A stretch of 64,000 nt of DNA from a virus. Lineage: Duplodnaviria > Caudoviricetes. The translations under genes were made by a program, and so were the position numbers. The notes below the pieces were generated by a model, which was not told the DNA's origin, made no database searches, and saw only the letters and a list, made by a program, of their open reading frames with translations. Shown here piece by piece: positions 1-64,000 of this stretch (positions are counted from its first letter, which is position 1; the number at the start of each line of letters is the position of its first letter). Location of the stretch: IMG/VR virus record IMGVR_UViG_3300046004_001808, positions 7,802 to 71,801 of that record; one strand, given 5' to 3'.

Positions 1-1700
1 TCAAATTGGAATATACCTTTTGACATTGGTGACCCTTTAAAGAATTTGTATGGTTTGTATTCACCTGTTTTACATAGGTTCATACTTTCGGTGATTGCCG
101 CAAAATAGATAGTTTCAAAAATCTCTTTATTAAGTTTTTTTGCTTCTTCAGTTGTGAAGATATAATCCATTAAGAAGAATACATCAGCAAGACCCTGTGT
201 TCCGATGGCAATTGCTCTTTGTTCTAACCCACCTTTTCTTCCTTGTTCCGTTGAATAACTGTTGATGTCAACAACTTTGTTAAGTGCTCTCACAACTTTT
301 CTAACCTCACTATAAAGTAATTTGAAATCAAACTCACCTTTAATAATAAAGTTTTTCAATACCATAGATGATAACGTACAGATTGCTGTAGTAGTTTCAT
401 CAGTATATTGGTAAATCTCATTACATAGATTAGATTGTTTAATCACCCCGATGTTTTGATGGTTTGTCTTTCTGTTAGCACTATCTTTAGAACATAAATA
501 AGGAACTCCGGTTTCAACCTGAGATTCAATAATCTTATTCCAAATTGTCTGAGCTTTCACTTTCTTACCTAAACCAAGTTCAACCGCTTTGTTGTAATTT
601 GATTCATATTCATCACCGTAAGCCTCTTGTAATGGTTTGATACCCGCTTTGATAATATCGTTAGGACAGAACAAATACCAGTCACCATTGTTTTTAACCG
701 CATTCATAAAGTTGTCAGGTAACCAAATTGAGGTGAATAAATCTTTCGCTCTCAATTCCTCAGCACCTGTATTCTTTTTGATTTCAAGTAAGTCTATGAT
801 GTCTTTATGCCAAGGCTCTATGTAGATAGCAGCACTTCCCGGTCTTCTTCCTTGTTGGTTGAAGAATCTTAATCCTTCATTAACAATCTTTAGGTATTTC
901 AATAAACCACCCGCAAATCCTCCTGATGAGTTGATTCTACTTTCTTTACTACGGATATTTGACATACATAAACCAATACCAGCAGCATCTGACGAATACG
1001 TTGAAATGTCGTTAAACGTATCTAATAAACCTTGTCTTGAATCTCCATTATTGTATTTCAATACACAAGACGCTAGTTGAGGTGTTTTAGTACCCGCATT
1101 AATCATAATCGGTGTTGCCGGAGAGATAAGTTGATTTGATAATGAATTATAGTATTCAACCGCCTCTTCAAATGATTTAGTAACCCATAAAGCAACTCTC
1201 ATATACATATGTTGTGGTCGTTCAACTACAACACCTTTAGGCGTTTTTAATAAATACATTTCCTGTAATGATTTCCAAGCAAAATAATCAAAATTGTAAT
1301 CATTCTCGTGATTTATCACAGAATCGATATCTCCCCAACCATATTCGTTAATTGTATCAATTAAGATATCATTAATAACACCTTCCTCGTGTAAACGTTT
1401 CATAGTATTACAGAAACTTTCGTCAGTCTCTTTGTGATACGCAGAAATAGCTACCGAAGAAGCCAATCTCGAATAATCGTGATGACTACCGGTATAAGCT
1501 GCAGCGATTTCATAAACCAATTTATCCAACTCTTTTGTTGTAATAATACCTTCGGTTGGTACCGAAGTAATAACTTTAATGAATACCTCATCAGCATTCA
1601 CATTCATACCCTTAGCAGCTCTTTTGACTCTCTGATATATTTTTTGAGGGTTAAACGATACTTCGTCTCCCCCTCTTTTTTTAATTTTTAGTGACATCAT
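1..1700 (-). CDS. nrdA: Ribonucleotide reductase class Ia alpha subunit (3' end runs off the window)
   Basis: Missing from the ORF track. Hand translation from ATG at 1700 gives MMSLKIKKRGGDEVSFNPQKIYQRV (ATP-cone-like start) and the catalytic segment KQSNLCNEI...AICTLSS near 370-440. Lies directly downstream of nrdB. Confidence 0.95.
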   Translation of the reverse strand, partial: MMSLKIKKRGGDEVSFNPQKIYQRVKRAAKGMNVNADEVFIKVITSVPTEGIITTKELDKLVYEIAAAYTGSHHDYSRLASSVAISAYHKETDESFCNTMKRLHEEGVINDILIDTINEYGWGDIDSVINHENDYNFDYFAWKSLQEMYLLKTPKGVVVERPQHMYMRVALWVTKSFEEAVEYYNSLSNQLISPATPIMINAGTKTPQLASCVLKYNNGDSRQGLLDTFNDISTYSSDAAGIGLCMSNIRSKESRINSSGGFAGGLLKYLKIVNEGLRFFNQQGRRPGSAAIYIEPWHKDIIDLLEIKKNTGAEELRAKDLFTSIWLPDNFMNAVKNNGDWYLFCPNDIIKAGIKPLQEAYGDEYESNYNKAVELGLGKKVKAQTIWNKIIESQVETGVPYLCSKDSANRKTNHQNIGVIKQSNLCNEIYQYTDETTTAICTLSSMVLKNFIIKGEFDFKLLYSEVRKVVRALNKVVDINSYSTEQGRKGGLEQRAIAIGTQGLADVFFLMDYIFTTEEAKKLNKEIFETIYFAAITESMNLCKTGEYKPYKFFKGSPMSKGIFQF

Positions 1701-1703
1701 ATA

Positions 1704-2654
1704 TTAAAAATCTTCTGTAAACGTTAATGACTCACCTAACTTAGCTTTTTGGTATTCCAAAGTTCTACCTTCAAAAAAGTTTCCTTTTGTTTCAACAGCA
1801 ATTTGTTCCATAAATTTAAATGGTTGTTCCACATTAAAATGTTTCTTACAACCAAACTTAATTAGTAATCCGTCAGTTACAAATTCAAGATATTGTTTCA
1901 TCAAGTTTGAATTCATACCTATTAAAGATACAGGTAATGACTCAGTAATAAACTCTTTTTCAATCTCTAAAGCAGATAATAATATCTCTTTAATTCTTTT
2001 CTCAGTTGGTTTATTCTCTACGTGATTGTTAATCAAATGGATAGCAAAATCACAATGTAAATTTTCGTCTTTGAAGATTAGTGAATTAGCACTACATAAT
2101 CCTGGCATAATTCCTCTTGATTTCATCCAAAAAATAGAACAGAATGAACCGGAGAAGAAAATACCTTCAACCGCCGCAAACGCTACTAATCTTTCTTGAA
2201 ACGAAGCATTCTCAATCCAATCAAGAGCCCATTTAGCTTTCTTTTGAACAGCAGGTAATCTATCAATTGCGTGGAAACATTCGTCTTTCTCTGTCTCATC
2301 AGACACATAAGTATCAATCAATAATGAATACATTAGTGAGTGAATGTTCTCCATCATAATTTGGAATCCGTAGAAGAATTTTGCTTCAGCATACTGAACT
2401 TCTTTTAAGAAATTCTCCGCCAAATTTTCATTTACAATACCATCAGACGCCGCAAAAAACGCTAATACATTTTTAAGGAAAAATCTTTCGTTATCAGATA
2501 GGTTTTCCCAATCTCTAATATCGTTAGATAAATCCACCTCTTCTGCCGTCCAAAACGCTGCTTGATGTTGTTTGTAATACTCCCAAATGTCGTTATGTTC
2601 TATAGGGAAGATAACGAATCTGTCATTGTTTGGTTCTAATATTTTTTCTTTCAT
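1704..2654 (-). CDS. nrdB: Ribonucleotide reductase class Ia beta subunit
   Basis: [41 protein letters not shown] and DENLH di-iron motifs; C-terminal KGNFFE. Confidence 0.97.
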
Positions 2655-2658
2655 TTTT

Positions 2659-4041
2659 TTAATTTTGTGTTTGTTCTTTTTGTTTTCTCTTGTCTAACAA
2701 GTCCTTGATTCTCTGTCTATTTCTTTCTTCGGTTTGTTCTTCTAAACCTAAGAATGTTACTGAACTTTCAGTATCTATCTCCAACATACCATTATCAAAT
2801 TTACAATTCTCAAATACAACACCATCATCACCAATACGGGATTTAGTTATTGCTATTGTCGCTAATTTCATTTCTTTTTGTTGTAGAGATTTAGCCACGG
2901 AAATAATTACGTGTCCAACCTGAGCTTTCTTGATAGAACCACCCATTTGGTCGGTTGTTACAACATCTGACGATATTGAACTTCTATTACCCTGAGTAGC
3001 GGTCCATCCTACCAAATCAAGTTCGTGACACATAGATTCAAAACCTCTCATCACTGACCCTTCAGATTTCCATTCATCCCCCAAGTTTTTATCCGGAACC
3101 ACACAATCAATGTAGTCTAATAATACCATATCAATTTTGATTCCTTCTGAAATCATTTTTCTGATTTGGTTTTTAATCTGCATCATTGTTACAGTATCAG
3201 AAGGAAGTTTTTTAAGTATCAATTCATTAGGCATTTTCTCCTTAATTTCTTGAACTTTAATCATAACCTCTTCTTTTTTTATTGACAATTCATCCGGATG
3301 AATCTTTGTCCATAATGTAATGTGTTTACGTTGGATAATCTTCGGGTTATCCTCGAAGAATATTTGTAAAACATTGTAACCTAAATTAAATGCGTGATTC
3401 GCAATTTTTGTAAGTAAAGTAGATTTACCTACACCTGTTGGTGCTAAAACAACACCGATTTCACCCTTAGCTAACCCCCCTTTTAAGAGTCTATCTATAC
3501 CCGGAATACCCATCGGTATCGGATGACGATAATCTTCGTTTAGAACATCATCTAAGTTACTAAAAACACTTTCCGTTCCCTTATCGTGTTCACCTACTTG
3601 TAATGCCTTACTTACCATTTCCTCTAATGTGTCATAACTCTCAAATTCACCAGTGTCGATGATTTTTTGAGCTTTAACCATTACTTTCTGTAACTCCTGT
3701 TGTTTACAGAACTTCATCGATTTTTCTTGTACAAATTCAGCTCCTTCAAGCGTGGACTCCTTAACTTTTGTTAGGGTATCAATAATGATTTTAGCCGCTA
3801 GAGGTTGTTGTATCTCAGATTTTGTAATTTGTTCTAATGTGTCAAAGGTTGGTGTGTGTTCGTATTTTGTATAATACTCTTTAATCATTTGAATAATTAA
3901 TTTGAAGTATTTATTCTCAAAATAACTTGTTTCAATCACATCTATAATTGACCTTGAGAAGTCTTTGTCGATAATGATTTGGTTTAATAATTGTATCTGA
4001 AAGGTACTCCCCAGATACTCGAAATTTTTGTTTGACGCCAT
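2659..4041 (-). CDS. Replicative DNA helicase (DnaB / T4 gp41-like)
   Basis: Walker [10 protein letters not shown], Walker [16 protein letters not shown] and KSR motifs. Confidence 0.92.
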
Positions 4042-4070
4042 ATTTTTTTCTTTTAGTGTATTAATAAATA

Positions 4071-4523
4071 CTATACACTTAGGTTAACTTCTAGATATTT
4101 TTTTGTTAAATCTCTTGATGAAAAAATGTCAGTTAGGTTCATCAACAAGTTTTTTAGGTGTGGGCGTACATCCACAGTATATCTTATCTTCGGAGGGTAT
4201 ACTTTAGCGTCCACCTGTCTATGACAAATTGTCACATCATTTTGTTTGATGAAGATGTTAAAGTACTCCGGACCGTCAGTATAAGACGTTTCTAAAATAG
4301 CTGGATTGTTGATAATTTCGTACATATTATCTGTCATATATGTAACAGTTTTCAAAGACAATTGTGTTTGAATGTCATCTTTGAATTCACGAAGTAATTC
4401 GTAAAGTTCTAATGAGTTTTTCCCCTCATTGTTGAACTCTCTCACGTTAAAAAATCTTTGTACAATGATGTTATCATTTACCATCATTAAGAATTCTAAT
4501 TTTACCGATTCTTGGTCTTTCAT
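4071..4523 (-). CDS. Hypothetical protein in the replication operon
   Basis: 150-aa ORF tightly packed between the exonuclease and helicase genes; no motif recognised. Confidence 0.75.
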   Translation of the reverse strand: MKDQESVKLEFLMMVNDNIIVQRFFNVREFNNEGKNSLELYELLREFKDDIQTQLSLKTVTYMTDNMYEIINNPAILETSYTDGPEYFNIFIKQNDVTICHRQVDAKVYPPKIRYTVDVRPHLKNLLMNLTDIFSSRDLTKKYLEVNLSV

Positions 4524-4531
4524 AATTTTAA

Positions 4532-5536
4532 TTAATTGTTTTTATAATTTCTTTTTTCTTTTCTTGTTAATTTCATAAAGGGTCTAACAAAATTAACCCA
4601 AGCATCATCACCTTTCGGTAGATACTTAAAAAAACCATCCTCCATCATCATCTTAATAAGACCTCTATGTCCCCTACCATCAGGGTCTAAAGTTTCTCTA
4701 TAATATAATTCAACAAGTTCTTTAGCTTCATCAGTAATCAATGGATTTGATAAATTTATGATTTTTTCATTAATAATAAAAAATTCATCACCATTAAACC
4801 CACTTTTACTTTTACCGGATAACAAATTTTGTAATGTTTTATTATTTTTATTTTCCTTTAGTAATGTTTCCGCCTTTTCTAAAATATCGGTAATTGAAAC
4901 GGGTTTTTCAAGTAGCTCAGGAAAAAACTTAATAAGTGTCTTTTCTCCCAACCCGGAAATCCCATCAATGTTATCAGATTTATCTCCCGATAAAATTTTA
5001 TAAGTTCTAATGTTTTCGTGAGGAAATTCGTAAAAATCACATTTGATTTTACTTCCAACGTGGTAAGTTTGTTTAGTTCTTGGGTAAAATACCGACACCT
5101 TATCTGAAATTAGTTGGGTAAGGTCTTTATCTCCCGAATAGATAGTTTTTTGTTCGTTTTCCGAGATTTGGCAATAGTAAGCAATCAAATCATCCGCTTC
5201 ATTATTATCTACGTTAATTTGTCTTATATAACAGTCTTCCAAGTATTGTTTGATTCTTTCTTTCTGCTCAGTGAAAGAATCTAACTTATATTCGTTGTCT
5301 CTACTACTACGTTTTTCTTTATATTGGGGATAAATAAGTTTTCGAGCCGAGGAGTTATCATCACCATCCCACATCACAACAACCTTATCAAAGTCTTGTT
5401 CGTCTATGAAACGTCTAATGGTATTCACAAAGTGCCAGATGGCACCTATGTGTTTTCCATTATGATAATAATCTTTTACTCCGTGAAAGCCAATTTTTAC
5501 TAAATTATTGCCATCCACTAATAGTGTTTTAGTCAC
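4532..5536 (-). CDS. 5'-3' exonuclease / RNase H (flap endonuclease, T4 rnh / PolI N-terminal-like)
   Basis: LLVDGNN, YPQYK, EADDLIA, SGDKDLTQL and GDKSDNIDGISGLGEKT motifs. Confidence 0.93.
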   Translation of the reverse strand: MTKTLLVDGNNLVKIGFHGVKDYYHNGKHIGAIWHFVNTIRRFIDEQDFDKVVVMWDGDDNSSARKLIYPQYKEKRSSRDNEYKLDSFTEQKERIKQYLEDCYIRQINVDNNEADDLIAYYCQISENEQKTIYSGDKDLTQLISDKVSVFYPRTKQTYHVGSKIKCDFYEFPHENIRTYKILSGDKSDNIDGISGLGEKTLIKFFPELLEKPVSITDILEKAETLLKENKNNKTLQNLLSGKSKSGFNGDEFFIINEKIINLSNPLITDEAKELVELYYRETLDPDGRGHRGLIKMMMEDGFFKYLPKGDDAWVNFVRPFMKLTRKEKRNYKNN

Positions 5537-5557
5537 TTGTTTTGTTTGTGTTCGTTA

Positions 5558-6562
5558 CTAGTCTTTTTCTTCAACCTCTTTCAAATCGTAATCACCATCT
5601 GTTCCGATAATGTTTTTCCAATATTCAGAGTATTCTTTTTTGTACTTCTCAATTGAAGCTTTTTCTTCGGTAGTTTCTTTACCCGCCAAAAACCCGTGAG
5701 GTGTTACAATAATTTTACCATCTTCATAACCCAATCCATTGATGTGGTTTTTCATTACTGAGACTTTAGTTCTCACAGCAAATTTGATAGTTCTTTTATC
5801 TTTAGTTGCGGTAATCTTTGTTGTTCCCGCACCTTTTTCATTTCCAAAACGGAACACTAAGGATGAGTTCAACCAAATTGCCTCACCACCTTTAGCTTTA
5901 ATTTTAGGTTGTCCAAATGGATTATCCGGAAGTTCAACCCAAGGCTGATTAACAATAACCAAAGTATTTTCATATTTAGAATCTGCCTTACGACTTCCTG
6001 AAATTCTTTGATTAATACCCATACCTATTTTATCAGCTAACGCCGCTGCATTATGTTGTTTACCACCTTTACCTTCAAAGGTCATCTTACAAGGAACTGA
6101 ACCAACAGAATCCCATAAAAACAATAAACTATAGTCTAATTCACCCTTTTCCTGAGCATCAAGTAAACTATTAATATAGTCGGTAATTTGTTCAATATAA
6201 CTGAAGTTATTATTGAAGATGTAGAACCCGTCCCATTCTAATTCACCCGTTTCTTCATCAACCATTTCTTCACAATCAAAACCCATGAGTTTTGCGTGTT
6301 CAAACGACCATTTCTGTTCGGTAATAATGAATACCGGTAATATTTGTTTTTTCTGAGCATCAACAGCACATTTAACCAACGCAGTTGTTTTACCAGTATC
6401 TGAGTGACCCAAGAACATATTTAAGTGTCCTATAGCTGGTCCCGGAATACCAACAGCATCCAAGAAGTCAGGACCTAAGTCAAAAAATCTTTGTGGTTTG
6501 TATTTTGCCGATGTTGAGAATTTGTCCTTAATGGACTTAAAATCGTGTTTTTTAATCGCCAT
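5558..6562 (-). CDS. uvsX: RecA/UvsX-like recombinase
   Basis: Walker A GHSDTGKTT, Walker B FLWDSVG, IVNQ, KGGEA and KNH motifs. Confidence 0.9.
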   Translation of the reverse strand: MAIKKHDFKSIKDKFSTSAKYKPQRFFDLGPDFLDAVGIPGPAIGHLNMFLGHSDTGKTTALVKCAVDAQKKQILPVFIITEQKWSFEHAKLMGFDCEEMVDEETGELEWDGFYIFNNNFSYIEQITDYINSLLDAQEKGELDYSLLFLWDSVGSVPCKMTFEGKGGKQHNAAALADKIGMGINQRISGSRKADSKYENTLVIVNQPWVELPDNPFGQPKIKAKGGEAIWLNSSLVFRFGNEKGAGTTKITATKDKRTIKFAVRTKVSVMKNHINGLGYEDGKIIVTPHGFLAGKETTEEKASIEKYKKEYSEYWKNIIGTDGDYDLKEVEEKD

Positions 6563-6647
6563 ATGTCTAAGTTAAATTAATTTTTTGAGTTTTTTAGACA
6601 AGTAGGACACTAAGTATGTCTCAGTGTCCTAGTTATATGTCTAAGTT
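6561..6647 (-). promoter_or_regulatory. Structured 5' leader of the recombinase gene (12-bp hairpin plus 13-bp direct repeat)
   Basis: mRNA-sense TAGGACACTGAG-ACATA-CTTAGTGTCCTA at 6603-6631 (one G-U pair); ATATGTCTAAGTT repeated at 6561-6573 and 6635-6647. Confidence 0.6.
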
Positions 6648-6653
6648 GTTTGA

Positions 6654-7508
6654 TTAGAATGGCATATCATCATCCTCTTCAGCATTCGCCTGTGGGTCAA
6701 CCGGAGCCGATGGTTTAGAACCACCAAACGATATTTCACCTGAATCAGAGTTACCATAATCGTAACCGCCTTTATCAGTATTCCATTTTGGAGTTTCACC
6801 TCTTGCGATAGCTTCTAAGTACTCAACCGGTTTTTTAGAGTAAACATCTTCCCAAGTTAACTCATCGTTAATCCAAGAATCAGCCAATACTTTGTCTTCG
6901 TGAACCGGAGCCGCATCATCATACATTACTGTTTGAATTACGGTGTAATAAGCCCCTTTTGGTGTTTTTGCCTTAGTTAATTCAAGAATAAGGTCTCTAC
7001 CTGTTTCAGGGTCAGCAATATCTCCCTTGTTTCTGTAGATTGGGATAATTTTGTCGAAAATACCTTCATTCTTGTAGTTAGATTTAAATCTCCAAAATTT
7101 AACTCCGTCCGCTTCGTTATCTCTATCGATAACTTTTACGATATAGAATTTACGAGCCAAGTAATTTGATGCCAATTTTTTATCTTCCTCTTTTCCCGTT
7201 GAACGAAGTTCCTCATAAACCTCAGTCAAAGGTGAACGTTCGTTGTCGTTTTTTCCTGGGTCATAAAATTTTTGGAATTTCCCATCCACTTGAATCTCGT
7301 GATAATAAACCACTTTAAATGGTGAAGAACCATCGTTTGTTGGTAAGATTCGTAATCTTCGCTGACCTTGAGTTTCCTTATCCATAAGGATTGCCGCGAA
7401 GTATTTTTTCATTCTTTCTTCTTGTGTGAATTTTGAGGTAGAAGAAGTACTACCTTGTTTTGCTTGCTCATATTGAGCCAAAACTGCGTCTAATGAATTT
7501 GTCGCCAT
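6654..7508 (-). CDS. Single-stranded DNA-binding protein (T4 gp32-like)
   Basis: RLRILP...SPF...YHEI, FYIVKVIDR and DPETGRDL segments; acidic tail EEDDDMPF. Confidence 0.88.
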   Translation of the reverse strand: MATNSLDAVLAQYEQAKQGSTSSTSKFTQEERMKKYFAAILMDKETQGQRRLRILPTNDGSSPFKVVYYHEIQVDGKFQKFYDPGKNDNERSPLTEVYEELRSTGKEEDKKLASNYLARKFYIVKVIDRDNEADGVKFWRFKSNYKNEGIFDKIIPIYRNKGDIADPETGRDLILELTKAKTPKGAYYTVIQTVMYDDAAPVHEDKVLADSWINDELTWEDVYSKKPVEYLEAIARGETPKWNTDKGGYDYGNSDSGEISFGGSKPSAPVDPQANAEEDDDMPF

Positions 7509-7537
7509 AGTGTTTAAAATATTTAAAGGTTTATAAA

Positions 7538-7566
7538 AGTATAAGTGTCAGCCGTGTGTTTGTCAA
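7538..7566 (-). promoter_or_regulatory. Host-sigma (early) promoter for the replication operon
   Basis: Minus strand TTGACA-17 bp-TATACT, 30 bp upstream of the SSB start. Confidence 0.8.
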
Positions 7567-7576
7567 ATTGTTTTGT

Positions 7577-7603
7577 AAAAAAAAATGGTCCGGAGACCAT
7601 TTT
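7577..7603 (-). terminator. Intrinsic terminator
   Basis: AAAATGGTC-TCCG-GACCATTTT followed by a T run, just after the 7606 stop. Confidence 0.8.
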
Positions 7604-7605
7604 AA

Positions 7606-8271
7606 TTATCTTAGTTGCTTAAATGGTTTTGTTTCATCTTCAAAATTTCTGAAGGTTTTCTTGATTTCATTTGGAGAATATTCTTCAACTTCATCTTGAG
7701 TTAAAATATATTCATTTTTTCCCGATTTTTCCATATCTTCTTCCTTGTCATCAAAGAATTGACTTAGTTTTTGATTAAAAGGACCTGAATCCAATGTTCT
7801 TAACTCTAATCTTTCTTGTGGCGTTTTTTCTCGGTATTTTTCAACTTTAGCCTCTAAATCATTTAATTTAGTCATGATTCCATCCATTTCTCCTAATTTA
7901 GATTCTAAATCCGTTAAATGTTGGAATAAGTTAGTAAAATATTCTTCCTGTTTTTCTTCCACTTTTTTCTGTGACTTTACTAAATCAGTGATGTCCATTT
8001 CTTCAGTTTTTGATTCAGATTTTTCATCTGCACCAATTTTTTCAACATCAGGGTCAGTCGCAACATCCACAGGTTGTGGACCTGCGGGAGCAGTTGGTGG
8101 AGCCATACCCGCATTTGGGTCTGCCGGTGGAGCCGTTTCAGGAGCCGGTGCAGCATTTGGGTCAACCTCACCAGGTGGTGGGGGTAACGTAGCGTCTTGT
8201 TCTACAATATAATTATTAATTGAATTATATCTGGCGATTTCCTCTAAAATCTGATTGTCTATTTTTTTCAT
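7606..8271 (-). CDS. Acidic Pro/Ala-linker coiled-coil protein (possible head-internal or scaffold-type protein)
   Basis: 221 aa with a PPPPG/APAP linker and acidic heptad-like segment; function inferred only. Confidence 0.6.
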   Translation of the reverse strand: MKKIDNQILEEIARYNSINNYIVEQDATLPPPPGEVDPNAAPAPETAPPADPNAGMAPPTAPAGPQPVDVATDPDVEKIGADEKSESKTEEMDITDLVKSQKKVEEKQEEYFTNLFQHLTDLESKLGEMDGIMTKLNDLEAKVEKYREKTPQERLELRTLDSGPFNQKLSQFFDDKEEDMEKSGKNEYILTQDEVEEYSPNEIKKTFRNFEDETKPFKQLR

Positions 8272-8275
8272 GTTA

Positions 8276-8500
8276 TTAACCGTTTAATAGTTGTTTTACA
8301 CCTGTTAAAGTTTCAACTTGAATTTTTTTATTTTTATTTAATGTGTTATCAACTCTTTCTATTAAACCATCTTTCATTCTGATAGTATAACAGTCACCAG
8401 TATCTAAATCACATACTTGTTTAGAACCATCTCCCAAATCTTTTTCGGTACTTCTGGTATTTTTACCTAAATAGTTGTCTAATATTAATTTTGTGTCCAT
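8276..8500 (-). CDS. Small hypothetical protein
   Basis: 74-aa ORF preceded by a TATTTATA motif; contains VCDLDTGDC. Confidence 0.7.
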   Translation of the reverse strand: MDTKLILDNYLGKNTRSTEKDLGDGSKQVCDLDTGDCYTIRMKDGLIERVDNTLNKNKKIQVETLTGVKQLLNG

Positions 8501-8543
8501 AATCTTTTATTTATAAATATCTTTTATTTTGAAAAAACCTAAT

Positions 8544-11500
8544 TTAACATGTTGTTCCGTTTCTTGAACACGGTTTTCCATCCCAAACAATTTCCATACC
8601 TGTATATGGTTTACCATAACATTTACAACAAATATTATCTTTAATTGCCTTCCAATCATATGTTCCAATTATTTCACGATAGTTGAGTCCTTCTTCAGGA
8701 CAATCCAATGGCATAACCACTTTTACAAAGTCCTTGTTTCCAAATATAATATTTGGGAAAGCGTCAACCCTAACTCTAAAACCTACTTCGTATGTTTGTC
8801 GGTTTCTAGCCAACTCCAAAGCCTCAATAAAATCAGGTGAACTCACAAATGAACCTCTATTAGTTTTTTCTTTTATAGTAAAATTAGCAATTAATATATC
8901 TGACATTTGTGACGCCAAATATATTTTAGCATTATAGTCTTGTGTTAATAAAGCACCGTTGTTTAAAACAAGAAAATCACCCGTTAACGCCCCGCCGCTA
9001 TTAATTTTTAAATTTTGTAAATAATAAGTACTAAAAGCGAAACTATTTTCAAAAATAACTTGGTTTGTTTGTCCTTGTGGTGGTGTGTTAGGTGGTGGTG
9101 TACCACTTACATTTCCACTACCGGTTTTAAATAGGTCAATTGATTGTTGAACACTAACCTCAATTTCACTTAATTGACTTGGATTTTGAGATAATTTATT
9201 ATAAACATCAATATTTTTAGCATTTGCTGAAAAATACAAAGTATAAAACTTAGCAATATCTTTAGCCGTGATTGCTGGTAATTGACCGACTCTATCTTTC
9301 CATCTAGAAATTAAAAATTCAATATGTTTTGGCAAATCCGAAAAGCTAGCATATGGAATATTATTAGAATTACAATAATATAAATTTTCAAAATAAGAAA
9401 CACCAGATTGACCCCAATTTTGTAATAAATCAATTCCTGAATAATTATGTTGATTTGTTTCTAATATTGTTCCATTTGACGAACCTAAATAAATTGCCGT
9501 AAAAATTAAATATCTCAATTTTTGGTCAGCTGTTTGACTAATGATTGTACTAATAGCGTCTTTATATTTAGCCTTGTTTGTAGAAGGTGTTATATTTTGA
9601 TATTTTTCATAATTTTTTAACGGTGTACAACTTGGATAATTACTTGAACTATTAGCGGGTTTTTTAGTTGCATCTGTAACAGTATTATTAGATTGACTAA
9701 TAACGTTTTGTTGTTTAGACCCACTTTCTTTTATTGCCGCTTGTTTATCTTGTTTGTTTTTCTCAATAATAGACGTTAATAAATTAGTTTTTAATGTTTG
9801 GATGTAACTATCTATTTCAGGTAAATTTGAAATTGATTGTCTAATACCTTTAAATACCGTTTCAAATGTTCCCGGTCCAATACTATGATTAACTTCCTGA
9901 ATCATATATGCCCCACTAAACATTGGTACATGTCTTAAATTAAAATACATTGTTGGTTGAATCATTGCATTACCCATCATAGATACAGTACAAGCATAAC
10001 TTCTATTTTTGTATAAGTTATATAATGAAACATTTTGAGTACCAGCCGCTTTACCTGATGATTGTTTAACTAATTCATCTGTTTGTTGTAATGACTCAGC
10101 AGTTGCTTGCCCCGCACTTTGGTCTATTTGGAACCCATGAAAAATTGATTGATTTTGTGGTCCCACATCAACATTAAACCCAACAACTTTATTAGATTTA
10201 TCCCAATCTTGTTTACCTATTTGGTCTTCAATTAATGGATTATCACTCGCTCTTCTTAAATCAAAGGAATCCCCTTTAAATCTTACGTTAGCATTATTTT
10301 TAAAATCCGGTTGTTCACTTGGTTTTCCAGCATAAAAACAAACCATTTTAGCCGAAGAATTTCTATAATCAACATTTAAAAATGTTCCAAACATTGTATT
10401 CGCAAAATCAATAGTCCCTTCCGGTTTTGGCACAGGATTTTTAACCGCATCTTGTACATTATAAAAATTAACATAAGACGGTATATTCATCACAACAAAA
10501 TTATTTGTTACTAAAATATCTTGGACAAAAATCAACATACTTGTTTTAGGATTTATATTTGTCAACGTTTTTTTCAATTTATGAATATCTACTAACACTT
10601 TATCCCCAATATTTCTATTTGCTCTATCCATCAATAAAATATCTTCAAAAAGTGTCTTAGTTTTAAAATCATTTCCCGCAATCCATTTATCATTTAATGC
10701 TTTAAATGATTCCCAATATTCTAATTTTGTTTGAGGACCTTCTAAAGCTGTTGCCAAAACAGCGTCTGGTGTACTACCAACATCCGGTAATTGTTTTTGT
10801 AATTTAGGCATTAATTTATTAATAATAATACTTTGAAATTTATCCGTACTCGCAATATACTCATTCATTAATTTAACAAATTTATTATATGTTAAAGTAT
10901 TATCATTTAATTTTTGAGTTGCATAAATTTTAATAATTGGTGCAAAAGTTTTAATATTATCAACACTAAAATCTATATTACAATCAACAAAGAAATCAGT
11001 TATATAAGAACCATTATTACTATAACGTAATTGAGGTATCTCTGAAAACCCTACATATAATTGTAACGCCTTCCATTCGTTTGGATAGTTAGTAATAGAT
11101 TGAGATAGTGTAACTGTACCTCCTGATGTCGGCAATGGAGTTGGTATTTGAAATGAGTATTTACTCCACGTATATGGGTCAGCAATCAACCCATTTGAAA
11201 AAGTATAAAATAATCTTTTATCAAAACTTGCCGGATTACCATATTTAAAAACCACGTCATAATTTAAAAATGATTGTAAAAGGTTAGATAAAACAGTTAA
11301 TTGAGATTCTTGGACAGCCGAAACTAATTCAGTATTTATTGTCGTACCAGTTATTTTAGGTATTTTCATTAAATTTCTCATTAACATTTGAAAATTCTTA
11401 AAGGATTTTGTACTTTCTGTATCACTGTTTGATATAAACTCACTATCAAAATCATAAATTGATTTTGAAAAATTTAAAAATTCTGACTCAAAACTATCTA

Positions 11501-14500
11501 AAATTTCTTTTTCAAATACTGAGAACATTTCACTAATTTCTGTGTAATCATCTTGTTTTCCATTAATAGAAAAATTTTCTTGTTTAGTATTTCCGGTAAG
11601 ATTAAAAACTTGTTTTAAATATTTTAGAGGTGTTGGTTTTACAACTTTAGTAATATCAAAATACCCATAGTTAGGTGCCGACCAAAATAATCTAACAGAA
11701 CCATTATACATTGCCGTATTTCCAGTTATCTCATATTTTAATTGATTTGTTTCCTCAGTAATACATTCATTACTAGTTTGATTAATTAACGCCCCTTGAG
11801 ATGGCACAATATATGATGAAGTTTTATCTAATGTTGTAATATAAACTGACCAGGGAATAACCCTTAAATCTCTTTTTGGATTATTCGGGTCAAACCCTTC
11901 TGGCATATTAATAATCGCTTCAGGTACATAATTTAATGTAACACCTGAACTAAACCCATTTTGAATATCGGTATCGGTATAACCTGAATAAATTTGGAAC
12001 CCTTGATAAAACACATTAAAATCATTAATTAATAATGGGTAAAATCCGGTATTCATTAATGATGATGTCTCAAGACCTAATGTTGTATTTTTTTCTAATA
12101 CAATATCCATTTGAGCTCCGTTAATTGTTAACCCATAATTTCTAGATGCAGAATTTGTAACAGGGTCATAATTATGCACATAACTAAATCCGGACCACGA
12201 TGTATCAATAATATCAACACCTGTCTCAACAAAATTTTTATATCGGTTCCAAACAGAACCAATTTTTAATATCCAAGCATATGGTAATTTATGTACCGCA
12301 CCAAATTTTTTAAGCGTTGCAAAAATATAGTCTAAATCCGTTACGGAATTTGTCTCATAAGTTTTGTACTTTTCTCTAAGCGTTGATAATGGTAAACTAT
12401 TTAAAAACAAATAAGCTGACGCCACAAATGGATATTCACTCCCATTTCTAAAATTTTTAACACCTTCTTGAATTGAATTAGTAAAATATGGAGTGTTTAA
12501 CATTGACACAGTTTGGTTACTTGACACCAATCCTGAATAATTTAAATATCTTAAATTACCTTCTGTCGGTAATTGAGAATCAAAACTTCTATTTTCATAA
12601 AATAATTTTAAATCAAAATAATAAATTGGGGATTTAATATTATTAAATAAAAAGTTAGTAAAAGGTCTTCTATTATCATCATTAGTAATATCTAAAAAAT
12701 TAGATATTATTTTTTTATTACTATTATATGTTAATACTTTTGTTGTATTATAAGACGATTTAACATCTGAAATTGAATTACCGTTTGCTAACTCACTTTT
12801 AACCCAAGCGAAATTTGTAAATGGATATGTGTCAGTTAAATTAAAAATATTACTTGATGTTGAATTTGATATAAAATCATCAATATTTTTTTCACCCGGT
12901 AAAGAAACTAATGGTTGTGATTTAGAGTCATTTAACAAATTTTGACTTAAAAATTCAAAACTAGAATTATTAACTTTGTTTTTAATATATGATGTATTAA
13001 AGATACCTCTAATAAAATTCTGCCAACTTTCACCTGTCCCATCATTTGAGATATGTCTCATCAAAATTTCAAAATTACCCGCATTAATACCAAACTCTTT
13101 TAATTTTTTAATAATAAAAGGATTATCATTTGATAAACTTTGAATAATGTTAATACTTTCTGCTTCAGCAATAACGTCAGTTACTTTATCCGCATCCTGA
13201 GTATTACCATTACTTCTTAATAAACCTGAGTAGTTAGATGTTAAAAATATTCTTTCAAATATTTCATAAAAATATTTAATTTCTTCTTTATTATCATAAA
13301 CAGCATTACTAATTGGAAATTCAATTGCATCTAACGAAACTCTTTGAATGTCGGTCACAGGATTTGAGGTTTCTGTCGGGTCAGCCGGCGGTTTTACTGT
13401 TTGAGTTGTTGCTCTAATAAATTCTTCAACAAATTCAACTTCAGGCCATAAATCAGTTAAATACGCTTTAGTTTGACTTATAACATTCTTATCTCCCGGA
13501 TATGTTAATTCAAATTTTTCACGACCATCTTTACCTGAAGTTGCTGTCAACATTTGAGGCCACGGATAAATTGGTAATGTTTTATTATCACCTGATGTTA
13601 AATTATCAACAGAAGCGTTTGCTGTTTCAGGATTTAAAATTGAATTTCTTCTGGCTTTAATTTGAGTATCATTTAAATTCCAAGCTTGTACATGAACATC
13701 ATCCATTAATCTTAGGAATGCCTCACCATTAGCAAAAATAACCGCAAGAACATTTCTAATATTTGGAACAAATCCAATACCATTATCTTTTTTTTGTAAT
13801 AAATTAGTTAAAGCTTCTGTTAATTCATCTTGAATATTTTCTTTAGTTGTTTTAGCTAATTTACCCATTTGGTTTATTAAATCTTCAAACCTATTATCAC
13901 CCTCAAATATATAAAATTGGAAGTTTTTATCTTCAGAACCTTTCTTATTAGTTATCTCTAATGAATTAAAAATTCCTTCGGTTGCTAGTTGATTTTTAAA
14001 TTGTTTAAGTTGGTCCGCGTTTGGCTCTGTTGATAATTTTTTTCTTTGACGATAAGTTTCTTTAACATTAACATCATTTTCTTTTGGTTCAATAGGAAAT
14101 ATACTTGGGTCAATCTTAAATGGTACATGTGAACCAGTTTTTGTTTTACCATCAATAGTATATTTACCATTTTCACCGCAAACAGAATTTGCCTCCATTT
14201 TTTCTTTTGCCGCACTGATAATACCTTGAAGTTCCGCCAAAGCATTTTTTCTTTTTTGAGCTGTATTTATTTCAGATTTAAAAGTATAAACCTTACTACC
14301 TTCAGTAATTCCATTAACACCATTAACACCTTTCATTACTAAATAATTTTTATCATCCATATATTTAGAAAACCATGAAGTTCCAGCACCAACATAAACA
14401 TCTTTATCTAAATTACCCAATAATCTTTGATATTCTTCAACATAAGTTAATGGGTCTAAATTTTGTTGCGAAAATGAAGTTAAAATATTTTTAATAAAAT

Positions 14501-15443
14501 TTTCAATCCTATTTTTCATTTGAACAACAGTAATTTCAGGGAAATCATCAGGTATCATACCTTTTGATTTATATTCACTATATAACTCTCTAACTTTTTG
14601 ATATCCTCTTGAAACAATAGAATCTTGGACGTTTGAAAAATTGCTAGAACCTCCTTTAACTGTTTGTATATTAACCCTAGATTGGTACATGTGTGGAACC
14701 GCAATTAATGCCGCCATAGGTACCTCACTTAACAATGTATATTTGTAAGTAAAAAATTGTAATTTAATTTTAAAATTTCCATTAGATGTGTCATATCTAG
14801 TTGAAAATGTTTGTAACATTAATTTTAATTTAACCGCTTTACCATAAAACCCTTTTATTGTTAATTGAAACATTGGATATGGTAAATTAAAAAATGCGGC
14901 GTATGGTGAATTATCACCCGCCTCAAACATAGCTCTACCTTTAACATCTTCTAATTCAATAGTAATTGAAGGTAAAAAATCTAACCCTTGTCTAATATTA
15001 ATTGATGTAATACCCAACAATCCATTATCAACTGAGGCTTGTTTACCACCTGAATTAATGGTTTGTCTAATGTAAAAATCACTACTTTTATTTGGGTTTG
15101 AGACAGCCGTTAGTTTTGGTTGATTCACACCATTACCTTTTATTGTATCTTTACCCGTTAATTCATCTGTATATGAATTATCTAAAAATGTTTTATCTCC
15201 CGGTTTTAAAAAATTAATAGTGGCTATTGAAACTGTTTGTACTTGGTCGTTATTTGCAACACCAAGTGCTAATTTGGTACGAGGTAAAACTTTACACTCC
15301 AAATTAGCGTACATTACTAAATTTTCCTGCTTAACATATCGTTCTTGTACTTTTCCGTCATTATCTATAACTTTATTTGGGTCAATGATTGATATGTTAT
15401 TATAATCAAACTCAACTAATATATTTTCCGATTTATCTACCAT
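8544..15443 (-). CDS. Giant baseplate hub protein (gp27/VgrG-like hub segments plus large insertions)
   Basis: Hub-type N-terminal segment GITSINIRQ...PSITIELEDVKG and C-terminal segment CTVSMMGNAMIQPTMYFNL...GAYMIQEVNHSI; follows the LysM wedge gene. Confidence 0.7.
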   Translation of the reverse strand: MVDKSENILVEFDYNNISIIDPNKVIDNDGKVQERYVKQENLVMYANLECKVLPRTKLALGVANNDQVQTVSIATINFLKPGDKTFLDNSYTDELTGKDTIKGNGVNQPKLTAVSNPNKSSDFYIRQTINSGGKQASVDNGLLGITSINIRQGLDFLPSITIELEDVKGRAMFEAGDNSPYAAFFNLPYPMFQLTIKGFYGKAVKLKLMLQTFSTRYDTSNGNFKIKLQFFTYKYTLLSEVPMAALIAVPHMYQSRVNIQTVKGGSSNFSNVQDSIVSRGYQKVRELYSEYKSKGMIPDDFPEITVVQMKNRIENFIKNILTSFSQQNLDPLTYVEEYQRLLGNLDKDVYVGAGTSWFSKYMDDKNYLVMKGVNGVNGITEGSKVYTFKSEINTAQKRKNALAELQGIISAAKEKMEANSVCGENGKYTIDGKTKTGSHVPFKIDPSIFPIEPKENDVNVKETYRQRKKLSTEPNADQLKQFKNQLATEGIFNSLEITNKKGSEDKNFQFYIFEGDNRFEDLINQMGKLAKTTKENIQDELTEALTNLLQKKDNGIGFVPNIRNVLAVIFANGEAFLRLMDDVHVQAWNLNDTQIKARRNSILNPETANASVDNLTSGDNKTLPIYPWPQMLTATSGKDGREKFELTYPGDKNVISQTKAYLTDLWPEVEFVEEFIRATTQTVKPPADPTETSNPVTDIQRVSLDAIEFPISNAVYDNKEEIKYFYEIFERIFLTSNYSGLLRSNGNTQDADKVTDVIAEAESINIIQSLSNDNPFIIKKLKEFGINAGNFEILMRHISNDGTGESWQNFIRGIFNTSYIKNKVNNSSFEFLSQNLLNDSKSQPLVSLPGEKNIDDFISNSTSSNIFNLTDTYPFTNFAWVKSELANGNSISDVKSSYNTTKVLTYNSNKKIISNFLDITNDDNRRPFTNFLFNNIKSPIYYFDLKLFYENRSFDSQLPTEGNLRYLNYSGLVSSNQTVSMLNTPYFTNSIQEGVKNFRNGSEYPFVASAYLFLNSLPLSTLREKYKTYETNSVTDLDYIFATLKKFGAVHKLPYAWILKIGSVWNRYKNFVETGVDIIDTSWSGFSYVHNYDPVTNSASRNYGLTINGAQMDIVLEKNTTLGLETSSLMNTGFYPLLINDFNVFYQGFQIYSGYTDTDIQNGFSSGVTLNYVPEAIINMPEGFDPNNPKRDLRVIPWSVYITTLDKTSSYIVPSQGALINQTSNECITEETNQLKYEITGNTAMYNGSVRLFWSAPNYGYFDITKVVKPTPLKYLKQVFNLTGNTKQENFSINGKQDDYTEISEMFSVFEKEILDSFESEFLNFSKSIYDFDSEFISNSDTESTKSFKNFQMLMRNLMKIPKITGTTINTELVSAVQESQLTVLSNLLQSFLNYDVVFKYGNPASFDKRLFYTFSNGLIADPYTWSKYSFQIPTPLPTSGGTVTLSQSITNYPNEWKALQLYVGFSEIPQLRYSNNGSYITDFFVDCNIDFSVDNIKTFAPIIKIYATQKLNDNTLTYNKFVKLMNEYIASTDKFQSIIINKLMPKLQKQLPDVGSTPDAVLATALEGPQTKLEYWESFKALNDKWIAGNDFKTKTLFEDILLMDRANRNIGDKVLVDIHKLKKTLTNINPKTSMLIFVQDILVTNNFVVMNIPSYVNFYNVQDAVKNPVPKPEGTIDFANTMFGTFLNVDYRNSSAKMVCFYAGKPSEQPDFKNNANVRFKGDSFDLRRASDNPLIEDQIGKQDWDKSNKVVGFNVDVGPQNQSIFHGFQIDQSAGQATAESLQQTDELVKQSSGKAAGTQNVSLYNLYKNRSYACTVSMMGNAMIQPTMYFNLRHVPMFSGAYMIQEVNHSIGPGTFETVFKGIRQSISNLPEIDSYIQTLKTNLLTSIIEKNKQDKQAAIKESGSKQQNVISQSNNTVTDATKKPANSSSNYPSCTPLKNYEKYQNITPSTNKAKYKDAISTIISQTADQKLRYLIFTAIYLGSSNGTILETNQHNYSGIDLLQNWGQSGVSYFENLYYCNSNNIPYASFSDLPKHIEFLISRWKDRVGQLPAITAKDIAKFYTLYFSANAKNIDVYNKLSQNPSQLSEIEVSVQQSIDLFKTGSGNVSGTPPPNTPPQGQTNQVIFENSFAFSTYYLQNLKINSGGALTGDFLVLNNGALLTQDYNAKIYLASQMSDILIANFTIKEKTNRGSFVSSPDFIEALELARNRQTYEVGFRVRVDAFPNIIFGNKDFVKVVMPLDCPEEGLNYREIIGTYDWKAIKDNICCKCYGKPYTGMEIVWDGKPCSRNGTTC

Positions 15444-15759
15444 AATAAAAGAAGTAATTTTCTAGGTCATTGTTGTAATCCTGTAAAGAAGCTATTAAAG
15501 GATAGGGTATTGTCAAGATAGCCCCATCGGGGATATTCCACTCTTGACCAGCATATAGTGGATTTGCTTGTAATATTAACCAACTAAAGAAAGGACTACC
15601 ATAATATTGTTGAGAAACTTTATCTAATCTAGATTGAGCGACTTTAAAAATATATCTTTTGTCTGTAGATTTACTTGGCAGAGCAATATATGGTACAACC
15701 GTTTGTTGTCCATTAACGATAAAATTATTGTATCTATTATAATAATCTTTAGTACCCAT
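15433..15759 (-). CDS. Baseplate wedge LysM-like protein (T4 gp53 / P2 gpX-like)
   Basis: RLDKVSQQYYGSPFFSWLILQANP...IPDGAILTIP. Confidence 0.85.
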   Translation of the reverse strand: MGTKDYYNRYNNFIVNGQQTVVPYIALPSKSTDKRYIFKVAQSRLDKVSQQYYGSPFFSWLILQANPLYAGQEWNIPDGAILTIPYPLIASLQDYNNDLENYFFYYGR

Positions 15760-15761
15760 AA

Positions 15762-18700
15762 TTAATCAAATTTTATTTTACCATCAAACGTTAATTTATC
15801 ATTATTAACATTTACAGTTTTATATAAATTAGCAATATCTGTTTTTTGTTGTGTTTCAGTTGCAGGGTCAGGAACCGTAGTATAAGTAAACTTTCTCAAT
15901 TTACCTTTAGGATAAGCCGGTTGATTTACAAATTTTAAATAAGATTCTTTTCCTTTAATTGTTTTAATAAATTTTTCTTCAGCAATTAATTCTTTTTTAG
16001 TTAAATCGGCAAAATCATCACAAATATTATTAAATTTTCTAACTAATTTATTATCACTTTTTAATTCTCCACTAATAATAGCATTCTTAAATTGTGTTAA
16101 TTTATTTTTATCATTAAATATTTGAGCCATTACCATAAATTGTCTTTTATCCTGAACTGACGCTGTTGCAAAATCTTTTGAAATTGGTTCAAATTCACCA
16201 GGACCTTCATATGGTACAGTAACTGTTGTAATTATTTTTTCAGCATCCATTAACACATTAAAATCGTCTAATCTAATACCAACTAAACGATAGTCATCAC
16301 ACAATTCTTGATATGTGTCTAATGGAGACCCAAGACTAGCGGTATTAACTTCGGTTGTACCTGAAATAGTATAAACACGAGGAATCCCGGTGTCTAAAAT
16401 TTTACCATCCGTTTTAGTTGTTACTAAATTTATTTTTCTAATAATTTGAACCATACTTTGTTCTAATATTACAATTTCTTGAATTTTAGTGAATAAACCA
16501 CTACTATAATCCCCTTTTAATGTGGTAATATATTGATTCATATTTGTTTTAACTCGTTGAATTGTTGCATCTGTAAATTTATAACCCACTAATCTTGATA
16601 TTATATAATTTTGATTAGTTGGATTATCAGCATTAATATCTGATATAAATGTACTAAATAATGAATCCACTTTAGTTTCAACACCTTCCGGTTTTCCATA
16701 AATTGGAGCTAATATACTACTAGAATTTAAACTTATTTCTCCCGAAGTATACAATCTATCCTGAGTTATTAATTGCCACACACCATAATTGTATGATTTA
16801 ACAATACTATCACTTTGATTTAAAACATTTGTATAATATTCTTTCGTAGCATCTAATATTTTATCCATAATACTCATATAGGTAATTTCCCCTGTTTGAC
16901 CACTAGTAACCGGAATGTTAGTTAATATGTCACCAATAGTATTTCCACCATCATTAGTAATTTCATTTTGAACATTATTAACAGTAACCGGTGGTTGAGC
17001 ATTTAATATTGATTGGATTAATGTAGTATCTAACGCTGAAGTATCTTCTGTCCATGTTGCTCTTTCGTCATAAATTTCAGTATTTGCGTAAAAATTAAAT
17101 GACAGCGCGTTTTGTAATTGTTCAACAGGTCTAGCAAGCCCCATACCACCAATCATATCAAAACTTAAATTTACGTTAGCTAACATCGGTTGAATACCAA
17201 TTCCTTCCGGATTCATATCCAACAATAATGGTTCATATGTAAATGATATTGTTTTTGGAATTATTTTTCCGTTATAGAAATCCCCAATTCTCAATACTAA
17301 TACCGGTGGTGCACCAAATGAAGTATTAACCGCATCATTATATTTTGGTTTACCGTCCGCACCTATTACAGGAATTGTTTCACCAGGTCTAACACATTGA
17401 TTTAAAAATGTAAGTCTAGAATTTAAACCTTCAGGTGTCATGGAGTGAAAAGCGGGATTGAAAAATTTAATTTTATCCGCTATAGACCCATATACCATAG
17501 GATTAGTTTCTTTAATAACATCAAAATAGTCACATTCAGTTAATAATTGTCTAATAATTCTTTTCCCAATACCTTCTTTTAATTTTTGTTCAATTGTAAC
17601 TGTCTGAACAGGTTTAATCGTATTAATTGTTGTATTGGTCACATCAGGTGTTATTATTTCCACTTTTTCAGGTGGTTTTACTATAGTTGTTGGAGCAATT
17701 GGTGCAATTGCAATACTATTAATTTTAACTCTTCTACATGCCATAGCATCTGTTGAATATGTCTCAGCTTTTTTGTTAGAAACATCTGTACCCGATGATG
17801 ATACAACATTTTTACTACAGTCAACTTGTGTTCCAGTACCTGACTCACCTTGAGGTATAGAAATTTGTTCACCCTTACCACTTTGTAGTGTAATTTGTAA
17901 GGTTTGATTTTCAAAGAAAGGAGCCAAATTAACATCTCCAATACTATACTCCTTTAAGAATTGAATAACAGAATCATTTCTTCGTTTAGAAAGATTTTCA
18001 TTATACGGGACACTGGCAGTTGCTGATGCCGAACCAACCATTTGAATACTTATAGTCCCCTTTTTTTCTTTTAGAATATTGTAAGCGTCTTTTATAAAAT
18101 TATTATCATTAAGAGCAATTTTTTTATAATTAGATTCAACAATATTTGTAAAGAACTCACCAACATTTCTATTAGTAACACCAACATTAAAAATTGCACT
18201 TGCGGTATCAACATATGTTTTTTTATTTCCAACACTAGTATATGACGAATACGTGACATCATATGGCACTGAAGAAACAACACCTTTTGAGTTTGGGTCA
18301 GGAATATCATTATCAAAATAAAATGCTAACTGAGAATAATTCTTTTTGAAATCGTCAATTGAAGTATCCGGATTTGTCGTACTATTTGTTGCATCACCAG
18401 GCGTTCCCGCACCTCCTTGAGTTACAGAATTTTCTCTTGGAATACTAGCACTTACACTTTTTAATTCTTCATCCGTTAAATTTGGTTTACTTAAAATCTC
18501 TTGATACGTATATAAATCCTTTGTTGGTATAGTATTAAATTTTAACGCCAATTCATAAATATCATACTTAACACAACCAGCAAAAAATGAATCAATAATT
18601 GAATTAATCCTTTCTTTATTTTGTCCTTTTAATTGTTTTTCCACAACAGCATTCATTACAGATGGACTATCAACTATAATCTTCCAACTTAAACTCCCTG

Positions 18701-20777
18701 TTCTACTTGTATTTTTATATGTGTAAATTGGTTCAGGTCTACCTAAGAAAGAAGTATCATTCCAATTAGCAGTACTACTATCTGAAAACTTTAAATCATA
18801 CGGAGGAAACCACATAACTCTACCACCATTTGGACCTTTCTCACAAACAGGTAATTCATCATAAGTAAAACCAGGTCTACTTGATGTTCTCCAAGCTAAA
18901 TTCTCAATTGAGAACATATATTTTTTAGCATATCCCCCCGTTCCATTAACATTATTCGCAATAATGTTTGTTGAGCCCGGATTTCTTAATGGAGCAATAT
19001 TCAAATTATATGTGTTATCCAAAACAGAATGAGTAAATCTTCTACCTGATGTAGTTATACCATCTGTTTTTTGTAAATCATTATACGCGTAATAAGGATT
19101 ATCTTTTGTGAAAACTCTACAATATTCAATACCGGCAGCCCCACCTGTTGTATTATCAGTATACGATAAAACTTGAGAACCTTTAGTAATTTCTTTATAA
19201 CCATCATTGAATACCTTACTAATCTGATTCATTGCGTTACCAACGTGTTTCAATCGAGCAATACCCGTAACATTATCCGCAGAATCAATTAATCTTTGAG
19301 TTTGGTCTAATATTGATGTTGATTTAAATTCAATGTTTGTTGATTCATCTCTAGTGATGTTTCCACTAACCAATTGATAGTCCTCATCCATAGTTCCGGA
19401 ACCACCACCCGGTATCGCTCTGAATCCTGCATTGGCTTTATATTTTGGAGATACCCAAACAAATCCTCCGTCAATACCCCCACCGTCACTATAGGACTTA
19501 CCTCCTAAACCAAAATTGTTAAGTGTTGATTCATTACCTTCATATAAAATACCCATCTCTGATGGACCATATACAGGTGAAGGGTCTTGTTGACCAAATG
19601 CGTTAACCGGTATTTGATTTGGGGGTGATGTAATATAAGACGGTTCCGATGTTTTATTACCAACATAGTAACCACCAACTAATGTACCATTACCCGGATT
19701 AATATTTGGGACTAATAAGTTAACTAATCCTTGAGCAACCCCAAATAATAAACCATAATCTTTATCATAAGATGGTTGATATCTATTATAATTAATATTT
19801 GCAAATAAAACAGACCTTTGACCATTACCTGTATTGGCTAAAAATATTTGTGAACCACTTCTACTAAGATTTAATATTGGACCTAATAAACCACCTGTTA
19901 ATTGATTAACAGTACTTAAAGCGTTTGATGTTTGTTGTGTTTGACTATTTTCGTTATTATCATTGAAATAATCTCCAGGTATTAATGAAACCGGCCAATA
20001 AGCTCCCGCCAATCTTGTTAAGAAGTCGGCAGCGGCAACAACAGGGTTTTCAGGTACTGTAATCTTCCAATTTTTATAAATTAAAGGTTGTTGACCTGAC
20101 AACATCATACTAATCTCAAACGGGTCTTGTAGAGATTGTAAATTTATTTGACCTAATGTGTTTTGAAATAATTCAGCATCAATTCTTTTTTTCAATAACG
20201 AATTTAATTCAAGAGCTCCAAATCTCGCAATAAAAGAATCCTGAGATAGTAACCCATTACTTCCAATAGGATTATTTGATAATAAAATATTATAAGGTGA
20301 ATAAGTTGATGGAGCAAAACTTGGTGGTTCCCAATAAGGTTGATATATCTTATTGTTATTTTCAACATCTGTTATAATAACTAAATCATTATAACCACCC
20401 GCCGGTCCATACCCATTTTGAATATAAGCAGCATCAATAAAAAATTCATTAAGTAAATCTAACGCTGTGTCGTTGGGGTTATATTCCCCCTGATTTGAAT
20501 TAACAGGTAAAGGAGGTCCGTTAAAATTAATTTCTAAATTATAACCACCATTAGGACCATATTCGTTCAATGGATATAATAAATTACCATATGGGTCATT
20601 CGTTATTAACTCACCTGGTGAATCAATAACATTACTTACACCTAAAATGGTTTCGTAATTAACTTGATTTGCCGGTGGGGTGTACACTCCTTGAACACTA
20701 TAAGGTGCCAAGTTTTTCGCCATTAGAGAATTTCTAAAGGAAGACGTGGACGCAAATGATAATGAACTCTCTGCCAT
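15762..20777 (-). CDS. Baseplate tail-tube initiator-like protein with an inserted OmpA-like domain
   Basis: FSDSSTANWNDTSFLGRPEPIYTYKNTSR and APPVLVLRIGDFY are typical of tube-initiator proteins; GSAS...YNENLSKRR...CRRVKI is OmpA-C-like; located right after the tape measure gene. Confidence 0.7.
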   Translation of the reverse strand: MAESSLSFASTSSFRNSLMAKNLAPYSVQGVYTPPANQVNYETILGVSNVIDSPGELITNDPYGNLLYPLNEYGPNGGYNLEINFNGPPLPVNSNQGEYNPNDTALDLLNEFFIDAAYIQNGYGPAGGYNDLVIITDVENNNKIYQPYWEPPSFAPSTYSPYNILLSNNPIGSNGLLSQDSFIARFGALELNSLLKKRIDAELFQNTLGQINLQSLQDPFEISMMLSGQQPLIYKNWKITVPENPVVAAADFLTRLAGAYWPVSLIPGDYFNDNNENSQTQQTSNALSTVNQLTGGLLGPILNLSRSGSQIFLANTGNGQRSVLFANINYNRYQPSYDKDYGLLFGVAQGLVNLLVPNINPGNGTLVGGYYVGNKTSEPSYITSPPNQIPVNAFGQQDPSPVYGPSEMGILYEGNESTLNNFGLGGKSYSDGGGIDGGFVWVSPKYKANAGFRAIPGGGSGTMDEDYQLVSGNITRDESTNIEFKSTSILDQTQRLIDSADNVTGIARLKHVGNAMNQISKVFNDGYKEITKGSQVLSYTDNTTGGAAGIEYCRVFTKDNPYYAYNDLQKTDGITTSGRRFTHSVLDNTYNLNIAPLRNPGSTNIIANNVNGTGGYAKKYMFSIENLAWRTSSRPGFTYDELPVCEKGPNGGRVMWFPPYDLKFSDSSTANWNDTSFLGRPEPIYTYKNTSRTGSLSWKIIVDSPSVMNAVVEKQLKGQNKERINSIIDSFFAGCVKYDIYELALKFNTIPTKDLYTYQEILSKPNLTDEELKSVSASIPRENSVTQGGAGTPGDATNSTTNPDTSIDDFKKNYSQLAFYFDNDIPDPNSKGVVSSVPYDVTYSSYTSVGNKKTYVDTASAIFNVGVTNRNVGEFFTNIVESNYKKIALNDNNFIKDAYNILKEKKGTISIQMVGSASATASVPYNENLSKRRNDSVIQFLKEYSIGDVNLAPFFENQTLQITLQSGKGEQISIPQGESGTGTQVDCSKNVVSSSGTDVSNKKAETYSTDAMACRRVKINSIAIAPIAPTTIVKPPEKVEIITPDVTNTTINTIKPVQTVTIEQKLKEGIGKRIIRQLLTECDYFDVIKETNPMVYGSIADKIKFFNPAFHSMTPEGLNSRLTFLNQCVRPGETIPVIGADGKPKYNDAVNTSFGAPPVLVLRIGDFYNGKIIPKTISFTYEPLLLDMNPEGIGIQPMLANVNLSFDMIGGMGLARPVEQLQNALSFNFYANTEIYDERATWTEDTSALDTTLIQSILNAQPPVTVNNVQNEITNDGGNTIGDILTNIPVTSGQTGEITYMSIMDKILDATKEYYTNVLNQSDSIVKSYNYGVWQLITQDRLYTSGEISLNSSSILAPIYGKPEGVETKVDSLFSTFISDINADNPTNQNYIISRLVGYKFTDATIQRVKTNMNQYITTLKGDYSSGLFTKIQEIVILEQSMVQIIRKINLVTTKTDGKILDTGIPRVYTISGTTEVNTASLGSPLDTYQELCDDYRLVGIRLDDFNVLMDAEKIITTVTVPYEGPGEFEPISKDFATASVQDKRQFMVMAQIFNDKNKLTQFKNAIISGELKSDNKLVRKFNNICDDFADLTKKELIAEEKFIKTIKGKESYLKFVNQPAYPKGKLRKFTYTTVPDPATETQQKTDIANLYKTVNVNNDKLTFDGKIKFD

Positions 20778-20814
20778 ATATTCTAATTTATCTATAAATA
20801 GATTGTACTTTATT

Positions 20815-22710
20815 TTATGTTGTTAATGTTGAACTTAAATTAGAGTTCATTAACTGTGTTTTGTTTGCTGTTGGAGCTAATAAACCATTACTAAACATTC
20901 CCTCTTTTATCGCCATAACAATACCTTGTTGAACATCCGTATTCTTAAGTGCCATAACAATTTGATTAGTGTCTACATTACCATTAGTCTTTAAATCAAC
21001 ATTATGATTTAAAGTAATTTCAATTGGTGTTTTTGTTGTATTACTATTTGAACTTTGTTGTTCATTAGTAGACATTGTTGACGTATTTCTAACATTACTA
21101 ATATCTCTTTTAACATTCATCGGATTAGCATCTGATGATTCTTTTTTAGCACTTGATACCCCTTTCATCTTACCTGTCATTAATTGTTCCATTCGGGCAA
21201 CATTAGGAAAATCTTTATTTAACTTTTCTCCTTCTTCTTTAGCGATATTCATTCCTGTTTGAAATGCTGATTTAATCAATGTATTTAACTTTGATAAATT
21301 TTCCCCAACTTCCTTTCTAGCCTCAGCAGCGGTTATTTCACCATCTGTTAATCTTTTAAGAGTGTCTAAACTTCTATCAATCCCTGTATCAATTGTCCCT
21401 CTAAGATTTTTTGAATCTAATTCTTTTGGTGATAGAACTTTTCTAGCACTTGTTGTTGCTGCTCTAGTATATTTTTGAACACCAGTCATACTTTTACTAC
21501 CGGCGAGAGCTAATCCCGGTTTATCGGCTAATGATTTAATATCAGCAGCAATAGATTCCAAAGTACTCAATTGTTCTTTAGCCAACTCCTCCATAGTTTT
21601 TGGAGCGGTATTAGCCATTTTTTCAAGATTTGCAACATCTTTAGCATTTAATTCATCTATAGCCTTTGCAACTGTTTTTCCTGTTTCTGGGTCAGTTACT
21701 TGTACCTCATATTTACCTCCAGCACCCATTTCAGCCATATTGGCTATCATCTTTTGCTTATCTTCGTCTAACTCAGGTAACTCAGGAAAACGAATTTTAC
21801 TCATTTTATCCTCTAACTCCGCACTTGCCAAAGACATTTTTGCCAATTCACCTGCGGGTAATCCCATCGCCTTCTCTAACTCCCTCATTTGACGTTTTGC
21901 TCCCGGCATAATTTCAAATTGACCTTTTTCATTTAATTGAGTAAATGATTTACCCATCTCCGCCATTTGATTTTGTAATTCAGCGGGGTCATTCTGAGCT
22001 AAGTCCATTAATTTTAACGGGTCAAGTAAACTACTTTGAGTAACACCTAATCTTTGCATAGCTGCCGCCATTTCAATAGCCCCTTCAGGGTCAAAAACTT
22101 TTTCAGCAAAACCTAACGTTGTTTTCATATCAATTCTTAACATCGCCGCTTGTGCCGCCATTTTTGCTAAACCTGATACACCACCTTCAAAATTATATTT
22201 ACTAAGAGAGTCCATATTTTGTAAAACAGCTGAAGACACTTTTTGTGCGTTAACACCTGATTGAGCCGCAATATCCACAACATTTTTCATTTCCTTAGCG
22301 ACTTGTCCCGCACCATATCCCGCATCTTTAAATCCTTTAACTAATGGACCAATTTGTTCTCCAGTAACTTTCATCGTTGCGTAAAGGTCTTTATTTACTT
22401 CAGCAGATAATACAACATTTCTACCCAACTCTTTTGACGCATCTCTTTGAGTCTCAATTACATCTTTAATATCACCACCTAAAACTCTAACACTACTAAC
22501 CGCGTCTGCCATTGTTGCACTTAATGTTTGAGCCATTTGTTGACCAAGACCAAACTGTTTTAAAAGTTGACTCGCACCCGCATCTAGTTCTGCAACAACC
22601 TTACCAACCGCAGCAACACTAAAATTACTTTCTAAAGCATCTCCTAACGACTTAAGAATATCCTTACCTTTTTTTTCACTAGCCTCTAAATTACTTCCAG
22701 CATCTTGCAT
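20815..22710 (-). CDS. Tail tape measure protein
   Basis: Ala/Met/Lys-rich helical 631-aa protein between the tail chaperone and baseplate genes. Confidence 0.8.
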   Translation of the reverse strand: MQDAGSNLEASEKKGKDILKSLGDALESNFSVAAVGKVVAELDAGASQLLKQFGLGQQMAQTLSATMADAVSSVRVLGGDIKDVIETQRDASKELGRNVVLSAEVNKDLYATMKVTGEQIGPLVKGFKDAGYGAGQVAKEMKNVVDIAAQSGVNAQKVSSAVLQNMDSLSKYNFEGGVSGLAKMAAQAAMLRIDMKTTLGFAEKVFDPEGAIEMAAAMQRLGVTQSSLLDPLKLMDLAQNDPAELQNQMAEMGKSFTQLNEKGQFEIMPGAKRQMRELEKAMGLPAGELAKMSLASAELEDKMSKIRFPELPELDEDKQKMIANMAEMGAGGKYEVQVTDPETGKTVAKAIDELNAKDVANLEKMANTAPKTMEELAKEQLSTLESIAADIKSLADKPGLALAGSKSMTGVQKYTRAATTSARKVLSPKELDSKNLRGTIDTGIDRSLDTLKRLTDGEITAAEARKEVGENLSKLNTLIKSAFQTGMNIAKEEGEKLNKDFPNVARMEQLMTGKMKGVSSAKKESSDANPMNVKRDISNVRNTSTMSTNEQQSSNSNTTKTPIEITLNHNVDLKTNGNVDTNQIVMALKNTDVQQGIVMAIKEGMFSNGLLAPTANKTQLMNSNLSSTLTT

Positions 22711-22731
22711 ATTAAATTTCTTTTATAAATA

Positions 22732-22773
22732 AATACACCAAAGACATATTTTAATTTACGTCTTTGGTGTATT
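22732..22773 (-). terminator. 14-bp hairpin after the chaperone extension ORF
   Basis: AATACACCAAAGAC (22732-45) and GTCTTTGGTGTATT (22760-73), followed by T-rich sequence on the minus strand. Confidence 0.65.
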
Positions 22774-22911
22774 ATCTTCTATTATTCTGTTTATTAAAAA
22801 TTTTCTAACATAAGTGGGCATCTCGTTGAAATCATTATAAGAAGTCCTTATAAATTTAGCCATCAAGTAATATTCCTCAATTAGAAGTTGCCGATAGTTA
22901 AAAGAAAGGCC
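22756..22911 (-). CDS. Tail assembly chaperone C-terminal extension (gpT-like), probably reached by frameshift
   Basis: +1-frame ORF GLSFNYRQLLIEEYYLMAKFIRTSYNDFNEMPTYVRKFLINRIIEDNTPKT* overlapping the chaperone stop; an internal ATG at 22863 is an alternative start. Confidence 0.7.
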   Translation of the reverse strand, partial: GLSFNYRQLLIEEYYLMAKFIRTSYNDFNEMPTYVRKFLINRIIEDNTPKT

Positions 22912-23653
22912 GAAAAAACTCCACCCCAAAGGTTATCTCGAAAGATACCAGTTCTCCTGACGGGGCGTTTGCTGTTCTCTTAAGGTCCAATGACGGTTCA
23001 TTCTCCCTTAAAAAAGTTCTTATGTATTTAGAGTCCATAATAGGTAAAGTATCAACAAACATAGCTATTTTACCTCTATCGTTATCCCCATCAATTTCAA
23101 CAATTTGTTTTTGTAATTTCCAAGTAATTCTTGGTGCCTGTCTTCCAGCAGGATATTGTTCAACCATTTTATCTAACTCAATAGTATCATAGAAAGTTGT
23201 TGGTCTTAATTTAACAGTAATACCTGTTTTAGGTAATTTAGTTAAGAAAAATCCATTTTCATCCGGTTGATTTTGGTTTTTTTTAATATTTAACTCATCC
23301 AATATAACAGTATGAGCAAATAATTTGTTAGTTTGTGGGTCAGTTAAATTAACTGTGTATTCAGCACCAAATGAAGTATTTCTTAAAAATATCAAAATAG
23401 CTTCAACATCACCATCAAGTAGTTCTTCAGGACGTAAATCATGTTCATATAATTTATTACGTAATAAAGTTAATACTACATTTTCTTTACCCGCTAGCGC
23501 ACCAATTAAATAATTTTCATCAGACGCTGTTAAGTAACCGATTTTAACCGATTTTCTTTTAGATTTATAAAAAATTCCACCACTAGGTAATGATACCACA
23601 TCATGTGGTAATGTGAAATTTTCTGTTCCTGCATTAATTAAACTCTCATCCAT
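22898..23653 (-). CDS. Tail assembly chaperone / baseplate hub assembly protein (T4 gp26-like)
   Basis: VSLPSGGIFY, LTASDEN and GDVEAILIFLRNTSFG segments; sits between the tube and tape measure genes. Confidence 0.8.
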   Translation of the reverse strand: MDESLINAGTENFTLPHDVVSLPSGGIFYKSKRKSVKIGYLTASDENYLIGALAGKENVVLTLLRNKLYEHDLRPEELLDGDVEAILIFLRNTSFGAEYTVNLTDPQTNKLFAHTVILDELNIKKNQNQPDENGFFLTKLPKTGITVKLRPTTFYDTIELDKMVEQYPAGRQAPRITWKLQKQIVEIDGDNDRGKIAMFVDTLPIMDSKYIRTFLRENEPSLDLKRTANAPSGELVSFEITFGVEFFRPFF

Positions 23654-23710
23654 ATAAATTTGTTTTTATTATAAATAATAAATGTATACTTTTTTTTATA
23701 AATAGTTAAT

Positions 23711-23741
23711 AAAAAATCCACATATTTTTGATATGTGGATT
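23711..23741 (-). terminator. Intrinsic terminator after the tail tube gene
   Basis: AATCCACATAT-CAAAA-ATATGTGGATT followed by TTTT. Confidence 0.75.
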
Positions 23742-23767
23742 CTTAAATTTAAATATAAAATATTATT

Positions 23768-24256
23768 TTAGTAAACTAATATACATCTATCCATACGTAA
23801 TGTTGTAGAAATAGTTGCTAAAGCATCTTGACTATACCCTAAACCATCAAAGTTAACATCAGATAAGAAAGTACCTTCTAATATCCATTTTTCCACAACA
23901 ACACCTGTTGGGTCTAACATCTCAAGGTCAATGTTTTTCTTATATCCCGCAGCATATCCCATACGACCTGTAACTGATTCAGCACATAAACGTACCCACT
24001 CCATAAGAGCTTGTGACGCTGAAGGTCCGATTGGGTCACGGAATTTCACGTTAATTGTTCCCCAAGTAAAACGACCAGCAACATATGTTTCTGTATTTAA
24101 GAAAGGAATTGCAACCGGATTAATTGTTATATGTGGTCTTGCTGCCGATTCTACGAACCATTCATTAATTCCTAATGTTGAAGGAAAACGTAGTATAAAC
24201 CTATTTTGTCTTTTAGGTTCGTAAGGTATGGGCATTTTCATTAATAAATCAGCCAT
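23768..24256 (-). CDS. Tail tube protein (T4 gp19-like)
   Basis: YEPKRQNRF, YVAGRFTW, DPIGPS, YKKNIDLEMLDPTGVVVEKWILEG segments. Confidence 0.92.
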   Translation of the reverse strand: MADLLMKMPIPYEPKRQNRFILRFPSTLGINEWFVESAARPHITINPVAIPFLNTETYVAGRFTWGTINVKFRDPIGPSASQALMEWVRLCAESVTGRMGYAAGYKKNIDLEMLDPTGVVVEKWILEGTFLSDVNFDGLGYSQDALATISTTLRMDRCILVY

Positions 24257-24326
24257 TTCAAATTGTTTTTAATTTTATTTTATTTATCTTTATTTAATAA
24301 ATATCTCTATTTAAAAAATATTTATC

Positions 24327-24355
24327 TTGACTTTTAGAATTTAATTTATTATAAT
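24327..24355 (+). promoter_or_regulatory. Near-consensus sigma70-type promoter with no downstream sense gene
   Basis: TTGACT (24327-32)-17 bp-TATAAT (24350-55). Confidence 0.6.
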
Positions 24356-24366
24356 TATAATCCAGT

Positions 24367-24411
24367 CTAGTTTATTTAATACTAGTTTTTTTTTAACTAG
24401 TTTTTTTTTAT
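24367..24411. repeat. Three 15-bp-spaced CTAGTTT repeats with T tracts
   Basis: CTAGTTT starts at 24367, 24382 and 24397. Confidence 0.75.
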
Positions 24412-24435
24412 TTAATTCTATTTTATTATAAGTAT

Positions 24436-25254
24436 TTAATATTCTTTTTTTATTCCTCCTGCTGTTGAATAAGTTTTAATAATATTTTCTGGGTCTTGCT
24501 CAAAATGTTTCTTTACTACATCCACATTTTTTATGTCGTCATCTGAAAAACCTACTTTAGGAACAAAATAATTATTTATTTTATTTTTTAAGAACGCCTT
24601 TTTTTGAATATGTTGAGACATTGCTTTAACATATTGAACAAATTCTTTTAAAGCTTTAATTTTCCCTTCTTCCGGATTTGTTGCGGAACCTTCTCCATAA
24701 CTTACAGGATAAAATTTACATAAATCTAAATATTCTCTAATCATCTCCTTTTTAGAAACATTTTCCTCATCAGCTAAATCTCTATATTTTTCTAAATTTT
24801 TAACTAACTCAGTTGAATTAATTCCATTACGGTTTGATACAATATAATTATAACAAGCCTCTTTTAATACTGATGGTGTGTGCCCTCTCGCAGTAACTAT
24901 AGAAAAAATTGACCCATTATTAATTGCTTCAACAAAATCAGCCCAAGCCGGTCCCGGTTTTGCTAACATAGAATCAACAATAAATTGTTTATCACCTTTA
25001 ACCCCGAAATATCTAAAAGGGTCTTCTGAAAATCCAACAATGGTGTGTTTATCAAATTCAAATGGTTCCTTACCTATAATTTCTCGATAAGTTGCGAAAT
25101 CTTCAGTTGACATTCCAACCTCATCACCATCTTCATCTTTTAAGATTATTTTAGTTGGCATTGAAACTATATTATCGTCCCAATCAAAAGCGTAATACTT
25201 CTCATCCGGAGCACCTTCCTCGTCAATTCCTTCAATTATTTTATTTTTTAACAT
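24436..25254 (-). CDS. HAD-superfamily phosphatase-like protein
   Basis: Motif I AFDWDDNI, motif II VTARGH, Lys in EGKIK, motif IV GFSDDD. Confidence 0.75.
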   Translation of the reverse strand: MLKNKIIEGIDEEGAPDEKYYAFDWDDNIVSMPTKIILKDEDGDEVGMSTEDFATYREIIGKEPFEFDKHTIVGFSEDPFRYFGVKGDKQFIVDSMLAKPGPAWADFVEAINNGSIFSIVTARGHTPSVLKEACYNYIVSNRNGINSTELVKNLEKYRDLADEENVSKKEMIREYLDLCKFYPVSYGEGSATNPEEGKIKALKEFVQYVKAMSQHIQKKAFLKNKINNYFVPKVGFSDDDIKNVDVVKKHFEQDPENIIKTYSTAGGIKKEY

Positions 25255-25272
25255 ATTTTTGTTATAAGGCTT

Positions 25273-25305
25273 AATTATGACCCACTATTACAATGGGTCA
25301 TAATT
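25273..25305. terminator. 12-bp hairpin downstream of the sheath gene
   Basis: AATTATGACCCA (25273-84) and TGGGTCATAATT (25294-305). Confidence 0.6.
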
Positions 25306-25312
25306 TTATTAA

Positions 25313-28300
25313 TTATATATTCTCGAAAGAAGCTCCGGTTGGAGTAATATAGAACGTAATGTCTATAAATTCTAACGATTTGGTTGGTTTGATATAAATC
25401 TTACCAGTCATTTGATTTCTGTCTAAATCAGCTGCGTCAGACGAAACAGTTACACGGAAATCATAAAGACCTCTATCTCTTCTAATAGAGTCTAATATTG
25501 GGTTAACAGAATCTAAGAAATCTTGTCTTACCTTAGCGTCATTTTGTTCAAATAATAATCTAACAGAAACTGCTGATATTAATTTACGAGCTTGAAGTAA
25601 TAATCTTCTAACATTAATTCTATCAAGTGCCGATTGTCTAATTTGAAGAGTTTTGTTACCCCAAATTACCGTTCCAACATCTGAGAACGTTGCTATTGGA
25701 TTTAAACGACCTTGATATAAAGTATCTCTATTCTCTTGTGTCAATTTAACTCTCGCTTTAACAGCGTTTACGATACCTCTTGTGTAACCCGCCGCAGCGA
25801 ACCAAGGAAATGCAATATTATCCGTTAACGCTAAGTTTCTTGTTACCTCAGCAGTTGCCGGTAAGTAAATCTGAGTATTGTTAACAGTATCTCTCATTAA
25901 TACCCAAGGGTAATAAGTAGCGGTATAGTTAGAGTCAATACCTGAATTTGCCAAATTATCTACAGCTTCTTGTGGGTAAATAAAATCTAATTGATTACCA
26001 GTTGACGGAACATACATATTGTAGTCAGGAGTTGTACATACGTACAATGAATCCGCTCTACTATATTCAATCATATCAATAGCACTCTCAACTAAATTAG
26101 AGTTATTAACATAATCAATACCCGGTGTAACAAAGACATTGATGTTTACCGCCTCAGGATTCGCAAATGTTTGTTGTCCTAATAAATAAGCGTAATAATC
26201 GGTGTTTGCCCAATCTTGAGTGTTACCTGCGACAATAATTTGTTTAAATGCTCCCCAACCCGATGCTGTTGGATATTTTATTGTAGGACAAGAACCTTTT
26301 AAGTAACCTGTTCTACCTAACATAAACTCATCTTTATTTGTTCTAAATTCTCTATAGATATCCCAACCATCAAAACCACCTTTTACTAAGAATGTAAATT
26401 TACGTGCGTAAATTCTATAATAAGGGTTAAGTTCACTATCAGGGTCTGATGTAAAAGGTGCGTCACCACAAAAGAATGCCGGAGTACCACTTGTTACAAA
26501 TATATTTGGAATTGTAATACCACTTGCGTTTTTGTCCATGTGGAAACCTCTTGTTCTAAAATTCCAAGGATTACCTTCAGTATCATTACAAATATCTAAA
26601 GGAAGTTGAGTTCCTTTATATTGGAAGAAATCAACATCAATACCTTCAGTATCTGAAATACCTAAATAAGTTCTTCTTACATTATCACCAGCACTTGTTG
26701 TTGAATCATCCGCTCCTGAAGCCAACCCAAACGGTGGGTTATAAACTACTTCACCAGGATAATAATATTTAGATTTAATTAATGGGAATGGTGGTCTTAC
26801 ACCAGCATATTCTCTATAATCGTATCCTAAGAATCCACAAGGAAGAGCATCTATTGGTGCATCCTCATTAATTTCAACCATAACATAACTTGACAATAAA
26901 GGATATTCACCATCTAAACTACCGATTTTTTTACCAACAAATGAATTATCTTGAGGGTTCATACTACAATTAGTGTATTTTTCAAGAACAACAGGTGAGG
27001 AATCAGTATCAAAGAAATCTCTAATTAATACATCAAAAGTACCATTGTTAAATGACATATTTGCAATTGATATTTTAATATCAATATTTGCTGAATCACC
27101 ATCTGCAATAGTTGTAAATTTAAATAAGTTATAAACTTTATTACCTCTTAATTCTGAAACAACCCACGGTGAAACCGGTGATTGGAATTTTTCTAAGTAA
27201 AACGCTATTGATGTTGGGTCAATCGATTGACGAGCATCAGGTAAAGCTGTTAATTCACAATTTAAACCTCTAATATAACCCATTCTCCAAGCATTCGTTA
27301 ATAAAGCTTGGAATCTTTCTTCAACAAATAATGGAACTACTGTTCTTGGTTTTGAGAAGTTAGTTGAACCAAACACTTTACTAATGTATTTTGAATCTGA
27401 ATTTGATAATGATGTTTCAAAGAAATATTGGTCACCATCTTTACTTGTAATATTAACACCAAAAGTTGAAAATGGGTTCTTAGTTACACCTGAATATGTC
27501 CCGGTACAATCTAAACTAACATCCGTTAAACCCGAAACTTCATAAACAGGTCCATTTTCCAAACCATATGTTGACAATCCTCTTGAACGAAGTGTTGCAA
27601 CAACTAAGTCATCATAATCTGTATATGCCGTACCCGAATAAATATAAATCACCCCAATCAATGTACCTGTATAACAATTAACAGGTTTTGCTGTTGTTGT
27701 TGAAGTAGTTGATGTTGATGTTGTTGTTGTACAAGGGTTTGTTGTTGATGTCGTCGTTGAAGTTGATGTTGTTGTTGTAATTATTGGTGTCAATGTTAAT
27801 CCTGTAACAACAGACCAAAATGAAAATCCTGTATAAGAAGCATTACCAACATTATCAAATAATGAGTAATACCAAGGGTCATTTTGAGGTGCTGAATAAT
27901 TACATAAATTTGAACTTACATTATCCACTCCGTAAACATTAGTTTCACCAGTATATACTGAACTTAAACCCGAATAAACACTAGTTGGTATTGCACCATA
28001 ATAATTAATTGAAGTATCTTCTTTAGCCGGTGTTGAAACGATATCAAAAATTTGACTTGACATATCATCAAACAATGTTGACATTGAACCATCAAATTGT
28101 TCGTAAGGTTCATACAAAATTGAAGATATTTCAGATGGTAAACTAGATGTGTTTGTAAAACTAACAGTGTTAATACTATTAGTACACGCTGAAAATTCAA
28201 CAGAATAGTTTATAGTTTTAAAGTCTATACATTCAGTAACACAATTAACTGTAGTTGCACTTTCACAAAAGAAATCAACCGTTGTTGGGTCAACATTTGC

Positions 28301-28639
28301 TTTTGTAGTTATAGACCAAGATGGTCCTGCATCGTAACCAGATAATCCTAACACTCTTGTTACGAATAATTGGTTAGATTGTTGTAAGTATGATTTAGCA
28401 ATATAAGCCGCTTCGTACTTTGGAATTTGTGTATTTATAAATTTTTCTGGGGAAGTTCCACCGAAGAAATTTGTGAATTCATCAAAATTTCGTATAAAGA
28501 TAGGCTCGAAAGCGGGACCTTTTAAGGTCTCACCCACAATACCCAACGTGGTAACTCCCACACTTTGTGCTACGAAACTTAAATCAACTTCAGAAGTATA
28601 TACTCCGGGAGATACGAATACTTTTTGATTTGATGCCAT
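25313..28639 (-). CDS. Tail sheath protein (T4 gp18-like) with large insertion domains
   Basis: N-terminal VSPGVYTSEVDLS...GETLKGPAFEP; C-terminal FPWFAAAGYTRG, GTVIWGNKTL, DRINVRRLL, IYIKPTKSLEFI. Start moved from 28699 to the ATG at 28639 (MASNQKV). Confidence 0.95.
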   Translation of the reverse strand: MASNQKVFVSPGVYTSEVDLSFVAQSVGVTTLGIVGETLKGPAFEPIFIRNFDEFTNFFGGTSPEKFINTQIPKYEAAYIAKSYLQQSNQLFVTRVLGLSGYDAGPSWSITTKANVDPTTVDFFCESATTVNCVTECIDFKTINYSVEFSACTNSINTVSFTNTSSLPSEISSILYEPYEQFDGSMSTLFDDMSSQIFDIVSTPAKEDTSINYYGAIPTSVYSGLSSVYTGETNVYGVDNVSSNLCNYSAPQNDPWYYSLFDNVGNASYTGFSFWSVVTGLTLTPIITTTTSTSTTTSTTNPCTTTTSTSTTSTTTAKPVNCYTGTLIGVIYIYSGTAYTDYDDLVVATLRSRGLSTYGLENGPVYEVSGLTDVSLDCTGTYSGVTKNPFSTFGVNITSKDGDQYFFETSLSNSDSKYISKVFGSTNFSKPRTVVPLFVEERFQALLTNAWRMGYIRGLNCELTALPDARQSIDPTSIAFYLEKFQSPVSPWVVSELRGNKVYNLFKFTTIADGDSANIDIKISIANMSFNNGTFDVLIRDFFDTDSSPVVLEKYTNCSMNPQDNSFVGKKIGSLDGEYPLLSSYVMVEINEDAPIDALPCGFLGYDYREYAGVRPPFPLIKSKYYYPGEVVYNPPFGLASGADDSTTSAGDNVRRTYLGISDTEGIDVDFFQYKGTQLPLDICNDTEGNPWNFRTRGFHMDKNASGITIPNIFVTSGTPAFFCGDAPFTSDPDSELNPYYRIYARKFTFLVKGGFDGWDIYREFRTNKDEFMLGRTGYLKGSCPTIKYPTASGWGAFKQIIVAGNTQDWANTDYYAYLLGQQTFANPEAVNINVFVTPGIDYVNNSNLVESAIDMIEYSRADSLYVCTTPDYNMYVPSTGNQLDFIYPQEAVDNLANSGIDSNYTATYYPWVLMRDTVNNTQIYLPATAEVTRNLALTDNIAFPWFAAAGYTRGIVNAVKARVKLTQENRDTLYQGRLNPIATFSDVGTVIWGNKTLQIRQSALDRINVRRLLLQARKLISAVSVRLLFEQNDAKVRQDFLDSVNPILDSIRRDRGLYDFRVTVSSDAADLDRNQMTGKIYIKPTKSLEFIDITFYITPTGASFENI

Positions 28640-28733
28640 TAGTTTGTCTTTTTTATTTGTAAATTTATTTTTATTGATAAATATTATAAAAAAAACCAAA
28701 ATACTTTACTTCATAAGAAGTATTTATAAATTA

Positions 28734-28762
28734 GGTAGAATAAATTCTGCCTTTATTCTACC
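28734..28762. promoter_or_regulatory. 11-bp inverted repeat (candidate operator) abutting the RHH gene start
   Basis: GGTAGAATAAA-TTCTGCC-TTTATTCTACC immediately before the ATG at 28763. Confidence 0.65.
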
Positions 28763-28927
28763 ATGGCAGACAACGAAAAAAAGATAAAGAACCTAAAGAT
28801 ATCAATTGAGGTTCATAACGTCCTAAAGACCTATTGCGAAAAGAGGGGTATCAAAATGTATCGTTTTTTAGAAAGAATGATTGTTGAGAATTGTAAAGAA
28901 AAGAAGGATATATACGGCGAGAATTAA
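28763..28927 (+). CDS. 54-aa ribbon-helix-helix-like DNA-binding protein
   Basis: Below the ORF-track cutoff. Hand translation: MADNEKKIKNLKISIEVHNVLKTYCEKRGIKMYRFLERMIVENCKEKKDIYGEN; beta-strand NLKIS followed by two helices separated by Gly. Confidence 0.75.
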   Translation: MADNEKKIKNLKISIEVHNVLKTYCEKRGIKMYRFLERMIVENCKEKKDIYGEN

Positions 28928-29961
28928 ACTAATTGGTTTTCTAACACAATTGAACCCTCTTGAGTATCATTAGATTTAACTACAATAATTTTTAAAACAT
29001 CATTGGTATTGATTTGTATTTGATACAAATCTGACCCATAATATTGATTATTAATGTACACATCAAACGAATCAATATTAGTTGTTTCACCTAAATTTAA
29101 ATCAACAGTATAATCAAAAACTTGTGAAATAATATTGTTCCCAACAATAAATAAAATATTTGTTGAGGTTCCTTCATCTGCAATATTTTTTCTTCTTCCA
29201 CGCATGAACGATTCTTTTTCAAATTCAATAACAGTTAAAACTCTTGAAACCGCCGGAGCAACTTCAAATTCGTTTTCATCAATTAAGAATCCTAACATTG
29301 TAAAATCATAACTTTGAATATAATATTTCCTTTTATCAATATTCATAACTGACTCATCGGTAATGTTATTCATAATGATTGGAATATAATGACCTTTGAT
29401 AGTTGTATATGCTTGACGAGAGGAAAACATTTCAAGAATATTTTTATTAAACTCGTTTAATTCTCTCATTCTATTACAAATTATTTTAACACTATATGTA
29501 ATATCAACAGGTACCGGTTGAGGTATTTTATAAATATCCATACCATTTCTATTACCATCCCACGTTGGTACTTGAGCATAAAAATATTGTTTTCTATTTG
29601 GTATGTTATATAGTAATGCAGGGTTAGTACCAAATTTAACTTCGGGATTTCTAACAACCGTAATAAATGGGGGTGAGACATTAGAATCCAAATCTTGAAA
29701 ATTCCAAGTTTCAGTAAATTGAGACCAATTTTGAGCCGTTATCAAAATATCAATTGATGGTATAACATTACCATCCACAATAGTCTGTAATTCATTCTGA
29801 ACAAAGTTTAACATTCCCCCATCCAAATCGGCATGTAAAATGGACTTAGGTAAATAAGTTCCATCTTTATTAATTTTTTCCAATAACTCTTCTCTTCGTG
29901 GATATAGAGTTTTTGGAAACGTTAACGGTATTGTTTTCTTTATTTTGTTAGGTAAACCCAT
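28924..29961 (-). CDS. Tail terminator / tail completion protein (T4 gp15-like)
   Basis: PPFITVVR, IPQPVPVDITYSVKIIC and YDFTMLGFL segments; lies upstream of the sheath gene. Confidence 0.7.
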   Translation of the reverse strand: MGLPNKIKKTIPLTFPKTLYPRREELLEKINKDGTYLPKSILHADLDGGMLNFVQNELQTIVDGNVIPSIDILITAQNWSQFTETWNFQDLDSNVSPPFITVVRNPEVKFGTNPALLYNIPNRKQYFYAQVPTWDGNRNGMDIYKIPQPVPVDITYSVKIICNRMRELNEFNKNILEMFSSRQAYTTIKGHYIPIIMNNITDESVMNIDKRKYYIQSYDFTMLGFLIDENEFEVAPAVSRVLTVIEFEKESFMRGRRKNIADEGTSTNILFIVGNNIISQVFDYTVDLNLGETTNIDSFDVYINNQYYGSDLYQIQINTNDVLKIIVVKSNDTQEGSIVLENQLV

Positions 29962-29962
29962 T

Positions 29963-30409
29963 TTATTGTTTTGTTATAAATATTTTGTTTCTTGAATTTA
30001 TCATTTCTACCTCACCGGCACGATATATTGGTTCTTCGGTGTCTTTCATAACATAAGAATTATATTTGTAAGGGTTATAGGTTACGATATTACTATTTGG
30101 TTCACTTGGTAGATTTTCACAAGGGAACTTACAATAATCCATTAATGTTCCAATCACAAATGAATGAACATTCTTTCTTTTTTCTTTTATAACCTTTTCT
30201 CTACCTCCGGGTCTAACTCTGAATTCAACGTCACTTAATTTAACATAGTCACAATGATTAACAACTAATCCTTTATAGATTATTGAGAATGTCTGTTTAT
30301 GTAAGTTATAATAAATCATAACTTTCTTACCTATGTAATCATTTTCTTCTTCATCTGAAAAATTTTCAAATATTCTGTTTGCTTGAGATTCTGTTATTAT
30401 TATTTTCAT
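29963..30409 (-). CDS. Conserved-looking phage hypothetical protein with MKIIITE leader
   Basis: YYNLHK..FSI...FRVRPGGREKV...KNVHSFVIG...VTYNPYK. Confidence 0.7.
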   Translation of the reverse strand: MKIIITESQANRIFENFSDEEENDYIGKKVMIYYNLHKQTFSIIYKGLVVNHCDYVKLSDVEFRVRPGGREKVIKEKRKNVHSFVIGTLMDYCKFPCENLPSEPNSNIVTYNPYKYNSYVMKDTEEPIYRAGEVEMINSRNKIFITKQ

Positions 30410-30711
30410 ATTTCATTTACTCGATAAAAGACTCTAGCTCTAAATCCAAATTTATTATTACACCAATTTAGTAAGATTTTTCCCGTTTCTTCATAATCTA
30501 AACTAAACACTTCACTAACAAAATCCCATAATTCCCTAACAATATATAATTGTTTTCCTCTCAAATTATACATAATTTTAAACAATCCATTTTTGGATAA
30601 ATAAATTTCTCTAAATTCAGTACGATTAAATCTTTCTAAATCACTATAATGTTTATTTAACCAATTTATAATAATTGAATTTAATTTATTTTCTGTTATA
30701 ATTAATTTCAT
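30406..30711 (-). CDS. Hypothetical protein with MKLIITE leader
   Basis: 101-aa ORF overlapping both neighbours. Confidence 0.65.
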   Translation of the reverse strand: MKLIITENKLNSIIINWLNKHYSDLERFNRTEFREIYLSKNGLFKIMYNLRGKQLYIVRELWDFVSEVFSLDYEETGKILLNWCNNKFGFRARVFYRVNEI

Positions 30712-31226
30712 TATAATCCTCTAAATTCGTTCTCCGTAACAGGAGTTGCTATATATGACTTGTAAAATGGTTTGTAACCGGCATATGTATGTTTATTGTC
30801 TGAGTTAATTCTTCCATCATCACTAACCACATAATATCTAACTTTGGTTTCAGTTTCGTAATAACCAATATAGTCACCATAATTAATCTGAATACCTAAA
30901 TCATTAAGTTGAGCAGCGTAAATTGAGAATTTAAGATTTCCAGGTTCTGATTGAGCAATTTTAGAATTACCTAAATATTTGGTCTCAGGTGGGAGTATTT
31001 GAACGTAAGCTTTAATCTCAATTGGTGGTAAATATTTGATACCATCGGTCATAACCTCACCATAAACATCATCTGTTTTAGTTTTTAATCTATCTATCTT
31101 ATATAGTACTAACGTAAAGTTCATATCACCATATAACCATTCCTCCCCCATAGAGATGTCTAAGTCGTAATCCTCCGCTCCGAAGAACTTACCTATTCGT
31201 GTAATTGGTACTAATTGTCTGCTCAT
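30711..31226 (-). CDS. Neck / head-closure protein (T4 gp14-like)
   Basis: LVLYKID...DDVYGE...PPIEIK...GDYIGY pattern. Confidence 0.7.
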   Translation of the reverse strand: MSRQLVPITRIGKFFGAEDYDLDISMGEEWLYGDMNFTLVLYKIDRLKTKTDDVYGEVMTDGIKYLPPIEIKAYVQILPPETKYLGNSKIAQSEPGNLKFSIYAAQLNDLGIQINYGDYIGYYETETKVRYYVVSDDGRINSDNKHTYAGYKPFYKSYIATPVTENEFRGL

Positions 31227-31227
31227 A

Positions 31228-31256
31228 TTGATAAATATTAAATAATTTATTATATT
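31228..31256 (+). promoter_or_regulatory. Host-sigma promoter for the SNF2 helicase
   Basis: TTGATA-17 bp-TATATT; overlaps the divergent TATTTATC motif of the neck gene. Confidence 0.55.
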
Positions 31257-31274
31257 TCTATTAAAAGATTAAAT

Positions 31275-33050
31275 TTGGAAAACAATACATCTGAAAATTC
31301 TAATTTAACAATAGAACAACGAGCAATATCTATCCTTGAAACTTATCAGGGGGCAAACAACTATATCCTAAAATTAAAACACCAAAAGGAAACTAACAAA
31401 AGATTCTTCCCAACTCGGGCACAATCTGACTACATTATGAATTTTAATGAAGTAACTCCTAAGGTTGCAAAAAGATGGGTTGATTTAGACCCTTACTTCG
31501 CTAAAAAAATTGCTGATGAAAAATTATTAATTAAAATCCCTGAACAGGTTTGGGTTGAAAAGTTATTAGTTGAGAAAGAAAAGTCTTACCACGTTTGGGG
31601 AAAAGTATTAGAATCTGAAACAATCCACGATTTTTGGTTACCAAAAGGAGCTTTGATTAAAACACACACAATAAAGAATATTGTTGTGGATTATTCAAAA
31701 TACTCCAATAGACCACCGTTAGAACATCAAAAAGAAGCTATTGAAAAACTTGCTGGGTCTAAAAGGTTTATCCTTGCCGATGATATGGGATTGGGTAAGA
31801 CTACCGCAACCATTATTGCTGCTTTAGAGACAGGTGCGAAGAAAATACTTATAGTTTGTCCGGCATCTCTGAAGATTAACTGGCAAAGAGAGATTGAGAA
31901 CTATACCGATAGAAGTGTTTATATCTCCGAAGGTAAGAATTTCTCAATAGAACACGATTTTGTGATTATTAATTACGATATTCTTAAAAACTTCTATGAT
32001 TTAAAAAGTAAAACAGAATCTTTAATCTCACAAGGAAACTTTGATTTAATTATTTTGGATGAGGCACATTATGTTAGTAATGGACAAGCAGCAAGAACCA
32101 AACTTGTTAATAGTTTCTCTAAAAGTTGTGAAAGAGTGTGGTTATTAACCGGAACACCGATGACTAACCGACCGATGAATTATTTCAACCTATTGGCTCT
32201 TATTGAAAGTCCGGTGGCTCAGAATTGGATGGCTTACGCTATTAGATATTGTCAAGGTTATCAATTCACAGCGGGAACTCGTAAGATATGGAACGTAACC
32301 GGAGCATCTAACTTAGAAGAATTGAGAGACAGAACATCAAGACAAGTTTTACGTAGATTAAAAACGGAAGTTTTAGATTTACCTGAGAAAATTATTACAC
32401 CAGTTTATTTGAGATTGAAGTCAAAACTCTATGAAGGATTAATGGGTGAATACTATGATTGGTACAATAAAAACCCCGATGAGTCAACATCTCTAACAGT
32501 TCAGTTCAGTAAGTTAATGAAGGTTCGTCAAGTGATTGCTGAAGAAAAAATTAAAGATACCATAGAATTAGCTGAGAATATTTTGGAACAAGATAAAAAA
32601 GTTATCATCTTTACCAACTTTACTGAGACATTAAACAGAATTGCCGACCATTTTGGAAAACAAGCTGTGAGATTAGATGGTTCAACCTCAAAACCTCAAC
32701 GACAATATGCTGTTGACCAATTTCAAGATAATGAAAAGATTAAGGTGTTTGTTGGAAACGTAAAAGCCGCTGGTGTTGGAATCACACTAACCGCAGCCGA
32801 AGCTGTAATCATTAATGACTTATCATTTGTTCCGGGTGATTTAGCACAAGCGGAAGACCGAGCATACAGATATGGACAGAAAAATTCGGTGTCAGTTTAC
32901 TACCCAATATTCGATAACTCAATAGAAGGAATCATTTACGACATGGTAAATCAAAAGAAACAAAATATTGGAACCGTTATGGGAGACAACATCTCTGAAA
33001 GAGGAGATTTTATTGGAGAACTTATGAATAAGATAAACAATCGGGGATAA
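31275..33050 (+). CDS. SNF2-family helicase (SMARCAL1/HARP-like annealing helicase)
   Basis: LADDMGLGKT, IVCPASLKINW, ILDEAH, LTGTP, GVGITLT and QAEDRAYRYGQ motifs; TTG start. Confidence 0.93.
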   Translation: MENNTSENSNLTIEQRAISILETYQGANNYILKLKHQKETNKRFFPTRAQSDYIMNFNEVTPKVAKRWVDLDPYFAKKIADEKLLIKIPEQVWVEKLLVEKEKSYHVWGKVLESETIHDFWLPKGALIKTHTIKNIVVDYSKYSNRPPLEHQKEAIEKLAGSKRFILADDMGLGKTTATIIAALETGAKKILIVCPASLKINWQREIENYTDRSVYISEGKNFSIEHDFVIINYDILKNFYDLKSKTESLISQGNFDLIILDEAHYVSNGQAARTKLVNSFSKSCERVWLLTGTPMTNRPMNYFNLLALIESPVAQNWMAYAIRYCQGYQFTAGTRKIWNVTGASNLEELRDRTSRQVLRRLKTEVLDLPEKIITPVYLRLKSKLYEGLMGEYYDWYNKNPDESTSLTVQFSKLMKVRQVIAEEKIKDTIELAENILEQDKKVIIFTNFTETLNRIADHFGKQAVRLDGSTSKPQRQYAVDQFQDNEKIKVFVGNVKAAGVGITLTAAEAVIINDLSFVPGDLAQAEDRAYRYGQKNSVSVYYPIFDNSIEGIIYDMVNQKKQNIGTVMGDNISERGDFIGELMNKINNRG

Positions 33051-33089
33051 TCCGGTTGTTTAGATATTTATCATAATAAACAAGCCTAC

Positions 33090-34019
33090 ATGAAAAATAT
33101 TAAAAATAAAATTAAACTCATTATAGAAAAGATTAAATCGGTGGAAAACCTTAGTAATCGAAAACCATCCATTAATGAAATGAAAAAAATAGAAATTGAA
33201 AAACTTAAATCTATTATATCTGAAGGTAAATCGGAAAGATGTAGTAGAGAAATGAACGAATCGATTAGAATGGTGTTTAACATTAACCCTAAAGTTAAAA
33301 CAATTTTTAAAGACGGTATTAATCGAATGATGAAAGAAGTCTTCCCTGATAACTATTATGGAAATAATGAATATAGTGAAGGAGAAGTTGCCGGAGTATA
33401 TGATTTAGAAAAAGATGGTCGTTCTGTTTTAAATAAATTAAACACAAACTATAGTTGTTTTTGTATCTTATTAAACGATGTTAATCAAGTCTTAAAATCA
33501 AAAAACGAACCCGAAATAAAAATTATTGGTTTAAAACCTTTTGAGCAAATTAGTGAAGTTAAAAAACTTGTTAATGTTTTAGATGAATATAAGTCTAGAA
33601 TTTTTTCACAAAAATCCTCAACATTTCAAAATCTTATGAAAGTTTTAACTCAAACAGATAGTTGGGGTCAAGCTCGTGAAGATAGAACAATTCAAATATT
33701 AAAAAAACAATTTGGTGAAAAAAATGTTAACGCCATTGGTAAACTTGGTAGTAAAGAAGACATGATTGGTGGTATTGATTGTGAAGTTATTATTGATGGA
33801 GTTAAAAAAACCGCACAAATTAAACCTTTTACGGGGGAAAAAGAAATTGATAATTCTGTTATGATTTTAGGAACCGCAAATGTTAAAAGATATTCAACCG
33901 ATTGGTTAATTTTTACTAGAAATAATAAAGAAGTATTGGTCTTTGATAATAAACACTCAAAAATAATGGGTGGTCAGTATATTTTCCCTAAAGAAGACCT
34001 GATTTATACATTAAGTTGA
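33090..34019 (+). CDS. Putative PD-(D/E)xK nuclease-fold protein
   Basis: C-terminal GQARE...EDMIGGIDCEV...TAQIKPF resembles E..D..(Q/E)xK restriction-endonuclease motifs. Confidence 0.55.
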   Translation: MKNIKNKIKLIIEKIKSVENLSNRKPSINEMKKIEIEKLKSIISEGKSERCSREMNESIRMVFNINPKVKTIFKDGINRMMKEVFPDNYYGNNEYSEGEVAGVYDLEKDGRSVLNKLNTNYSCFCILLNDVNQVLKSKNEPEIKIIGLKPFEQISEVKKLVNVLDEYKSRIFSQKSSTFQNLMKVLTQTDSWGQAREDRTIQILKKQFGEKNVNAIGKLGSKEDMIGGIDCEVIIDGVKKTAQIKPFTGEKEIDNSVMILGTANVKRYSTDWLIFTRNNKEVLVFDNKHSKIMGGQYIFPKEDLIYTLS

Positions 34020-34040
34020 TATTTATAAAATAAAAACGTT

Positions 34041-35183
34041 ATGGGAATATTAACAGGGGCTACATATCAAACAGCTATTATACCGGAACCAGAAAGAACT
34101 AAATTATATACAAGAATTAAACATCTTTTAGGTGCACCATTAAGGAGTGTTGAATTAGAAGATGAACAAATGGATAGTTTATTAGAATTGTCTATTGGTG
34201 ATTATTCTCAATATATACAAGATTGGTTAATTGAATCTCAATGGACTTCATTGTACAATTTAAATTTGGATACAGAATCGTTATCAAGAGCCTTTGTAAC
34301 CAAAAGTTTAGATTGGGAAACAAGATATACTTACGCATACTCTAAAATTGTCGGATTACAAGCCGGTGGTGATTGGGTTTTGAAAAAAGATTTTGTTCAA
34401 TTAGTACCAAACCAACAAATATATGAAATTCCTGCAAACCGAGAAATAAATGAAGTATTATGGTTTACACCTTCAGAATTAAATGGGTTATTATTTGACC
34501 CCTGGACTTTTGGTGGTTTAGGTGGTGGTGGTTTTGGTGGACCGGGTGGTTTTGCTCAAATGGGTGCGTCAGGTTCTTACTTTATGATGCCGGCATTTGA
34601 TATGTTATTGAGAATGCAAGAAATTAATATTCAAAGAAGAATTATTGCGGGAGATTTAACTTATACCATCACAGCATTACCTGAAGGTAAAAAAGCTCTT
34701 CACTTAATGAACACACCTGGAGGTAAATTTGATTTTGGTAATCAACAAATGGCTAGAGGTAAAGTTTGGTATTGGTATTACGATGTTGGTCCTGCGGACA
34801 GAGATAATTGTTTAAAAAACAATCCGGATATTATTAAACTACCATCAGACGTTCCAATAGATTCAATGTCTTGGATTGATTTAAATAATCCAGCACAACA
34901 ATTTGTACGAAGATGGTTTACCGCTTATTGTAAAGAAACGTTATCAAGAGTTAGAGGTAAATTTAGTGGTAATATTAAAACACCTGATAGTGAATTAACA
35001 ATGGATTACGCTACTTTAGCGACTGAAGGTAAAGATGAAAAAACAAAACTTGAAGAAGAATTAAAGTTAAGACTTGAAAGATTACGTCCTGAGAAAATGA
35101 TGGAACGTGAAGCGTTACTTGCTGAAAATTTAAACAAACAACTTAAGTTTAGAGCAATGCCAAGACAAATTTATGTTATATAA
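34041..35183 (+). CDS. Neck / head-tail adaptor protein (T4 gp13-like)
   Basis: IKHLLGAPLRSVELEDEQM and WFTAYCKETLSRVRGKFSG...L..EG..EK. Confidence 0.85.
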   Translation: MGILTGATYQTAIIPEPERTKLYTRIKHLLGAPLRSVELEDEQMDSLLELSIGDYSQYIQDWLIESQWTSLYNLNLDTESLSRAFVTKSLDWETRYTYAYSKIVGLQAGGDWVLKKDFVQLVPNQQIYEIPANREINEVLWFTPSELNGLLFDPWTFGGLGGGGFGGPGGFAQMGASGSYFMMPAFDMLLRMQEINIQRRIIAGDLTYTITALPEGKKALHLMNTPGGKFDFGNQQMARGKVWYWYYDVGPADRDNCLKNNPDIIKLPSDVPIDSMSWIDLNNPAQQFVRRWFTAYCKETLSRVRGKFSGNIKTPDSELTMDYATLATEGKDEKTKLEEELKLRLERLRPEKMMEREALLAENLNKQLKFRAMPRQIYVI

Positions 35184-35186
35184 CTT

Positions 35187-35573
35187 ATGAATACAATATC
35201 CAATAGATTAACTAGAAAAACAATTAACGAAAAACAATTTTTAGGAGACACTTTAATTGAAATAGAAGAAATTAAAATACAAAACCCTAAAATAATTCCA
35301 ATGAAAAAAATAATTACTAACTCCGAATATAAAACAAATGGTGAAATATTAATAGTAATAAAAGAAGTTGATTCTTGTAATCTTACTTTAGATTCAAATA
35401 CGACCGACCATATCATAATTAAAGCATTTACTAAAGTTTATATTAGACCAAGTTTTGGTAAGATAGACGAATATTATGATGAAATATTAATTGATTTGGG
35501 TGCGTGTGTAGAATTTTACTTATTAGAGAATAATTGGTACATAGTTTCCTCAGATGGTTTAAAATTAGAATAA
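35187..35573 (+). CDS. Hypothetical beta-rich protein
   Basis: 128-aa ORF following the neck gene; ends in NNWYIVSSDG. Confidence 0.65.
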   Translation: MNTISNRLTRKTINEKQFLGDTLIEIEEIKIQNPKIIPMKKIITNSEYKTNGEILIVIKEVDSCNLTLDSNTTDHIIIKAFTKVYIRPSFGKIDEYYDEILIDLGACVEFYLLENNWYIVSSDGLKLE

Positions 35574-35602
35574 AAAAAGGTGTCGTATTAGACACCTTTT
35601 TT
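35573..35602. terminator. Bidirectional intrinsic terminator
   Basis: AAAAAAGGTGTC-GTATTA-GACACCTTTTTT between convergent genes. Confidence 0.88.
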
Positions 35603-35605
35603 GTT

Positions 35606-38395
35606 TTAGTTAATATGTTCTTCCCAACCAGGTTCTGCTAATTCATAAATATATTCAGAACTAACCCCAACTCTATCCCAAAACTTTAATTCCAAATCTG
35701 TAATGGTTAATAGGTCCTCAATAGTGTCTTGGTCACCTTCTTTATTCGGAATACCACCAATTAACTCACATTGGGTCTTAGTAAAGAATCCTCTATCTTC
35801 GGGATTAGCAATTAACAAACTTTCTCTTAACTCTTTATTAAAAACAATTAATAATGGTTCAACTTTCTTATTGAATGTAGAGATTGCTCTCGCAATATTG
35901 TAATCTCCTGTTAAATCGGGATTGTTCTCAATTTCAGTTTGGTCTAACATATAACAATTAAGTTGTATGGTTGAGGTTGTTTTGTTTTCCGGTTCCTGTC
36001 CATTAACTGATGTAAATAAATCCAACTCTTTCTTGGTATAATTATTTTTAGTCAATTTTTGAACATCCCCGTGTGACGCTTTTAATCCATTATTAACATA
36101 ACTGATTACATCACCCAACGACACCTTTAAATTGTGTTTAATAGCTAATTCCATATGAGCCATTCTACTCATTAAAGAACCCGCCTTTGTTTTCATACCA
36201 CATCGTTTTTTGTAATCATCGATAGATAGTTTAACTCTCGCTCTTTGGGCAATTTGTTTTAAGGGTATTTGTTTATCATATATTCTTTGGTGGTATTCAA
36301 AATACCATTCAATAAACTCCTGACCTTTTCCTTCCAACAATAGCTTCACTCCTTTATCTAAAAATACCTCAATATATAATGGTAATTTTTTAGATTTAAT
36401 TGAGTTTCCGGTTAATTTAATCTTACCGTTAGATTCCATCGTAGCGTAATTCTTTCTACTTAAATTGATACACGAATCCCAAGTTCCATCACAATCAAGA
36501 CCCATTTCACCTTTCATAAACAAATCGTTGTATTCGGCGGTATCGGCATAATAACCTCTATATTCTTGACCCTCTTTAACCAACCAATTCAAACCTTTTC
36601 CGATGTAAACCCTGTCGTCAACACCACCTTCAGGTAAACTAAAGTTGACACCATCCGTATCAAGTACCAAAGGAGTGTATCCTCTCTTAACAAAGTACTT
36701 TACCATTTGACGAAGATATTGTCTTCCGGTACAGGTAATTCTTTCCCCACTATTCATTTCTCCCCACTCATAAACGTGTGGAGCAGATAAACCACCAAAC
36801 ATTGAGTTAATGAAGATTTTTAACGGTAACTGTTTACGGTCATACGATAATGATTTTTTAGAATCAGTTGACTTATATTCCGTTGCTAAGTTTTTATACA
36901 TAATACGAGCGTTACGGAAGTAAGTTAACATTCCTTTCATTCCACCCATAACATCACACTCAGGGAACACGTCGTGCACCAACTGAATAGATGGATATAG
37001 GGAAGAGTAATCTAGTTTTAGTACGTTGGTAGAGTAACCCACCTTAAGTAGTCTTGAAAGTCCTCCTACGAAGTCAGTCTTCTCTTCTTTTGCAGGAATA
37101 GCCAAATTGTTCTTGAATGACCAAGCCAACATAATCATTCTCCATAGAGTTGCGGTTCCCATTGTGGAAACTCTCTCATAAGTTGTTGGTACCATCGACG
37201 CTAATAGAAACGTTCCCTGATTGAATTCATCATCCACCGTTAACGTTTCCTCTAAATCGTCGTCAAGATATCTCTCCACAACATTATCCCCCGTCACTTT
37301 AATATATTTTCCGGGAAATCTTGTGTCTAAGTTATTGAAGTCCGGATTGTCGGCTTTCTTATATTTCCCATTCTCAACATTTAACCAATATTCCTCTTTT
37401 TTAGCATACATCGGTCCAATCTCTAAGTGGTCAATATAAACTCGGTCGGGAGCTTCCGCTTTAATATATTGGGTAATGTATTTAAGACCCGCTGATTTAA
37501 TACTTGAGTTAATCGCCTGAGCTCTACGAACTGAGTGGATAATATCAATAATATTATAACCCCACAATTGAGTTTGTGAGAATCTCTCCACCTCGTTGGC
37601 AAGTTTTAACATACCATCCTTTTGAGAGATAGGTCTTGCCGGATTTAGGGATTTAGCAATCTTTTTGATATCTAAGTTAAGAGCTTTACATCTCTCAAAT
37701 ATCCAAAACCAGTCAAAGTTTGCAGAATTGTATCCACCGATGATTGATGGTTTAAGTTCGTCAATAATTTTGAAGAACTCTACCAAACCTCTTCGTTCTT
37801 GGTCTTCGTCAGCACACTCAATAACTTTTTGGTATCCTTTATTGGTTTTGATTCCAATCATAAATATACGACCATCCTTAGGTTCTAAAGCGGTCGTCTC
37901 CAAGTCAAATCCGAGTCGGGTGATGTCGTTGTATTCTTCATACCCTTTAAATAATCTCTTCTCTCTTGAAATAAGGAACTGTTCTACCGGTGGAAGTACC
38001 GTAAGTTTACCTTTTGTTTTTTCACCCCAGGGGTCAACACCACCATCTCTAAAGAATTGGATAAGTGAACGATAACCCTTCATTGATTTAACCATATATT
38101 TGAGACCTTTTTCTAATCTCTCATTACCTTTGGTTTCTAACTTATCAATGATGATTCCGTGTTTTTTCATCGCCTCTTTTTGTTGGTCTTTGGACTTTGA
38201 ATAAAAATTCAAATCTCTCAAATCACCAACCCAAGCAAATGCCGTAAATGTATCTTTTTTGATTATTTTTCCCTGACCAGGGATTTCTTTAATTTTGTAT
38301 ATTGAGTCTGACCCATAGTCATACTCAATAGCAACGATGTGCTCTTCCGGGTCATTTCCTTCAAGGAATGCCTTAATTTCTTCTTGTGTTACCAT
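35606..38395 (-). CDS. DNA polymerase family B with 3'-5' exonuclease
   Basis: ExoI FDLETT, ExoII YNSANFDW, motif A LDYSSLYPS, motif B KIFINSMFG, motif C LDTDG. Confidence 0.95.
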   Translation of the reverse strand: MVTQEEIKAFLEGNDPEEHIVAIEYDYGSDSIYKIKEIPGQGKIIKKDTFTAFAWVGDLRDLNFYSKSKDQQKEAMKKHGIIIDKLETKGNERLEKGLKYMVKSMKGYRSLIQFFRDGGVDPWGEKTKGKLTVLPPVEQFLISREKRLFKGYEEYNDITRLGFDLETTALEPKDGRIFMIGIKTNKGYQKVIECADEDQERRGLVEFFKIIDELKPSIIGGYNSANFDWFWIFERCKALNLDIKKIAKSLNPARPISQKDGMLKLANEVERFSQTQLWGYNIIDIIHSVRRAQAINSSIKSAGLKYITQYIKAEAPDRVYIDHLEIGPMYAKKEEYWLNVENGKYKKADNPDFNNLDTRFPGKYIKVTGDNVVERYLDDDLEETLTVDDEFNQGTFLLASMVPTTYERVSTMGTATLWRMIMLAWSFKNNLAIPAKEEKTDFVGGLSRLLKVGYSTNVLKLDYSSLYPSIQLVHDVFPECDVMGGMKGMLTYFRNARIMYKNLATEYKSTDSKKSLSYDRKQLPLKIFINSMFGGLSAPHVYEWGEMNSGERITCTGRQYLRQMVKYFVKRGYTPLVLDTDGVNFSLPEGGVDDRVYIGKGLNWLVKEGQEYRGYYADTAEYNDLFMKGEMGLDCDGTWDSCINLSRKNYATMESNGKIKLTGNSIKSKKLPLYIEVFLDKGVKLLLEGKGQEFIEWYFEYHQRIYDKQIPLKQIAQRARVKLSIDDYKKRCGMKTKAGSLMSRMAHMELAIKHNLKVSLGDVISYVNNGLKASHGDVQKLTKNNYTKKELDLFTSVNGQEPENKTTSTIQLNCYMLDQTEIENNPDLTGDYNIARAISTFNKKVEPLLIVFNKELRESLLIANPEDRGFFTKTQCELIGGIPNKEGDQDTIEDLLTITDLELKFWDRVGVSSEYIYELAEPGWEEHIN

Positions 38396-38457
38396 AAATA
38401 TATTTTTTAGAATGACATATTGGCTCTGACATAAATCAGGTTTGTCTTGTTTCTATA

Positions 38458-38486
38458 AATATAAATGATATTAATTAATAAATCAA
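38458..38486 (-). promoter_or_regulatory. Host-sigma promoter for the DNA polymerase
   Basis: Minus strand TTGATT-17 bp-TATATT, overlapping a TATTTATA motif. Confidence 0.5.
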
Positions 38487-38493
38487 TTTTATA

Positions 38494-39072
38494 TTATAAT
38501 TGTGTTATTATCACAGATACAGATGGACTTGTCGGTCTAGATGGATTACTTCTTATTGGTATCGCATATAACTTAACATCAGCAACATCTGAAGACCACA
38601 CTAACTCAACATTATCACCTGATTCCACTGTTAAAAGATAAGTCCATGCCGCAATTAATGGAGATGATATTGGTGTACCAGCAAGTACTACGTCACCGGT
38701 ACTGTCAATAATTGGATTCCCATTTTGATTTAACCATATACTAATAGTGTATGCACCAGCACCTGTTGTTTTTATTAATTGAGATGAAAAGGAGAAATTA
38801 TAAGTTCCACCAGATAAAAATGTAAATTTACTACCATCAACAACTGTAACTCCCTCAGAATCAATTACAGTATCTGCACTCATTATATATGATTGAGATG
38901 TGGTTCCTGTAATAAATTGGTCAACAGTTGATAAAAATTGACCATGAGCGGCATCTCCGGAAGTATTTCCTGCTTTAACTTTATATGTTGTACCACCGTC
39001 AGATACCACAAATAAAGTGTCTGTTGTTATTCCGGTTATTTCGGGCAATAATGCTATTGGTAAATCAGGCAT
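38494..39072 (-). CDS. Virion appendage protein with a C1q/BclA-C-terminal-like beta-sandwich
   Basis: N-terminal MPDLPIALLP...TTYKVK module; C-terminal GTYNFSFSSQL...ISIWL..NG...GDNVELVW...PSVSVIITQL. Confidence 0.6.
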   Translation of the reverse strand: MPDLPIALLPEITGITTDTLFVVSDGGTTYKVKAGNTSGDAAHGQFLSTVDQFITGTTSQSYIMSADTVIDSEGVTVVDGSKFTFLSGGTYNFSFSSQLIKTTGAGAYTISIWLNQNGNPIIDSTGDVVLAGTPISSPLIAAWTYLLTVESGDNVELVWSSDVADVKLYAIPIRSNPSRPTSPSVSVIITQL

Positions 39073-39096
39073 GTTTTTTTTTTATTAATAAATAGT

Positions 39097-39933
39097 TTAT
39101 GTTATAATTATTTTACTTAAATCATCTTGTAAAAGATAAAATAAATCATCTTGTAAAAGATATGATATAGATGGTGTTGATGTAGGTGTTTGAGTAGGTG
39201 TAGGTGTTTCTGTTGGCGTCGGAGTAGAAGTTTCAGTTGGCGTCGGAGTAGAAGTTTCAGTTGGCGTCGGAGTAGAAGTTTCAGTTGGCGTCGGCGTAGA
39301 AGTTTCAGTTGGCGTCGGCGTAGGTGTTTCAGTTGGCGTCGGAGTAGAAGTTTCAGTTGGCGTCGGCGTAGGTGTTTCAGTTTGAGTAGGCGTAGGAGAA
39401 CTTGTTGTTGTTGTGGTTGTATGATTAATTGTTGTTGTAGTTGTAGTATGATTAATTGTGGTAGTCGTTGTGGTACAAGGACAACATTCTGTAGTTGTTG
39501 TTGTAGTATAAGGACCATTGATACAACAAGGGAATTCTGATACGTAACAACTATCATAAACTAAATCATCAGCAATAAAAGAATCTTGTACATTTATAAA
39601 TAAATCTTCGCGTATTGGTAATATAAGAACTCCATCGGAATTTCTTAACATAAATTGACCAGCGTATCTACCAACTCTATTAGTATCTCTTGGAGTAAAC
39701 TGATAATATATGTAATATTCAGGACCAGCATTCAAGTCAACAAAAGTTTTTTCAACAAACCCTGCAGGTCTTGAACTTATTTTTGGAATACCGGTTTCTA
39801 CATCAACCATTGAGAAGAAAATGGCAGATTCTTCAATCATATCCATAAACTTATTATAGTCGCTTCTTCCGTCTTTAACCACTTGTAATTTTAATACCGG
39901 TAAGGTTGCGTTTTTCTTAATAAAAAAATCCAT
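39097..39933 (-). CDS. BppU-N-like virion protein with a mucin-like Thr/Pro stalk
   Basis: MDFFIKKNATLPVLK...YQF...DT...GRY.GQF...LILP, then CCPCTTTTTT, (TPTPTETS)n and a terminal YLLQDDLFYLLQDD. Confidence 0.65.
   Translation of the reverse strand: MDFFIKKNATLPVLKLQVVKDGRSDYNKFMDMIEESAIFFSMVDVETGIPKISSRPAGFVEKTFVDLNAGPEYYIYYQFTPRDTNRVGRYAGQFMLRNSDGVLILPIREDLFINVQDSFIADDLVYDSCYVSEFPCCINGPYTTTTTTECCPCTTTTTTINHTTTTTTINHTTTTTTSSPTPTQTETPTPTPTETSTPTPTETPTPTPTETSTPTPTETSTPTPTETSTPTPTETSTPTPTETPTPTQTPTSTPSISYLLQDDLFYLLQDDLSKIIIT
39190..39460. repeat. Coding tandem repeats (24-bp TPTPTETS units; duplicated TTTTTTINH)
   Basis: About 7 copies of TTTCAGTTGGCGTCGG(A/C)GTAG(AA/GT)G. Confidence 0.9.
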
Positions 39934-39979
39934 CTATTGTTTTTATTTATAAATACTTTGCTTTACAAAAATAAACAAA

Positions 39980-41662
39980 TTAACTTTCTTTTCTTAATGA
40001 ACCATCATAATGTTCAAATCTATCGTGTTCTGTTGGAGTTAATAGTAATAAGCCAGGTTTAATGTTACCCATGACAGTTTCTTGGTAAACATATGACATT
40101 AAAGTTTGTTCAAAAGGATGAGACCATTTTGTTTCTAAAAAACATTTATAGTTTCCTTCTCTACCAACAACAATTGGCCAATTACACACATAGACCTCAC
40201 CAGTTGCATATGGAAGTCCTTTATAAGACTTAATGTTCTCAAATTTTGTTTTAGGTGAGTTTGCGTCTAATCCATGTTCAGGCAATTTAGGGTTATTAGG
40301 CCAATGTCTTTGTCTGAAATCTTGTGGAACATTATACCAACTCCATTGAGTACTATTATCACCAAAAAACTCGGTAAAATTAAGTTTTAAAAAATCAAAA
40401 TTTTCTTTTTTAATTATTTCTAAAGATTTGTTATATAAATTTGGTACCCATCTATTAAACCCATTTTTACAAGTCTCATTTTTTTTAGGATAAAATGCCA
40501 TATCATCCTCAAACCAAAAATAATAATCGTGATTTGTTTTATCAAAATGGTCAGCAACAAAAATACGACCACCAACTATACCAATGTTATCTTTTTTAAT
40601 GTGTTCAAACCCATATTGTTCACATAGTTCAATATATCTTGGGGTTGTTGTTAAATCAGTTGAATTATTTAATAAATATTTTTTAGGTTTTTCTATAAAA
40701 TCTTTGTCATAATCTAACATAGATTGTATTAACACTTCTAATTGTTTAGGTGAGTTAAATGTTATAACATATAACCCAACATTATCAGTACTTGGTTGTG
40801 TTTTATTATTTTGTATAAAATCTTTTGTGTATTTTTTTAACTCTTCAAAGAACGGCCAAACTAAACCATTACCCTCAATTTCAAATCTATATATTAAATC
40901 TTTATGTTTATAAGAAAGTATTGTAAATAAACATTCGTCGGCACCCATTAACCCTTCTTTTAACGTATCGTGCATTACTGAATAATAATAGTCATTCATT
41001 TGGTGAATGTTATCTTTACTCCCACCAAAAAAACCGCCTCGACACACATAACTAACGTAATCGGTATTACAATAACGAGCCATATCCTTTCTTTCAAATC
41101 CATGAATCTCTACATTACCATCATAAGGATATGATATCTGAATAAATTTATTATTGTTAAATCGAACATAATTTTCCAAATTATCTAATACATTATCGTG
41201 ACTAAAATAACCTCGATTAACCGTATTAGTTAATCCACCATCAACCCAAAAGAAATATTCACTATTAAATGGATTCACAATTGCGGAATCATTTAACATA
41301 AAAAATTTAGTAAACATCATTGGGTTATAATATTTTAACCCGGCTTGAGGAGATTCAGATAACCATCCTGCAAAATTTTTCCAACTATCTTGGATTCTAA
41401 TTTTTTGAATATCTTCAAAAAAAGGATTCCAAACTTCAAAATCCTCAACATTCTTAATAAATATTTTAGTAGGTTTATCGCCTCTAATTTTTAATACTTC
41501 TTCTTCTAATTCTTGGGGAATCCAAATACACATTTGAACATTTGTTTCTAACATTTCAAAAAACTTTGTTTTGTAATTTGAAAAATCTCTTTTACCCCAA
41601 CCATCAAGATTACCGCGACCTAAATCCCAAAGACCGGTAACTATTGTCACATTACTATTCAT
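39980..41662 (-). CDS. HtrL/YibB-family glycosyltransferase-like domain fused to a GT2-like domain
   Basis: VTIVTGLWDLGR...KFFML...NPFNSEYFFWVDGG...GGFFGG...GADE; second domain LYVITFN...YFWFEDD. Confidence 0.72.
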   Translation of the reverse strand: MNSNVTIVTGLWDLGRGNLDGWGKRDFSNYKTKFFEMLETNVQMCIWIPQELEEEVLKIRGDKPTKIFIKNVEDFEVWNPFFEDIQKIRIQDSWKNFAGWLSESPQAGLKYYNPMMFTKFFMLNDSAIVNPFNSEYFFWVDGGLTNTVNRGYFSHDNVLDNLENYVRFNNNKFIQISYPYDGNVEIHGFERKDMARYCNTDYVSYVCRGGFFGGSKDNIHQMNDYYYSVMHDTLKEGLMGADECLFTILSYKHKDLIYRFEIEGNGLVWPFFEELKKYTKDFIQNNKTQPSTDNVGLYVITFNSPKQLEVLIQSMLDYDKDFIEKPKKYLLNNSTDLTTTPRYIELCEQYGFEHIKKDNIGIVGGRIFVADHFDKTNHDYYFWFEDDMAFYPKKNETCKNGFNRWVPNLYNKSLEIIKKENFDFLKLNFTEFFGDNSTQWSWYNVPQDFRQRHWPNNPKLPEHGLDANSPKTKFENIKSYKGLPYATGEVYVCNWPIVVGREGNYKCFLETKWSHPFEQTLMSYVYQETVMGNIKPGLLLLTPTEHDRFEHYDGSLRKES

Positions 41663-41663
41663 A

Positions 41664-44186
41664 TTATTTTTTTCTAATTATACTGGTATAACTCCATTCA
41701 GGTTTAAGTTTAAAAATTTCACACGATTCAATATTTTTTTCAAGATAATCACATTCTTCATCTGTCATATAATCTGAAACTAGTTTACCTGTTTTATTAA
41801 ACATTTCTAACATATCAAGTGTTATCGTATTTTTTTCAGATTTCCATATTGAATTAACATCATTCTTTACACTAACACTTGTATGTAAATCTTCTAATAC
41901 GTACATACCACCACTTTTTATACTTTTAAATAATTTAGCTAAAACAACTTGTTGGTCTTTCATTGCGTGACTTCCATCGTCAATAAATAAATCTATATCC
42001 ACATTATCATTTGAAAACTCGATTAAAGTATTACCAACATTAACATTAAATTCTAATAATTTAACTCGATTAAAATCATCAATATTAGCCCTATTCATTT
42101 CAAAATCAACACCTATTATTTCCGCATTAGTGAAAAATTCTCTCCATATGTTAATTGATTGTCCTTCATGAACACCTAATTCAACAACTTTTTTTGCAGA
42201 TTCTTTGATTTTATCAAATTCAAGTTGATAAACTTTATCAAAAAAATCATGTCCATAATGTTTATCTGTCGTATATTTTTCTGCTAAACCACTTAATTTT
42301 GAATAATCATAATTTTCGTTTATATTAAAAATTTTATTATGAATCTTATCTATTGTTCTATTTTTAATACTACCATACGCATACGCATGAAAAATAAAAT
42401 TATTATCATTATATTTATTCCAATTAAAACTTCTATTTGAAATAATTTTCATTTTACTAACATACTCACCTCTATCTTTATATAAATGAGTTAATGCGGT
42501 TTGGTCCATCCATAATCTGTTAGAATAAAATCCTTCATGATTTAAATCATGTTCACCAACTTCAGGTCTTAATTCACAATCAATAGGTTTTAGGGTTTTA
42601 CAACAAAAAGCCCAATCATTAAGAAATTTTTTACCCCATTCATTATTTTTTATTAAAAATACTCCAGCATTCATTAGACTATGAGTGCTTTCATCTAATG
42701 AGGCAATAAAATTATAATCTTTGTCAATAAATTCTTCAATTCTAATATTAAAATCAGATATTATAGCATCCGTATCTAAAAATAGTATATATTCAGGGTC
42801 AAAATTTTCAATAACGTCTAATATTAACTTTGGTTTGTACCAAGTAGGTGCAGCACCATTTATGTAATCCGTTATTGTTTGATTTGATTTTTCACAAAAA
42901 TATCCATATCCATTTTCATCACAATATTTCTTATTTATTTTTTCAGCAAATGGTCCATGAGTTAAATTACTTGTGTAATATTGTGCGATGTAAATTTTTT
43001 TAATTTTATTTGTTTTTAAAATTCTAATAATTAATCCTTTTTCGTCCGGTTGGATATATTGAGCTTGAGTATATTCTTTAAAATTCACATCATTTAAAAT
43101 TTCATATTCATAATTTAAATTTTTAATCATTTTTAAAATAATATTATAAGTATTTTCATTAGTTATAACACCATCATTTAAACTAAAAAAGATATTAATT
43201 TCACCGTCTTTTACTATTGTTTTAAGTAAATTATTAAATGTGTTTTTAATTTTTAGGTCATGGGGATTTTTGAAATTAAAAACACATAAATTTTGTATAA
43301 CTTCATCACCATATGTTATTGTTCTATCATATATATCAGATATACTTCTAGCATAACCACCATAGTATTCCCAATTATTTTTATCTCGGTCTAACCCATA
43401 CCAAGCACCTGTCTTACCCTCTGTACCACTAACTCTATTAGTATTTAATTCAATACCTGAAGACCATTCATAATTTAGAATAACTTTTCTATTAGTTTTT
43501 AAATTATTATAGTAATTACTAATAATAAAATCACAATAATACATTCGTTTACCCGTTGAATAATGAATTGTTAGATTTTTTTCACCTAAATTATAAAAAG
43601 CAGACATAGTGTCTATTATATGAAATTTAACTTCCGGTATTTTTGAAAAGTGTTGCATTAATGTGGCATCTTCCAAATGATTAGTTTCATCATGTATATT
43701 TAAAATTTCTTCACATATTTTTTTACTGAAGAATATTCCTCCTCCACCACCTTGTCCGGACCATATAATGTCTTTATCAATAATTTCGTTAAAATATTTC
43801 TCTAAAACAAATGAATTAACATAGGTACCATCGTCAACTCTTAAAATATAATCAAATTCTCTATTTTTTAATAACCATGTTATAGCCCCTTGAAGTTTTT
43901 TAACCATATTAGATGGTTTTTTTTGATGATGTAAATAATAATAGTCGTATGTGTCGGTTTCGGTTAAATGTAAAATTTGATTTTTTTCATCAAAAGATAC
44001 TTCCGGATTGTCTCCATCAAAAAAAATAACTTCAATATTTTTATCCTTTAATTTAGATACCCAAGTATCCATACATGGTAATTTTCTAGTTAAATCAGCT
44101 CTATCTGATTGTATTGGGTCAAATGGTATATATAACTTTTCACTCATATAATTTTTTGAAGTGTAGGCCAAGACAATTAATTTCAT
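41664..44186 (-). CDS. Multidomain GT31-like + GT34-like glycosyltransferase + SAM-dependent sugar O-methyltransferase
   Basis: FDYILRVDDGTYV; WYKPKLI...ILFLDTDAII...MNAGVFLIKN...DQTAL; TDK..H...VVELGV..GQS...IDDGSH...GGMYVLEDLHTS. Confidence 0.78.
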   Translation of the reverse strand: MKLIVLAYTSKNYMSEKLYIPFDPIQSDRADLTRKLPCMDTWVSKLKDKNIEVIFFDGDNPEVSFDEKNQILHLTETDTYDYYYLHHQKKPSNMVKKLQGAITWLLKNREFDYILRVDDGTYVNSFVLEKYFNEIIDKDIIWSGQGGGGGIFFSKKICEEILNIHDETNHLEDATLMQHFSKIPEVKFHIIDTMSAFYNLGEKNLTIHYSTGKRMYYCDFIISNYYNNLKTNRKVILNYEWSSGIELNTNRVSGTEGKTGAWYGLDRDKNNWEYYGGYARSISDIYDRTITYGDEVIQNLCVFNFKNPHDLKIKNTFNNLLKTIVKDGEINIFFSLNDGVITNENTYNIILKMIKNLNYEYEILNDVNFKEYTQAQYIQPDEKGLIIRILKTNKIKKIYIAQYYTSNLTHGPFAEKINKKYCDENGYGYFCEKSNQTITDYINGAAPTWYKPKLILDVIENFDPEYILFLDTDAIISDFNIRIEEFIDKDYNFIASLDESTHSLMNAGVFLIKNNEWGKKFLNDWAFCCKTLKPIDCELRPEVGEHDLNHEGFYSNRLWMDQTALTHLYKDRGEYVSKMKIISNRSFNWNKYNDNNFIFHAYAYGSIKNRTIDKIHNKIFNINENYDYSKLSGLAEKYTTDKHYGHDFFDKVYQLEFDKIKESAKKVVELGVHEGQSINIWREFFTNAEIIGVDFEMNRANIDDFNRVKLLEFNVNVGNTLIEFSNDNVDIDLFIDDGSHAMKDQQVVLAKLFKSIKSGGMYVLEDLHTSVSVKNDVNSIWKSEKNTITLDMLEMFNKTGKLVSDYMTDEECDYLEKNIESCEIFKLKPEWSYTSIIRKK

Positions 44187-44860
44187 TTTTTATAATATTT
44201 TTTTATAATTTTATGCGGATTAGTATTTAAATTTTTAATGTCTAAATCATTGTAAAATTTATCAATATGGTTTTCAAATAAAATAGTTTCATTATCTTCT
44301 AACATTTCAATTTGATAATCACTTATTTTATTTATTTCAATTAAATAATTAACAATATCAACTACTTTAATTTTGTTACCTAAAGTAACGTTAATTTTAC
44401 CATTTATTTTTTTATTAATTAAAAAATCAACAATTTTTGGTAAATCTTCAACATCTATTAAATCTCTATAAGTACCGTTTTTTATTTGTATAACTTTTTT
44501 ATTTAATAATGAATTATACATAAATGGTACTAATTGTTTTGTGTTTTTTGTTCTACCAATAATATTAGGTAATCTTAAAATCAAAAAATTATTTGAATTA
44601 TTTTCAATATATGATTCAATAAATAATTTATGCATAACATAATTTGTGTAATCATACCTTAACACACTTAACGTACTAAAATATATTATCAAATTGTTCT
44701 GATTTTTTTTTAAAACTTGTTTTAGTAAATCATATTCTTTTTTATATTTTAAAATATCATTTTCTGTTGAATCCGCAACCCCTGAAGCAAAAACACATAC
44801 AGATTTAAAATTATAATTTTTAAAAGATTCTGCAATCATCCCATCCCCAATTATGTCCAT
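44183..44860 (-). CDS. NAD-dependent epimerase/dehydratase-like protein (short)
   Basis: IIGDGMIA, FASGV, IYFST, YVMHK (YxxxK), LRLPNIIG and RDLIDVED. Confidence 0.78.
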   Translation of the reverse strand: MDIIGDGMIAESFKNYNFKSVCVFASGVADSTENDILKYKKEYDLLKQVLKKNQNNLIIYFSTLSVLRYDYTNYVMHKLFIESYIENNSNNFLILRLPNIIGRTKNTKQLVPFMYNSLLNKKVIQIKNGTYRDLIDVEDLPKIVDFLINKKINGKINVTLGNKIKVVDIVNYLIEINKISDYQIEMLEDNETILFENHIDKFYNDLDIKNLNTNPHKIIKKYYKK

Positions 44861-44863
44861 ATT

Positions 44864-46111
44864 TTATAAATTACCAGTTAATCTATCACACCATCCTTTT
44901 GATGTGCTATAAGGCCATACAACCCAATATTTTGGTTTAGATGTTGTTTGGAAATCTCTCCAAACTTTACAATACCCATCAGGGTCTTTCATCATACCGT
45001 TTATTTCATTGATGTCAGCATCTTTTCTATAAAGAGTTTCATCTTTTTCATCGTGGAATGCAACAACCCAAAATTCGTAATCTTTTTCCGGAACTTGTTT
45101 AAATGAGATATCAATACAATGTTTGAAAATACTAGCGAAACTTGCCAACCATTCTTCTTCAGTCTCAAATATAGTAGGATTTGGTGCGTATTTTTTATCT
45201 AAAGTATATTGTTGAACAGCTCTATTTGAAAATTTAAGACCTGAATAAATTTCATAATCTTTTAATGTTCTTTCAGTTCCAAATCCATACTTACTAAAAT
45301 CCATATTAACTTCTTCACCATCCATTCCAAAAAGTTGTCTATTCTTTTTGTGAGATAACTCATTCTTTTTACCCCACTCTTTATCGTCATCCCATTGTTT
45401 TACCCTACCTTTACGAGTATACTCATGCCAAATAACTGTTTTATGTGGGTGGAATAAATCATATCCGTGAGTAAATGCTCTAACTGCTATGGAAATTTCT
45501 TCACCATGAAAATAAAACTCAGGGTCGTGTTGAACCTCAACACTAAATTGACCTAATGTGAACGCCATGTGAGCAGAATAAAAACGAGAAGTAATTGGTT
45601 GTTTAAGTTTTTCCCACCCCGGAATTGTTTCAGGTAAGAAGAAGACAGCACCTTCTGGTATAAATCTGTCAAACGACATTCTCCATGGGTCTCTAACTCT
45701 CCCTGCCGGGTCATTATCAGGGTCAAATGAAGAAACATATCCTGTTAATAAAGGTTTGTTAAATCCTTTCTTTTGAAGTTGTTTAATCATTTTGATTAAT
45801 GTATCGTCCCAATCTTTTTCAAATCTCATATGAGAATCTATTTGAAGAGTATATTCCTCACCATCGTATAATTGTTGTACTTGATTTCTTGCCCAACAAA
45901 CACCTTTAGCGTCAGAATATAAAACATCCTTAACTCTAAATCGTTTGTCTTTTTTAAATTTCTCTAAATTATCAAACCCATCTTCAGGGTGATATTGGCG
46001 ACATATACCTATTCTTAAGTTCTTAGGTCTTTTAGCATTTTCCAACATACTATCTAATGTTGGAATAAGTTGGGGGTCACGATAGGAAGCTATCTGTACA
46101 AATATTTTCAT
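44864..46111 (-). CDS. GT60-family polypeptide GlcNAc-transferase (Skp1 Gnt1 / trypanosome mucin OGNT-like)
   Basis: IFVQIASYRDP, AKGVCWAR, YTLQIDSHMRF..DWD and FHGEEISIAVRAFTHGYDLFHP...WHEY. Confidence 0.85.
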   Translation of the reverse strand: MKIFVQIASYRDPQLIPTLDSMLENAKRPKNLRIGICRQYHPEDGFDNLEKFKKDKRFRVKDVLYSDAKGVCWARNQVQQLYDGEEYTLQIDSHMRFEKDWDDTLIKMIKQLQKKGFNKPLLTGYVSSFDPDNDPAGRVRDPWRMSFDRFIPEGAVFFLPETIPGWEKLKQPITSRFYSAHMAFTLGQFSVEVQHDPEFYFHGEEISIAVRAFTHGYDLFHPHKTVIWHEYTRKGRVKQWDDDKEWGKKNELSHKKNRQLFGMDGEEVNMDFSKYGFGTERTLKDYEIYSGLKFSNRAVQQYTLDKKYAPNPTIFETEEEWLASFASIFKHCIDISFKQVPEKDYEFWVVAFHDEKDETLYRKDADINEINGMMKDPDGYCKVWRDFQTTSKPKYWVVWPYSTSKGWCDRLTGNL

Positions 46112-46236
46112 TTATCTCTTGTTTTATACAAAAGATAATAATTTATAATTAAATATAAATAATTTTATTTAATTATTATGACGAAATTGAACTTGATATA
46201 ATAGTATGTTTATTTTATTTTATATAATTAAAAAGT

Positions 46237-46320
46237 CTATGTTAAGTTCACACTTTCAACTCCCACTATTGTACAACCATCATCATCCACTATTAACCCT
46301 AATCTACAACCTATCACCAT
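46237..46320 (-). pseudogene. 27-aa remnant resembling the end of the N-terminal domain of the adjacent mucin-like gene
   Basis: MVIGCRLGLIVDDDGCTIVGVESVNLT* compared with [16 protein letters not shown] in 46425-48272. Confidence 0.4.
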
Positions 46321-46424
46321 TTTTTTTTTATTTATCATATCTTATAATTATAAGATATAAGTGTTTTTTGTGTATGTTTTTAATAATATAGGGTCATTAA
46401 AAAACTAATAAAGTTTCGATAATA

Positions 46425-48272
46425 TTATTCTGGACATGTTGTACCTTCATTACATATCCATAATAATACACCAGTAGGGTCAGTTGTTAATAACATGTTA
46501 TAAGTGCTTATAATTTGACTTGTTACAAATGGAGTTTCTAATGATGGGTCTGTATATAGATAACCACCTATAGTTGGTTGCTCATTTATTGGAAGATAAA
46601 CAATTTGGATAGTTGGAGTTCCATCAAGATAACAAACACCAGTATTACAATATGCACTACCAAGCTCTACAGTAAATTGATATGATGTCGGAGTCGCAGT
46701 TGATGTTGGTGTTCCCGTATTTGTTGGTGTATTTGTTGGAGTTTGAGTTGCGGTATTTGTTGGTGTTAATGTTGGTGTATTAGTTGGCGTATTAGTTGGC
46801 GTTAATGTAGGCGTGTTTGTTGGAGTAGGTGTTGGTGGAAGACATTGAGTACAACCACTATATTGACCTTGACCAAAATAATTTATTAAATTTAATGTGT
46901 TCGTACCACCCCAAGTAATGAGAGGGTAAATTGAACCAGCAATTCCTTTAACATTCCAACAATTCCCTAAATTATCAATAACAGTATAAGAATACCAAGT
47001 AGAAAAAGGTCCACTAGTATAAGGTAAATATTCAATCGGTAATACCATTTCAGCGGTTGGTGATGCAGTAGGGTTAGAACAAGGGGCAAGTGACGCTATA
47101 AATGTTGTTTGTGTACTTGTTGGTGTTAATGTTGGTGTAGAAGTTAATGTAGGTGTATTAGTTGGTGTTAATGTTGGAGTATTTGTTGGAGTTTGAGTTG
47201 CGGTATTTGTTGGAGTTAATGTTGGTGTTGGAGTATTTGTTGGAGTTTGAGTTGCGGTATTTGTTGGAGTTAATGTTGGTGTTGGAGTATTTGTTGGAGT
47301 TTGAGTTGCGGTATTTGTTGGAGTTAATGTTGGTGTTGGAGTATTTGTTGGCGTTTGAGTTGCGGTATTTGTTGGAGTTAATGTTGGTGTTGGAGTATTT
47401 GTTGGCGTTTCTGTAGGTGTATTAGTTGGAGTTAATGTTGGTGTAGAAGTTAATGTAGGTGTGTTAGTTGGAGTATTTGTTGGCGTTTCTGTAGGTATAT
47501 TAGTTGGTGTTAATGTTGGCGTAGAAGTTAATGTAGGTGTATTAGTTGGTGTTAATGTTGGCGTAGAAGTTAATGTAGGCGTATTAGTTGGAGTTAATGT
47601 TGGCGTAGAAGTTAATGTAGGTGTATTAGTTGGAGTTAATGTTGGCGTAGATGTTAATGTTGGCGTGTTAGTTGGCGTTAATGTTGGTGTTTGCGTATTT
47701 GTTGGAGTTGATGTTGGTGTAGATGTTAATGTAGGTGTAATAGTCGGAGTATTTGTTGGAGTTGATGTTGGAGTTGGCGTCGGAGTCTCACTTGGTATTG
47801 GTACACAAGTATTATCAATACATATCTCATTAATAATTATGTTTACCCCTACCTCAGCCGATGGTAATCTACCACAATAATATAAGATAGTCCCTGATTG
47901 AATAACGCTGTTTAACACAACGTTATTACATAGGGTTAAACTAAAGTTTAAAGCCCCCGAAGTTGTATTTTCAAATGATATACAATTACAAACAACAACC
48001 ATTGTTGGGGTCGGAGTTGCTGTTGTTGTTGGTGTCGGAGTTGGTGTTCCCGGACAACTTTGTAAAATAAATTCATCACAACCAATTGAATCGGTAACAA
48101 CGACTAAAACTTGGTTAGCCCCATATAGTTCTATTGGAATAGTCAATAAAAGTGTTGGAGGAACAGAAACAACGCCGGTCGCAACCACATAACAATACGT
48201 TAATGTTAAATCACATATTGATATATCAAATGGTGAGTGTCCGTTTAAACTGGTTATTTCTATTACTTGCAT
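46425..48272 (-). CDS. Mucin-like Thr/Pro-repeat virion protein with Cys-containing globular domains
   Basis: About 230 aa of continuous ([12 protein letters not shown]) repeats between small Cys-rich domains. Start moved to the ATG at 48272 (MQVIEITS), which follows a TATTTATT motif. Confidence 0.8.
47110..47790. repeat. Coding tandem repeats (54-bp and 42-bp units)
   Basis: [18 protein letters not shown] about x4 and [14 protein letters not shown] about x4-5; the periodicity also shows in the antisense ORFs. Confidence 0.9.
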
Positions 48273-48375
48273 TACAATAAATATAGATAGAATTATTTTA
48301 CCATAAATACTTAACAATTTTAATATTTACTATGGAACTTTATTAGTAATTTATTATTTTTGTAATAAAAAAAAT

Positions 48376-51300
48376 ATGTCATTAAACATCAAACATTACG
48401 ATTTTATTGAAATTGGTACTTCAGATTTTGATACTTTAATTGAAACTTCTAATGACAAGACTGTCGGTATTAGTATTGAACCTATAAAATATTACATAAA
48501 TAGATTACCAGATAAACAGAACATCATTAAAGTCCAAGCGGCGTTATCAACAACTGATGGTGAAGTTGATGTATATTATATCGATGATTGGAAAATTGAA
48601 GAAAATAACTTGCCTTGGTGGGTTAGAGGAAGTAACTCAATAAATAATCCCCACCCTTTTGCGATTAAAGAATTAGGTGAAGAACTATACAATAGTTTGG
48701 TCACCATTGAAAAAGTACCAACGATTAGTTGGAAAACGTTAATTAACACATATAATATTGGGTCGGTTGATTATTTAAAAATTGACACTGAAGGTCATGA
48801 CCACATTATCTTTAGAGATTTTTTGGACTATTGTAAGGAACACTCTTTTCCAATACCGAGTAAAATAACGTTAGAATATCACGATGGTGTTTCAAACAAA
48901 ATTGAGATTGATAAGTTAGTTTCAGAACTATCGGATTATCAAATGATAAGACATGTTAGTGATATTACATTAATTAAACCTCAAATACCAAGAGTGATTC
49001 ATCAAACATATAAAACTAATGATTTACCAACTGAAATAATTGAAGTAGTTCAAAGGTTAAAAGATATGAACCCAACATTTGACTATAAATTCTACAATAA
49101 TGATGATTGTGTTAAATTTATTAAAGAAAATTATGATGAAGAAACCCTTAATCTTTATTTAAGTATTAACCCAAATTATGGGTCGGCAAGAGCTGATTTA
49201 TTTAGATATCTTTTAATGTATAAAGTTGGTGGTGTTTATTTAGATATTAAAAGTTGTACTACAAAACCATTAGAAGAAGTCTTATTACCAACTGACGAGT
49301 ATCTATTAACACATTGGGAGGGTCTAGATTGGGCGGATGAATTAAAATATTATTTTGGTGAATTTCAAAATTGGCACATCATCTGTAAACCAAACCACCC
49401 ATTTTTAGAAAATGTTATTGAAGTAGTTAAAGATAATATTAGAAATTACATTGGTGGCGCGGATAAGAATTCGGTATTAAGAGTTACCGGACCAATCGCT
49501 TATAGCAAAGGAATTTTAAACTTGTTGAATATCCACAAAACAAATCGTTTTGATTCTCCTGTTAGAGAATTTTTATTAGAAAATGAAATTGGATTACAAT
49601 ATGTGTCAACACCTGTTCATCATCACAAAATAATTGAAAAATCATTCTCAAGAAAAGAACCTTTAATATTAAAAAATAAAGTAGAAAAATCATATCTATT
49701 ATTAGCAACTGAAAATTATTTTGATGTTGCTAAAATGTGTATTAAATCAATTCGTGAATATAGTGATTTACCCATTTTCTTATATCTAATTAACTCTGAT
49801 AAAGTGATAAACATTAAAGATGTGGTCACAATAATGTGGGATTTAGACTTAGTTGATGACAATTCCAATAGATACATTCAAGAGGGCGAAAATTTCTATA
49901 TTAATAGAACCAATAAAACAATTTACAACATCTTAATACAAAAACCATTAATCACTAAAGACGTTTTATCTAAATACACTAAAACGGTTGCGTTTGTTGA
50001 TTGCGATTCAATTGCAACACCATATGTTGATAGAATCTTTGACTTATACGATAATGATAAAGATTATCCTTATTTTGTTGAAGGGATTTATGATTATCTA
50101 CACGTAGGTGAACGAGGTGGTGCGATGACTAGAGATGATATGTCAACCACGTTGGAATACCCGGCATGTGAATTATTTAATGTTAATCAATATGTTAGAG
50201 AAAAATACCGACAAACAGGTTATTATGTATCAAATGAAAAATGTGTTGATTTTTTATCTGAATGGTATCAAATGTGTTCTCACCCTGAAGTATTAAATAA
50301 TATCCCATATTATGCGGCGTATAATGAGGAGACCATCTTAAATGTGTTATTGTGGAAAAAATTAATATTTGATGGGTTACCTTACATTTATGCTAACGGA
50401 AATTTAGAATTAATAGATAATATTTATTCAAATTATAATATTAATGAAGAAAGTTTATGGGTTAAGATTCCAAACAAGAAAGATGGTTTGTTATTTATTC
50501 ACGGAGAAAAAAATATTTTAGAAATGGGTAAAATGATATCAAAAATCAAAAACCATCATAAAGAAAAAATTAGAGTTTTATTCTTGGCACCACATCTATC
50601 AACCGGAGGAATGCCATCATTTCTATTAAAAAGGATTGAATCATTATTGGAATATTATGAAGATAAAACAGAACTTTTTGTTGTGGAATATTCAAATCAT
50701 AGTGACCATTTTGTTGTTCAAAAAAATAGAATTAAAGAATTAGTACCTTCGTCACATTTTTGGACGTTAGGTGAAGATAAGAATGAATTAAAGAAAATTA
50801 TTGAGGAAAATTATTTTGACATTATCCATTTAGATGAAATGATTGAAGCGTTTGATTCTCATAATAAATTGTCAAACAACTTAATAAATTTTATTTATAA
50901 AAATGACCGAACATGGAGAGTCGTGGAAACTTGTCATAACATAATGTTTCAACCGGATAAAGAAAAAATATTTCATCCTGACGCATATTCATTTTGTTCT
51001 CCTTTTCATAAAGAAGTTACATTCGTTAATATGCCATCATATGGTGAACTAATTGAATTTCCCTACACACCTACAATCATATTATCAAAAAAAAGTAGTA
51101 AAGAAAAATTAGGTTTAGACCCAAACAAAACTCACATTATAAATGTTGGATTATGGACATCGGGTAAAAATCAAGGTGAGGGTGTTGAGATTGCTAGATT
51201 AGTTGAAGGGGTTTACCCTGAATTAGAATTTCATTTTATTGGGAATCAAGCTCCTAACTTTCAAAATTATTGGGAACCTATAATGAAAGACCTGCCAACC

Positions 51301-52719
51301 AATGTTAGAGTATGGGGTGAGAAAGATAATGTTAATGACTTTATGATGGCAGCCGATGTGTTAATGTTTAACTCAACTTGGGAATGTAACCCATTAGTAT
51401 TAAGAGAAGGAATATCTTATGGGTTAAAAATCTTATCAAGAAATTTACCACAATATATGGATATGTTTACACCGTATATTAAACCAATTTATGGTGATAT
51501 TTTTGATATGAAAAATCAACTTTTAGATTTAATTAATGATAATATTAATTATGGATTTCCATCATATGGGGTTAAAGAATTTGCTGAAAAAAATTACCAA
51601 TTATATCAACAAATACTAAATCAACCTATAAAAAAACAAACAATGATTGACGAAGAAGTACAAGTACTCCAACATTTTGTTAAGGAACCCTTCTTAGAAA
51701 TAAAAGGTAGTGGTGATAAAGATTATAATGTAAAATTCTTTGATGAAAATGGTGTTTGTCATTATGAGAACACAATAAAACCAAATCATTGGGTTAAATT
51801 AAGTCGTAGTTATTACACCAAATGGAGAGCAGTTGTGAGTAGAGATAATATTGTAATTTATGACAATACATTGGATTTAACTAATAAGAGAGTTTATATC
51901 TCATTTGAGAGTAAATCATTAGGGGATTCAATTGCTTGGATTCCATATGTGTTAGAGTTTAAAAAGAAACATAATTGTAAAGTAATTGTGTCAACCTTTT
52001 GGAATCATTTGTTTGAAAATGAATATCCGGAGATTGAATTTGTGGTGCCCGGAGTTACAACACATAATCTTTATGCTATGTACTCAATTGGGTGGTTTTA
52101 TGATAAAAACAAAGAACCAATTTTACCAAACACAATACCTTTACAACAAACTATTACAAATATTTTAGGTTTAGATTTTGAAGAAATTAAACCTACAATA
52201 CATAGTACCGTTAACACAAGACCTTATAAACAGAAATATATAACTATCGCAACCAATTCAACTGCGGGATGTAAATTTTGGACAAGAGAAGGTTGGCAAG
52301 AACTAATTAACTATCTTCATAATTTAGGTTATAAAATTATTAATGTGTCAAAAGAAGATAACCCATTTTATAATGCAAATAAAATTAAAAACACATCAAT
52401 TCATCATACTATGAATGTGATTAATCATAGTGAATTCTTTATTGGTTTATCTAGTGGTTTATCTTGGTTAGCGTGGGGTTTAGGTAAAAAAGTTGTTATG
52501 ATTTCTAACTTTACAAATGAAGACCATGAGTTTATACTTAATTGTACTAGAATTGTAAACCGTTCAGTTTGTAATGGATGTTGGAATAAACCTGAATTCA
52601 CCTTTGATAAAGGGGATTGGAATTGGTGTCCCATCAATAAAGGGACTGAAAAACAATTTGAATGTCATACATCAATAACGCCGGAAATGGTTATTAAACA
52701 AATACAACATTTACTATAA
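48376..52719 (+). CDS. Five-domain enzyme: FkbM-like methyltransferase + GT32 + GT-A domain + GT4 + TibC/Aah-like protein heptosyltransferase
   Basis: DFIEIGTSDF..SIEP..LKIDTEGHD; IPRVIHQTYK..ADLFRY..GGVYLDIK; VAFVDCDSI; LAPHLSTGGMP..NSTWECNPLVLREG; SLGDSIAW..FFIGLSSGLSWLAW..VCNGCWN..NWCP..FECHTSIT. Confidence 0.82.
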   Translation: MSLNIKHYDFIEIGTSDFDTLIETSNDKTVGISIEPIKYYINRLPDKQNIIKVQAALSTTDGEVDVYYIDDWKIEENNLPWWVRGSNSINNPHPFAIKELGEELYNSLVTIEKVPTISWKTLINTYNIGSVDYLKIDTEGHDHIIFRDFLDYCKEHSFPIPSKITLEYHDGVSNKIEIDKLVSELSDYQMIRHVSDITLIKPQIPRVIHQTYKTNDLPTEIIEVVQRLKDMNPTFDYKFYNNDDCVKFIKENYDEETLNLYLSINPNYGSARADLFRYLLMYKVGGVYLDIKSCTTKPLEEVLLPTDEYLLTHWEGLDWADELKYYFGEFQNWHIICKPNHPFLENVIEVVKDNIRNYIGGADKNSVLRVTGPIAYSKGILNLLNIHKTNRFDSPVREFLLENEIGLQYVSTPVHHHKIIEKSFSRKEPLILKNKVEKSYLLLATENYFDVAKMCIKSIREYSDLPIFLYLINSDKVINIKDVVTIMWDLDLVDDNSNRYIQEGENFYINRTNKTIYNILIQKPLITKDVLSKYTKTVAFVDCDSIATPYVDRIFDLYDNDKDYPYFVEGIYDYLHVGERGGAMTRDDMSTTLEYPACELFNVNQYVREKYRQTGYYVSNEKCVDFLSEWYQMCSHPEVLNNIPYYAAYNEETILNVLLWKKLIFDGLPYIYANGNLELIDNIYSNYNINEESLWVKIPNKKDGLLFIHGEKNILEMGKMISKIKNHHKEKIRVLFLAPHLSTGGMPSFLLKRIESLLEYYEDKTELFVVEYSNHSDHFVVQKNRIKELVPSSHFWTLGEDKNELKKIIEENYFDIIHLDEMIEAFDSHNKLSNNLINFIYKNDRTWRVVETCHNIMFQPDKEKIFHPDAYSFCSPFHKEVTFVNMPSYGELIEFPYTPTIILSKKSSKEKLGLDPNKTHIINVGLWTSGKNQGEGVEIARLVEGVYPELEFHFIGNQAPNFQNYWEPIMKDLPTNVRVWGEKDNVNDFMMAADVLMFNSTWECNPLVLREGISYGLKILSRNLPQYMDMFTPYIKPIYGDIFDMKNQLLDLINDNINYGFPSYGVKEFAEKNYQLYQQILNQPIKKQTMIDEEVQVLQHFVKEPFLEIKGSGDKDYNVKFFDENGVCHYENTIKPNHWVKLSRSYYTKWRAVVSRDNIVIYDNTLDLTNKRVYISFESKSLGDSIAWIPYVLEFKKKHNCKVIVSTFWNHLFENEYPEIEFVVPGVTTHNLYAMYSIGWFYDKNKEPILPNTIPLQQTITNILGLDFEEIKPTIHSTVNTRPYKQKYITIATNSTAGCKFWTREGWQELINYLHNLGYKIINVSKEDNPFYNANKIKNTSIHHTMNVINHSEFFIGLSSGLSWLAWGLGKKVVMISNFTNEDHEFILNCTRIVNRSVCNGCWNKPEFTFDKGDWNWCPINKGTEKQFECHTSITPEMVIKQIQHLL

Positions 52720-53396
52720 TGAACTTAACTAATTTTGATTGGGGATGGATGGAGCAAAGTGAAGAAGGTTTGTTTCATAAAGAACAAATAACTCAAGAAA
52801 CATTTATTGATAAAATATATGAAAAGTTTTTTGAAGTTTCTGAGGGTGATATTGTTTTAGATTTTGGGGCTAGTGTTGGACCATTTACTTATAGTATTTT
52901 ATCAAAAAAACCAAAACACGTATATTGTCTTGAACCGAGTGAATATGAATTTCCTACATTAGTTAATAACACTGTCGGTTATCCGGTTACACCAATATTG
53001 AAGGGTATCTCAAATACCAACACATATACTGACTGTAATGACATTTATGGGGGTTCAAAACAAATGGAAGGAATCACTTTTAAAAAACTTTGTGAGTTAT
53101 ACAATTTAAAAACCATAGATTTTTTAAAAACAGATTGTGAGGGTGGTGAATACGATATTTTTAATGATGAGAATTTTGAATTTATTAAAAATAATGTTAA
53201 AAAAATTACAGGTGAATGGCATTTAGGTACACCAATTTTAAAAGAAAAATTTAAAAAATTTAGAGACACTTACTTACAATATTTTATAAATGTTGAGGTA
53301 TACTCGATTGATGGTGTTAATGTAAAATGGAATTTAATGTCTGATAATTTTTTAGAACACTATACAGAAATAATAATACACATATATAACGTTTAA
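52719..53396 (+). CDS. FkbM-family methyltransferase
   Basis: VLDFGASVGPF, CLEP, IDFLKTDCEGGEY and GEWH. Confidence 0.88.
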   Translation: MNLTNFDWGWMEQSEEGLFHKEQITQETFIDKIYEKFFEVSEGDIVLDFGASVGPFTYSILSKKPKHVYCLEPSEYEFPTLVNNTVGYPVTPILKGISNTNTYTDCNDIYGGSKQMEGITFKKLCELYNLKTIDFLKTDCEGGEYDIFNDENFEFIKNNVKKITGEWHLGTPILKEKFKKFRDTYLQYFINVEVYSIDGVNVKWNLMSDNFLEHYTEIIIHIYNV

Positions 53397-53400
53397 TTAA

Positions 53401-54219
53401 ATGAAACAAATATTTTTTAACTCTTCCCTACCCAGAAGTGGAAGTACATTAATTCAGAATTTATTAGCTCAAAATCCTGAAATTTACTCAACACCAACAT
53501 CAGGGTTGGTGGATTTTGTAATCGCCTGTAAAAACAATTACAATCACTCTCAAGCATTTCAAGCACAAAATCAAGATGAAATGACCAAAGCGTTTGTTGA
53601 TTTTTGTCAAGATGGTATGCAAGGTTATTTTAAAAGACTTACTGACAAACCAATCGTAATAGATAAAAGTAGAGAATGGGGTATCAATTATAGTTTATTG
53701 GAAATGATAAATCCAAACCCAAAAATTATTTGTATGGTTAGAGATGTTAGAGCGGTCTATAGTTCAATGGAAAAGAATTTTAGAAAAAATCCTCATAGGG
53801 AAAACGGGATTCAAAGACCGGCAGAATTAATTGGTACGACATTAAATAAACGTATTGATATTTGGGCGGGTGGAGTACCTGTTGGAACTTCTATTGATAG
53901 ATTATTAGATATTATACAACAAGGAATTGACGATAAAATGTTATTTATTCGTTACGAAGATTTAATGAGTAATCCTGAACAAGAAATGTCGAGAATATAC
54001 GAATATTTGGGTGTACCGAATTATGATGGGCATGATTTTGAGAACATATCACAATTAACTCATGAAGATGATAGGGTACATGGGATATATGGTGACCATA
54101 AGTTAAGACCAAAATTTGAAAAAAAACCGGATGACTATATGGAAGTTTTAGGTTATGAACTATCAATGAATATTAAGAATCATTACAAATGGTTTTATGA
54201 CTATTTTGGTTATGTATAA
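53401..54219 (+). CDS. Sulfotransferase
   Basis: 5'-PSB SLPRSGSTL, DKSR, 3'-PB MVRDVRAVYSS, IRYEDL..NPE. Confidence 0.9.
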   Translation: MKQIFFNSSLPRSGSTLIQNLLAQNPEIYSTPTSGLVDFVIACKNNYNHSQAFQAQNQDEMTKAFVDFCQDGMQGYFKRLTDKPIVIDKSREWGINYSLLEMINPNPKIICMVRDVRAVYSSMEKNFRKNPHRENGIQRPAELIGTTLNKRIDIWAGGVPVGTSIDRLLDIIQQGIDDKMLFIRYEDLMSNPEQEMSRIYEYLGVPNYDGHDFENISQLTHEDDRVHGIYGDHKLRPKFEKKPDDYMEVLGYELSMNIKNHYKWFYDYFGYV

Positions 54220-54238
54220 AATTTTAAAAAAATAAAGA

Positions 54239-54691
54239 ATGGCAATATATTGGTTTACAGGTCAACCAGGCGCTGGTAAGACCACATTAGCAAAACACGT
54301 TAAAGATTATCTACAACCAAGTAATGTTATATTAGTAGATGGTGATGACATTAGAGATGTCTTCCAAAATAAAGATTACTCTGAAATAGGGAGAAGAAAA
54401 AATATTGAGAAAGCTCAAGACATTTCATTATTTTTAGATTCAAAAGGATTTGATGTGATAGTCTCATTAGTTTCACCTTATAAAGACCAACGAGATGAAT
54501 TTAAAAACAATCATAACGTATTAGAATTTTACATTCATACTGAAGATGTTAGAGGTAGAGAAGATTATCATGTATCAAACTATGAACCACCTACTGAGAA
54601 TTTTGTGGACATTAATACGACAAATGTTATTGAACAAAAATCTGTTGGGGAAATAATAAACAAAATTATTGAATTTAAAACAAATGGGTAA
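54239..54691 (+). CDS. cysC: Adenylylsulfate (APS) kinase
   Basis: WFTGQPGAGKTT, DGDDIR, DYS..GR..N, VSLVSPY and YEPP. Confidence 0.9.
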   Translation: MAIYWFTGQPGAGKTTLAKHVKDYLQPSNVILVDGDDIRDVFQNKDYSEIGRRKNIEKAQDISLFLDSKGFDVIVSLVSPYKDQRDEFKNNHNVLEFYIHTEDVRGREDYHVSNYEPPTENFVDINTTNVIEQKSVGEIINKIIEFKTNG

Positions 54692-55094
54692 TTGGGAAAG
54701 AAAAACACACGTACAAGCAGCATTTGCTTCATCATCATCAAATAAAAAATATTCAATGTTTGTGGGTAGATGGCAACCGTGGCATCATGGTCATAGAGCA
54801 TTAATTGACCAACAATTGGATAGAGGTAAAAATATTTTACTATGCGTTAGAGATGTTGAAATTGATGATAAAAATCCATTTTCAACAGAATGGGTTATTG
54901 AAAACTTAAATAAAGAATTAAAAGACCTAATTGACGAAGGAAGATTAGTAATTCAGGTAATTCCGGATATAGAAAGTGTTAACATTGGTAGAGGTGTCGG
55001 ATATGATGTTTATGAACATTTTCCACCTGACGATATTAAAAACATTTCCGCAACAAAAATTAGAGAACAAATGAAAAAAGACGGTAAACTATAA
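54684..55094 (+). CDS. HxGH-family nucleotidyltransferase (cytidylyltransferase-like; possible minimal ATP sulfurylase)
   Basis: FVGRWQPWHHGH, NPF, GRGVGY and ISATKIR. The ATG at 54684 overlaps the cysC stop. Confidence 0.8.
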   Translation: MGNWERKTHVQAAFASSSSNKKYSMFVGRWQPWHHGHRALIDQQLDRGKNILLCVRDVEIDDKNPFSTEWVIENLNKELKDLIDEGRLVIQVIPDIESVNIGRGVGYDVYEHFPPDDIKNISATKIREQMKKDGKL

Positions 55095-55309
55095 TGGTAG
55101 AAATAAAACGACACATAGGTAAAGCCGTTAGTTATAGAATGCTAGGTTCAATACAAACCTGTTTAATATCATACGCATTTACAGGGAATTTTTGGGTTTC
55201 AGGTAGTATAGGGTTAACAGAGTTATGTATAAAACCATTAATATATTTCCTACACGAAAGAGTGTGGTATAAATGGATAAAATTTGGATTAAAAAAAAAT
55301 AAAGAATAA
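55094..55309 (+). CDS. DUF2061-like small membrane protein
   Basis: KAVSYR...IYFLHERVW. Confidence 0.75.
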   Translation: MVEIKRHIGKAVSYRMLGSIQTCLISYAFTGNFWVSGSIGLTELCIKPLIYFLHERVWYKWIKFGLKKNKE

Positions 55310-55310
55310 T

Positions 55311-56186
55311 ATGAATGTAATTTTTCAAATAGATGGTGGACTAGGTAAAAGTATCTTGGGAACCGCAGTATTAAAAGCAATAAAAAAACAATACAGTAAG
55401 GCAAATATAATTGTAGTTACTAGTTATCCGGACGTTTTTGTTAACAACCCAAATGTTAACAAAGTTTTGACTCACGAAACAATAAGTGGTGTGTATGAAA
55501 AATACATTCTAAATAAAGATGCAAAAGTGTTTGTATCTGACCCATATGCAACTTCTGATTATATCACTGAAGAAAAACATCTAATTCAATTATGGTGTGA
55601 AATGTATGGTCTAAATTACAACGGTGAAAAACCTGAATTATTTATTAGTAAAGCCGAAAGACAATACTTTGAAGGGTTCTATAAGTTAGATAAACCAATT
55701 ATGGTTATTCAACCTCATGGGGGAGCATTTAATCAACCATTAAAATATAGTTGGACAAGAGATATCCCTCAACCAATTATGCAAGACATTATAAATCATT
55801 TTGCAAATGATTATGCTATCTTACATGTTAAACGAGAAGACCAAATTATTTATGAAAATACGTTTCAAGCGTTAGATTCATTTAGAAGTATTGCAGTATT
55901 ATTGAGTATGTCAACAAAAAGATTGTTAATTGATAGTAGTGTGATGCACATCGCAACTGCGTTAAATTTACCATCAGTGGTGACTTGGGTTGGGACAAAT
56001 CCAAAAATGTTTGGTTATGATATTCATAATAATATTGTGGCTAATGAACCAACCAAAACACCTGATTTAAATCACCCACATTATTCTAAATATCTATTAT
56101 TCCAAGATATTAGCTCCATACCTTATAACGACCTGTATGAAGTTTTTGATACTCAAAAAATTATAGATGCAATTAATAAACAATAA
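55311..56186 (+). CDS. GT9-like (heptosyltransferase-fold) glycosyltransferase
   Basis: GGLGK.I..TAVLKAIKKQY...NNPNV...IDSSVMHIATALNLPSVVTW. Confidence 0.8.
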   Translation: MNVIFQIDGGLGKSILGTAVLKAIKKQYSKANIIVVTSYPDVFVNNPNVNKVLTHETISGVYEKYILNKDAKVFVSDPYATSDYITEEKHLIQLWCEMYGLNYNGEKPELFISKAERQYFEGFYKLDKPIMVIQPHGGAFNQPLKYSWTRDIPQPIMQDIINHFANDYAILHVKREDQIIYENTFQALDSFRSIAVLLSMSTKRLLIDSSVMHIATALNLPSVVTWVGTNPKMFGYDIHNNIVANEPTKTPDLNHPHYSKYLLFQDISSIPYNDLYEVFDTQKIIDAINKQ

Positions 56187-56187
56187 C

Positions 56188-56213
56188 AAAAAACCCTCAT
56201 ATGAGGGTTTTTT
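56188..56213. terminator. Bidirectional intrinsic terminator
   Basis: Perfect palindrome AAAAAACCCTCATATGAGGGTTTTTT between convergent genes. Confidence 0.88.
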
Positions 56214-57547
56214 TAATTTAAATTAAGTTCGTTTTTTTTAATAATCCAATATCCATTGTCAAATATTTTTGCGTTAGGTATGTTAACATTTTCATAACAA
56301 TTACCTCCAATATACCCATCATCTTTAATTTTATCATAATATTGATTAATTAAAGGTAATATATCTTCGTTTTTTCTATTATTAATAAATAAAAATGAAA
56401 TGTCATTAAAATTATCAACCACATCTTCAGGTTTTTTTTCAATATGAGATATATTTTTAAAGTGATAGGTATTACTGTGAAACCCAATTCTAACATCTTC
56501 CCAAGTAACTTCGTTATTAACATTAAATTCATCTTCTCCAAATAAAGGGTCTATTGAATAGATATTAGTAAATAACCCACAACTACCAAAAAAGAAAGTT
56601 AATTCCCCAAGATGAGGATAAAGTTCAATCATGGTCTCATTTTCACCTAACTGAGTTAAAAGAAATCCTAATAAACCGGAAATCCCAAAAAAATTAGATT
56701 TATTAAATTTTTGTATTCCAAATTTTGGTTTATCTAAAACCATTTCAAAATATCTATCAGTAATGTCTTTAGGCTGTTTTAAATAATTTACAATTTTTTT
56801 ATTTAAAACATTTCCATCTTGGTCAAATGAAAGCCCCACACGTCCGCTATTTTCTCTAAATTCATTATAGTAGGTATCAGAATCCGCATTTTCAGGATTA
56901 AAACCATCACTTATTTGTTTAAATAAATTATTTTTTAAAGTGAAAGAATTATGAGTATTATAAAATTGTTCTAAATAAAGGTCCGAGGCATATTTGATTG
57001 GATAATATTCGTCTGACATAGTTTTTATCGTCTCTCGTGTTGCAATATAAGCATGAGCTCCATTGTAATTTGTATTAAATCTTGGGATTACTAAATGTTT
57101 CCCCACATTAATCCCCGTTTGTCCTCCGGTTTTCTTACCTAAATGAATTAAATCCCAATCATATTGTTGGATTTCATTAAATATACTTTCATATTGTGGT
57201 GTAAAACTCCCATTCTCTAAAACAGGGTTTGTTAGATAAACATCGTCCTCTAAAAACAATGCGGTCTCAACACCATCTATTAAGGCTTGTTCCCATGCCT
57301 TTTTATGTGATAATGCACAAGCAAAAACACCCATAGTTACTTTACCCCAAGGGTCTAAAAATGATTTATTCAGTTTTTTTTCAGTAATCAATTGTTCAAC
57401 AGATAATAACTTACCGTCAACAGCTTCAATAAATGTCAAATCAAGACCCGGAAGAGTTTTAATAAGTGCTTCTTTTCTATCGGGTCTACGCTTTAAATTA
57501 ATCACATATATTTTATCAAAACCTAATGTTGATGTTTTATTAATCAT
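56213..57547 (-). CDS. GT25-family glycosyltransferase with a degenerate C-terminal methyltransferase-like domain
   Basis: FDKIYVINLKRRPDRK, EAVDG, ACALSH, LFLEDDV and AHAY; C-terminal MIEL...YSIDP...KDDGYIGG. Confidence 0.82.
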   Translation of the reverse strand: MINKTSTLGFDKIYVINLKRRPDRKEALIKTLPGLDLTFIEAVDGKLLSVEQLITEKKLNKSFLDPWGKVTMGVFACALSHKKAWEQALIDGVETALFLEDDVYLTNPVLENGSFTPQYESIFNEIQQYDWDLIHLGKKTGGQTGINVGKHLVIPRFNTNYNGAHAYIATRETIKTMSDEYYPIKYASDLYLEQFYNTHNSFTLKNNLFKQISDGFNPENADSDTYYNEFRENSGRVGLSFDQDGNVLNKKIVNYLKQPKDITDRYFEMVLDKPKFGIQKFNKSNFFGISGLLGFLLTQLGENETMIELYPHLGELTFFFGSCGLFTNIYSIDPLFGEDEFNVNNEVTWEDVRIGFHSNTYHFKNISHIEKKPEDVVDNFNDISFLFINNRKNEDILPLINQYYDKIKDDGYIGGNCYENVNIPNAKIFDNGYWIIKKNELNLN

Positions 57548-58578
57548 AATGAATTAAGGAATTTTTTATATTGTTCATAATTATTTTCATTATTTAATTC
57601 TTTAATATCCTCTAATGAGGTTTTTAATATGTCTTTCATATCATCTATTGAAGTTTTATTAATTACTTCCAACATATTAGACATTGAATCTACTTTATCA
57701 TTAACAATAAATGGATATGATTTAAAAAATTGCGATGTTCCCGAACTTTTACTTATTAAGGGAACAGACCCATTTAACAAACTAAAAAAGGTATAATAAT
57801 CGTATGTGTCATAAAGAGACAGATTAGAATATATATAATTTTCTTTAAAAAATTTCTCATCATTTTTTAATCGACCATTAAATTTAATTCTATTATTTTT
57901 TGAAGTTAAATGATTTACAATCATCTCATTTAAAATATCATCTCTCCCATGCGTTCCATACATATTCAAAACATATTTGGGGTTAAACTCAATTAGATTT
58001 AATAAATCAAACATCCCCGATTGGTTTGATGGGTATCCGTTAAAACCTATATTTTTATTGGGAATTAAATTATTAAAATTTATATTGATTTGGTCTTTAT
58101 CCCCTAAAGGTGGTGAAATAACTGAAAATGGTTTAGGGTTATTAAGTTTGTAGTATTTTTGAAATAAATTAACATCGTTGTCGTTAAAAAAGACAAATCC
58201 ATCGGCACAATTTTCATATAAAAATAATTGTCGATTAATAGGGAGACCATTAAAATTATTAATCATTCCTTTAATATTAAACTCAATAAATTCATCATTA
58301 AGTTCTTTATTATGGTGTGGAATCGTATCAATTATGAATATTTTAGGTATTTGGATTTCATTGAAGAACTCTTTATAAAACTCAACACTGCTAACTTTAT
58401 AATCCATAAAGATTAACGCATGAGTATAAGTTTTATTTATTTCATAAGTAATATTTGGAGAAATAAAATTGTAAGTATCATCTTGGGATATAGATAGAGA
58501 ATTTAAAATTTTATTAATGGTAATCATTTCATTAATATATCCCTTATTTTGGTAATTGGTTATGGCACATAACTTCAT
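57544..58578 (-). CDS. Divergent GT4-like (GT-B) glycosyltransferase
   Basis: IGFNG...GM..L...RIKFNG...SLYDTYDY..FFSLLNGSVPLISKSSG. Confidence 0.55.
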   Translation of the reverse strand: MKLCAITNYQNKGYINEMITINKILNSLSISQDDTYNFISPNITYEINKTYTHALIFMDYKVSSVEFYKEFFNEIQIPKIFIIDTIPHHNKELNDEFIEFNIKGMINNFNGLPINRQLFLYENCADGFVFFNDNDVNLFQKYYKLNNPKPFSVISPPLGDKDQININFNNLIPNKNIGFNGYPSNQSGMFDLLNLIEFNPKYVLNMYGTHGRDDILNEMIVNHLTSKNNRIKFNGRLKNDEKFFKENYIYSNLSLYDTYDYYTFFSLLNGSVPLISKSSGTSQFFKSYPFIVNDKVDSMSNMLEVINKTSIDDMKDILKTSLEDIKELNNENNYEQYKKFLNSL

Positions 58579-58633
58579 TATTTTTTTTTATATAAACATA
58601 AATAAGTTGTGTGACTTGTAAATTGATAACAAC

Positions 58634-58659
58634 AAAAAACCCCTCTTTATTGGAGGGGT
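58634..58659 (-). terminator. Intrinsic terminator after the fibre gene
   Basis: ACCCCTC-CAATAAA-GAGGGGT followed by TTTTT on the minus strand. Confidence 0.78.
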
Positions 58660-58666
58660 GTTCTTT

Positions 58667-61600
58667 TTATTTATTATTTGGTTTAAGTATTTCAATACCA
58701 TTCCAATTTTCAATGGCATCTTTATCCTTTCTTGTTCCAATTACAAGAACATTATATCGAATATCCTTGTCTGCAAATATATTAATATTTTCTTCAATAT
58801 CATCAATAACCCCATATGCAATTCCAAAACCATTAAAAGGACTCACCCATACTTGAGTATTTTTATTCAAATACTTATAATAATCAGGTAACTTAATAAT
58901 AGAGGTCCCATTTACAACATCAACAACATATCTATATATATTATCTCCTTCTGTAGGTGATTCAACAAATGAATGTTGTAAGTATTTCGTTTCTGTTTTA
59001 TTTGGGTCAGGGTGGTTAATTCTAAATGTTCCGGATGTTTTAGATAATGCCTGAACAAATGTTGTATTACTAGCACTTGATGTTAAATTAGAACCAATTA
59101 TGTGAGAATTATAGTGAGTAACAGTATTTGACGCTCCCCCCAAAATAGATGAACAATTACCAGAAGCAGTATTACCACAACCACCACCAATTGTTGACTG
59201 AGTCCCTGTTGCACAGTTTTTAAAACCACCCGTAATTGTTGAAGTTTGACCAGAAGCAATATTACAACGACCACCTCCAATTATAGACCACGCCGAACTT
59301 GCGGCAATAACATTTAATTCACCACCTCCAATAAATGAAGAACATACTGAGATAGTATTTCCCGAACCACCAGCAATTGTTGAAAAACAACCATCATTTT
59401 GGATAGTATTACAACACCCTCCAGCAATTGTTGAACAACGAGAATTACCACATGTAAGATTAAATCTACCTCCTCCAATCGTCGAAGAATGACCACACGC
59501 GTGATTAAAATAACCACCACCAACTGTTGCACACCCATCAGATGCCCTATTACATTTACCACCCATGACGGATGTATATGAATTTAACGCAACATTTACC
59601 GCACCTCCTCCAATAAATCCGGAACAACAAGAAACACAGTTTGCTCTACCTCCTGCAATTGTTCCATGACCCGCACTTGTAATTCTATTGTTTTGTCCTC
59701 CACCAATAGAACTATATTCACCACAAGTATAATTATTGTAACCACCAGCAATTGTTGATGCTTTACTATTAGTAACTCCGTAGTTTCCTTTTACAAAATT
59801 ACCACGACCACCACCAATTGTTCCAAAACAATGATTACCAGCACTTTTGTTAGTACATCCTCCACCAATTGTTGAGAAAAGACTACAAGCAAAATTTGAC
59901 TTTCCTCCACCGACTGTTGAATAACAACTAATTGAACAATTTAAATAACCCCCACCAATTGTTGAGAAAATAGATGTAGAAGTAGTGTTCTTACAACCTC
60001 CACCAATAAATGTGAAATTACCACAAGCACAATTTAATAACCCACCACCAATTGTTGAAAAAATAGCTGTAGAAGTTTTGTTATTACAACCTCCACCAAT
60101 AAATGTGAAATTACCACAAGCACAATTTAATACCCCACCACCAATTGTTGAATAACAACCAGAAGCACTATTGGAATTACCACCACCAACAAAAGAAGCA
60201 GTATTAGAAGCAAGATTATTTGACCCTCCCGCAATTGTTGATACAATACCAGATGCAGTGTTAGCAGAACCGCCACCAATTGTTGAAAAATTACCAGAAG
60301 AAATACCATATCTTCCACCACCGATAAACGAAAAACAACCAAAACTTTTATTTGCAAAACCACCACCGATTGTTGCAAAATTACATCCATTAGGGGCGGT
60401 AGTTGTATTTACTAATCTTGGATTATTTCCATAAGTAAACGTTTGGTTTGTATATAAACAAGTATAATAACTAGAATAAACAACATTAGTGATTTGTCCT
60501 ACGTAAGTGGTATTATTATAATTAGATGAAATAAAATTATCTCCAATAGTAAATGATGATGTTTGGTCGCCATAAATAACAAAACAATTAGAATTAACAC
60601 AATATGATTTAAATATAGTTTCATTAGATGTTATGTTTAAATTACCACCACCAATAAAACCGGATTGAGATTTATTTAAATTTACCTTACCACCACCAAT
60701 TGTTGAACTAACATTAGTAGCAATATTATTTTTACCACCAGCAATTGTTGAATAATTCCCTCCAGAAGTATTATTTCGACCACTACCAATAAATGAACTA
60801 TCTCCAGAAGCAGTATTTTGACCACCACCAGAAATTGTAGAATAAAAATCAGAAGCAGTATTTTGACCACCACCAGAAATTGTAGAACGATTACCACAAG
60901 CAGTATTAGAAGTACCACCACCTATTGTTGAACTTGTGGAAGCAGAAAAGATTAAATTACCACAACCACCACCAATTGTCGCATATACTCCTCCATTACA
61001 GTTTTTAAAACCACCCGTAATTGTTGAAGTTTGACCAGAAGCAATATTACAACGACCACCTCCAATTATAGACCACGCCGAACTTGCGGCAATAACATTT
61101 AATTCACCACCTCCAATAAATGAAGAACATACTGAGATAGTATTTCCCGAACCACCAGCAATTGTTGAAAAATAACCATTAGTTTGTATAAGATTACAAC
61201 ACCCTCCAGCAATTGTTGAACAACGAGAATTACCACATATAAGATTAAATCTACCTCCTCCAATTGTCGAAGAATGACCAGCCGCTTGATTACAATAACC
61301 ACCACCAACTGTTGCATACCCATCAGACGCCCTATTACATTTACCACCCATAATTGATGTGTAAAAATTTGACGCAACATTTACCGCACCTCCTCCAATA
61401 AATCCGGAACAACAAGAAACACAGTTTCCTCTACCTCCTGCAATTGTTCCATGGCAAGCAGAAGTCCACGTACAATTGGATTGACCACCACCAATTGTTG
61501 AATGATGAGCCGTAGGTGCCGTAGAATTGCATTCACCACCACCAATGAATGAACAAGTACCCTGTGCCAAATTACATTTTCCTCCACCAATTGTTGTAAA

Positions 61601-64000
61601 TGCATATGCCGCAGTATTACCACAACCACCACCAATAAATGCACAATCACCTAAAACAGAAACAAGATTTTTTGACCCTCCACCAACTGTTGAGGTATTA
61701 CCGGAAGCAGTATTACTATTTCCACCGCCAACTATCGAATTATCACCACCAGCAGTATTAATACTTCCACCACCAATTGTTGAACGAATACCAGAAGCCG
61801 TATTTTTATAACCACCACCAATTGTTGAACCAATACAACAAATTTTATTACAATAACCTCCACCAATAGATGAAGATGTGGATGTAGAAATGATTAGATT
61901 ATTACAACCACCCGCGATTGTAGAGTATATTGCTAAATTACAGTTTCTAAATCCACCACCAATTGTTGATAATCTACCAGCATTACAACAAACAATTGTT
62001 CCTGATAAAATCCCTGTTGATGTTGTAAATGTTCCACCTGAAGTATTATGTCCAATACCACCACCAATTGTTACACCTAAAGAACCACATTCGTCAGTTG
62101 CAGATTGAATTATGTTTCTATGTCCACCACCAATAAATGACATTCTAGTACTTGTTCTATTACAATATCCACCAGATATTGTTGAGGTATTTCCAGAAGT
62201 ATTATTTCTAAATCCCCCACCAATAAACCCACAACGAGCATTGTTTATATTACAAGAACCACCAACAACTGTTGAATCATAACAAGAAGAGGTGTTAAAA
62301 CGACCCCCACCAACAAATGAAAAACATCCCGATGCTGTATTTCCTGAACCCCCACCAACTGTTGCACGTCCATTAGAAGCAGTATTATCTAAACCACCCC
62401 CTACTGTTGAGGAATAACAAGAAGAAACATTACATTGTCCTCCACCAACGGTTGACCGACTACCAGAAGCAGTATTCCATACTCCTCCTCCAATTGTTGA
62501 ATAAGCACCTCTAGAACAATTTAATGACCCTCCACCAATTGTTGCTCCTGTTATAGAAGCATAATTACAATATCCACCAGCAATTGTTGAATACTTAGCC
62601 GTTGCACGGTTTCTAAATCCACCACCTATGGTTGATAATCTACCACCTTCAAAACAAGTAATTACTCCTGATAAAATACCTGTTGATGTTGTAAATGTCC
62701 CTCCGGTTGTGTTATGTCCAATACCCCCACCAATAGTTGCTCCTAAAGAACAACATTCGTTTGGTGTTGATAGAAGTATATTTCTTTGACCACCTCCAAT
62801 TGTTGAGAATCTAGAATTTAAAATATTACGACATCCTCCATTAATTATTGAATAACTACCACGAGATGAGTTAAAACTACCACCACCAATAAATGTATAA
62901 TCACCTATGGCACAGTTTCTAAAACCACCACCAATGGTTGATAATTTACCTGCATCACAACAAGCAACTGGTCCGGTTAAAATTCCTGTAGTCGCATTAA
63001 ATGTTCCCCCTGAAGTATTATGTCCAATACCTCCACCGATTGTTACACCTAAAGAATTACATTCGTTTGTTAATGATTGAATTATATTTCTTTGACCACC
63101 ACCAATAAATGAGAATCTAGCATTTGTCGTATTATAAGAACCACCAACTATTGATGAACAAGTACCACTAATCGAGTTTTGACAACCACCAACAATTGCT
63201 GAATTATCACAAAAAGCGCTATTATATTTACCACCACCAATAAACGAATAACCACCTGGGCTATTATTACAACAACCACCAACAATTGCTGAATAAGGAC
63301 CTGTTGATGTATTATTAAAACCACCTAAAGAAGCTGAATAATTTCCTATCGAAGTATTTGAAACACCACATCTAACAGATGAATTCTTACCCGCACCTAA
63401 AACAATAACCGCTGATGAACCAATATTTACACCCGATGAACCACTTGTTCCTGAAGTACCGCTAGTTCCGGTTGTTCCTGAAGTACCACTTGTACCTCCG
63501 GTACCATTCGTTCCTGAAGTACCACTAGCACCATTAACACCACTTGTTCCTGAAGTTCCGCTAGTTCCTGAAGTACCACTTGTACCTCCGGTACCATTCG
63601 TTCCTGAAGTACCGCTAGTTCCTGATGTACCGCTAGTTCCGGTTGTTCCGCTAGTTCCTGAAGTACCACTTGTACCTCCGGTACCATTAGTCCCTGATGT
63701 TCCGCTAGTTCCTGTTGTTCCTGAAGTTCCTCTAGTACCTGAAGTTCCCGATGTACCGGTTGTTCCTGATGTTCCGCTTGTACCTCCGGTACCATTCGTA
63801 CCTGATGTTCCTGATGTACCGCTAGTTCCGGTTGTTCCTGATGTTCCGCTTGTACCACTTGTACCTCCGGTACCATTCGTTCCTGAAGTACCACTTGTAC
63901 CTCCGGTACCATTCGTTCCTGATGTTCCGCTAGTTCCTGTTGTTCCTGAAGTACCACTTGTACCTCCGGTACCATTAGTTCCTGATGTTCCTGATGTTCC
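58667..64000 (-). CDS. Very long fibre/adhesin: collagen-like (G-T-x)n stalk, Cys/Gly-rich STIGGGxxN beta-repeats and a C-terminal chaperone-like domain (5' end outside the window)
   Basis: Hand translation shows the frame of the 62143 ORF stays open upstream to 64000 (at least 1777 aa). C-terminal FRINHPDP...LQHSFVESP...LPDY is typical of fibre C-terminal chaperone domains. Confidence 0.85.
59213..61453. repeat. ~456-bp internal direct duplication (59213-59668 and 60998-61453)
   Basis: In-frame offset of 1785 bp; the first ~175 bp are identical and the rest carry scattered substitutions. Confidence 0.9.
63430..64000 (-). repeat. Collagen-like Gly-X-Y repeat without proline ([12 protein letters not shown])
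   Basis: Minus strand reads GGA ACA TCA GGA ACA TCA GGA ACT AAT GGT ACC GGA... over about 63 triplets. Confidence 0.9.

Follow-up and report, generated by a model that had tools for sequence, protein, structure and literature searches.

The enzymes and repeat proteins of this uncultured freshwater jumbo phage are best explained by self-glycosylation of the virion, a reading that we regard as rather probable. The window, the whole stretch of DNA that was analysed, covers 64 kb of a viral contig of 71.8 kb, which represents about 24% of a myovirus genome of about 300 kb. An enzyme island of about 20 kb, encoding sugar-, methyl- and sulfate-transferring enzymes that are soluble by hydropathy, is set among genes for Thr-rich and collagen-like fibre proteins, and between 38.5 and 64 kb three Thr/Ser-saturated proteins alternate with glycosyltransferase (GT) domains. 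As proposed here, phage-encoded enzymes would act in the host cytoplasm and, without a lipid carrier, O-glycosylate proteins of the phage's own particle. The first-pass annotation had suggested a virion glycocalyx. This is favoured by protein-specific GT families, soluble enzymes, tracts on sheath- and fibre-type proteins and recurrent gene pairings, and it is weakened by Thr/Pro linkers found genome-wide in a relative, by LPS-type enzyme families and by phage XacN1.

The three Thr/Ser-saturated repeat proteins named in that annotation (39097, 46425 and 58667) are all real long ORFs. Among the 38 other main ORFs of the window (41 in total), only the tail sheath reaches at least 24 S/T per 40 residues. 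The Thr/Ser tracts rest on tandem arrays at the DNA level. The proteins concerned, together with a neighbouring small protein, are listed below; G001 is a complete relative of 322 kb.

25313..28699, minus strand: tail sheath protein, 1128 aa (PHROG tail sheath, E 1.7e-55)
38494..39072, minus strand: 192-aa protein, possible small fibre or tip protein (Atlas lead and G001 context)
39097..39933, minus strand: Thr-rich protein with Ig-like N-terminal domain, 278 aa (AlphaFold pLDDT 82)
46425..48317, minus strand: beads-on-a-string protein, 630 aa from a TTG start, 29% Thr
58667..64000, minus strand: giant fibre, at least 1777 aa, N-terminus beyond the contig end

The predicted tail sheath is the unambiguous virion protein bearing a Thr/Ser tract. 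The tract lies in an insertion (about aa 300-345, about nt 27665-27802; 29/40 S/T), and 26 of 60 full-length relatives have it in the same position. The 39097 protein (24% Thr, with 27/40 S/T where densest) begins with an Ig-like N-terminal domain (nt 39571-39933) and continues with poly-Thr and (T/S/E)PT repeats (nt 39148-39510). The best three VIA matches of the Ig domain were the baseplate of phage 80alpha (Z 8.3), BppU of TP901-1 (Z 8.2) and the BppU N-terminal domain 3uh8 (Z 7.7); the domain is kept in 71 of 80 related loci, and the C-terminal parts vary. In the 46425 protein, four small Cys-containing domains are linked by long TPT(N/L/S) tracts. Translation probably begins at the ATG at 48272, and the first 171 aa of the protein show 43% identity to a G001 protein. 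In the giant fibre (22% Gly overall, repeat spacing mostly 14-17 aa), a collagen-like GTS region free of proline occupies nt 63419-64000 and a Gly-rich beta-roll body about nt 59081-63418; the C-terminal domain is without assignment. Of the fibre's 64 Gly-X-Y triplets, 39 read GTS. The protein matches Pfam Collagen (63 bits) and the UspA1 head in the PDB (3pr7, E 3.4e-21). The 192-aa protein had no match in Pfam or PHROG; its Atlas lead was the C1q family, present on 22% of one cluster's members (score 0.94), and its G001 homologue sits within a fibre gene cluster.

The following enzymes and associated genes were assigned.

39980..41662, minus strand: two-domain enzyme, HtrL/YibB-like (PF09612, 55.7 bits) and GT-A fold with EDD motif (C-domain model)
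41664..44186, minus strand: three-part enzyme with N-terminal 400 aa without assignment, GT34 and weak SAM-methyltransferase (Pfam)
44183..44860, minus strand: short epimerase/dehydratase-like protein, 225 aa (PF01370, 28.6 bits, profile positions 139-238 only)
44864..46111, minus strand: soluble GT60-family glycosyltransferase (PF11397, 241 bits, E 3.2e-71)
48376..52719, plus strand: multi-enzyme of 1447 aa with FkbM methyltransferase, GT32, a region without assignment, GT4 and TibC-like domain (Pfam, NCBIfam)
51718..52710, plus strand: TibC/Aah-type (BAHT) protein O-glycosyltransferase domain (aa 1115-1445 of the multi-enzyme)
52719..53396, plus strand: FkbM-family methyltransferase (PF05050, 34.6 bits; TIGR01444, 38.6 bits)
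53401..54219, plus strand: sulfotransferase (PF13469, 79.9 bits)
54239..54691, plus strand: APS kinase, which makes PAPS (PF01583, 59.9 bits; P-loop present)
54669..55094, plus strand: small nucleotidyltransferase with HxGH motif (PF01467, 27.6 bits)
55311..56186, plus strand: GT9-like (heptosyltransferase fold) enzyme, 291 aa (PF01075, 23.3 bits)
56213..57547, minus strand: GT25 domain (PF01755, 74.2 bits) with a C-terminal half without assignment
57544..58578, minus strand: 344-aa protein, no family match in the databases searched

Of the dozen or so GT domains initially claimed, nine of twelve were verified, eight by HMM (HtrL_YibB, GT34, GT60, GT32, GT4, TibC, GT9 and GT25) and one by AlphaFold and Foldseek, and three had no support by sequence. 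The C-terminal half of the 39980..41662 enzyme, earlier called GT2-like, was modelled as a GT-A fold (pLDDT 80; best Foldseek E 2.8e-8) matching LH3, Mimivirus R699, RmlT, PGANT9 and SpsA at E 3e-8 to 1e-6; the enzyme is conserved in 70 of 80 loci. The supposedly GT31-like N-terminus of the 41664..44186 enzyme, which has no homologue in G001, gave no match in sequence searches; its GT34 domain scored 58.3 bits. Within the multi-enzyme GT32 (Gly_transf_sug) scored 38.4 bits and GT4 (Glycos_transf_1) 29.1 bits, and sequence searches gave no support for a 'GT-A' middle part. The GT9-like enzyme has a 71% identical G001 homologue next to TibC, and the C-terminal half of the GT25 protein found no match in sequence searches. 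The 344-aa protein had been considered GT4-like; searches of Pfam, NCBIfam, PHROGs and PDB sequences found nothing for it, and it is not similar to the multi-enzyme's GT4 domain.

Three of the three or four methyltransferase domains expected were found, two of FkbM type above the cut-off (40.7 and 34.6 bits) and one of SAM type below it (Methyltransf_31, 23.2 bits, cut-off 27); a fourth was not found. The predicted epimerase did match its profile, in the C-terminal part only. The sulfotransferase and the APS kinase were both confirmed by HMM. The sole named relative of the former is a weak NoeE-like match (NCBIfam), and the latter has a 54% identical G001 homologue beside the sulfotransferase. 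For the nucleotidyltransferase, which has no homologue in G001, the top NCBIfam matches were NMN adenylyltransferases below cut-off, and ATP-sulfurylase scored just 16.6 bits. No TM segment was found in GT60, and in no island enzyme does a stretch of 19 residues exceed 1.3 in Kyte-Doolittle hydropathy; the island therefore has no flippase, polymerase or lipid-carrier transferase.

Two of these enzymes are candidates for starting glycans on protein. Studied GT60 members glycosylate proteins, and the mucin-initiating enzyme of T. cruzi is presumably one of them. According to PMC3769586, the T. cruzi enzyme initiates mucin O-glycans on Thr. The phage GT60, which has 393 relatives among viral contigs and a D-S-H triad invariant in 6/6 aligned sequences, appears to be a relative of polypeptide GlcNAc-transferases and a candidate initiator on Thr-rich tracts. 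The TibC-like domain scored 276.5 bits against the NCBI equivalog TIGR04414 (cut-off 200) and E 1.1e-48 against the TibC structure (PDB 4rap). Compared with the residues described for TibC (PMC4358343), it keeps Asp110, the catalytic base, and Thr226, Lys230 and Trp305, three of the four residues that bind the sugar, as well as 4/4 iron-finger cysteines (Cys339/342/358/370); its donor sugar is uncertain because the sugar-binding Arg286 is replaced by Thr.

In the proposed pathway, GT60 would first start glycans on Thr of the poly-Thr and TPT tracts, with the sheath insertion, the baseplate-anchored 39097 protein and the 46425 protein as candidate acceptors. The TibC-like domain would then start glycans on Ser/Thr of the GTS collagen-like region, perhaps also of the beta-roll body, of the giant fibre. 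The chains would be lengthened by the GT-A, GT34, GT32, GT4, GT9 and GT25 domains, their sugars O-methylated by the FkbM-type methyltransferases and sulfated by the sulfotransferase using PAPS supplied by the phage APS kinase. Elongation, O-methylation and sulfation are suggested by the families present, and we infer likewise the pairing of enzymes with acceptors, the sugars, the order of the steps and the ending of the glycan on the virion.

The linkage of transferase and repeat genes, which the earlier reading suggested checking across relatives, recurs in related contigs, other phages and bacteria. The immediate same-strand upstream neighbour of GT60 is an S/T-tract ORF in 56 of 74 related loci (background: 16 of 242 ORFs in G001), a value reflecting conserved synteny rather than independent events, because the 80 GT60 loci are relatives 73-96% identical. 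In bacteria (Cytophagales, Gemmatimonadota and one Bacteroidia MAG), a Thr/Pro-rich ORF directly adjoins GT60 in 6 of the 9 loci whose flanks could be used, and three Gemmatimonadota loci carry this ORF as a fusion with a domain of the PqqD substrate-recognition type. An intact TibC is present in 10 of 44 related contigs, the UspA1-like fibre in 7 and the sulfotransferase in 7; all contigs with the sulfotransferase are TibC-positive (7/7). The counts for both, TibC alone, partner alone and neither were 6/4/1/33 for the fibre and 7/3/2/32 for the G-[ST]-[ST]x5 repeat; the contigs are not phylogenetically independent, and Fisher values overstate the evidence because the genes for TibC, the fibre and the sulfotransferase lie close together on contigs that are incomplete. 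Contig G003 has TibC and no UspA1-like fibre; in G001 and G004 the fibre relatives lie 5-6 kb from TibC. Judged from sequence, TibC, sulfotransferase and fibre are an accessory module inherited together among these contigs. Elsewhere, GTS/GSS collagen-like ORFs lie on both sides of an FkbM-TibC fusion in Microcystis phage Mel-JY01, and TibC and a collagen-like ORF are 3.6 kb apart in a 735-kb phage (LR756501); in a 636-kb phage (LR756504) no repeat ORF was found within 12 kb of TibC.

The tracts may nevertheless be plain linkers, because Thr/Pro-linker proteins are scattered over the G001 genome: about 14 Thr/Pro-linker or collagen-like proteins are spread over its 322 kb and carry Fib_succ_major, SprB, DUF285, BspA-LRR and LamG domains, as in ordinary multi-domain surface proteins. 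The tracts would then be unmodified flexible or stiff parts of fibres or adhesins, and the island would glycosylate other targets, host or non-structural phage proteins. The 18 of 74 loci in which the GT60 neighbour has no tract, XacN1, whose GT60 is 48% identical and has no S/T tract within about 45 kb around its gene, and contigs G034 and G039, with G-[ST]-[ST] collagen-like repeats and no TibC, point the same way. We consider this explanation unlikely, as GT60 is again found next to Thr/Pro-rich ORFs in distant bacteria and TibC next to G-[ST]-[ST] ORFs in phages of two other lineages, and 6 of the approximately 14 G001 proteins lie within the 44 kb holding the island.

The soluble transferases could instead remodel a host envelope glycan (LPS/LOS core, capsule or another glycolipid) during infection, the Thr/Ser-rich proteins being mere neighbours. 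Such remodelling might, for example, block superinfection or keep progeny from sticking to debris. GT9, GT25 and HtrL_YibB are best known from LPS-core loci (Pfam descriptions), LPS-core transferases are likewise soluble or peripheral, so that the lack of TM segments is compatible, NoeE is a Nod-factor sulfotransferase, and serotype conversion is named among possible phage GT roles in a moraphage paper (PMC12619734). Against this, TibC and sulfotransferase are co-inherited with a fibre gene, GT60 is paired with Thr/Pro-rich genes in bacteria, PqqD fusions included, and the cyanophage TibC fusion lies between collagen-like genes. The best-assigned enzymes, the TibC equivalog and GT60, moreover belong to families with characterised members that act on proteins, and we find envelope remodelling quite unlikely.

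That the transferases hypermodify phage DNA with glycans, evading restriction, is highly improbable, since no matched family is a known DNA glycosyltransferase family and we know of no DNA-modification role for the sulfotransferase and APS kinase, FkbM or the TibC equivalog. The idea draws on phage GTs being classically DNA glucosyltransferases and on multi-sugar DNA modification, cited in PMC12619734.

Two further points speak against self-glycosylation of the virion: TibC targets Ser, not Thr, in beta-helix loops (PMC4358343), and no autotransporter is present here. The predicted beta-roll body of the giant fibre is UspA1-head-like. The N-terminal domain of the 39097 protein resembles, in its predicted structure, the BppU baseplate anchor, in agreement with the Atlas lead BppU_N. 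In XacN1-type phages GT60 has no adjacent mucin-like gene.

We tentatively propose that a clade of freshwater jumbo phages, including the window phage, makes a sulfated, O-methylated, mucin- or proteoglycan-like coat on its tail sheath and fibres, using two independent initiators and a transferase set that is swapped among relatives; we regard this reading as possible but doubtful. In the proposed mechanism GT60 would initiate on poly-Thr/TPT tracts and the TibC-type enzyme on proline-free Gly-Thr-Ser collagen, and the transferase set would be exchanged between relatives like an O-antigen locus. Both candidate initiator systems are housed in one island (approximately 38.5-64 kb of the window).

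As judged by sequence comparison, the window phage has no close cultured relative. The closest polymerase matches, in Salinibacter and Nostoc phages, share 23-30% identity, and none of 50,697 phage records matched the island in a near-identity (megablast) search. The source contig is 71.8 kb long with an estimated completeness of 24% (CheckV), the window being its bases 7802-71801 with a GC content of about 31%. PHROGs matches on the window include tail sheath, tail tube, baseplate hub and wedge proteins, family-B DNA polymerase, ribonucleotide reductase, DnaB-like helicase and UvsX-like recombinase; a tRNA scan found no tRNA. The related metagenome contig G001 (322 kb, completeness 100%) shares synteny with the window, their proteins being 60-98% identical, and the window phage is therefore considered a jumbo myovirus. 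Such phages are abundant: IMG/VR contains 393 GT60-encoding stretches, metagenomes at least 614 sheath-encoding stretches, and a large public protein collection more than 7,400 relatives of the GT60 protein, those returned all being near-identical (at least 82%).

The window phage may be a member or a relative of the freshwater 'moraphages', which it resembles in freshwater habitat, family-B polymerase and glycosyltransferase genes. These phages are reported to have genomes of 200-307 kb, predicted Bacteroidota hosts, a family-B polymerase and a core with four orthogroups annotated as glycosyltransferases (PMC12619734). Passages of the same paper discuss the roles of glycosyltransferases in general terms and do not name GT60, TibC, sulfotransferase or repeat proteins (PMC12619734). 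A Bacteroidota host is hinted at by the SprB, Fib_succ_major, BspA-LRR and DUF285 proteins of G001 (Thr/Pro-linked proteins at 112201-114861, 67172-70066 and 271477-276423; loci L087, L089 and L097) and by Cytophagales being the nearest bacterial carriers of GT60.

Several long ORFs were observed near the baseplate genes. Two giant ones on the minus strand (8544-15443, 2299 aa, and 15762-20777, 1671 aa), neither with a PHROG family, lie on either side of a small baseplate-wedge-like gene. Adjacent to these, the 631-aa ORF at 20815-22710 (minus strand) has no homologue in the complete relative G001 and so counts as a variable tail or baseplate gene. Left of the window (contig bases 1-8500), a 1216-aa ORF (L003:3-3650, minus strand) with an internal block of about four hydrophobic helices adjoins genes that look baseplate-J-like and lysozyme-like (gp25-like).

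The first-pass annotation had listed twelve GT domains in the island. Nine could be verified by HMM or fold, and three were undetectable by sequence. HMM annotation confirmed the HtrL, GT34, GT60, GT32, GT4, TibC-type, GT9 and GT25 domains. An AlphaFold model (20 aligned relatives, pLDDT 80) of the C-terminal half of the HtrL protein (39980-41662) has a GT-A fold with an invariant E-D-D motif and resembles LH3, Mimivirus R699, RmlT, PGANT9 and SpsA (E 3e-8 to 1e-6); these matches to a predicted structure inform on fold, not on acceptor. The N-terminal 400 aa of 41664-44186 (described as GT31-like), residues 425-780 of the 1447-aa protein (described as GT-A), ORF 57544-58578 (described as a second GT4-like protein) and the C-terminal half of the GT25 protein matched nothing in Pfam (at E<=5), PHROGs, BLASTP or PDB sequences. 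Where three or four methyltransferases had been suggested, two FkbM domains were found by HMM and one SAM-methyltransferase domain stayed below threshold; the suggested epimerase is an epimerase-like protein with a partial match. The sulfotransferase and APS kinase of the PAPS pathway were borne out by HMM. ATP sulfurylase was not found (PF01747, 16.6 bits against 24.3 on a 141-aa ORF), thus APS would have to be supplied by the host.

The first candidate initiator, ORF 44864-46111, matches PF11397 with E 3.2e-71 (241 bits; gathering score, 21) in two stretches, at profile positions 2-43 and 95-350. CAZy family GT60 consists of the T. cruzi mucin enzyme and Gnt1, and Gnt1 of Dictyostelium and Toxoplasma modifies a hydroxyproline of Skp1. 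A Skp1-type hydroxyproline acceptor was dropped as the leading idea; prolyl hydroxylase family PF13640 was found in none of the five clade contigs searched, which makes Thr the likelier acceptor of the phage enzyme. The T. cruzi enzyme starts mucin O-glycans on Thr (PMC3769586). From its family and gene context, the phage GT60 is a candidate for adding GlcNAc to polypeptide Thr or Hyp.

The second candidate is the TibC-like domain, residues 1115-1445 of the 1447-aa protein (48376..52719, plus strand). It scores 276.5 bits against TIGR04414, 'autotransporter strand-loop-strand O-heptosyltransferase' (equivalog cut-off, 200), the match spanning profile positions 27-373 of 374, and aligns to the TibC structure (PDB 4rap) with E 1.1e-48. 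The key residues of TibC, as described in PMC4358343, are the catalytic base Asp110, the sugar-binding Arg286, Trp305, Thr226 and Lys230, and the iron-finger Cys339, 342, 358 and 370. Residue conservation was read by hand from the 4rap alignment: Asp110 and the four cysteines (339, 342, 358, 370) are identical in the phage domain, Thr226, Lys230 and Trp305 are kept as well, Thr stands in place of Arg286, and the stereoselectivity position, Pro300 in TibC, holds Ser as it does in AAH. By its sequence the domain is a true member of the TibC/Aah (BAHT) family. Because of the Arg286 to Thr replacement the donor sugar is uncertain and perhaps not ADP-heptose, the donor of the BAHT enzymes. Autotransporters, whose passengers with strand-loop-strand repeats are the BAHT acceptor type, were not found in the window, and the repeat protein neighbouring the domain matches UspA1 head and collagen families.

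The three repeat proteins, ORF 39097 (39097-39933), ORF 46425 (46425-48317) and the giant fibre (58667-64000, cut at the contig end), proved to be long ORFs, as had been claimed, with 24%, 29% and 13% Thr, and tandem DNA arrays underlie their tracts. Among the candidate acceptors the tail sheath is unambiguously a particle protein. It carries a poly-Thr/Ser tract (29 of 40 residues S/T) inside an insertion; sheath insertions face outward, as is known from T4 gp18. Comparison of 78 related loci, 60 of them with a full-length ORF, located a tract (at least 18 S/T in 30 residues) at the same site in 26/60, with the layout 'poly-T ... N/D-P-C ... poly-T' retained, and the other full-length sheaths have an alternative, longer insert there. 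The sheath (25313-28699; loci L107-L184) was thus observed in two forms, one of about 1110-1130 aa with poly-Thr and one of about 1200-1300 aa with a globular insert ('...SSNCASFY...').

ORF 39097 begins with a 120-residue Ig domain (model pLDDT 82). The top structural matches of this domain were the baseplate of phage 80alpha (Z 8.3), TP901-1 BppU (8.2) and the BppU N-domain (7.7), scores that barely exceed those of generic Ig folds (7.7). These came from the wider VIA search; Foldseek gave generic Ig matches only (E >1e-3), and Pfam no BppU_N (PF10651) match even at E 5. In the Atlas the domain has TM 0.65/0.80 to a BppU_N cluster. The predicted structure offers the identity of a BppU-like baseplate anchor as a lead. 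Of 80 loci, 71 have the domain, and the C-terminal part behind it differs strongly in length among them; fibres usually combine an unchanging anchor with a distal part that varies in this way.

The giant fibre contains 64 uninterrupted Gly-X-Y triplets (Pfam Collagen, 63 bits), 39 of which are GTS; canonical collagen contains proline, this region does not. Behind it come Gly-rich repeats, about 1,450 residues in all and mostly spaced by 14-17 residues, which match the UspA1 head beta-roll (3pr7, E 3.4e-21). No membrane-anchor family was reported at the C-terminus by Pfam or NCBIfam. The protein is predicted to function like the head of a trimeric autotransporter adhesin, yet, lacking such an anchor, not to be one. 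Thr/Pro-linker proteins of G001 carry Fib_succ_major, SprB, DUF285, BspA-LRR and LamG domains, one of them also a domain matching the baseplate wedge-tail fibre connector PHROG, and by these domains they look like adhesin-type appendages. PHROG 'tail fiber' matches of the G001 fibres, confined to collagen-like low-complexity parts, were not counted as homology.

The proposed co-occurrence of GT and repeat genes was found in relatives of the phage, with some discordant contigs. The immediate same-strand upstream neighbour of GT60 is an S/T-tract ORF (259 to 3315 aa) in 56 of the 74 loci whose upstream sequence was long enough; the corresponding background in G001 is 16 among 242 ORFs no shorter than 150 aa. 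An S/T-tract ORF occurs anywhere in the flanks in 78/80 loci. Since the loci are 73-96% identical relatives, 56/74 represents conserved synteny, not 56 independent events.

Accessory modules were compared in 44 contigs: the one holding the window, five large contigs, and 38 others, each 50 kb or longer, selected among the remaining 75 loci. In 10 of the 44 the TibC domain was intact; the UspA1-like fibre was present in seven, the sulfotransferase in seven, all TibC-positive, and a G-[ST]-[ST]x5 coding pattern in nine. One further contig has a TibC pseudogene (G024:C1:1343-2128, contig of L036; 39 bits) with three stops, one TAG and two TAA, a cassette copy in decay. The association with TibC (2x2 counts 6/4/1/33 for the fibre, Fisher p ~2e-4; 7/3/2/32 for the pattern, p ~1e-4) is overstated by these p values, because the genes adjoin on partial contigs, the TibC-positive contigs mostly belong to one subclade, and three of the four contigs with TibC and without fibre have TibC within 8 kb of the contig end. 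Discordant cases are G003, with TibC and no UspA1-like fibre, and G034 and G039, with the G-[ST]-[ST] pattern and no TibC. Most cautiously put, TibC, GT9, APS kinase, sulfotransferase and fibre make up a single accessory cassette that some relatives have and others lack, G002 (91% complete) being among the latter; the PAPS/sulfotransferase arm is co-inherited with TibC and fibre. Across relatives the TibC domain occurs in differing fusions, whose open frames range from 397 to 1462 aa.

Outside the clade, TibC homologues were found in four phage records from three lineages. Microcystis phage Mel-JY01 has an FkbM-TibC fusion between a 1016-aa GTS/GSS collagen-like frame, a Ser-rich 'structural protein' and smaller collagen-like frames. 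The 1016-aa frame (PP395634.1, L102:2-3049, plus strand) has 149 consecutive Gly-X-Y triplets; in the record, the features annotated in its place are a 519-aa hypothetical protein on the minus strand (739-2298) and, of the plus frame, no more than the final 178 codons. The annotation of this collagen-like gene is probably wrong, and the gene may continue across the start of the record to its other end. The 735-kb phage LR756501 has a collagen-like ORF 3.6 kb from TibC, and LR756504 has none within 12 kb. The latter stretch (L105, LR756504.1 445181-470227; 26% GC) has few ORFs of at least 200 aa and long gaps around the TibC gene, and might hold many small genes or use a reassigned stop codon. 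The UspA1-like body had no match in the Mel-JY01, LR756501, LR756504, XacN1 and RAS14 loci; what the lineages have in common, by sequence, is the G-[ST]-[ST] repeat, not the beta-roll.

GT60 homologues (46-48% identity) are encoded by the Xanthomonas/Stenotrophomonas jumbo phages XacN1, Xoo-sp13, CM1 and RAS14. The XacN1 neighbourhood is similar (polymerase, GT60, GT9, baseplate genes), with no S/T tract in about 45 kb around GT60; in RAS14 the single Pro/Thr tract belongs to a giant ORF at a distance of 9 kb from GT60. Twelve bacterial GT60 loci were sampled, of which three were too short. A Thr/Pro/Ser-rich ORF lies directly beside GT60 in six of the nine judged (Jiulongibacter, Arcticibacterium, a Bacteroidia MAG and three Gemmatimonadota, two of these three being weaker by the tract threshold), and three have no such neighbour. 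All three Gemmatimonadota tracts are fused to a PqqD domain, scoring 30-38 bits in Pfam:

L192, 6993-7886: PqqD-fusion protein directly upstream of GT60
L193, 7212-7952: PqqD-fusion protein directly upstream of GT60
L195, 6591-7475: PqqD-fusion protein directly upstream of GT60

Each has a TAT-signal-like 'RRD' stretch and a Thr/Pro/Ser-rich tail. PqqD domains are peptide-substrate recognition modules; being fused to one, the tract would be a likely substrate of the neighbouring GT60, and the protein looks, from its domains, like a substrate-recognition domain fused to a glycosylation substrate.

These distributions bear on the alternative that enzymes and tracts have no functional link. The discordant contigs and the GT60 loci without tracts favour it, the linkage found within the clade and beyond it speaks for a connection, and we consider the alternative unlikely. 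According to a second alternative, the island transferases remodel glycans of the host envelope. No transmembrane-like segment was found in any island enzyme, a property that fits direct cytoplasmic glycosylation of soluble acceptors and equally LPS-core-type peripheral enzymes; remodelling is quite improbable in our estimate. Glycosylation of DNA by these transferases is very improbable.

Literature searches returned nothing relevant on GT60 or on TibC/heptosyltransferase in phages and nothing on glycosylated collagen-like phage tail fibres; papers on 'virion glycosylation' dealt with mycobacteriophages or raised the idea in passing. Virus-encoded virion glycosylation is a known kind of system, and its predicted occurrence here is well supported in silico. 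If the coat exists, it would be a first for phage particles in two respects, as a sulfated glycoconjugate and as a dedicated acceptor-tract system. Phages that are very abundant in fresh water would then bear an extensive and rapidly evolving glycan layer on dedicated mucin-/collagen-like tracts, which would affect adsorption, particle stability, resistance to proteases, grazing and how readily the particles stick to organic matter. The 'auxiliary metabolic' sugar genes of viromes would also be read differently, and GT60/TPT tracts and TibC-type/GTS collagen would constitute testable enzyme-substrate pairs outside known hosts.

The system can be compared with several known ones. Like the protist GT60 polypeptide alpha-GlcNAc-transferases, the phage enzyme belongs to PF11397 and is soluble, and its gene lies beside Thr-rich mucin-like tracts; it differs in its viral or bacterial setting and in that a Skp1-type Hyp acceptor is unlikely. 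With TibC-TibA and Aah-AIDA-I of E. coli (BAHT; PDB 4rap/4rb4; PMC4358343), the TibC-like domain and its surroundings share the enzyme family at equivalog score, the catalytic Asp and iron-finger cysteines, and a soluble cytoplasmic enzyme encoded beside a long, repetitive, Gly/Ser-rich adhesin-like protein. The phage version is, however, a domain of a five-part 1447-aa enzyme, whereas TibC is a free 406-aa protein; and where the E. coli enzymes have a type Va autotransporter as neighbour, the phage domain has a fibre that combines a UspA1-like beta-roll with a collagen-like region free of proline.

BclA of the Bacillus anthracis exosporium is a collagen-like glycoprotein of a surface filament, with O-glycans on Thr of a Gly-X-Thr triple helix. 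The window fibre resembles it in the Gly-X-Thr collagen-like triple helix, but BclA has GPT repeats with proline and other enzymes, and the fibre GTS without proline. Giant viruses glycosylate autonomously, as exemplified by chlorovirus PBCV-1 A064R, a GT-GT-methyltransferase fusion, and by Mimivirus fibril/collagen glycosylation (L230, R699). Shared features are virus-encoded, host-independent multi-domain GT-methyltransferase fusions, variable glycan clusters and collagen-like proteins; these are, however, eukaryotic viruses in which different GT families initiate glycans, and we know of no sulfation in their glycosylation. To our knowledge, the only documented cases of phage-encoded virion glycosylation are a few mycobacteriophages that use one or two transferases. 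Freeman et al., a study mentioned in PMC12619734, are said to have found in 2023 that mycobacteriophage-encoded transferases O-glycosylate the phages' own virion structural proteins, one or two GTs reportedly acting on the C-termini of capsid and tail-tube subunits. If our reading is true, the window phage would likewise decorate its own structural proteins with phage-encoded transferases; unlike the mycobacteriophages, it has at least nine GT domains in addition to methyl- and sulfotransferases, and candidate dedicated mucin-/collagen-like acceptor tracts on sheath and fibres.

Follow-up and report, generated by a model that had tools for sequence, protein, structure and literature searches.

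The window analysed here, a 64-kb stretch of DNA, originates from an uncultured lake-water jumbo phage and encodes a GT60 glycosyltransferase just after a fibre-like gene rich in Thr and Pro. An earlier note on this DNA had described the two genes as an initiating enzyme-substrate pair for eukaryote-style mucin O-glycosylation. Both were found again, on the minus strand and in the order described, but they are less close than the note implied, with a spacer of 313 bp (46112-46424) between them. Twenty sequencing runs labelled as lake-water metagenome contained at least 63% of the sampled words, and the sequencing-run search listed no RNA runs containing the phage sequence. A promoter/terminator scan of 44000-48600 revealed sites no more numerous than in shuffles. 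The genes of the island and the segments of the Thr/Pro-rich protein are as follows.

39097..39933, minus strand: P0121, 278 aa, BppU_N-like N-terminal domain followed by a poly-Thr and Thr/Pro C-terminal tail (translation)
39980..41662, minus strand: HtrL_YibB-like protein, 560 aa, conserved GT60 partner (PF09612, 7.5e-15)
41664..44186, minus strand: multi-domain enzyme, 840 aa, GT34/GT8-like with a C-terminal methyltransferase (PF05637, 1.3e-15; methyltransferase matches; phrog_21658)
44183..44860, minus strand: short SDR/epimerase-like protein of the variable cassette, 225 aa (PF01370, E 1.2e-6, match confined to the C-terminal part of the profile)
44864..46111, minus strand: GT60/PF11397 glycosyltransferase, 415 aa, soluble (PF11397, phrog_24687, alignment, AF2 model, structure searches)
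46425..48272, minus strand: Thr/Pro-rich fibre-like protein, 615 aa (ORF, N-terminal alignment, composition)
46428..47099, minus strand: its variable distal part, with m3 (392-473), the third Thr/Pro block (474-533) and m4 (534-615) (segmentation, homology)
47100..47810, minus strand: its main Thr/Pro tandem-repeat stalk, residues 155-391, TPTxTPTxT-type, proposed O-glycosylation target (segmentation)
47811..48272, minus strand: its N-terminal region, residues 1-154, with m1 (1-69), a Thr/Pro linker (70-93) and m2 (94-154)
48376..52719, plus strand: divergent multi-enzyme, 1447 aa, with FkbM methyltransferase, GT32-like, GT4-like and C-terminal TibC/Aah-type protein O-heptosyltransferase domains (Pfam, TIGR04414)
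52719-53396, plus strand: FkbM methyltransferase
53401-54219, plus strand: sulfotransferase
54239-54691, plus strand: APS-kinase-like gene
54669-55094, plus strand: nucleotidyltransferase-like gene

The Thr/Pro-rich gene has its stop at 46425, and the ORF listing opens its frame at TTG 48317; we take ATG 48272, the end coordinate given in the earlier note, as the real start, because the N-terminus that it gives (MQVIEITS...) is the conserved one among homologues. The protein contains 183 Thr and 91 Pro in 615 aa and is organised in three Thr/Pro blocks (residues 70-93, 155-391 and 474-533; 321 aa in total, with 150 Thr and 72 Pro, i.e. 22% Pro) that alternate with four Cys-bearing globular modules. 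Its main block measures 237 aa, in good agreement with the about 230 aa of T-P-T repeats noted before. The DNA of the blocks is made up of tandem repeats with periods of 54, 42, 78 and 84 (e.g. period 54 with 5.9 copies and 91% matches). Read assembly over the repeat in four runs gave contigs that break inside it, and many joints with short sides.

An alignment of 25 homologues (40-87% identity) showed the alternating Thr positions of the m1-m2 linker and six Cys of m2 to be invariant or nearly so. The AF2 model of the N-terminal region (pLDDT 78) consists of two small beta-sandwiches and a disordered linker. Fold searches with m1/m2 returned generic FN3/Ig-like sandwiches only (Z of at most 6.4), and all BFVD matches were uncharacterised phage proteins. 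Homologues of m1 and m2 occur in 49 and 43 related loci, respectively; of all loci compared, this phage alone has m3 and m4, and the equivalent distal part of one complete relative carries five DUF285 repeats. Thr/Pro linkers are frequent in glycosylated and unglycosylated extracellular proteins alike.

Family and fold of the GT60 enzyme

The product of 44864-46111 matched the PF11397 HMM with an E-value of 3.2e-71 and 241.1 bits (cut-off 21), its sole Pfam match, and phrog_24687 ('glycosyltransferase') over its full length (2.3e-166). PF11397 positions 2-43 and 95-350 of 352 were covered, with positions 44-94 unmatched. The three motifs from which family membership had been proposed are all in place, namely IFVQIASYRD at residues 3-12, IDSHMRF at 91-97 and GEE at 203-205. 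A GT-A catalytic domain (approximately residues 1-300) is followed by a beta-rich C-terminal domain (approximately 300-415) that is conserved in bacterial homologues, and D92-x-H94 (D92-S93-H94), E204, E205 and H229 are invariant in an alignment of 44 diverse homologues. According to PMC7185993, a DxH metal motif replaces DxD in GT27 and GT60, two families that share polypeptide Ser/Thr O-glycosylation; D92-S93-H94 of the phage enzyme has this form. The protein begins directly at the first beta-strand with neither a signal nor an anchor such as the N-terminal membrane anchor of GT27 initiators, and therefore works in the cytoplasm, the compartment in which phage proteins are synthesised. No ricin-type lectin domain was found in it by Pfam.

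PDB sequence searches with the protein and with the alignment profile yielded no glycosyltransferase and only chance-level matches, T7 RNA polymerase among them, so that a structure search was needed. With the AF2 model (pLDDT 95.3), every Foldseek match listed up to rank 48 was a polypeptide GalNAc-transferase (E about 4e-11). The best 29 VIA entries likewise belonged to this class without exception (Z 19.4-22.6; about 275 residues aligned, rmsd 3.2-4.0 A, 12-16% sequence identity), and the first entry after them was a GT2-type enzyme (Z 18.0). The modelled fold is closest to the GT27 polypeptide GalNAc-transferases that initiate mucin O-glycosylation. A non-protein GT2 as best structural match had been named in the earlier note as evidence against its proposal; since the best matches are protein-directed GT27 enzymes and not generic GT2, this objection falls away.

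The GT60 family comprises 4668 clusters at E<=0.001, with at least 591 bacterial genomic matches, and the phage gene lies nested among those of Bacteroidota. The term 'eukaryote-style' therefore misleads, as this is a large bacterial family; that GT60 is present in both prokaryotes and protists has already been stated in PMC7185993. Among 151 genomes from the order of a Saprospiraceae MAG there was one strong PF11397 match, that MAG itself, and with so patchy a distribution no firm host call is made. In the literature searched, we found no published function or chemistry for any phage or bacterial GT60; the family appears in one preprint only as an entry in a list of viral CAZy genes. The 'Moraphage' paper (PMC12619734) was considered and set aside; it mentions glycosyltransferases in general, and a link to the present phage lineage is not established.

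Gene neighbourhoods in phages and bacteria

Eighty related viral loci were compared, 76 of which were usable in having at least 700 bp upstream of the enzyme. A co-oriented Thr/Pro-rich frame ends within 400 bp before the enzyme in 62 of these 76 loci, and 73 have such a frame within 4 kb. The upstream frame ranges from 175 to 1783 aa across relatives, with conserved N-terminal modules, and stops about 55-70 bp before the enzyme gene. Reciprocally, with a single Thr/Pro protein as query, GT60 was found downstream in 15/15 loci with the N-terminal modules. Part of this synteny is inherited, the 80 phage loci being closely related to one another (73-96% identity).

Under a strict criterion the pairing recurs beside distant bacterial homologues. 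Of 79 bacterial loci, 15 have a Thr/Pro run of at least 90 aa no more than 1.5 kb from GT60, whereas two control genomes (800 kb in total) would predict 2.2-3.8 (far flanks hold 0.012 such runs per kb). A looser criterion of at least 30 aa gave no enrichment (27 observed, 31 expected). Our first enrichment statistic, which compared runs of at least 30 aa in near and far flanks, was dropped as not meaningful for high-GC genomes, since such frames are common in two high-GC controls (0.07-0.215 per kb). The bacterial neighbours are diverse and include proteins with a PqqD domain and a Thr/Pro tail, with an Rv2525c-like domain and Thr/Pro or (PPPST)n, and T9SS-sorted proteins with Thr/Pro/Ser repeats. 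RRxF/RRxL-type motifs are visible in bacterial Thr/Pro neighbours, with scores below the cut-offs of the twin-arginine signal profiles (TIGR01409, 11.7-15.4 bits, cut-off 16.7; PF10518, 18.2, cut-off 22.7). A Thr/Pro run inside the enzyme itself was seen in one of 150 GT60 representatives (P0137), whose N-terminal Cys module has no similarity to m1/m2. The pairing of GT60 with Thr/Pro genes is more than chance, because such Thr/Pro runs occur in only two ORFs of the whole 64-kb window and the pairing recurs in relatives.

Further genes of the island accompany the pair to different degrees. The HtrL_YibB-like partner was found by tblastn in 74/80 viral and 29/79 bacterial loci, and follows GT60 in loci L088 and L106; its C-terminal half is GT2-like, as judged from a Pfam GT2 match on the bacterial homologue in L088. 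The N-terminal domain of P0121 occurs in 67/80 loci, in 32 of them with a Thr/Pro run of at least 30 aa in the same frame. Residues 1-130 of P0121 have no Pfam match, and their resemblance to a BppU_N cluster in the Atlas structure search (TM 0.67/0.80) is a lead only. Rarer are the 840-aa GT34/GT8-like enzyme (18/80 loci), the TibC/Aah-type C-terminal domain (4/80) and the SDR/epimerase-like gene (3/80). Residues 1115-1445 of the 1447-aa protein scored 276.5 bits with TIGR04414 (NCBIfam equivalog cut-off 200; E 3.1e-82), which by this profile match places a second protein O-glycosyltransferase family divergently beside the Thr/Pro gene. General profile searches found no autotransporter family among the window ORFs. 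The plus-strand genes of 52719..55094 possibly have glycan-tailoring functions.

Proposed role of the island

Judging from the gene content, the phage probably sugar-coats its own proteins via GT60, since an enzyme of a mucin-initiator family is encoded just after a Thr/Pro-rich fibre-like gene. On balance we lean towards the view that GT60 starts O-glycosylation on the Thr/Pro stalks of fibre-like phage proteins and that partner enzymes extend the chain, building on the observed family membership, fold, motifs, synteny and bacterial recurrence of the pairing. Most likely, a soluble, cytoplasmic, retaining GT-A enzyme would place the first sugar on threonine hydroxyls during infection; this sugar, taken from a presumed donor, might be HexNAc by analogy with the GT60 family. 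The acceptors would be Thr/Pro repeat stalks of phage proteins that are presumably parts of the virion, the main one being the fibre-like protein encoded just upstream, whose role as GT60 substrate is supported but unproven. A second candidate acceptor is likely P0121, four genes downstream of GT60, with its BppU_N-like domain and Thr/Pro tail. The HtrL/GT2 partner and the fast-changing transferases, methyltransferases and sulfotransferase would then, in the order assumed here, lengthen and decorate the chain, so that phage appendages would carry a mucin-like brush of sugars that differs from strain to strain. The enzyme-substrate pair of the earlier note is thus partly supported, by a true PF11397/GT60 enzyme with a GT27-like fold and by a pairing that is kept in the phage clade and recurrent in bacteria. 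The system is wider than a pair, however, since the conserved HtrL/GT2 partner, another protein with a Thr/Pro tail and a variable cassette of enzymes also belong to it.

More tentatively, GT60 and HtrL/GT2 might form an undescribed, widespread prokaryotic module for mucin-type O-glycosylation in the cytoplasm, which would act on exported surface proteins in bacteria and would have been captured from hosts by jumbo phages at least twice to produce glycan-coated fibres. Bacterial targets could be proteins that are sorted by the T9SS, that bear Tat-like signals or that belong to contractile-injection/type VI loci. In the phages, length-variable Thr/Pro fibres would bear strain-specific methylated and sulfated glycans, resulting in a viral glycocalyx, perhaps as a shield for the particle or in mimicry of surface glycoproteins of the host. 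If true, mucin-type O-glycosylation, in the sense of a dedicated initiator acting on Pro/Thr tandem repeats, would not be solely an invention of the eukaryotic secretory pathway, and bacteria, together with their large phages, would possess a soluble cytoplasmic system of this type. It would also provide a first function for thousands of prokaryotic GT60 genes, account for the hypervariable sugar-enzyme cassettes beside length-variable fibre genes in these phages, and offer compact soluble enzymes to make mucin-like glycoproteins in bacteria.

It appears unlikely that the island instead serves to build or alter a non-protein glycan during infection (host lipopolysaccharide, capsule or a different polymer of the envelope), with a sugar or lipid as the acceptor of the GT60-like enzyme and the Thr/Pro gene as a mere neighbour. 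Although the island is rich in enzymes that characterise envelope glycan loci (GT9, GT4, GT25, GT32, HtrL_YibB and FkbM methyltransferases), profile searches found in it neither a membrane anchor nor a flippase, a polymerase or a lipid-carrier enzyme. Polysaccharide enzymes are the next-best structural matches (Z 16-18), but the best are protein-directed, and TIGR04414 as well is a family of protein O-glycosyltransferases. Relatives carry the JGI name 'glycosyltransferase involved in cell wall biosynthesis', and a long Thr/Pro neighbour is missing from 64 of the 79 bacterial loci; in the phages, however, the Thr/Pro gene has kept its position despite large changes in length.

We also consider it improbable that GT60 modifies other phage or host proteins (capsid, tail, baseplate or a host factor) and that the Thr/Pro tracts are plain flexible linkers. 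The adjacency in 62/76 phage loci, the enrichment of long Thr/Pro runs by bacterial homologues and the invariant or nearly invariant alternating Thr of the m1-m2 linker argue against this explanation. It draws support from phages XacN1 and Xoo-sp13, in which the enzyme does not lie beside a Thr/Pro gene, from one complete relative with 15 Thr/Pro-run frames across its genome of which only five are near GT60, and from mycobacteriophages, in which capsid and tail-tube C-termini are glycosylated according to PMC12619734. A Gnt1-like (Skp1 pathway) transfer of GlcNAc onto hydroxyproline of the Pro-rich tracts after host hydroxylation is very improbable, even though the Pfam description places hydroxyproline-directed Gnt1 in GT60 and the tracts are 22% Pro, as PF13640 prolyl hydroxylase was found in 0/5 related phage records (three of them at least 90% complete) and no window ORF matched a prolyl 4-hydroxylase (2OG-Fe(II) oxygenase), a host enzyme being conceivable, and as Thr, which is favoured as acceptor by these results, is twice as abundant as Pro and conserved in the linker.

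Comparison with known systems

Members of GT60 add alpha-GlcNAc to Thr of mucins, as do the mucin initiators of Trypanosoma cruzi, or to hydroxyproline of Skp1, as does Gnt1 of Dictyostelium and Toxoplasma. With these protist enzymes the phage protein shares a PF11397 match well above cut-off and the DxH metal motif; like Gnt1 it is soluble and cytoplasmic, and like the T. cruzi enzymes it is placed beside a Thr-rich repeat protein. It differs in belonging to a phage/bacterial lineage nested in Bacteroidota, in the unmatched PF11397 positions 44-94 and in the extra beta-rich C-terminal domain, and the prolyl hydroxylase partner of the Skp1-type pathway was not found in the five phage relatives or the window. 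The GT27 GalNAc-transferases of animals and Toxoplasma are the best structural match, share the DxH motif and act on Pro/Thr-rich tandem repeats, as the phage enzyme putatively does. However, identity to them is only 12-16%, and the phage enzyme is cytoplasmic rather than in the Golgi, with neither membrane anchor nor, by Pfam, a ricin-type lectin domain.

GtfA/GtfB perform cytoplasmic O-glycosylation of serine-rich repeat proteins. In these and in the TibC/Aah systems, which heptosylate autotransporter adhesins, soluble transferases act on Ser/Thr-rich repeats before export or assembly and share a locus with their substrate, as may be the case in the phage, whose island also contains the TIGR04414 TibC/Aah-type domain above cut-off. 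The initiating family in the phage is GT60, however, with no autotransporter or accessory Sec system, and the product would be assembled or released by the phage. Mycobacteriophage virion glycosylation resembles the process proposed here in that phage-encoded transferases glycosylate the structural proteins of the phage itself; the sites described in PMC12619734 are C-termini of capsid and tail-tube subunits, with no mucin-like repeat fibre.

In a collection of 50,697 phage records, GT60 homologues were found only in the Xanthomonas jumbo phages XacN1 (ORF334) and Xoo-sp13 and in the Stenotrophomonas phages CM1 and RAS14 (46-48% identical across at least 98% of their length), and these enzymes group with Burkholderiales genes, in contrast to the Bacteroidota affiliation of ours. 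As in the present phage, their GT60 gene lies near a DNA polymerase gene and is followed by further sugar enzymes, but it is annotated only as 'glycosyltransferase' and has no adjoining Thr/Pro gene. Elsewhere in their genomes, XacN1 and Xoo-sp13 contain 36 and 22 (TP)5-type stretches, respectively, compared to 0 in the control.

Sequence and fold of the GT60 enzyme

Our analysis leads us to lean, with modest confidence, towards a phage-encoded cytoplasmic O-glycosylation system as the best-supported reading of this region. The GT60 enzyme would initiate on Thr residues of Thr/Pro stalks in the phage's own fibre-like proteins, and the chains would be extended by a conserved HtrL/GT2 enzyme together with a variable cassette. 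The genes concerned are:

39097-39933, minus strand: BppU_N-like protein, 278 aa (candidate N-domain, Atlas TM 0.67/0.80)
39980-41662, minus strand: HtrL_YibB-like protein (the HtrL/GT2 enzyme), 560 aa
44864-46111, minus strand: GT60 enzyme, 415 aa, PF11397
46425-48272, minus strand: Thr/Pro protein, 615 aa

An earlier note, made from the sequence alone, had proposed GT60 and a TPT mucin-like gene as an initiating enzyme-substrate pair. The motifs it named are present (IFVQIASYRD at residues 3-12, IDSHMRF at 91-97, GEE at 203-205), the PF11397 profile matches with an E-value of 3.2e-71 (241 bits vs a cut-off of 21), and the Thr/Pro gene is indeed co-oriented with the GT60 gene and upstream of it on the minus strand. 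Among 1.84 billion cluster representatives, 4668 clusters matched the GT60 family at E<=0.001, 953 of them at E<=1e-30; some members reach 1000-2461 aa and match in as many as four separate stretches. An alignment of 44 full-length, diverse homologues shows no variation at D92, H94, E204, E205 and H229. A published GT-A enzyme analysis (PMC7185993) describes replacement of DxD by DxH in GT27 and GT60. As a protein without signal or anchor, the enzyme is cytoplasmic.

The AF2 model (pLDDT 95.3, pTM 0.89) begins with a GT-A domain, behind which, starting near residue 300, lies a beta-rich one. PDB sequence searches with the enzyme gave no transferase match. In Foldseek, all matches listed up to rank 48 were polypeptide GalNAc-transferases (E about 4e-11). 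Upon VIA re-alignment the top 29 entries again belonged to this class (Z 19.4-22.6 over about 261-280 residues, rmsd 3.2-4.0 A), and not to the non-protein GT2 enzymes that the earlier note had named as the match that would speak against its proposal. Next came a GT2-type enzyme (Z 18.0) and polysaccharide synthases (16-17.4), so that generic GT-A enzymes trail by no more than 1.5-4.5 Z units. We consider a non-protein glycan target for the GT60 enzyme unlikely, and neither a flippase nor a polymerase or lipid-carrier enzyme was seen in the surrounding sugar-enzyme island. Our literature searches brought up no publication on what a phage or bacterial GT60 does.

The Thr/Pro protein in this and related phages

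We placed the start of the Thr/Pro protein at ATG 48272 and not at TTG 48317, because 'MQVIEITS' is the conserved N-terminus of its homologues. The protein contains 183 Thr and 91 Pro, with Thr/Pro blocks at residues 70-93, 155-391 and 474-533 between four Cys-bearing globular modules (m1 to m4, from N- to C-terminus). The DNA of the blocks consists of tandem repeats with periods of 54, 42, 78 and 84, and a spacer of 313 bp separates the gene from the GT60 gene. Module m1 is kept in 49 loci and m2 in 43, the window itself included, while m3 and m4 occur in this phage only among the loci compared. Across 25 aligned homologues (40-87% identity) m2 has six Cys, four invariant and two nearly invariant, and of the alternating Thr in the short m1-m2 linker two (T80 and T84) never vary and three (T82, T86 and T88) hardly do. 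AF2 predicts two small beta-sandwiches with a disordered linker between them (pLDDT 78); fold searches with this N-terminal region returned only uncharacterised phage proteins and generic FN3/Ig-like sandwiches, at the background level of Z<=6.4. The orthologous gene in a complete relative carries five DUF285 repeats, and other Thr/Pro proteins of that relative contain SprB repeats, a Fib_succ_major domain and a PEGA domain. From these sequence features we infer that the protein is laid out like a phage fibre or adhesin, its N-terminus being conserved, its stalk differing in length and its binding-type tip variable, and that it is a putative part of the virion.

Synteny was examined in the 80 best loci of 393 confirmed IMG/VR relatives (73-96% identity), of which four with less than 700 bp upstream were left out of the upstream counts. 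A co-oriented Thr/Pro-rich frame ends within 400 bp of the enzyme gene in 62 of the 76 remaining loci, 40 of the 62 with m1/m2 homology, and such a frame lies within 4 kb in 73 and is missing in three. Complete frames measure 175-1783 aa, with 30-1261 residues in Thr/Pro runs. Reciprocally, all 15 loci found by the N-terminal modules have GT60 downstream. As the loci come from close kin, none of these counts stands for independent events. Within 8-kb flanks, an HtrL_YibB-like gene is present in 74/80 loci and a BppU_N-like gene in 67/80, and 32 of these 67 encode a Thr/Pro run of at least 30 aa. More variable are an 840-aa enzyme (18/80), an SDR-like gene (3/80) and a TibC-like domain (4/80). 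In the BppU_N-like protein of the window, the candidate N-domain gives way to stretches of six to seven consecutive Thr and to (TPTPTE/S)n repeats, and the motif 'YLLQDDL' is present in duplicate at the C-terminal end.

PHROG matches to tail sheath, tail tube, baseplate hub and wedge, DNA polymerase, helicases and ribonucleotide reductase indicate a large contractile-tailed phage. The parent record is 71.8 kb long with an estimated completeness of about 24%, and related records of up to 308-322 kb are rated complete. The GC content is 25-41% in 2-kb windows (mean about 31%), and 20 public runs labelled lake-water metagenome contain at least 63% of the region's sampled words. Three further large genes were noted:

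8544-15443, minus strand: giant baseplate-region protein, 2299 aa, without PHROG or Pfam family match
15762-20777, minus strand: giant baseplate-region protein, 1671 aa, likewise without match
25313-28699, minus strand: tail sheath, 1128 aa, covered by sheath profiles at residues 837-1126 only

GT60 homologues were found in only four isolate phages, XacN1, Xoo-sp13, CM1 and RAS14 (46-48% identity). In the two contexts inspected, XacN1 and Xoo-sp13, no Thr/Pro gene is adjacent to the homologue. Genome-wide these phages encode 36 and 22 (TP)5-type stretches, respectively (reversed control pattern, 0), several of those in XacN1 belonging to large proteins encoded immediately behind the tail sheath genes.

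Bacterial homologues and origin of the gene

In bacteria the GT60 family is widespread: a pattern scan that took a single genome for each species gave at least 624 stretches, at least 591 of them confirmed. Neighbours were analysed in 79 loci. Thr/Pro runs of at least 30 aa are not in excess near GT60 (27 vs 31 expected, at a background of 0.07-0.215 six-frame ORFs per kb in 800 kb of two high-GC control genomes). Runs of at least 90 aa lie within 1.5 kb of GT60 in 15/79 loci from roughly a dozen lineages, where 2.2 (pooled; Poisson P 1e-8) or 3.8 (worst control genome; P 1e-5) are expected, the P values ignoring relatedness and being based on two control genomes; the far flanks, with 0.012 per kb, do not rise above background. 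That GT60 has other protein targets and the Thr/Pro tracts are plain linkers we hold to be as unlikely as a non-protein glycan target.

Several kinds of neighbour were found. In Sphingomonadaceae and an actinomycete, the upstream gene encodes an Rv2525c-like domain with Thr/Pro linkers or (PPPST)n. A Saprospiraceae MAG and a Lewinellaceae MAG have, divergent from GT60, proteins of Thr/Pro/Ser repeats whose T9SS sorting domain scores above the cut-off in the former and below it in the latter. In three other lineages the gene directly downstream encodes a small protein in which a Thr/Pro body follows an RRxF-type N-terminus; the scores of these proteins with twin-arginine profiles are below the cut-offs. 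GT60 further occurs in a contractile-injection-system locus of Sphingomonas sp. BE123 (L121; two tandem copies, CIS_TMP 2.6e-88) and in a type VI secretion locus of Paraburkholderia tuberum (L130), with TssF, Rhs and a VgrG bearing a Thr/Pro stretch. An HtrL_YibB gene is detected by tblastn in 29/79 loci, and lies 3' of the enzyme gene in those of Saprospiraceae and Gemmatimonadaceae. In three Gemmatimonadaceae a PqqD domain with a Thr/Pro tail is encoded directly upstream (PF05402, 26.9-32.5 bits vs 23.4):

L103, 7215-7937: PqqD-Thr/Pro protein
L105, 7284-7886: PqqD-Thr/Pro protein
L106, 7314-7952: PqqD-Thr/Pro protein

These proteins join the PqqD-type peptide-chaperone domain to a hydrophobic segment containing RR and to the tail, and their genes precede those of GT60 and HtrL. 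It is odd to meet a RiPP-style recognition domain on what may be a substrate for glycosylation. Another contig (L102, GC 0.35), binned as Planctomycetaceae TMED10, has a GT60 homologue (50% identity) that is preceded, at 2-3442, by the gene for a protein of more than 1147 aa in which (TP)n linkers set small Cys-bearing modules apart. The contig may be a binned marine phage, since the module style matches that of the window's Thr/Pro protein.

In a quick maximum-likelihood tree of 124 rows (built without duplicates, rows containing stops and rows of under 330 aligned residues), 59 viral rows and one 1.2-kb MAG contig nest inside Bacteroidota, next to Chitinophagaceae and then Saprospiraceae and Lewinellaceae; the enzymes of XacN1 and Xoo-sp13 stand beside Burkholderiales (SH-aLRT 99). 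The pattern fits an exchange of each phage lineage with the kind of bacteria that it infects, the branching of this midpoint-rooted tree giving no direction of transfer. GT60 appears patchy in the order of the Saprospiraceae MAG, as only the MAG itself, one of 151 genomes, gave a strong match.

The sugar-enzyme island

Further genes in and around the island, which also contains methyltransferases and other transferases, are:

48376-52719, plus strand: divergent five-domain enzyme, 1447 aa, with a TIGR04414 domain at residues 1115-1445
53401-55094, plus strand: sulfotransferase (PF13469, 4.3e-22), then APS-kinase-like and nucleotidyltransferase-like ORFs
56213-57547, minus strand: GT25-family transferase (PF01755, E 1.7e-20)
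58667-64000, minus strand: giant collagen triple-helix repeat protein of more than 1777 aa, running off the window (PF01391, E 2.2e-17)

A hydroxyproline-directed, Gnt1-like reaction is very improbable, and a PF13640 prolyl hydroxylase was found in none of five relatives. The short, overlapping APS-kinase-like and nucleotidyltransferase-like ORFs each cover one half of the single profile phrog_10255 (positions 3-92 and 133-229 of 230). They could be one gene that has been split or frameshifted, or else a PAPS/ADP-sugar supply to the island.

The GT25 family includes collagen galactosyltransferases. The GT25-family transferase lies two genes from the collagen-repeat protein, and the two may form a second enzyme-substrate pair. 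A protein heptosyltransferase is unusual in a phage. The TIGR04414 domain of the five-domain enzyme passes the equivalog cut-off (276.5 vs 200 bits) for the TibC/Aah autotransporter O-heptosyltransferases of NCBIfam, and these are the island's second family known for cytoplasmic protein glycosylation.
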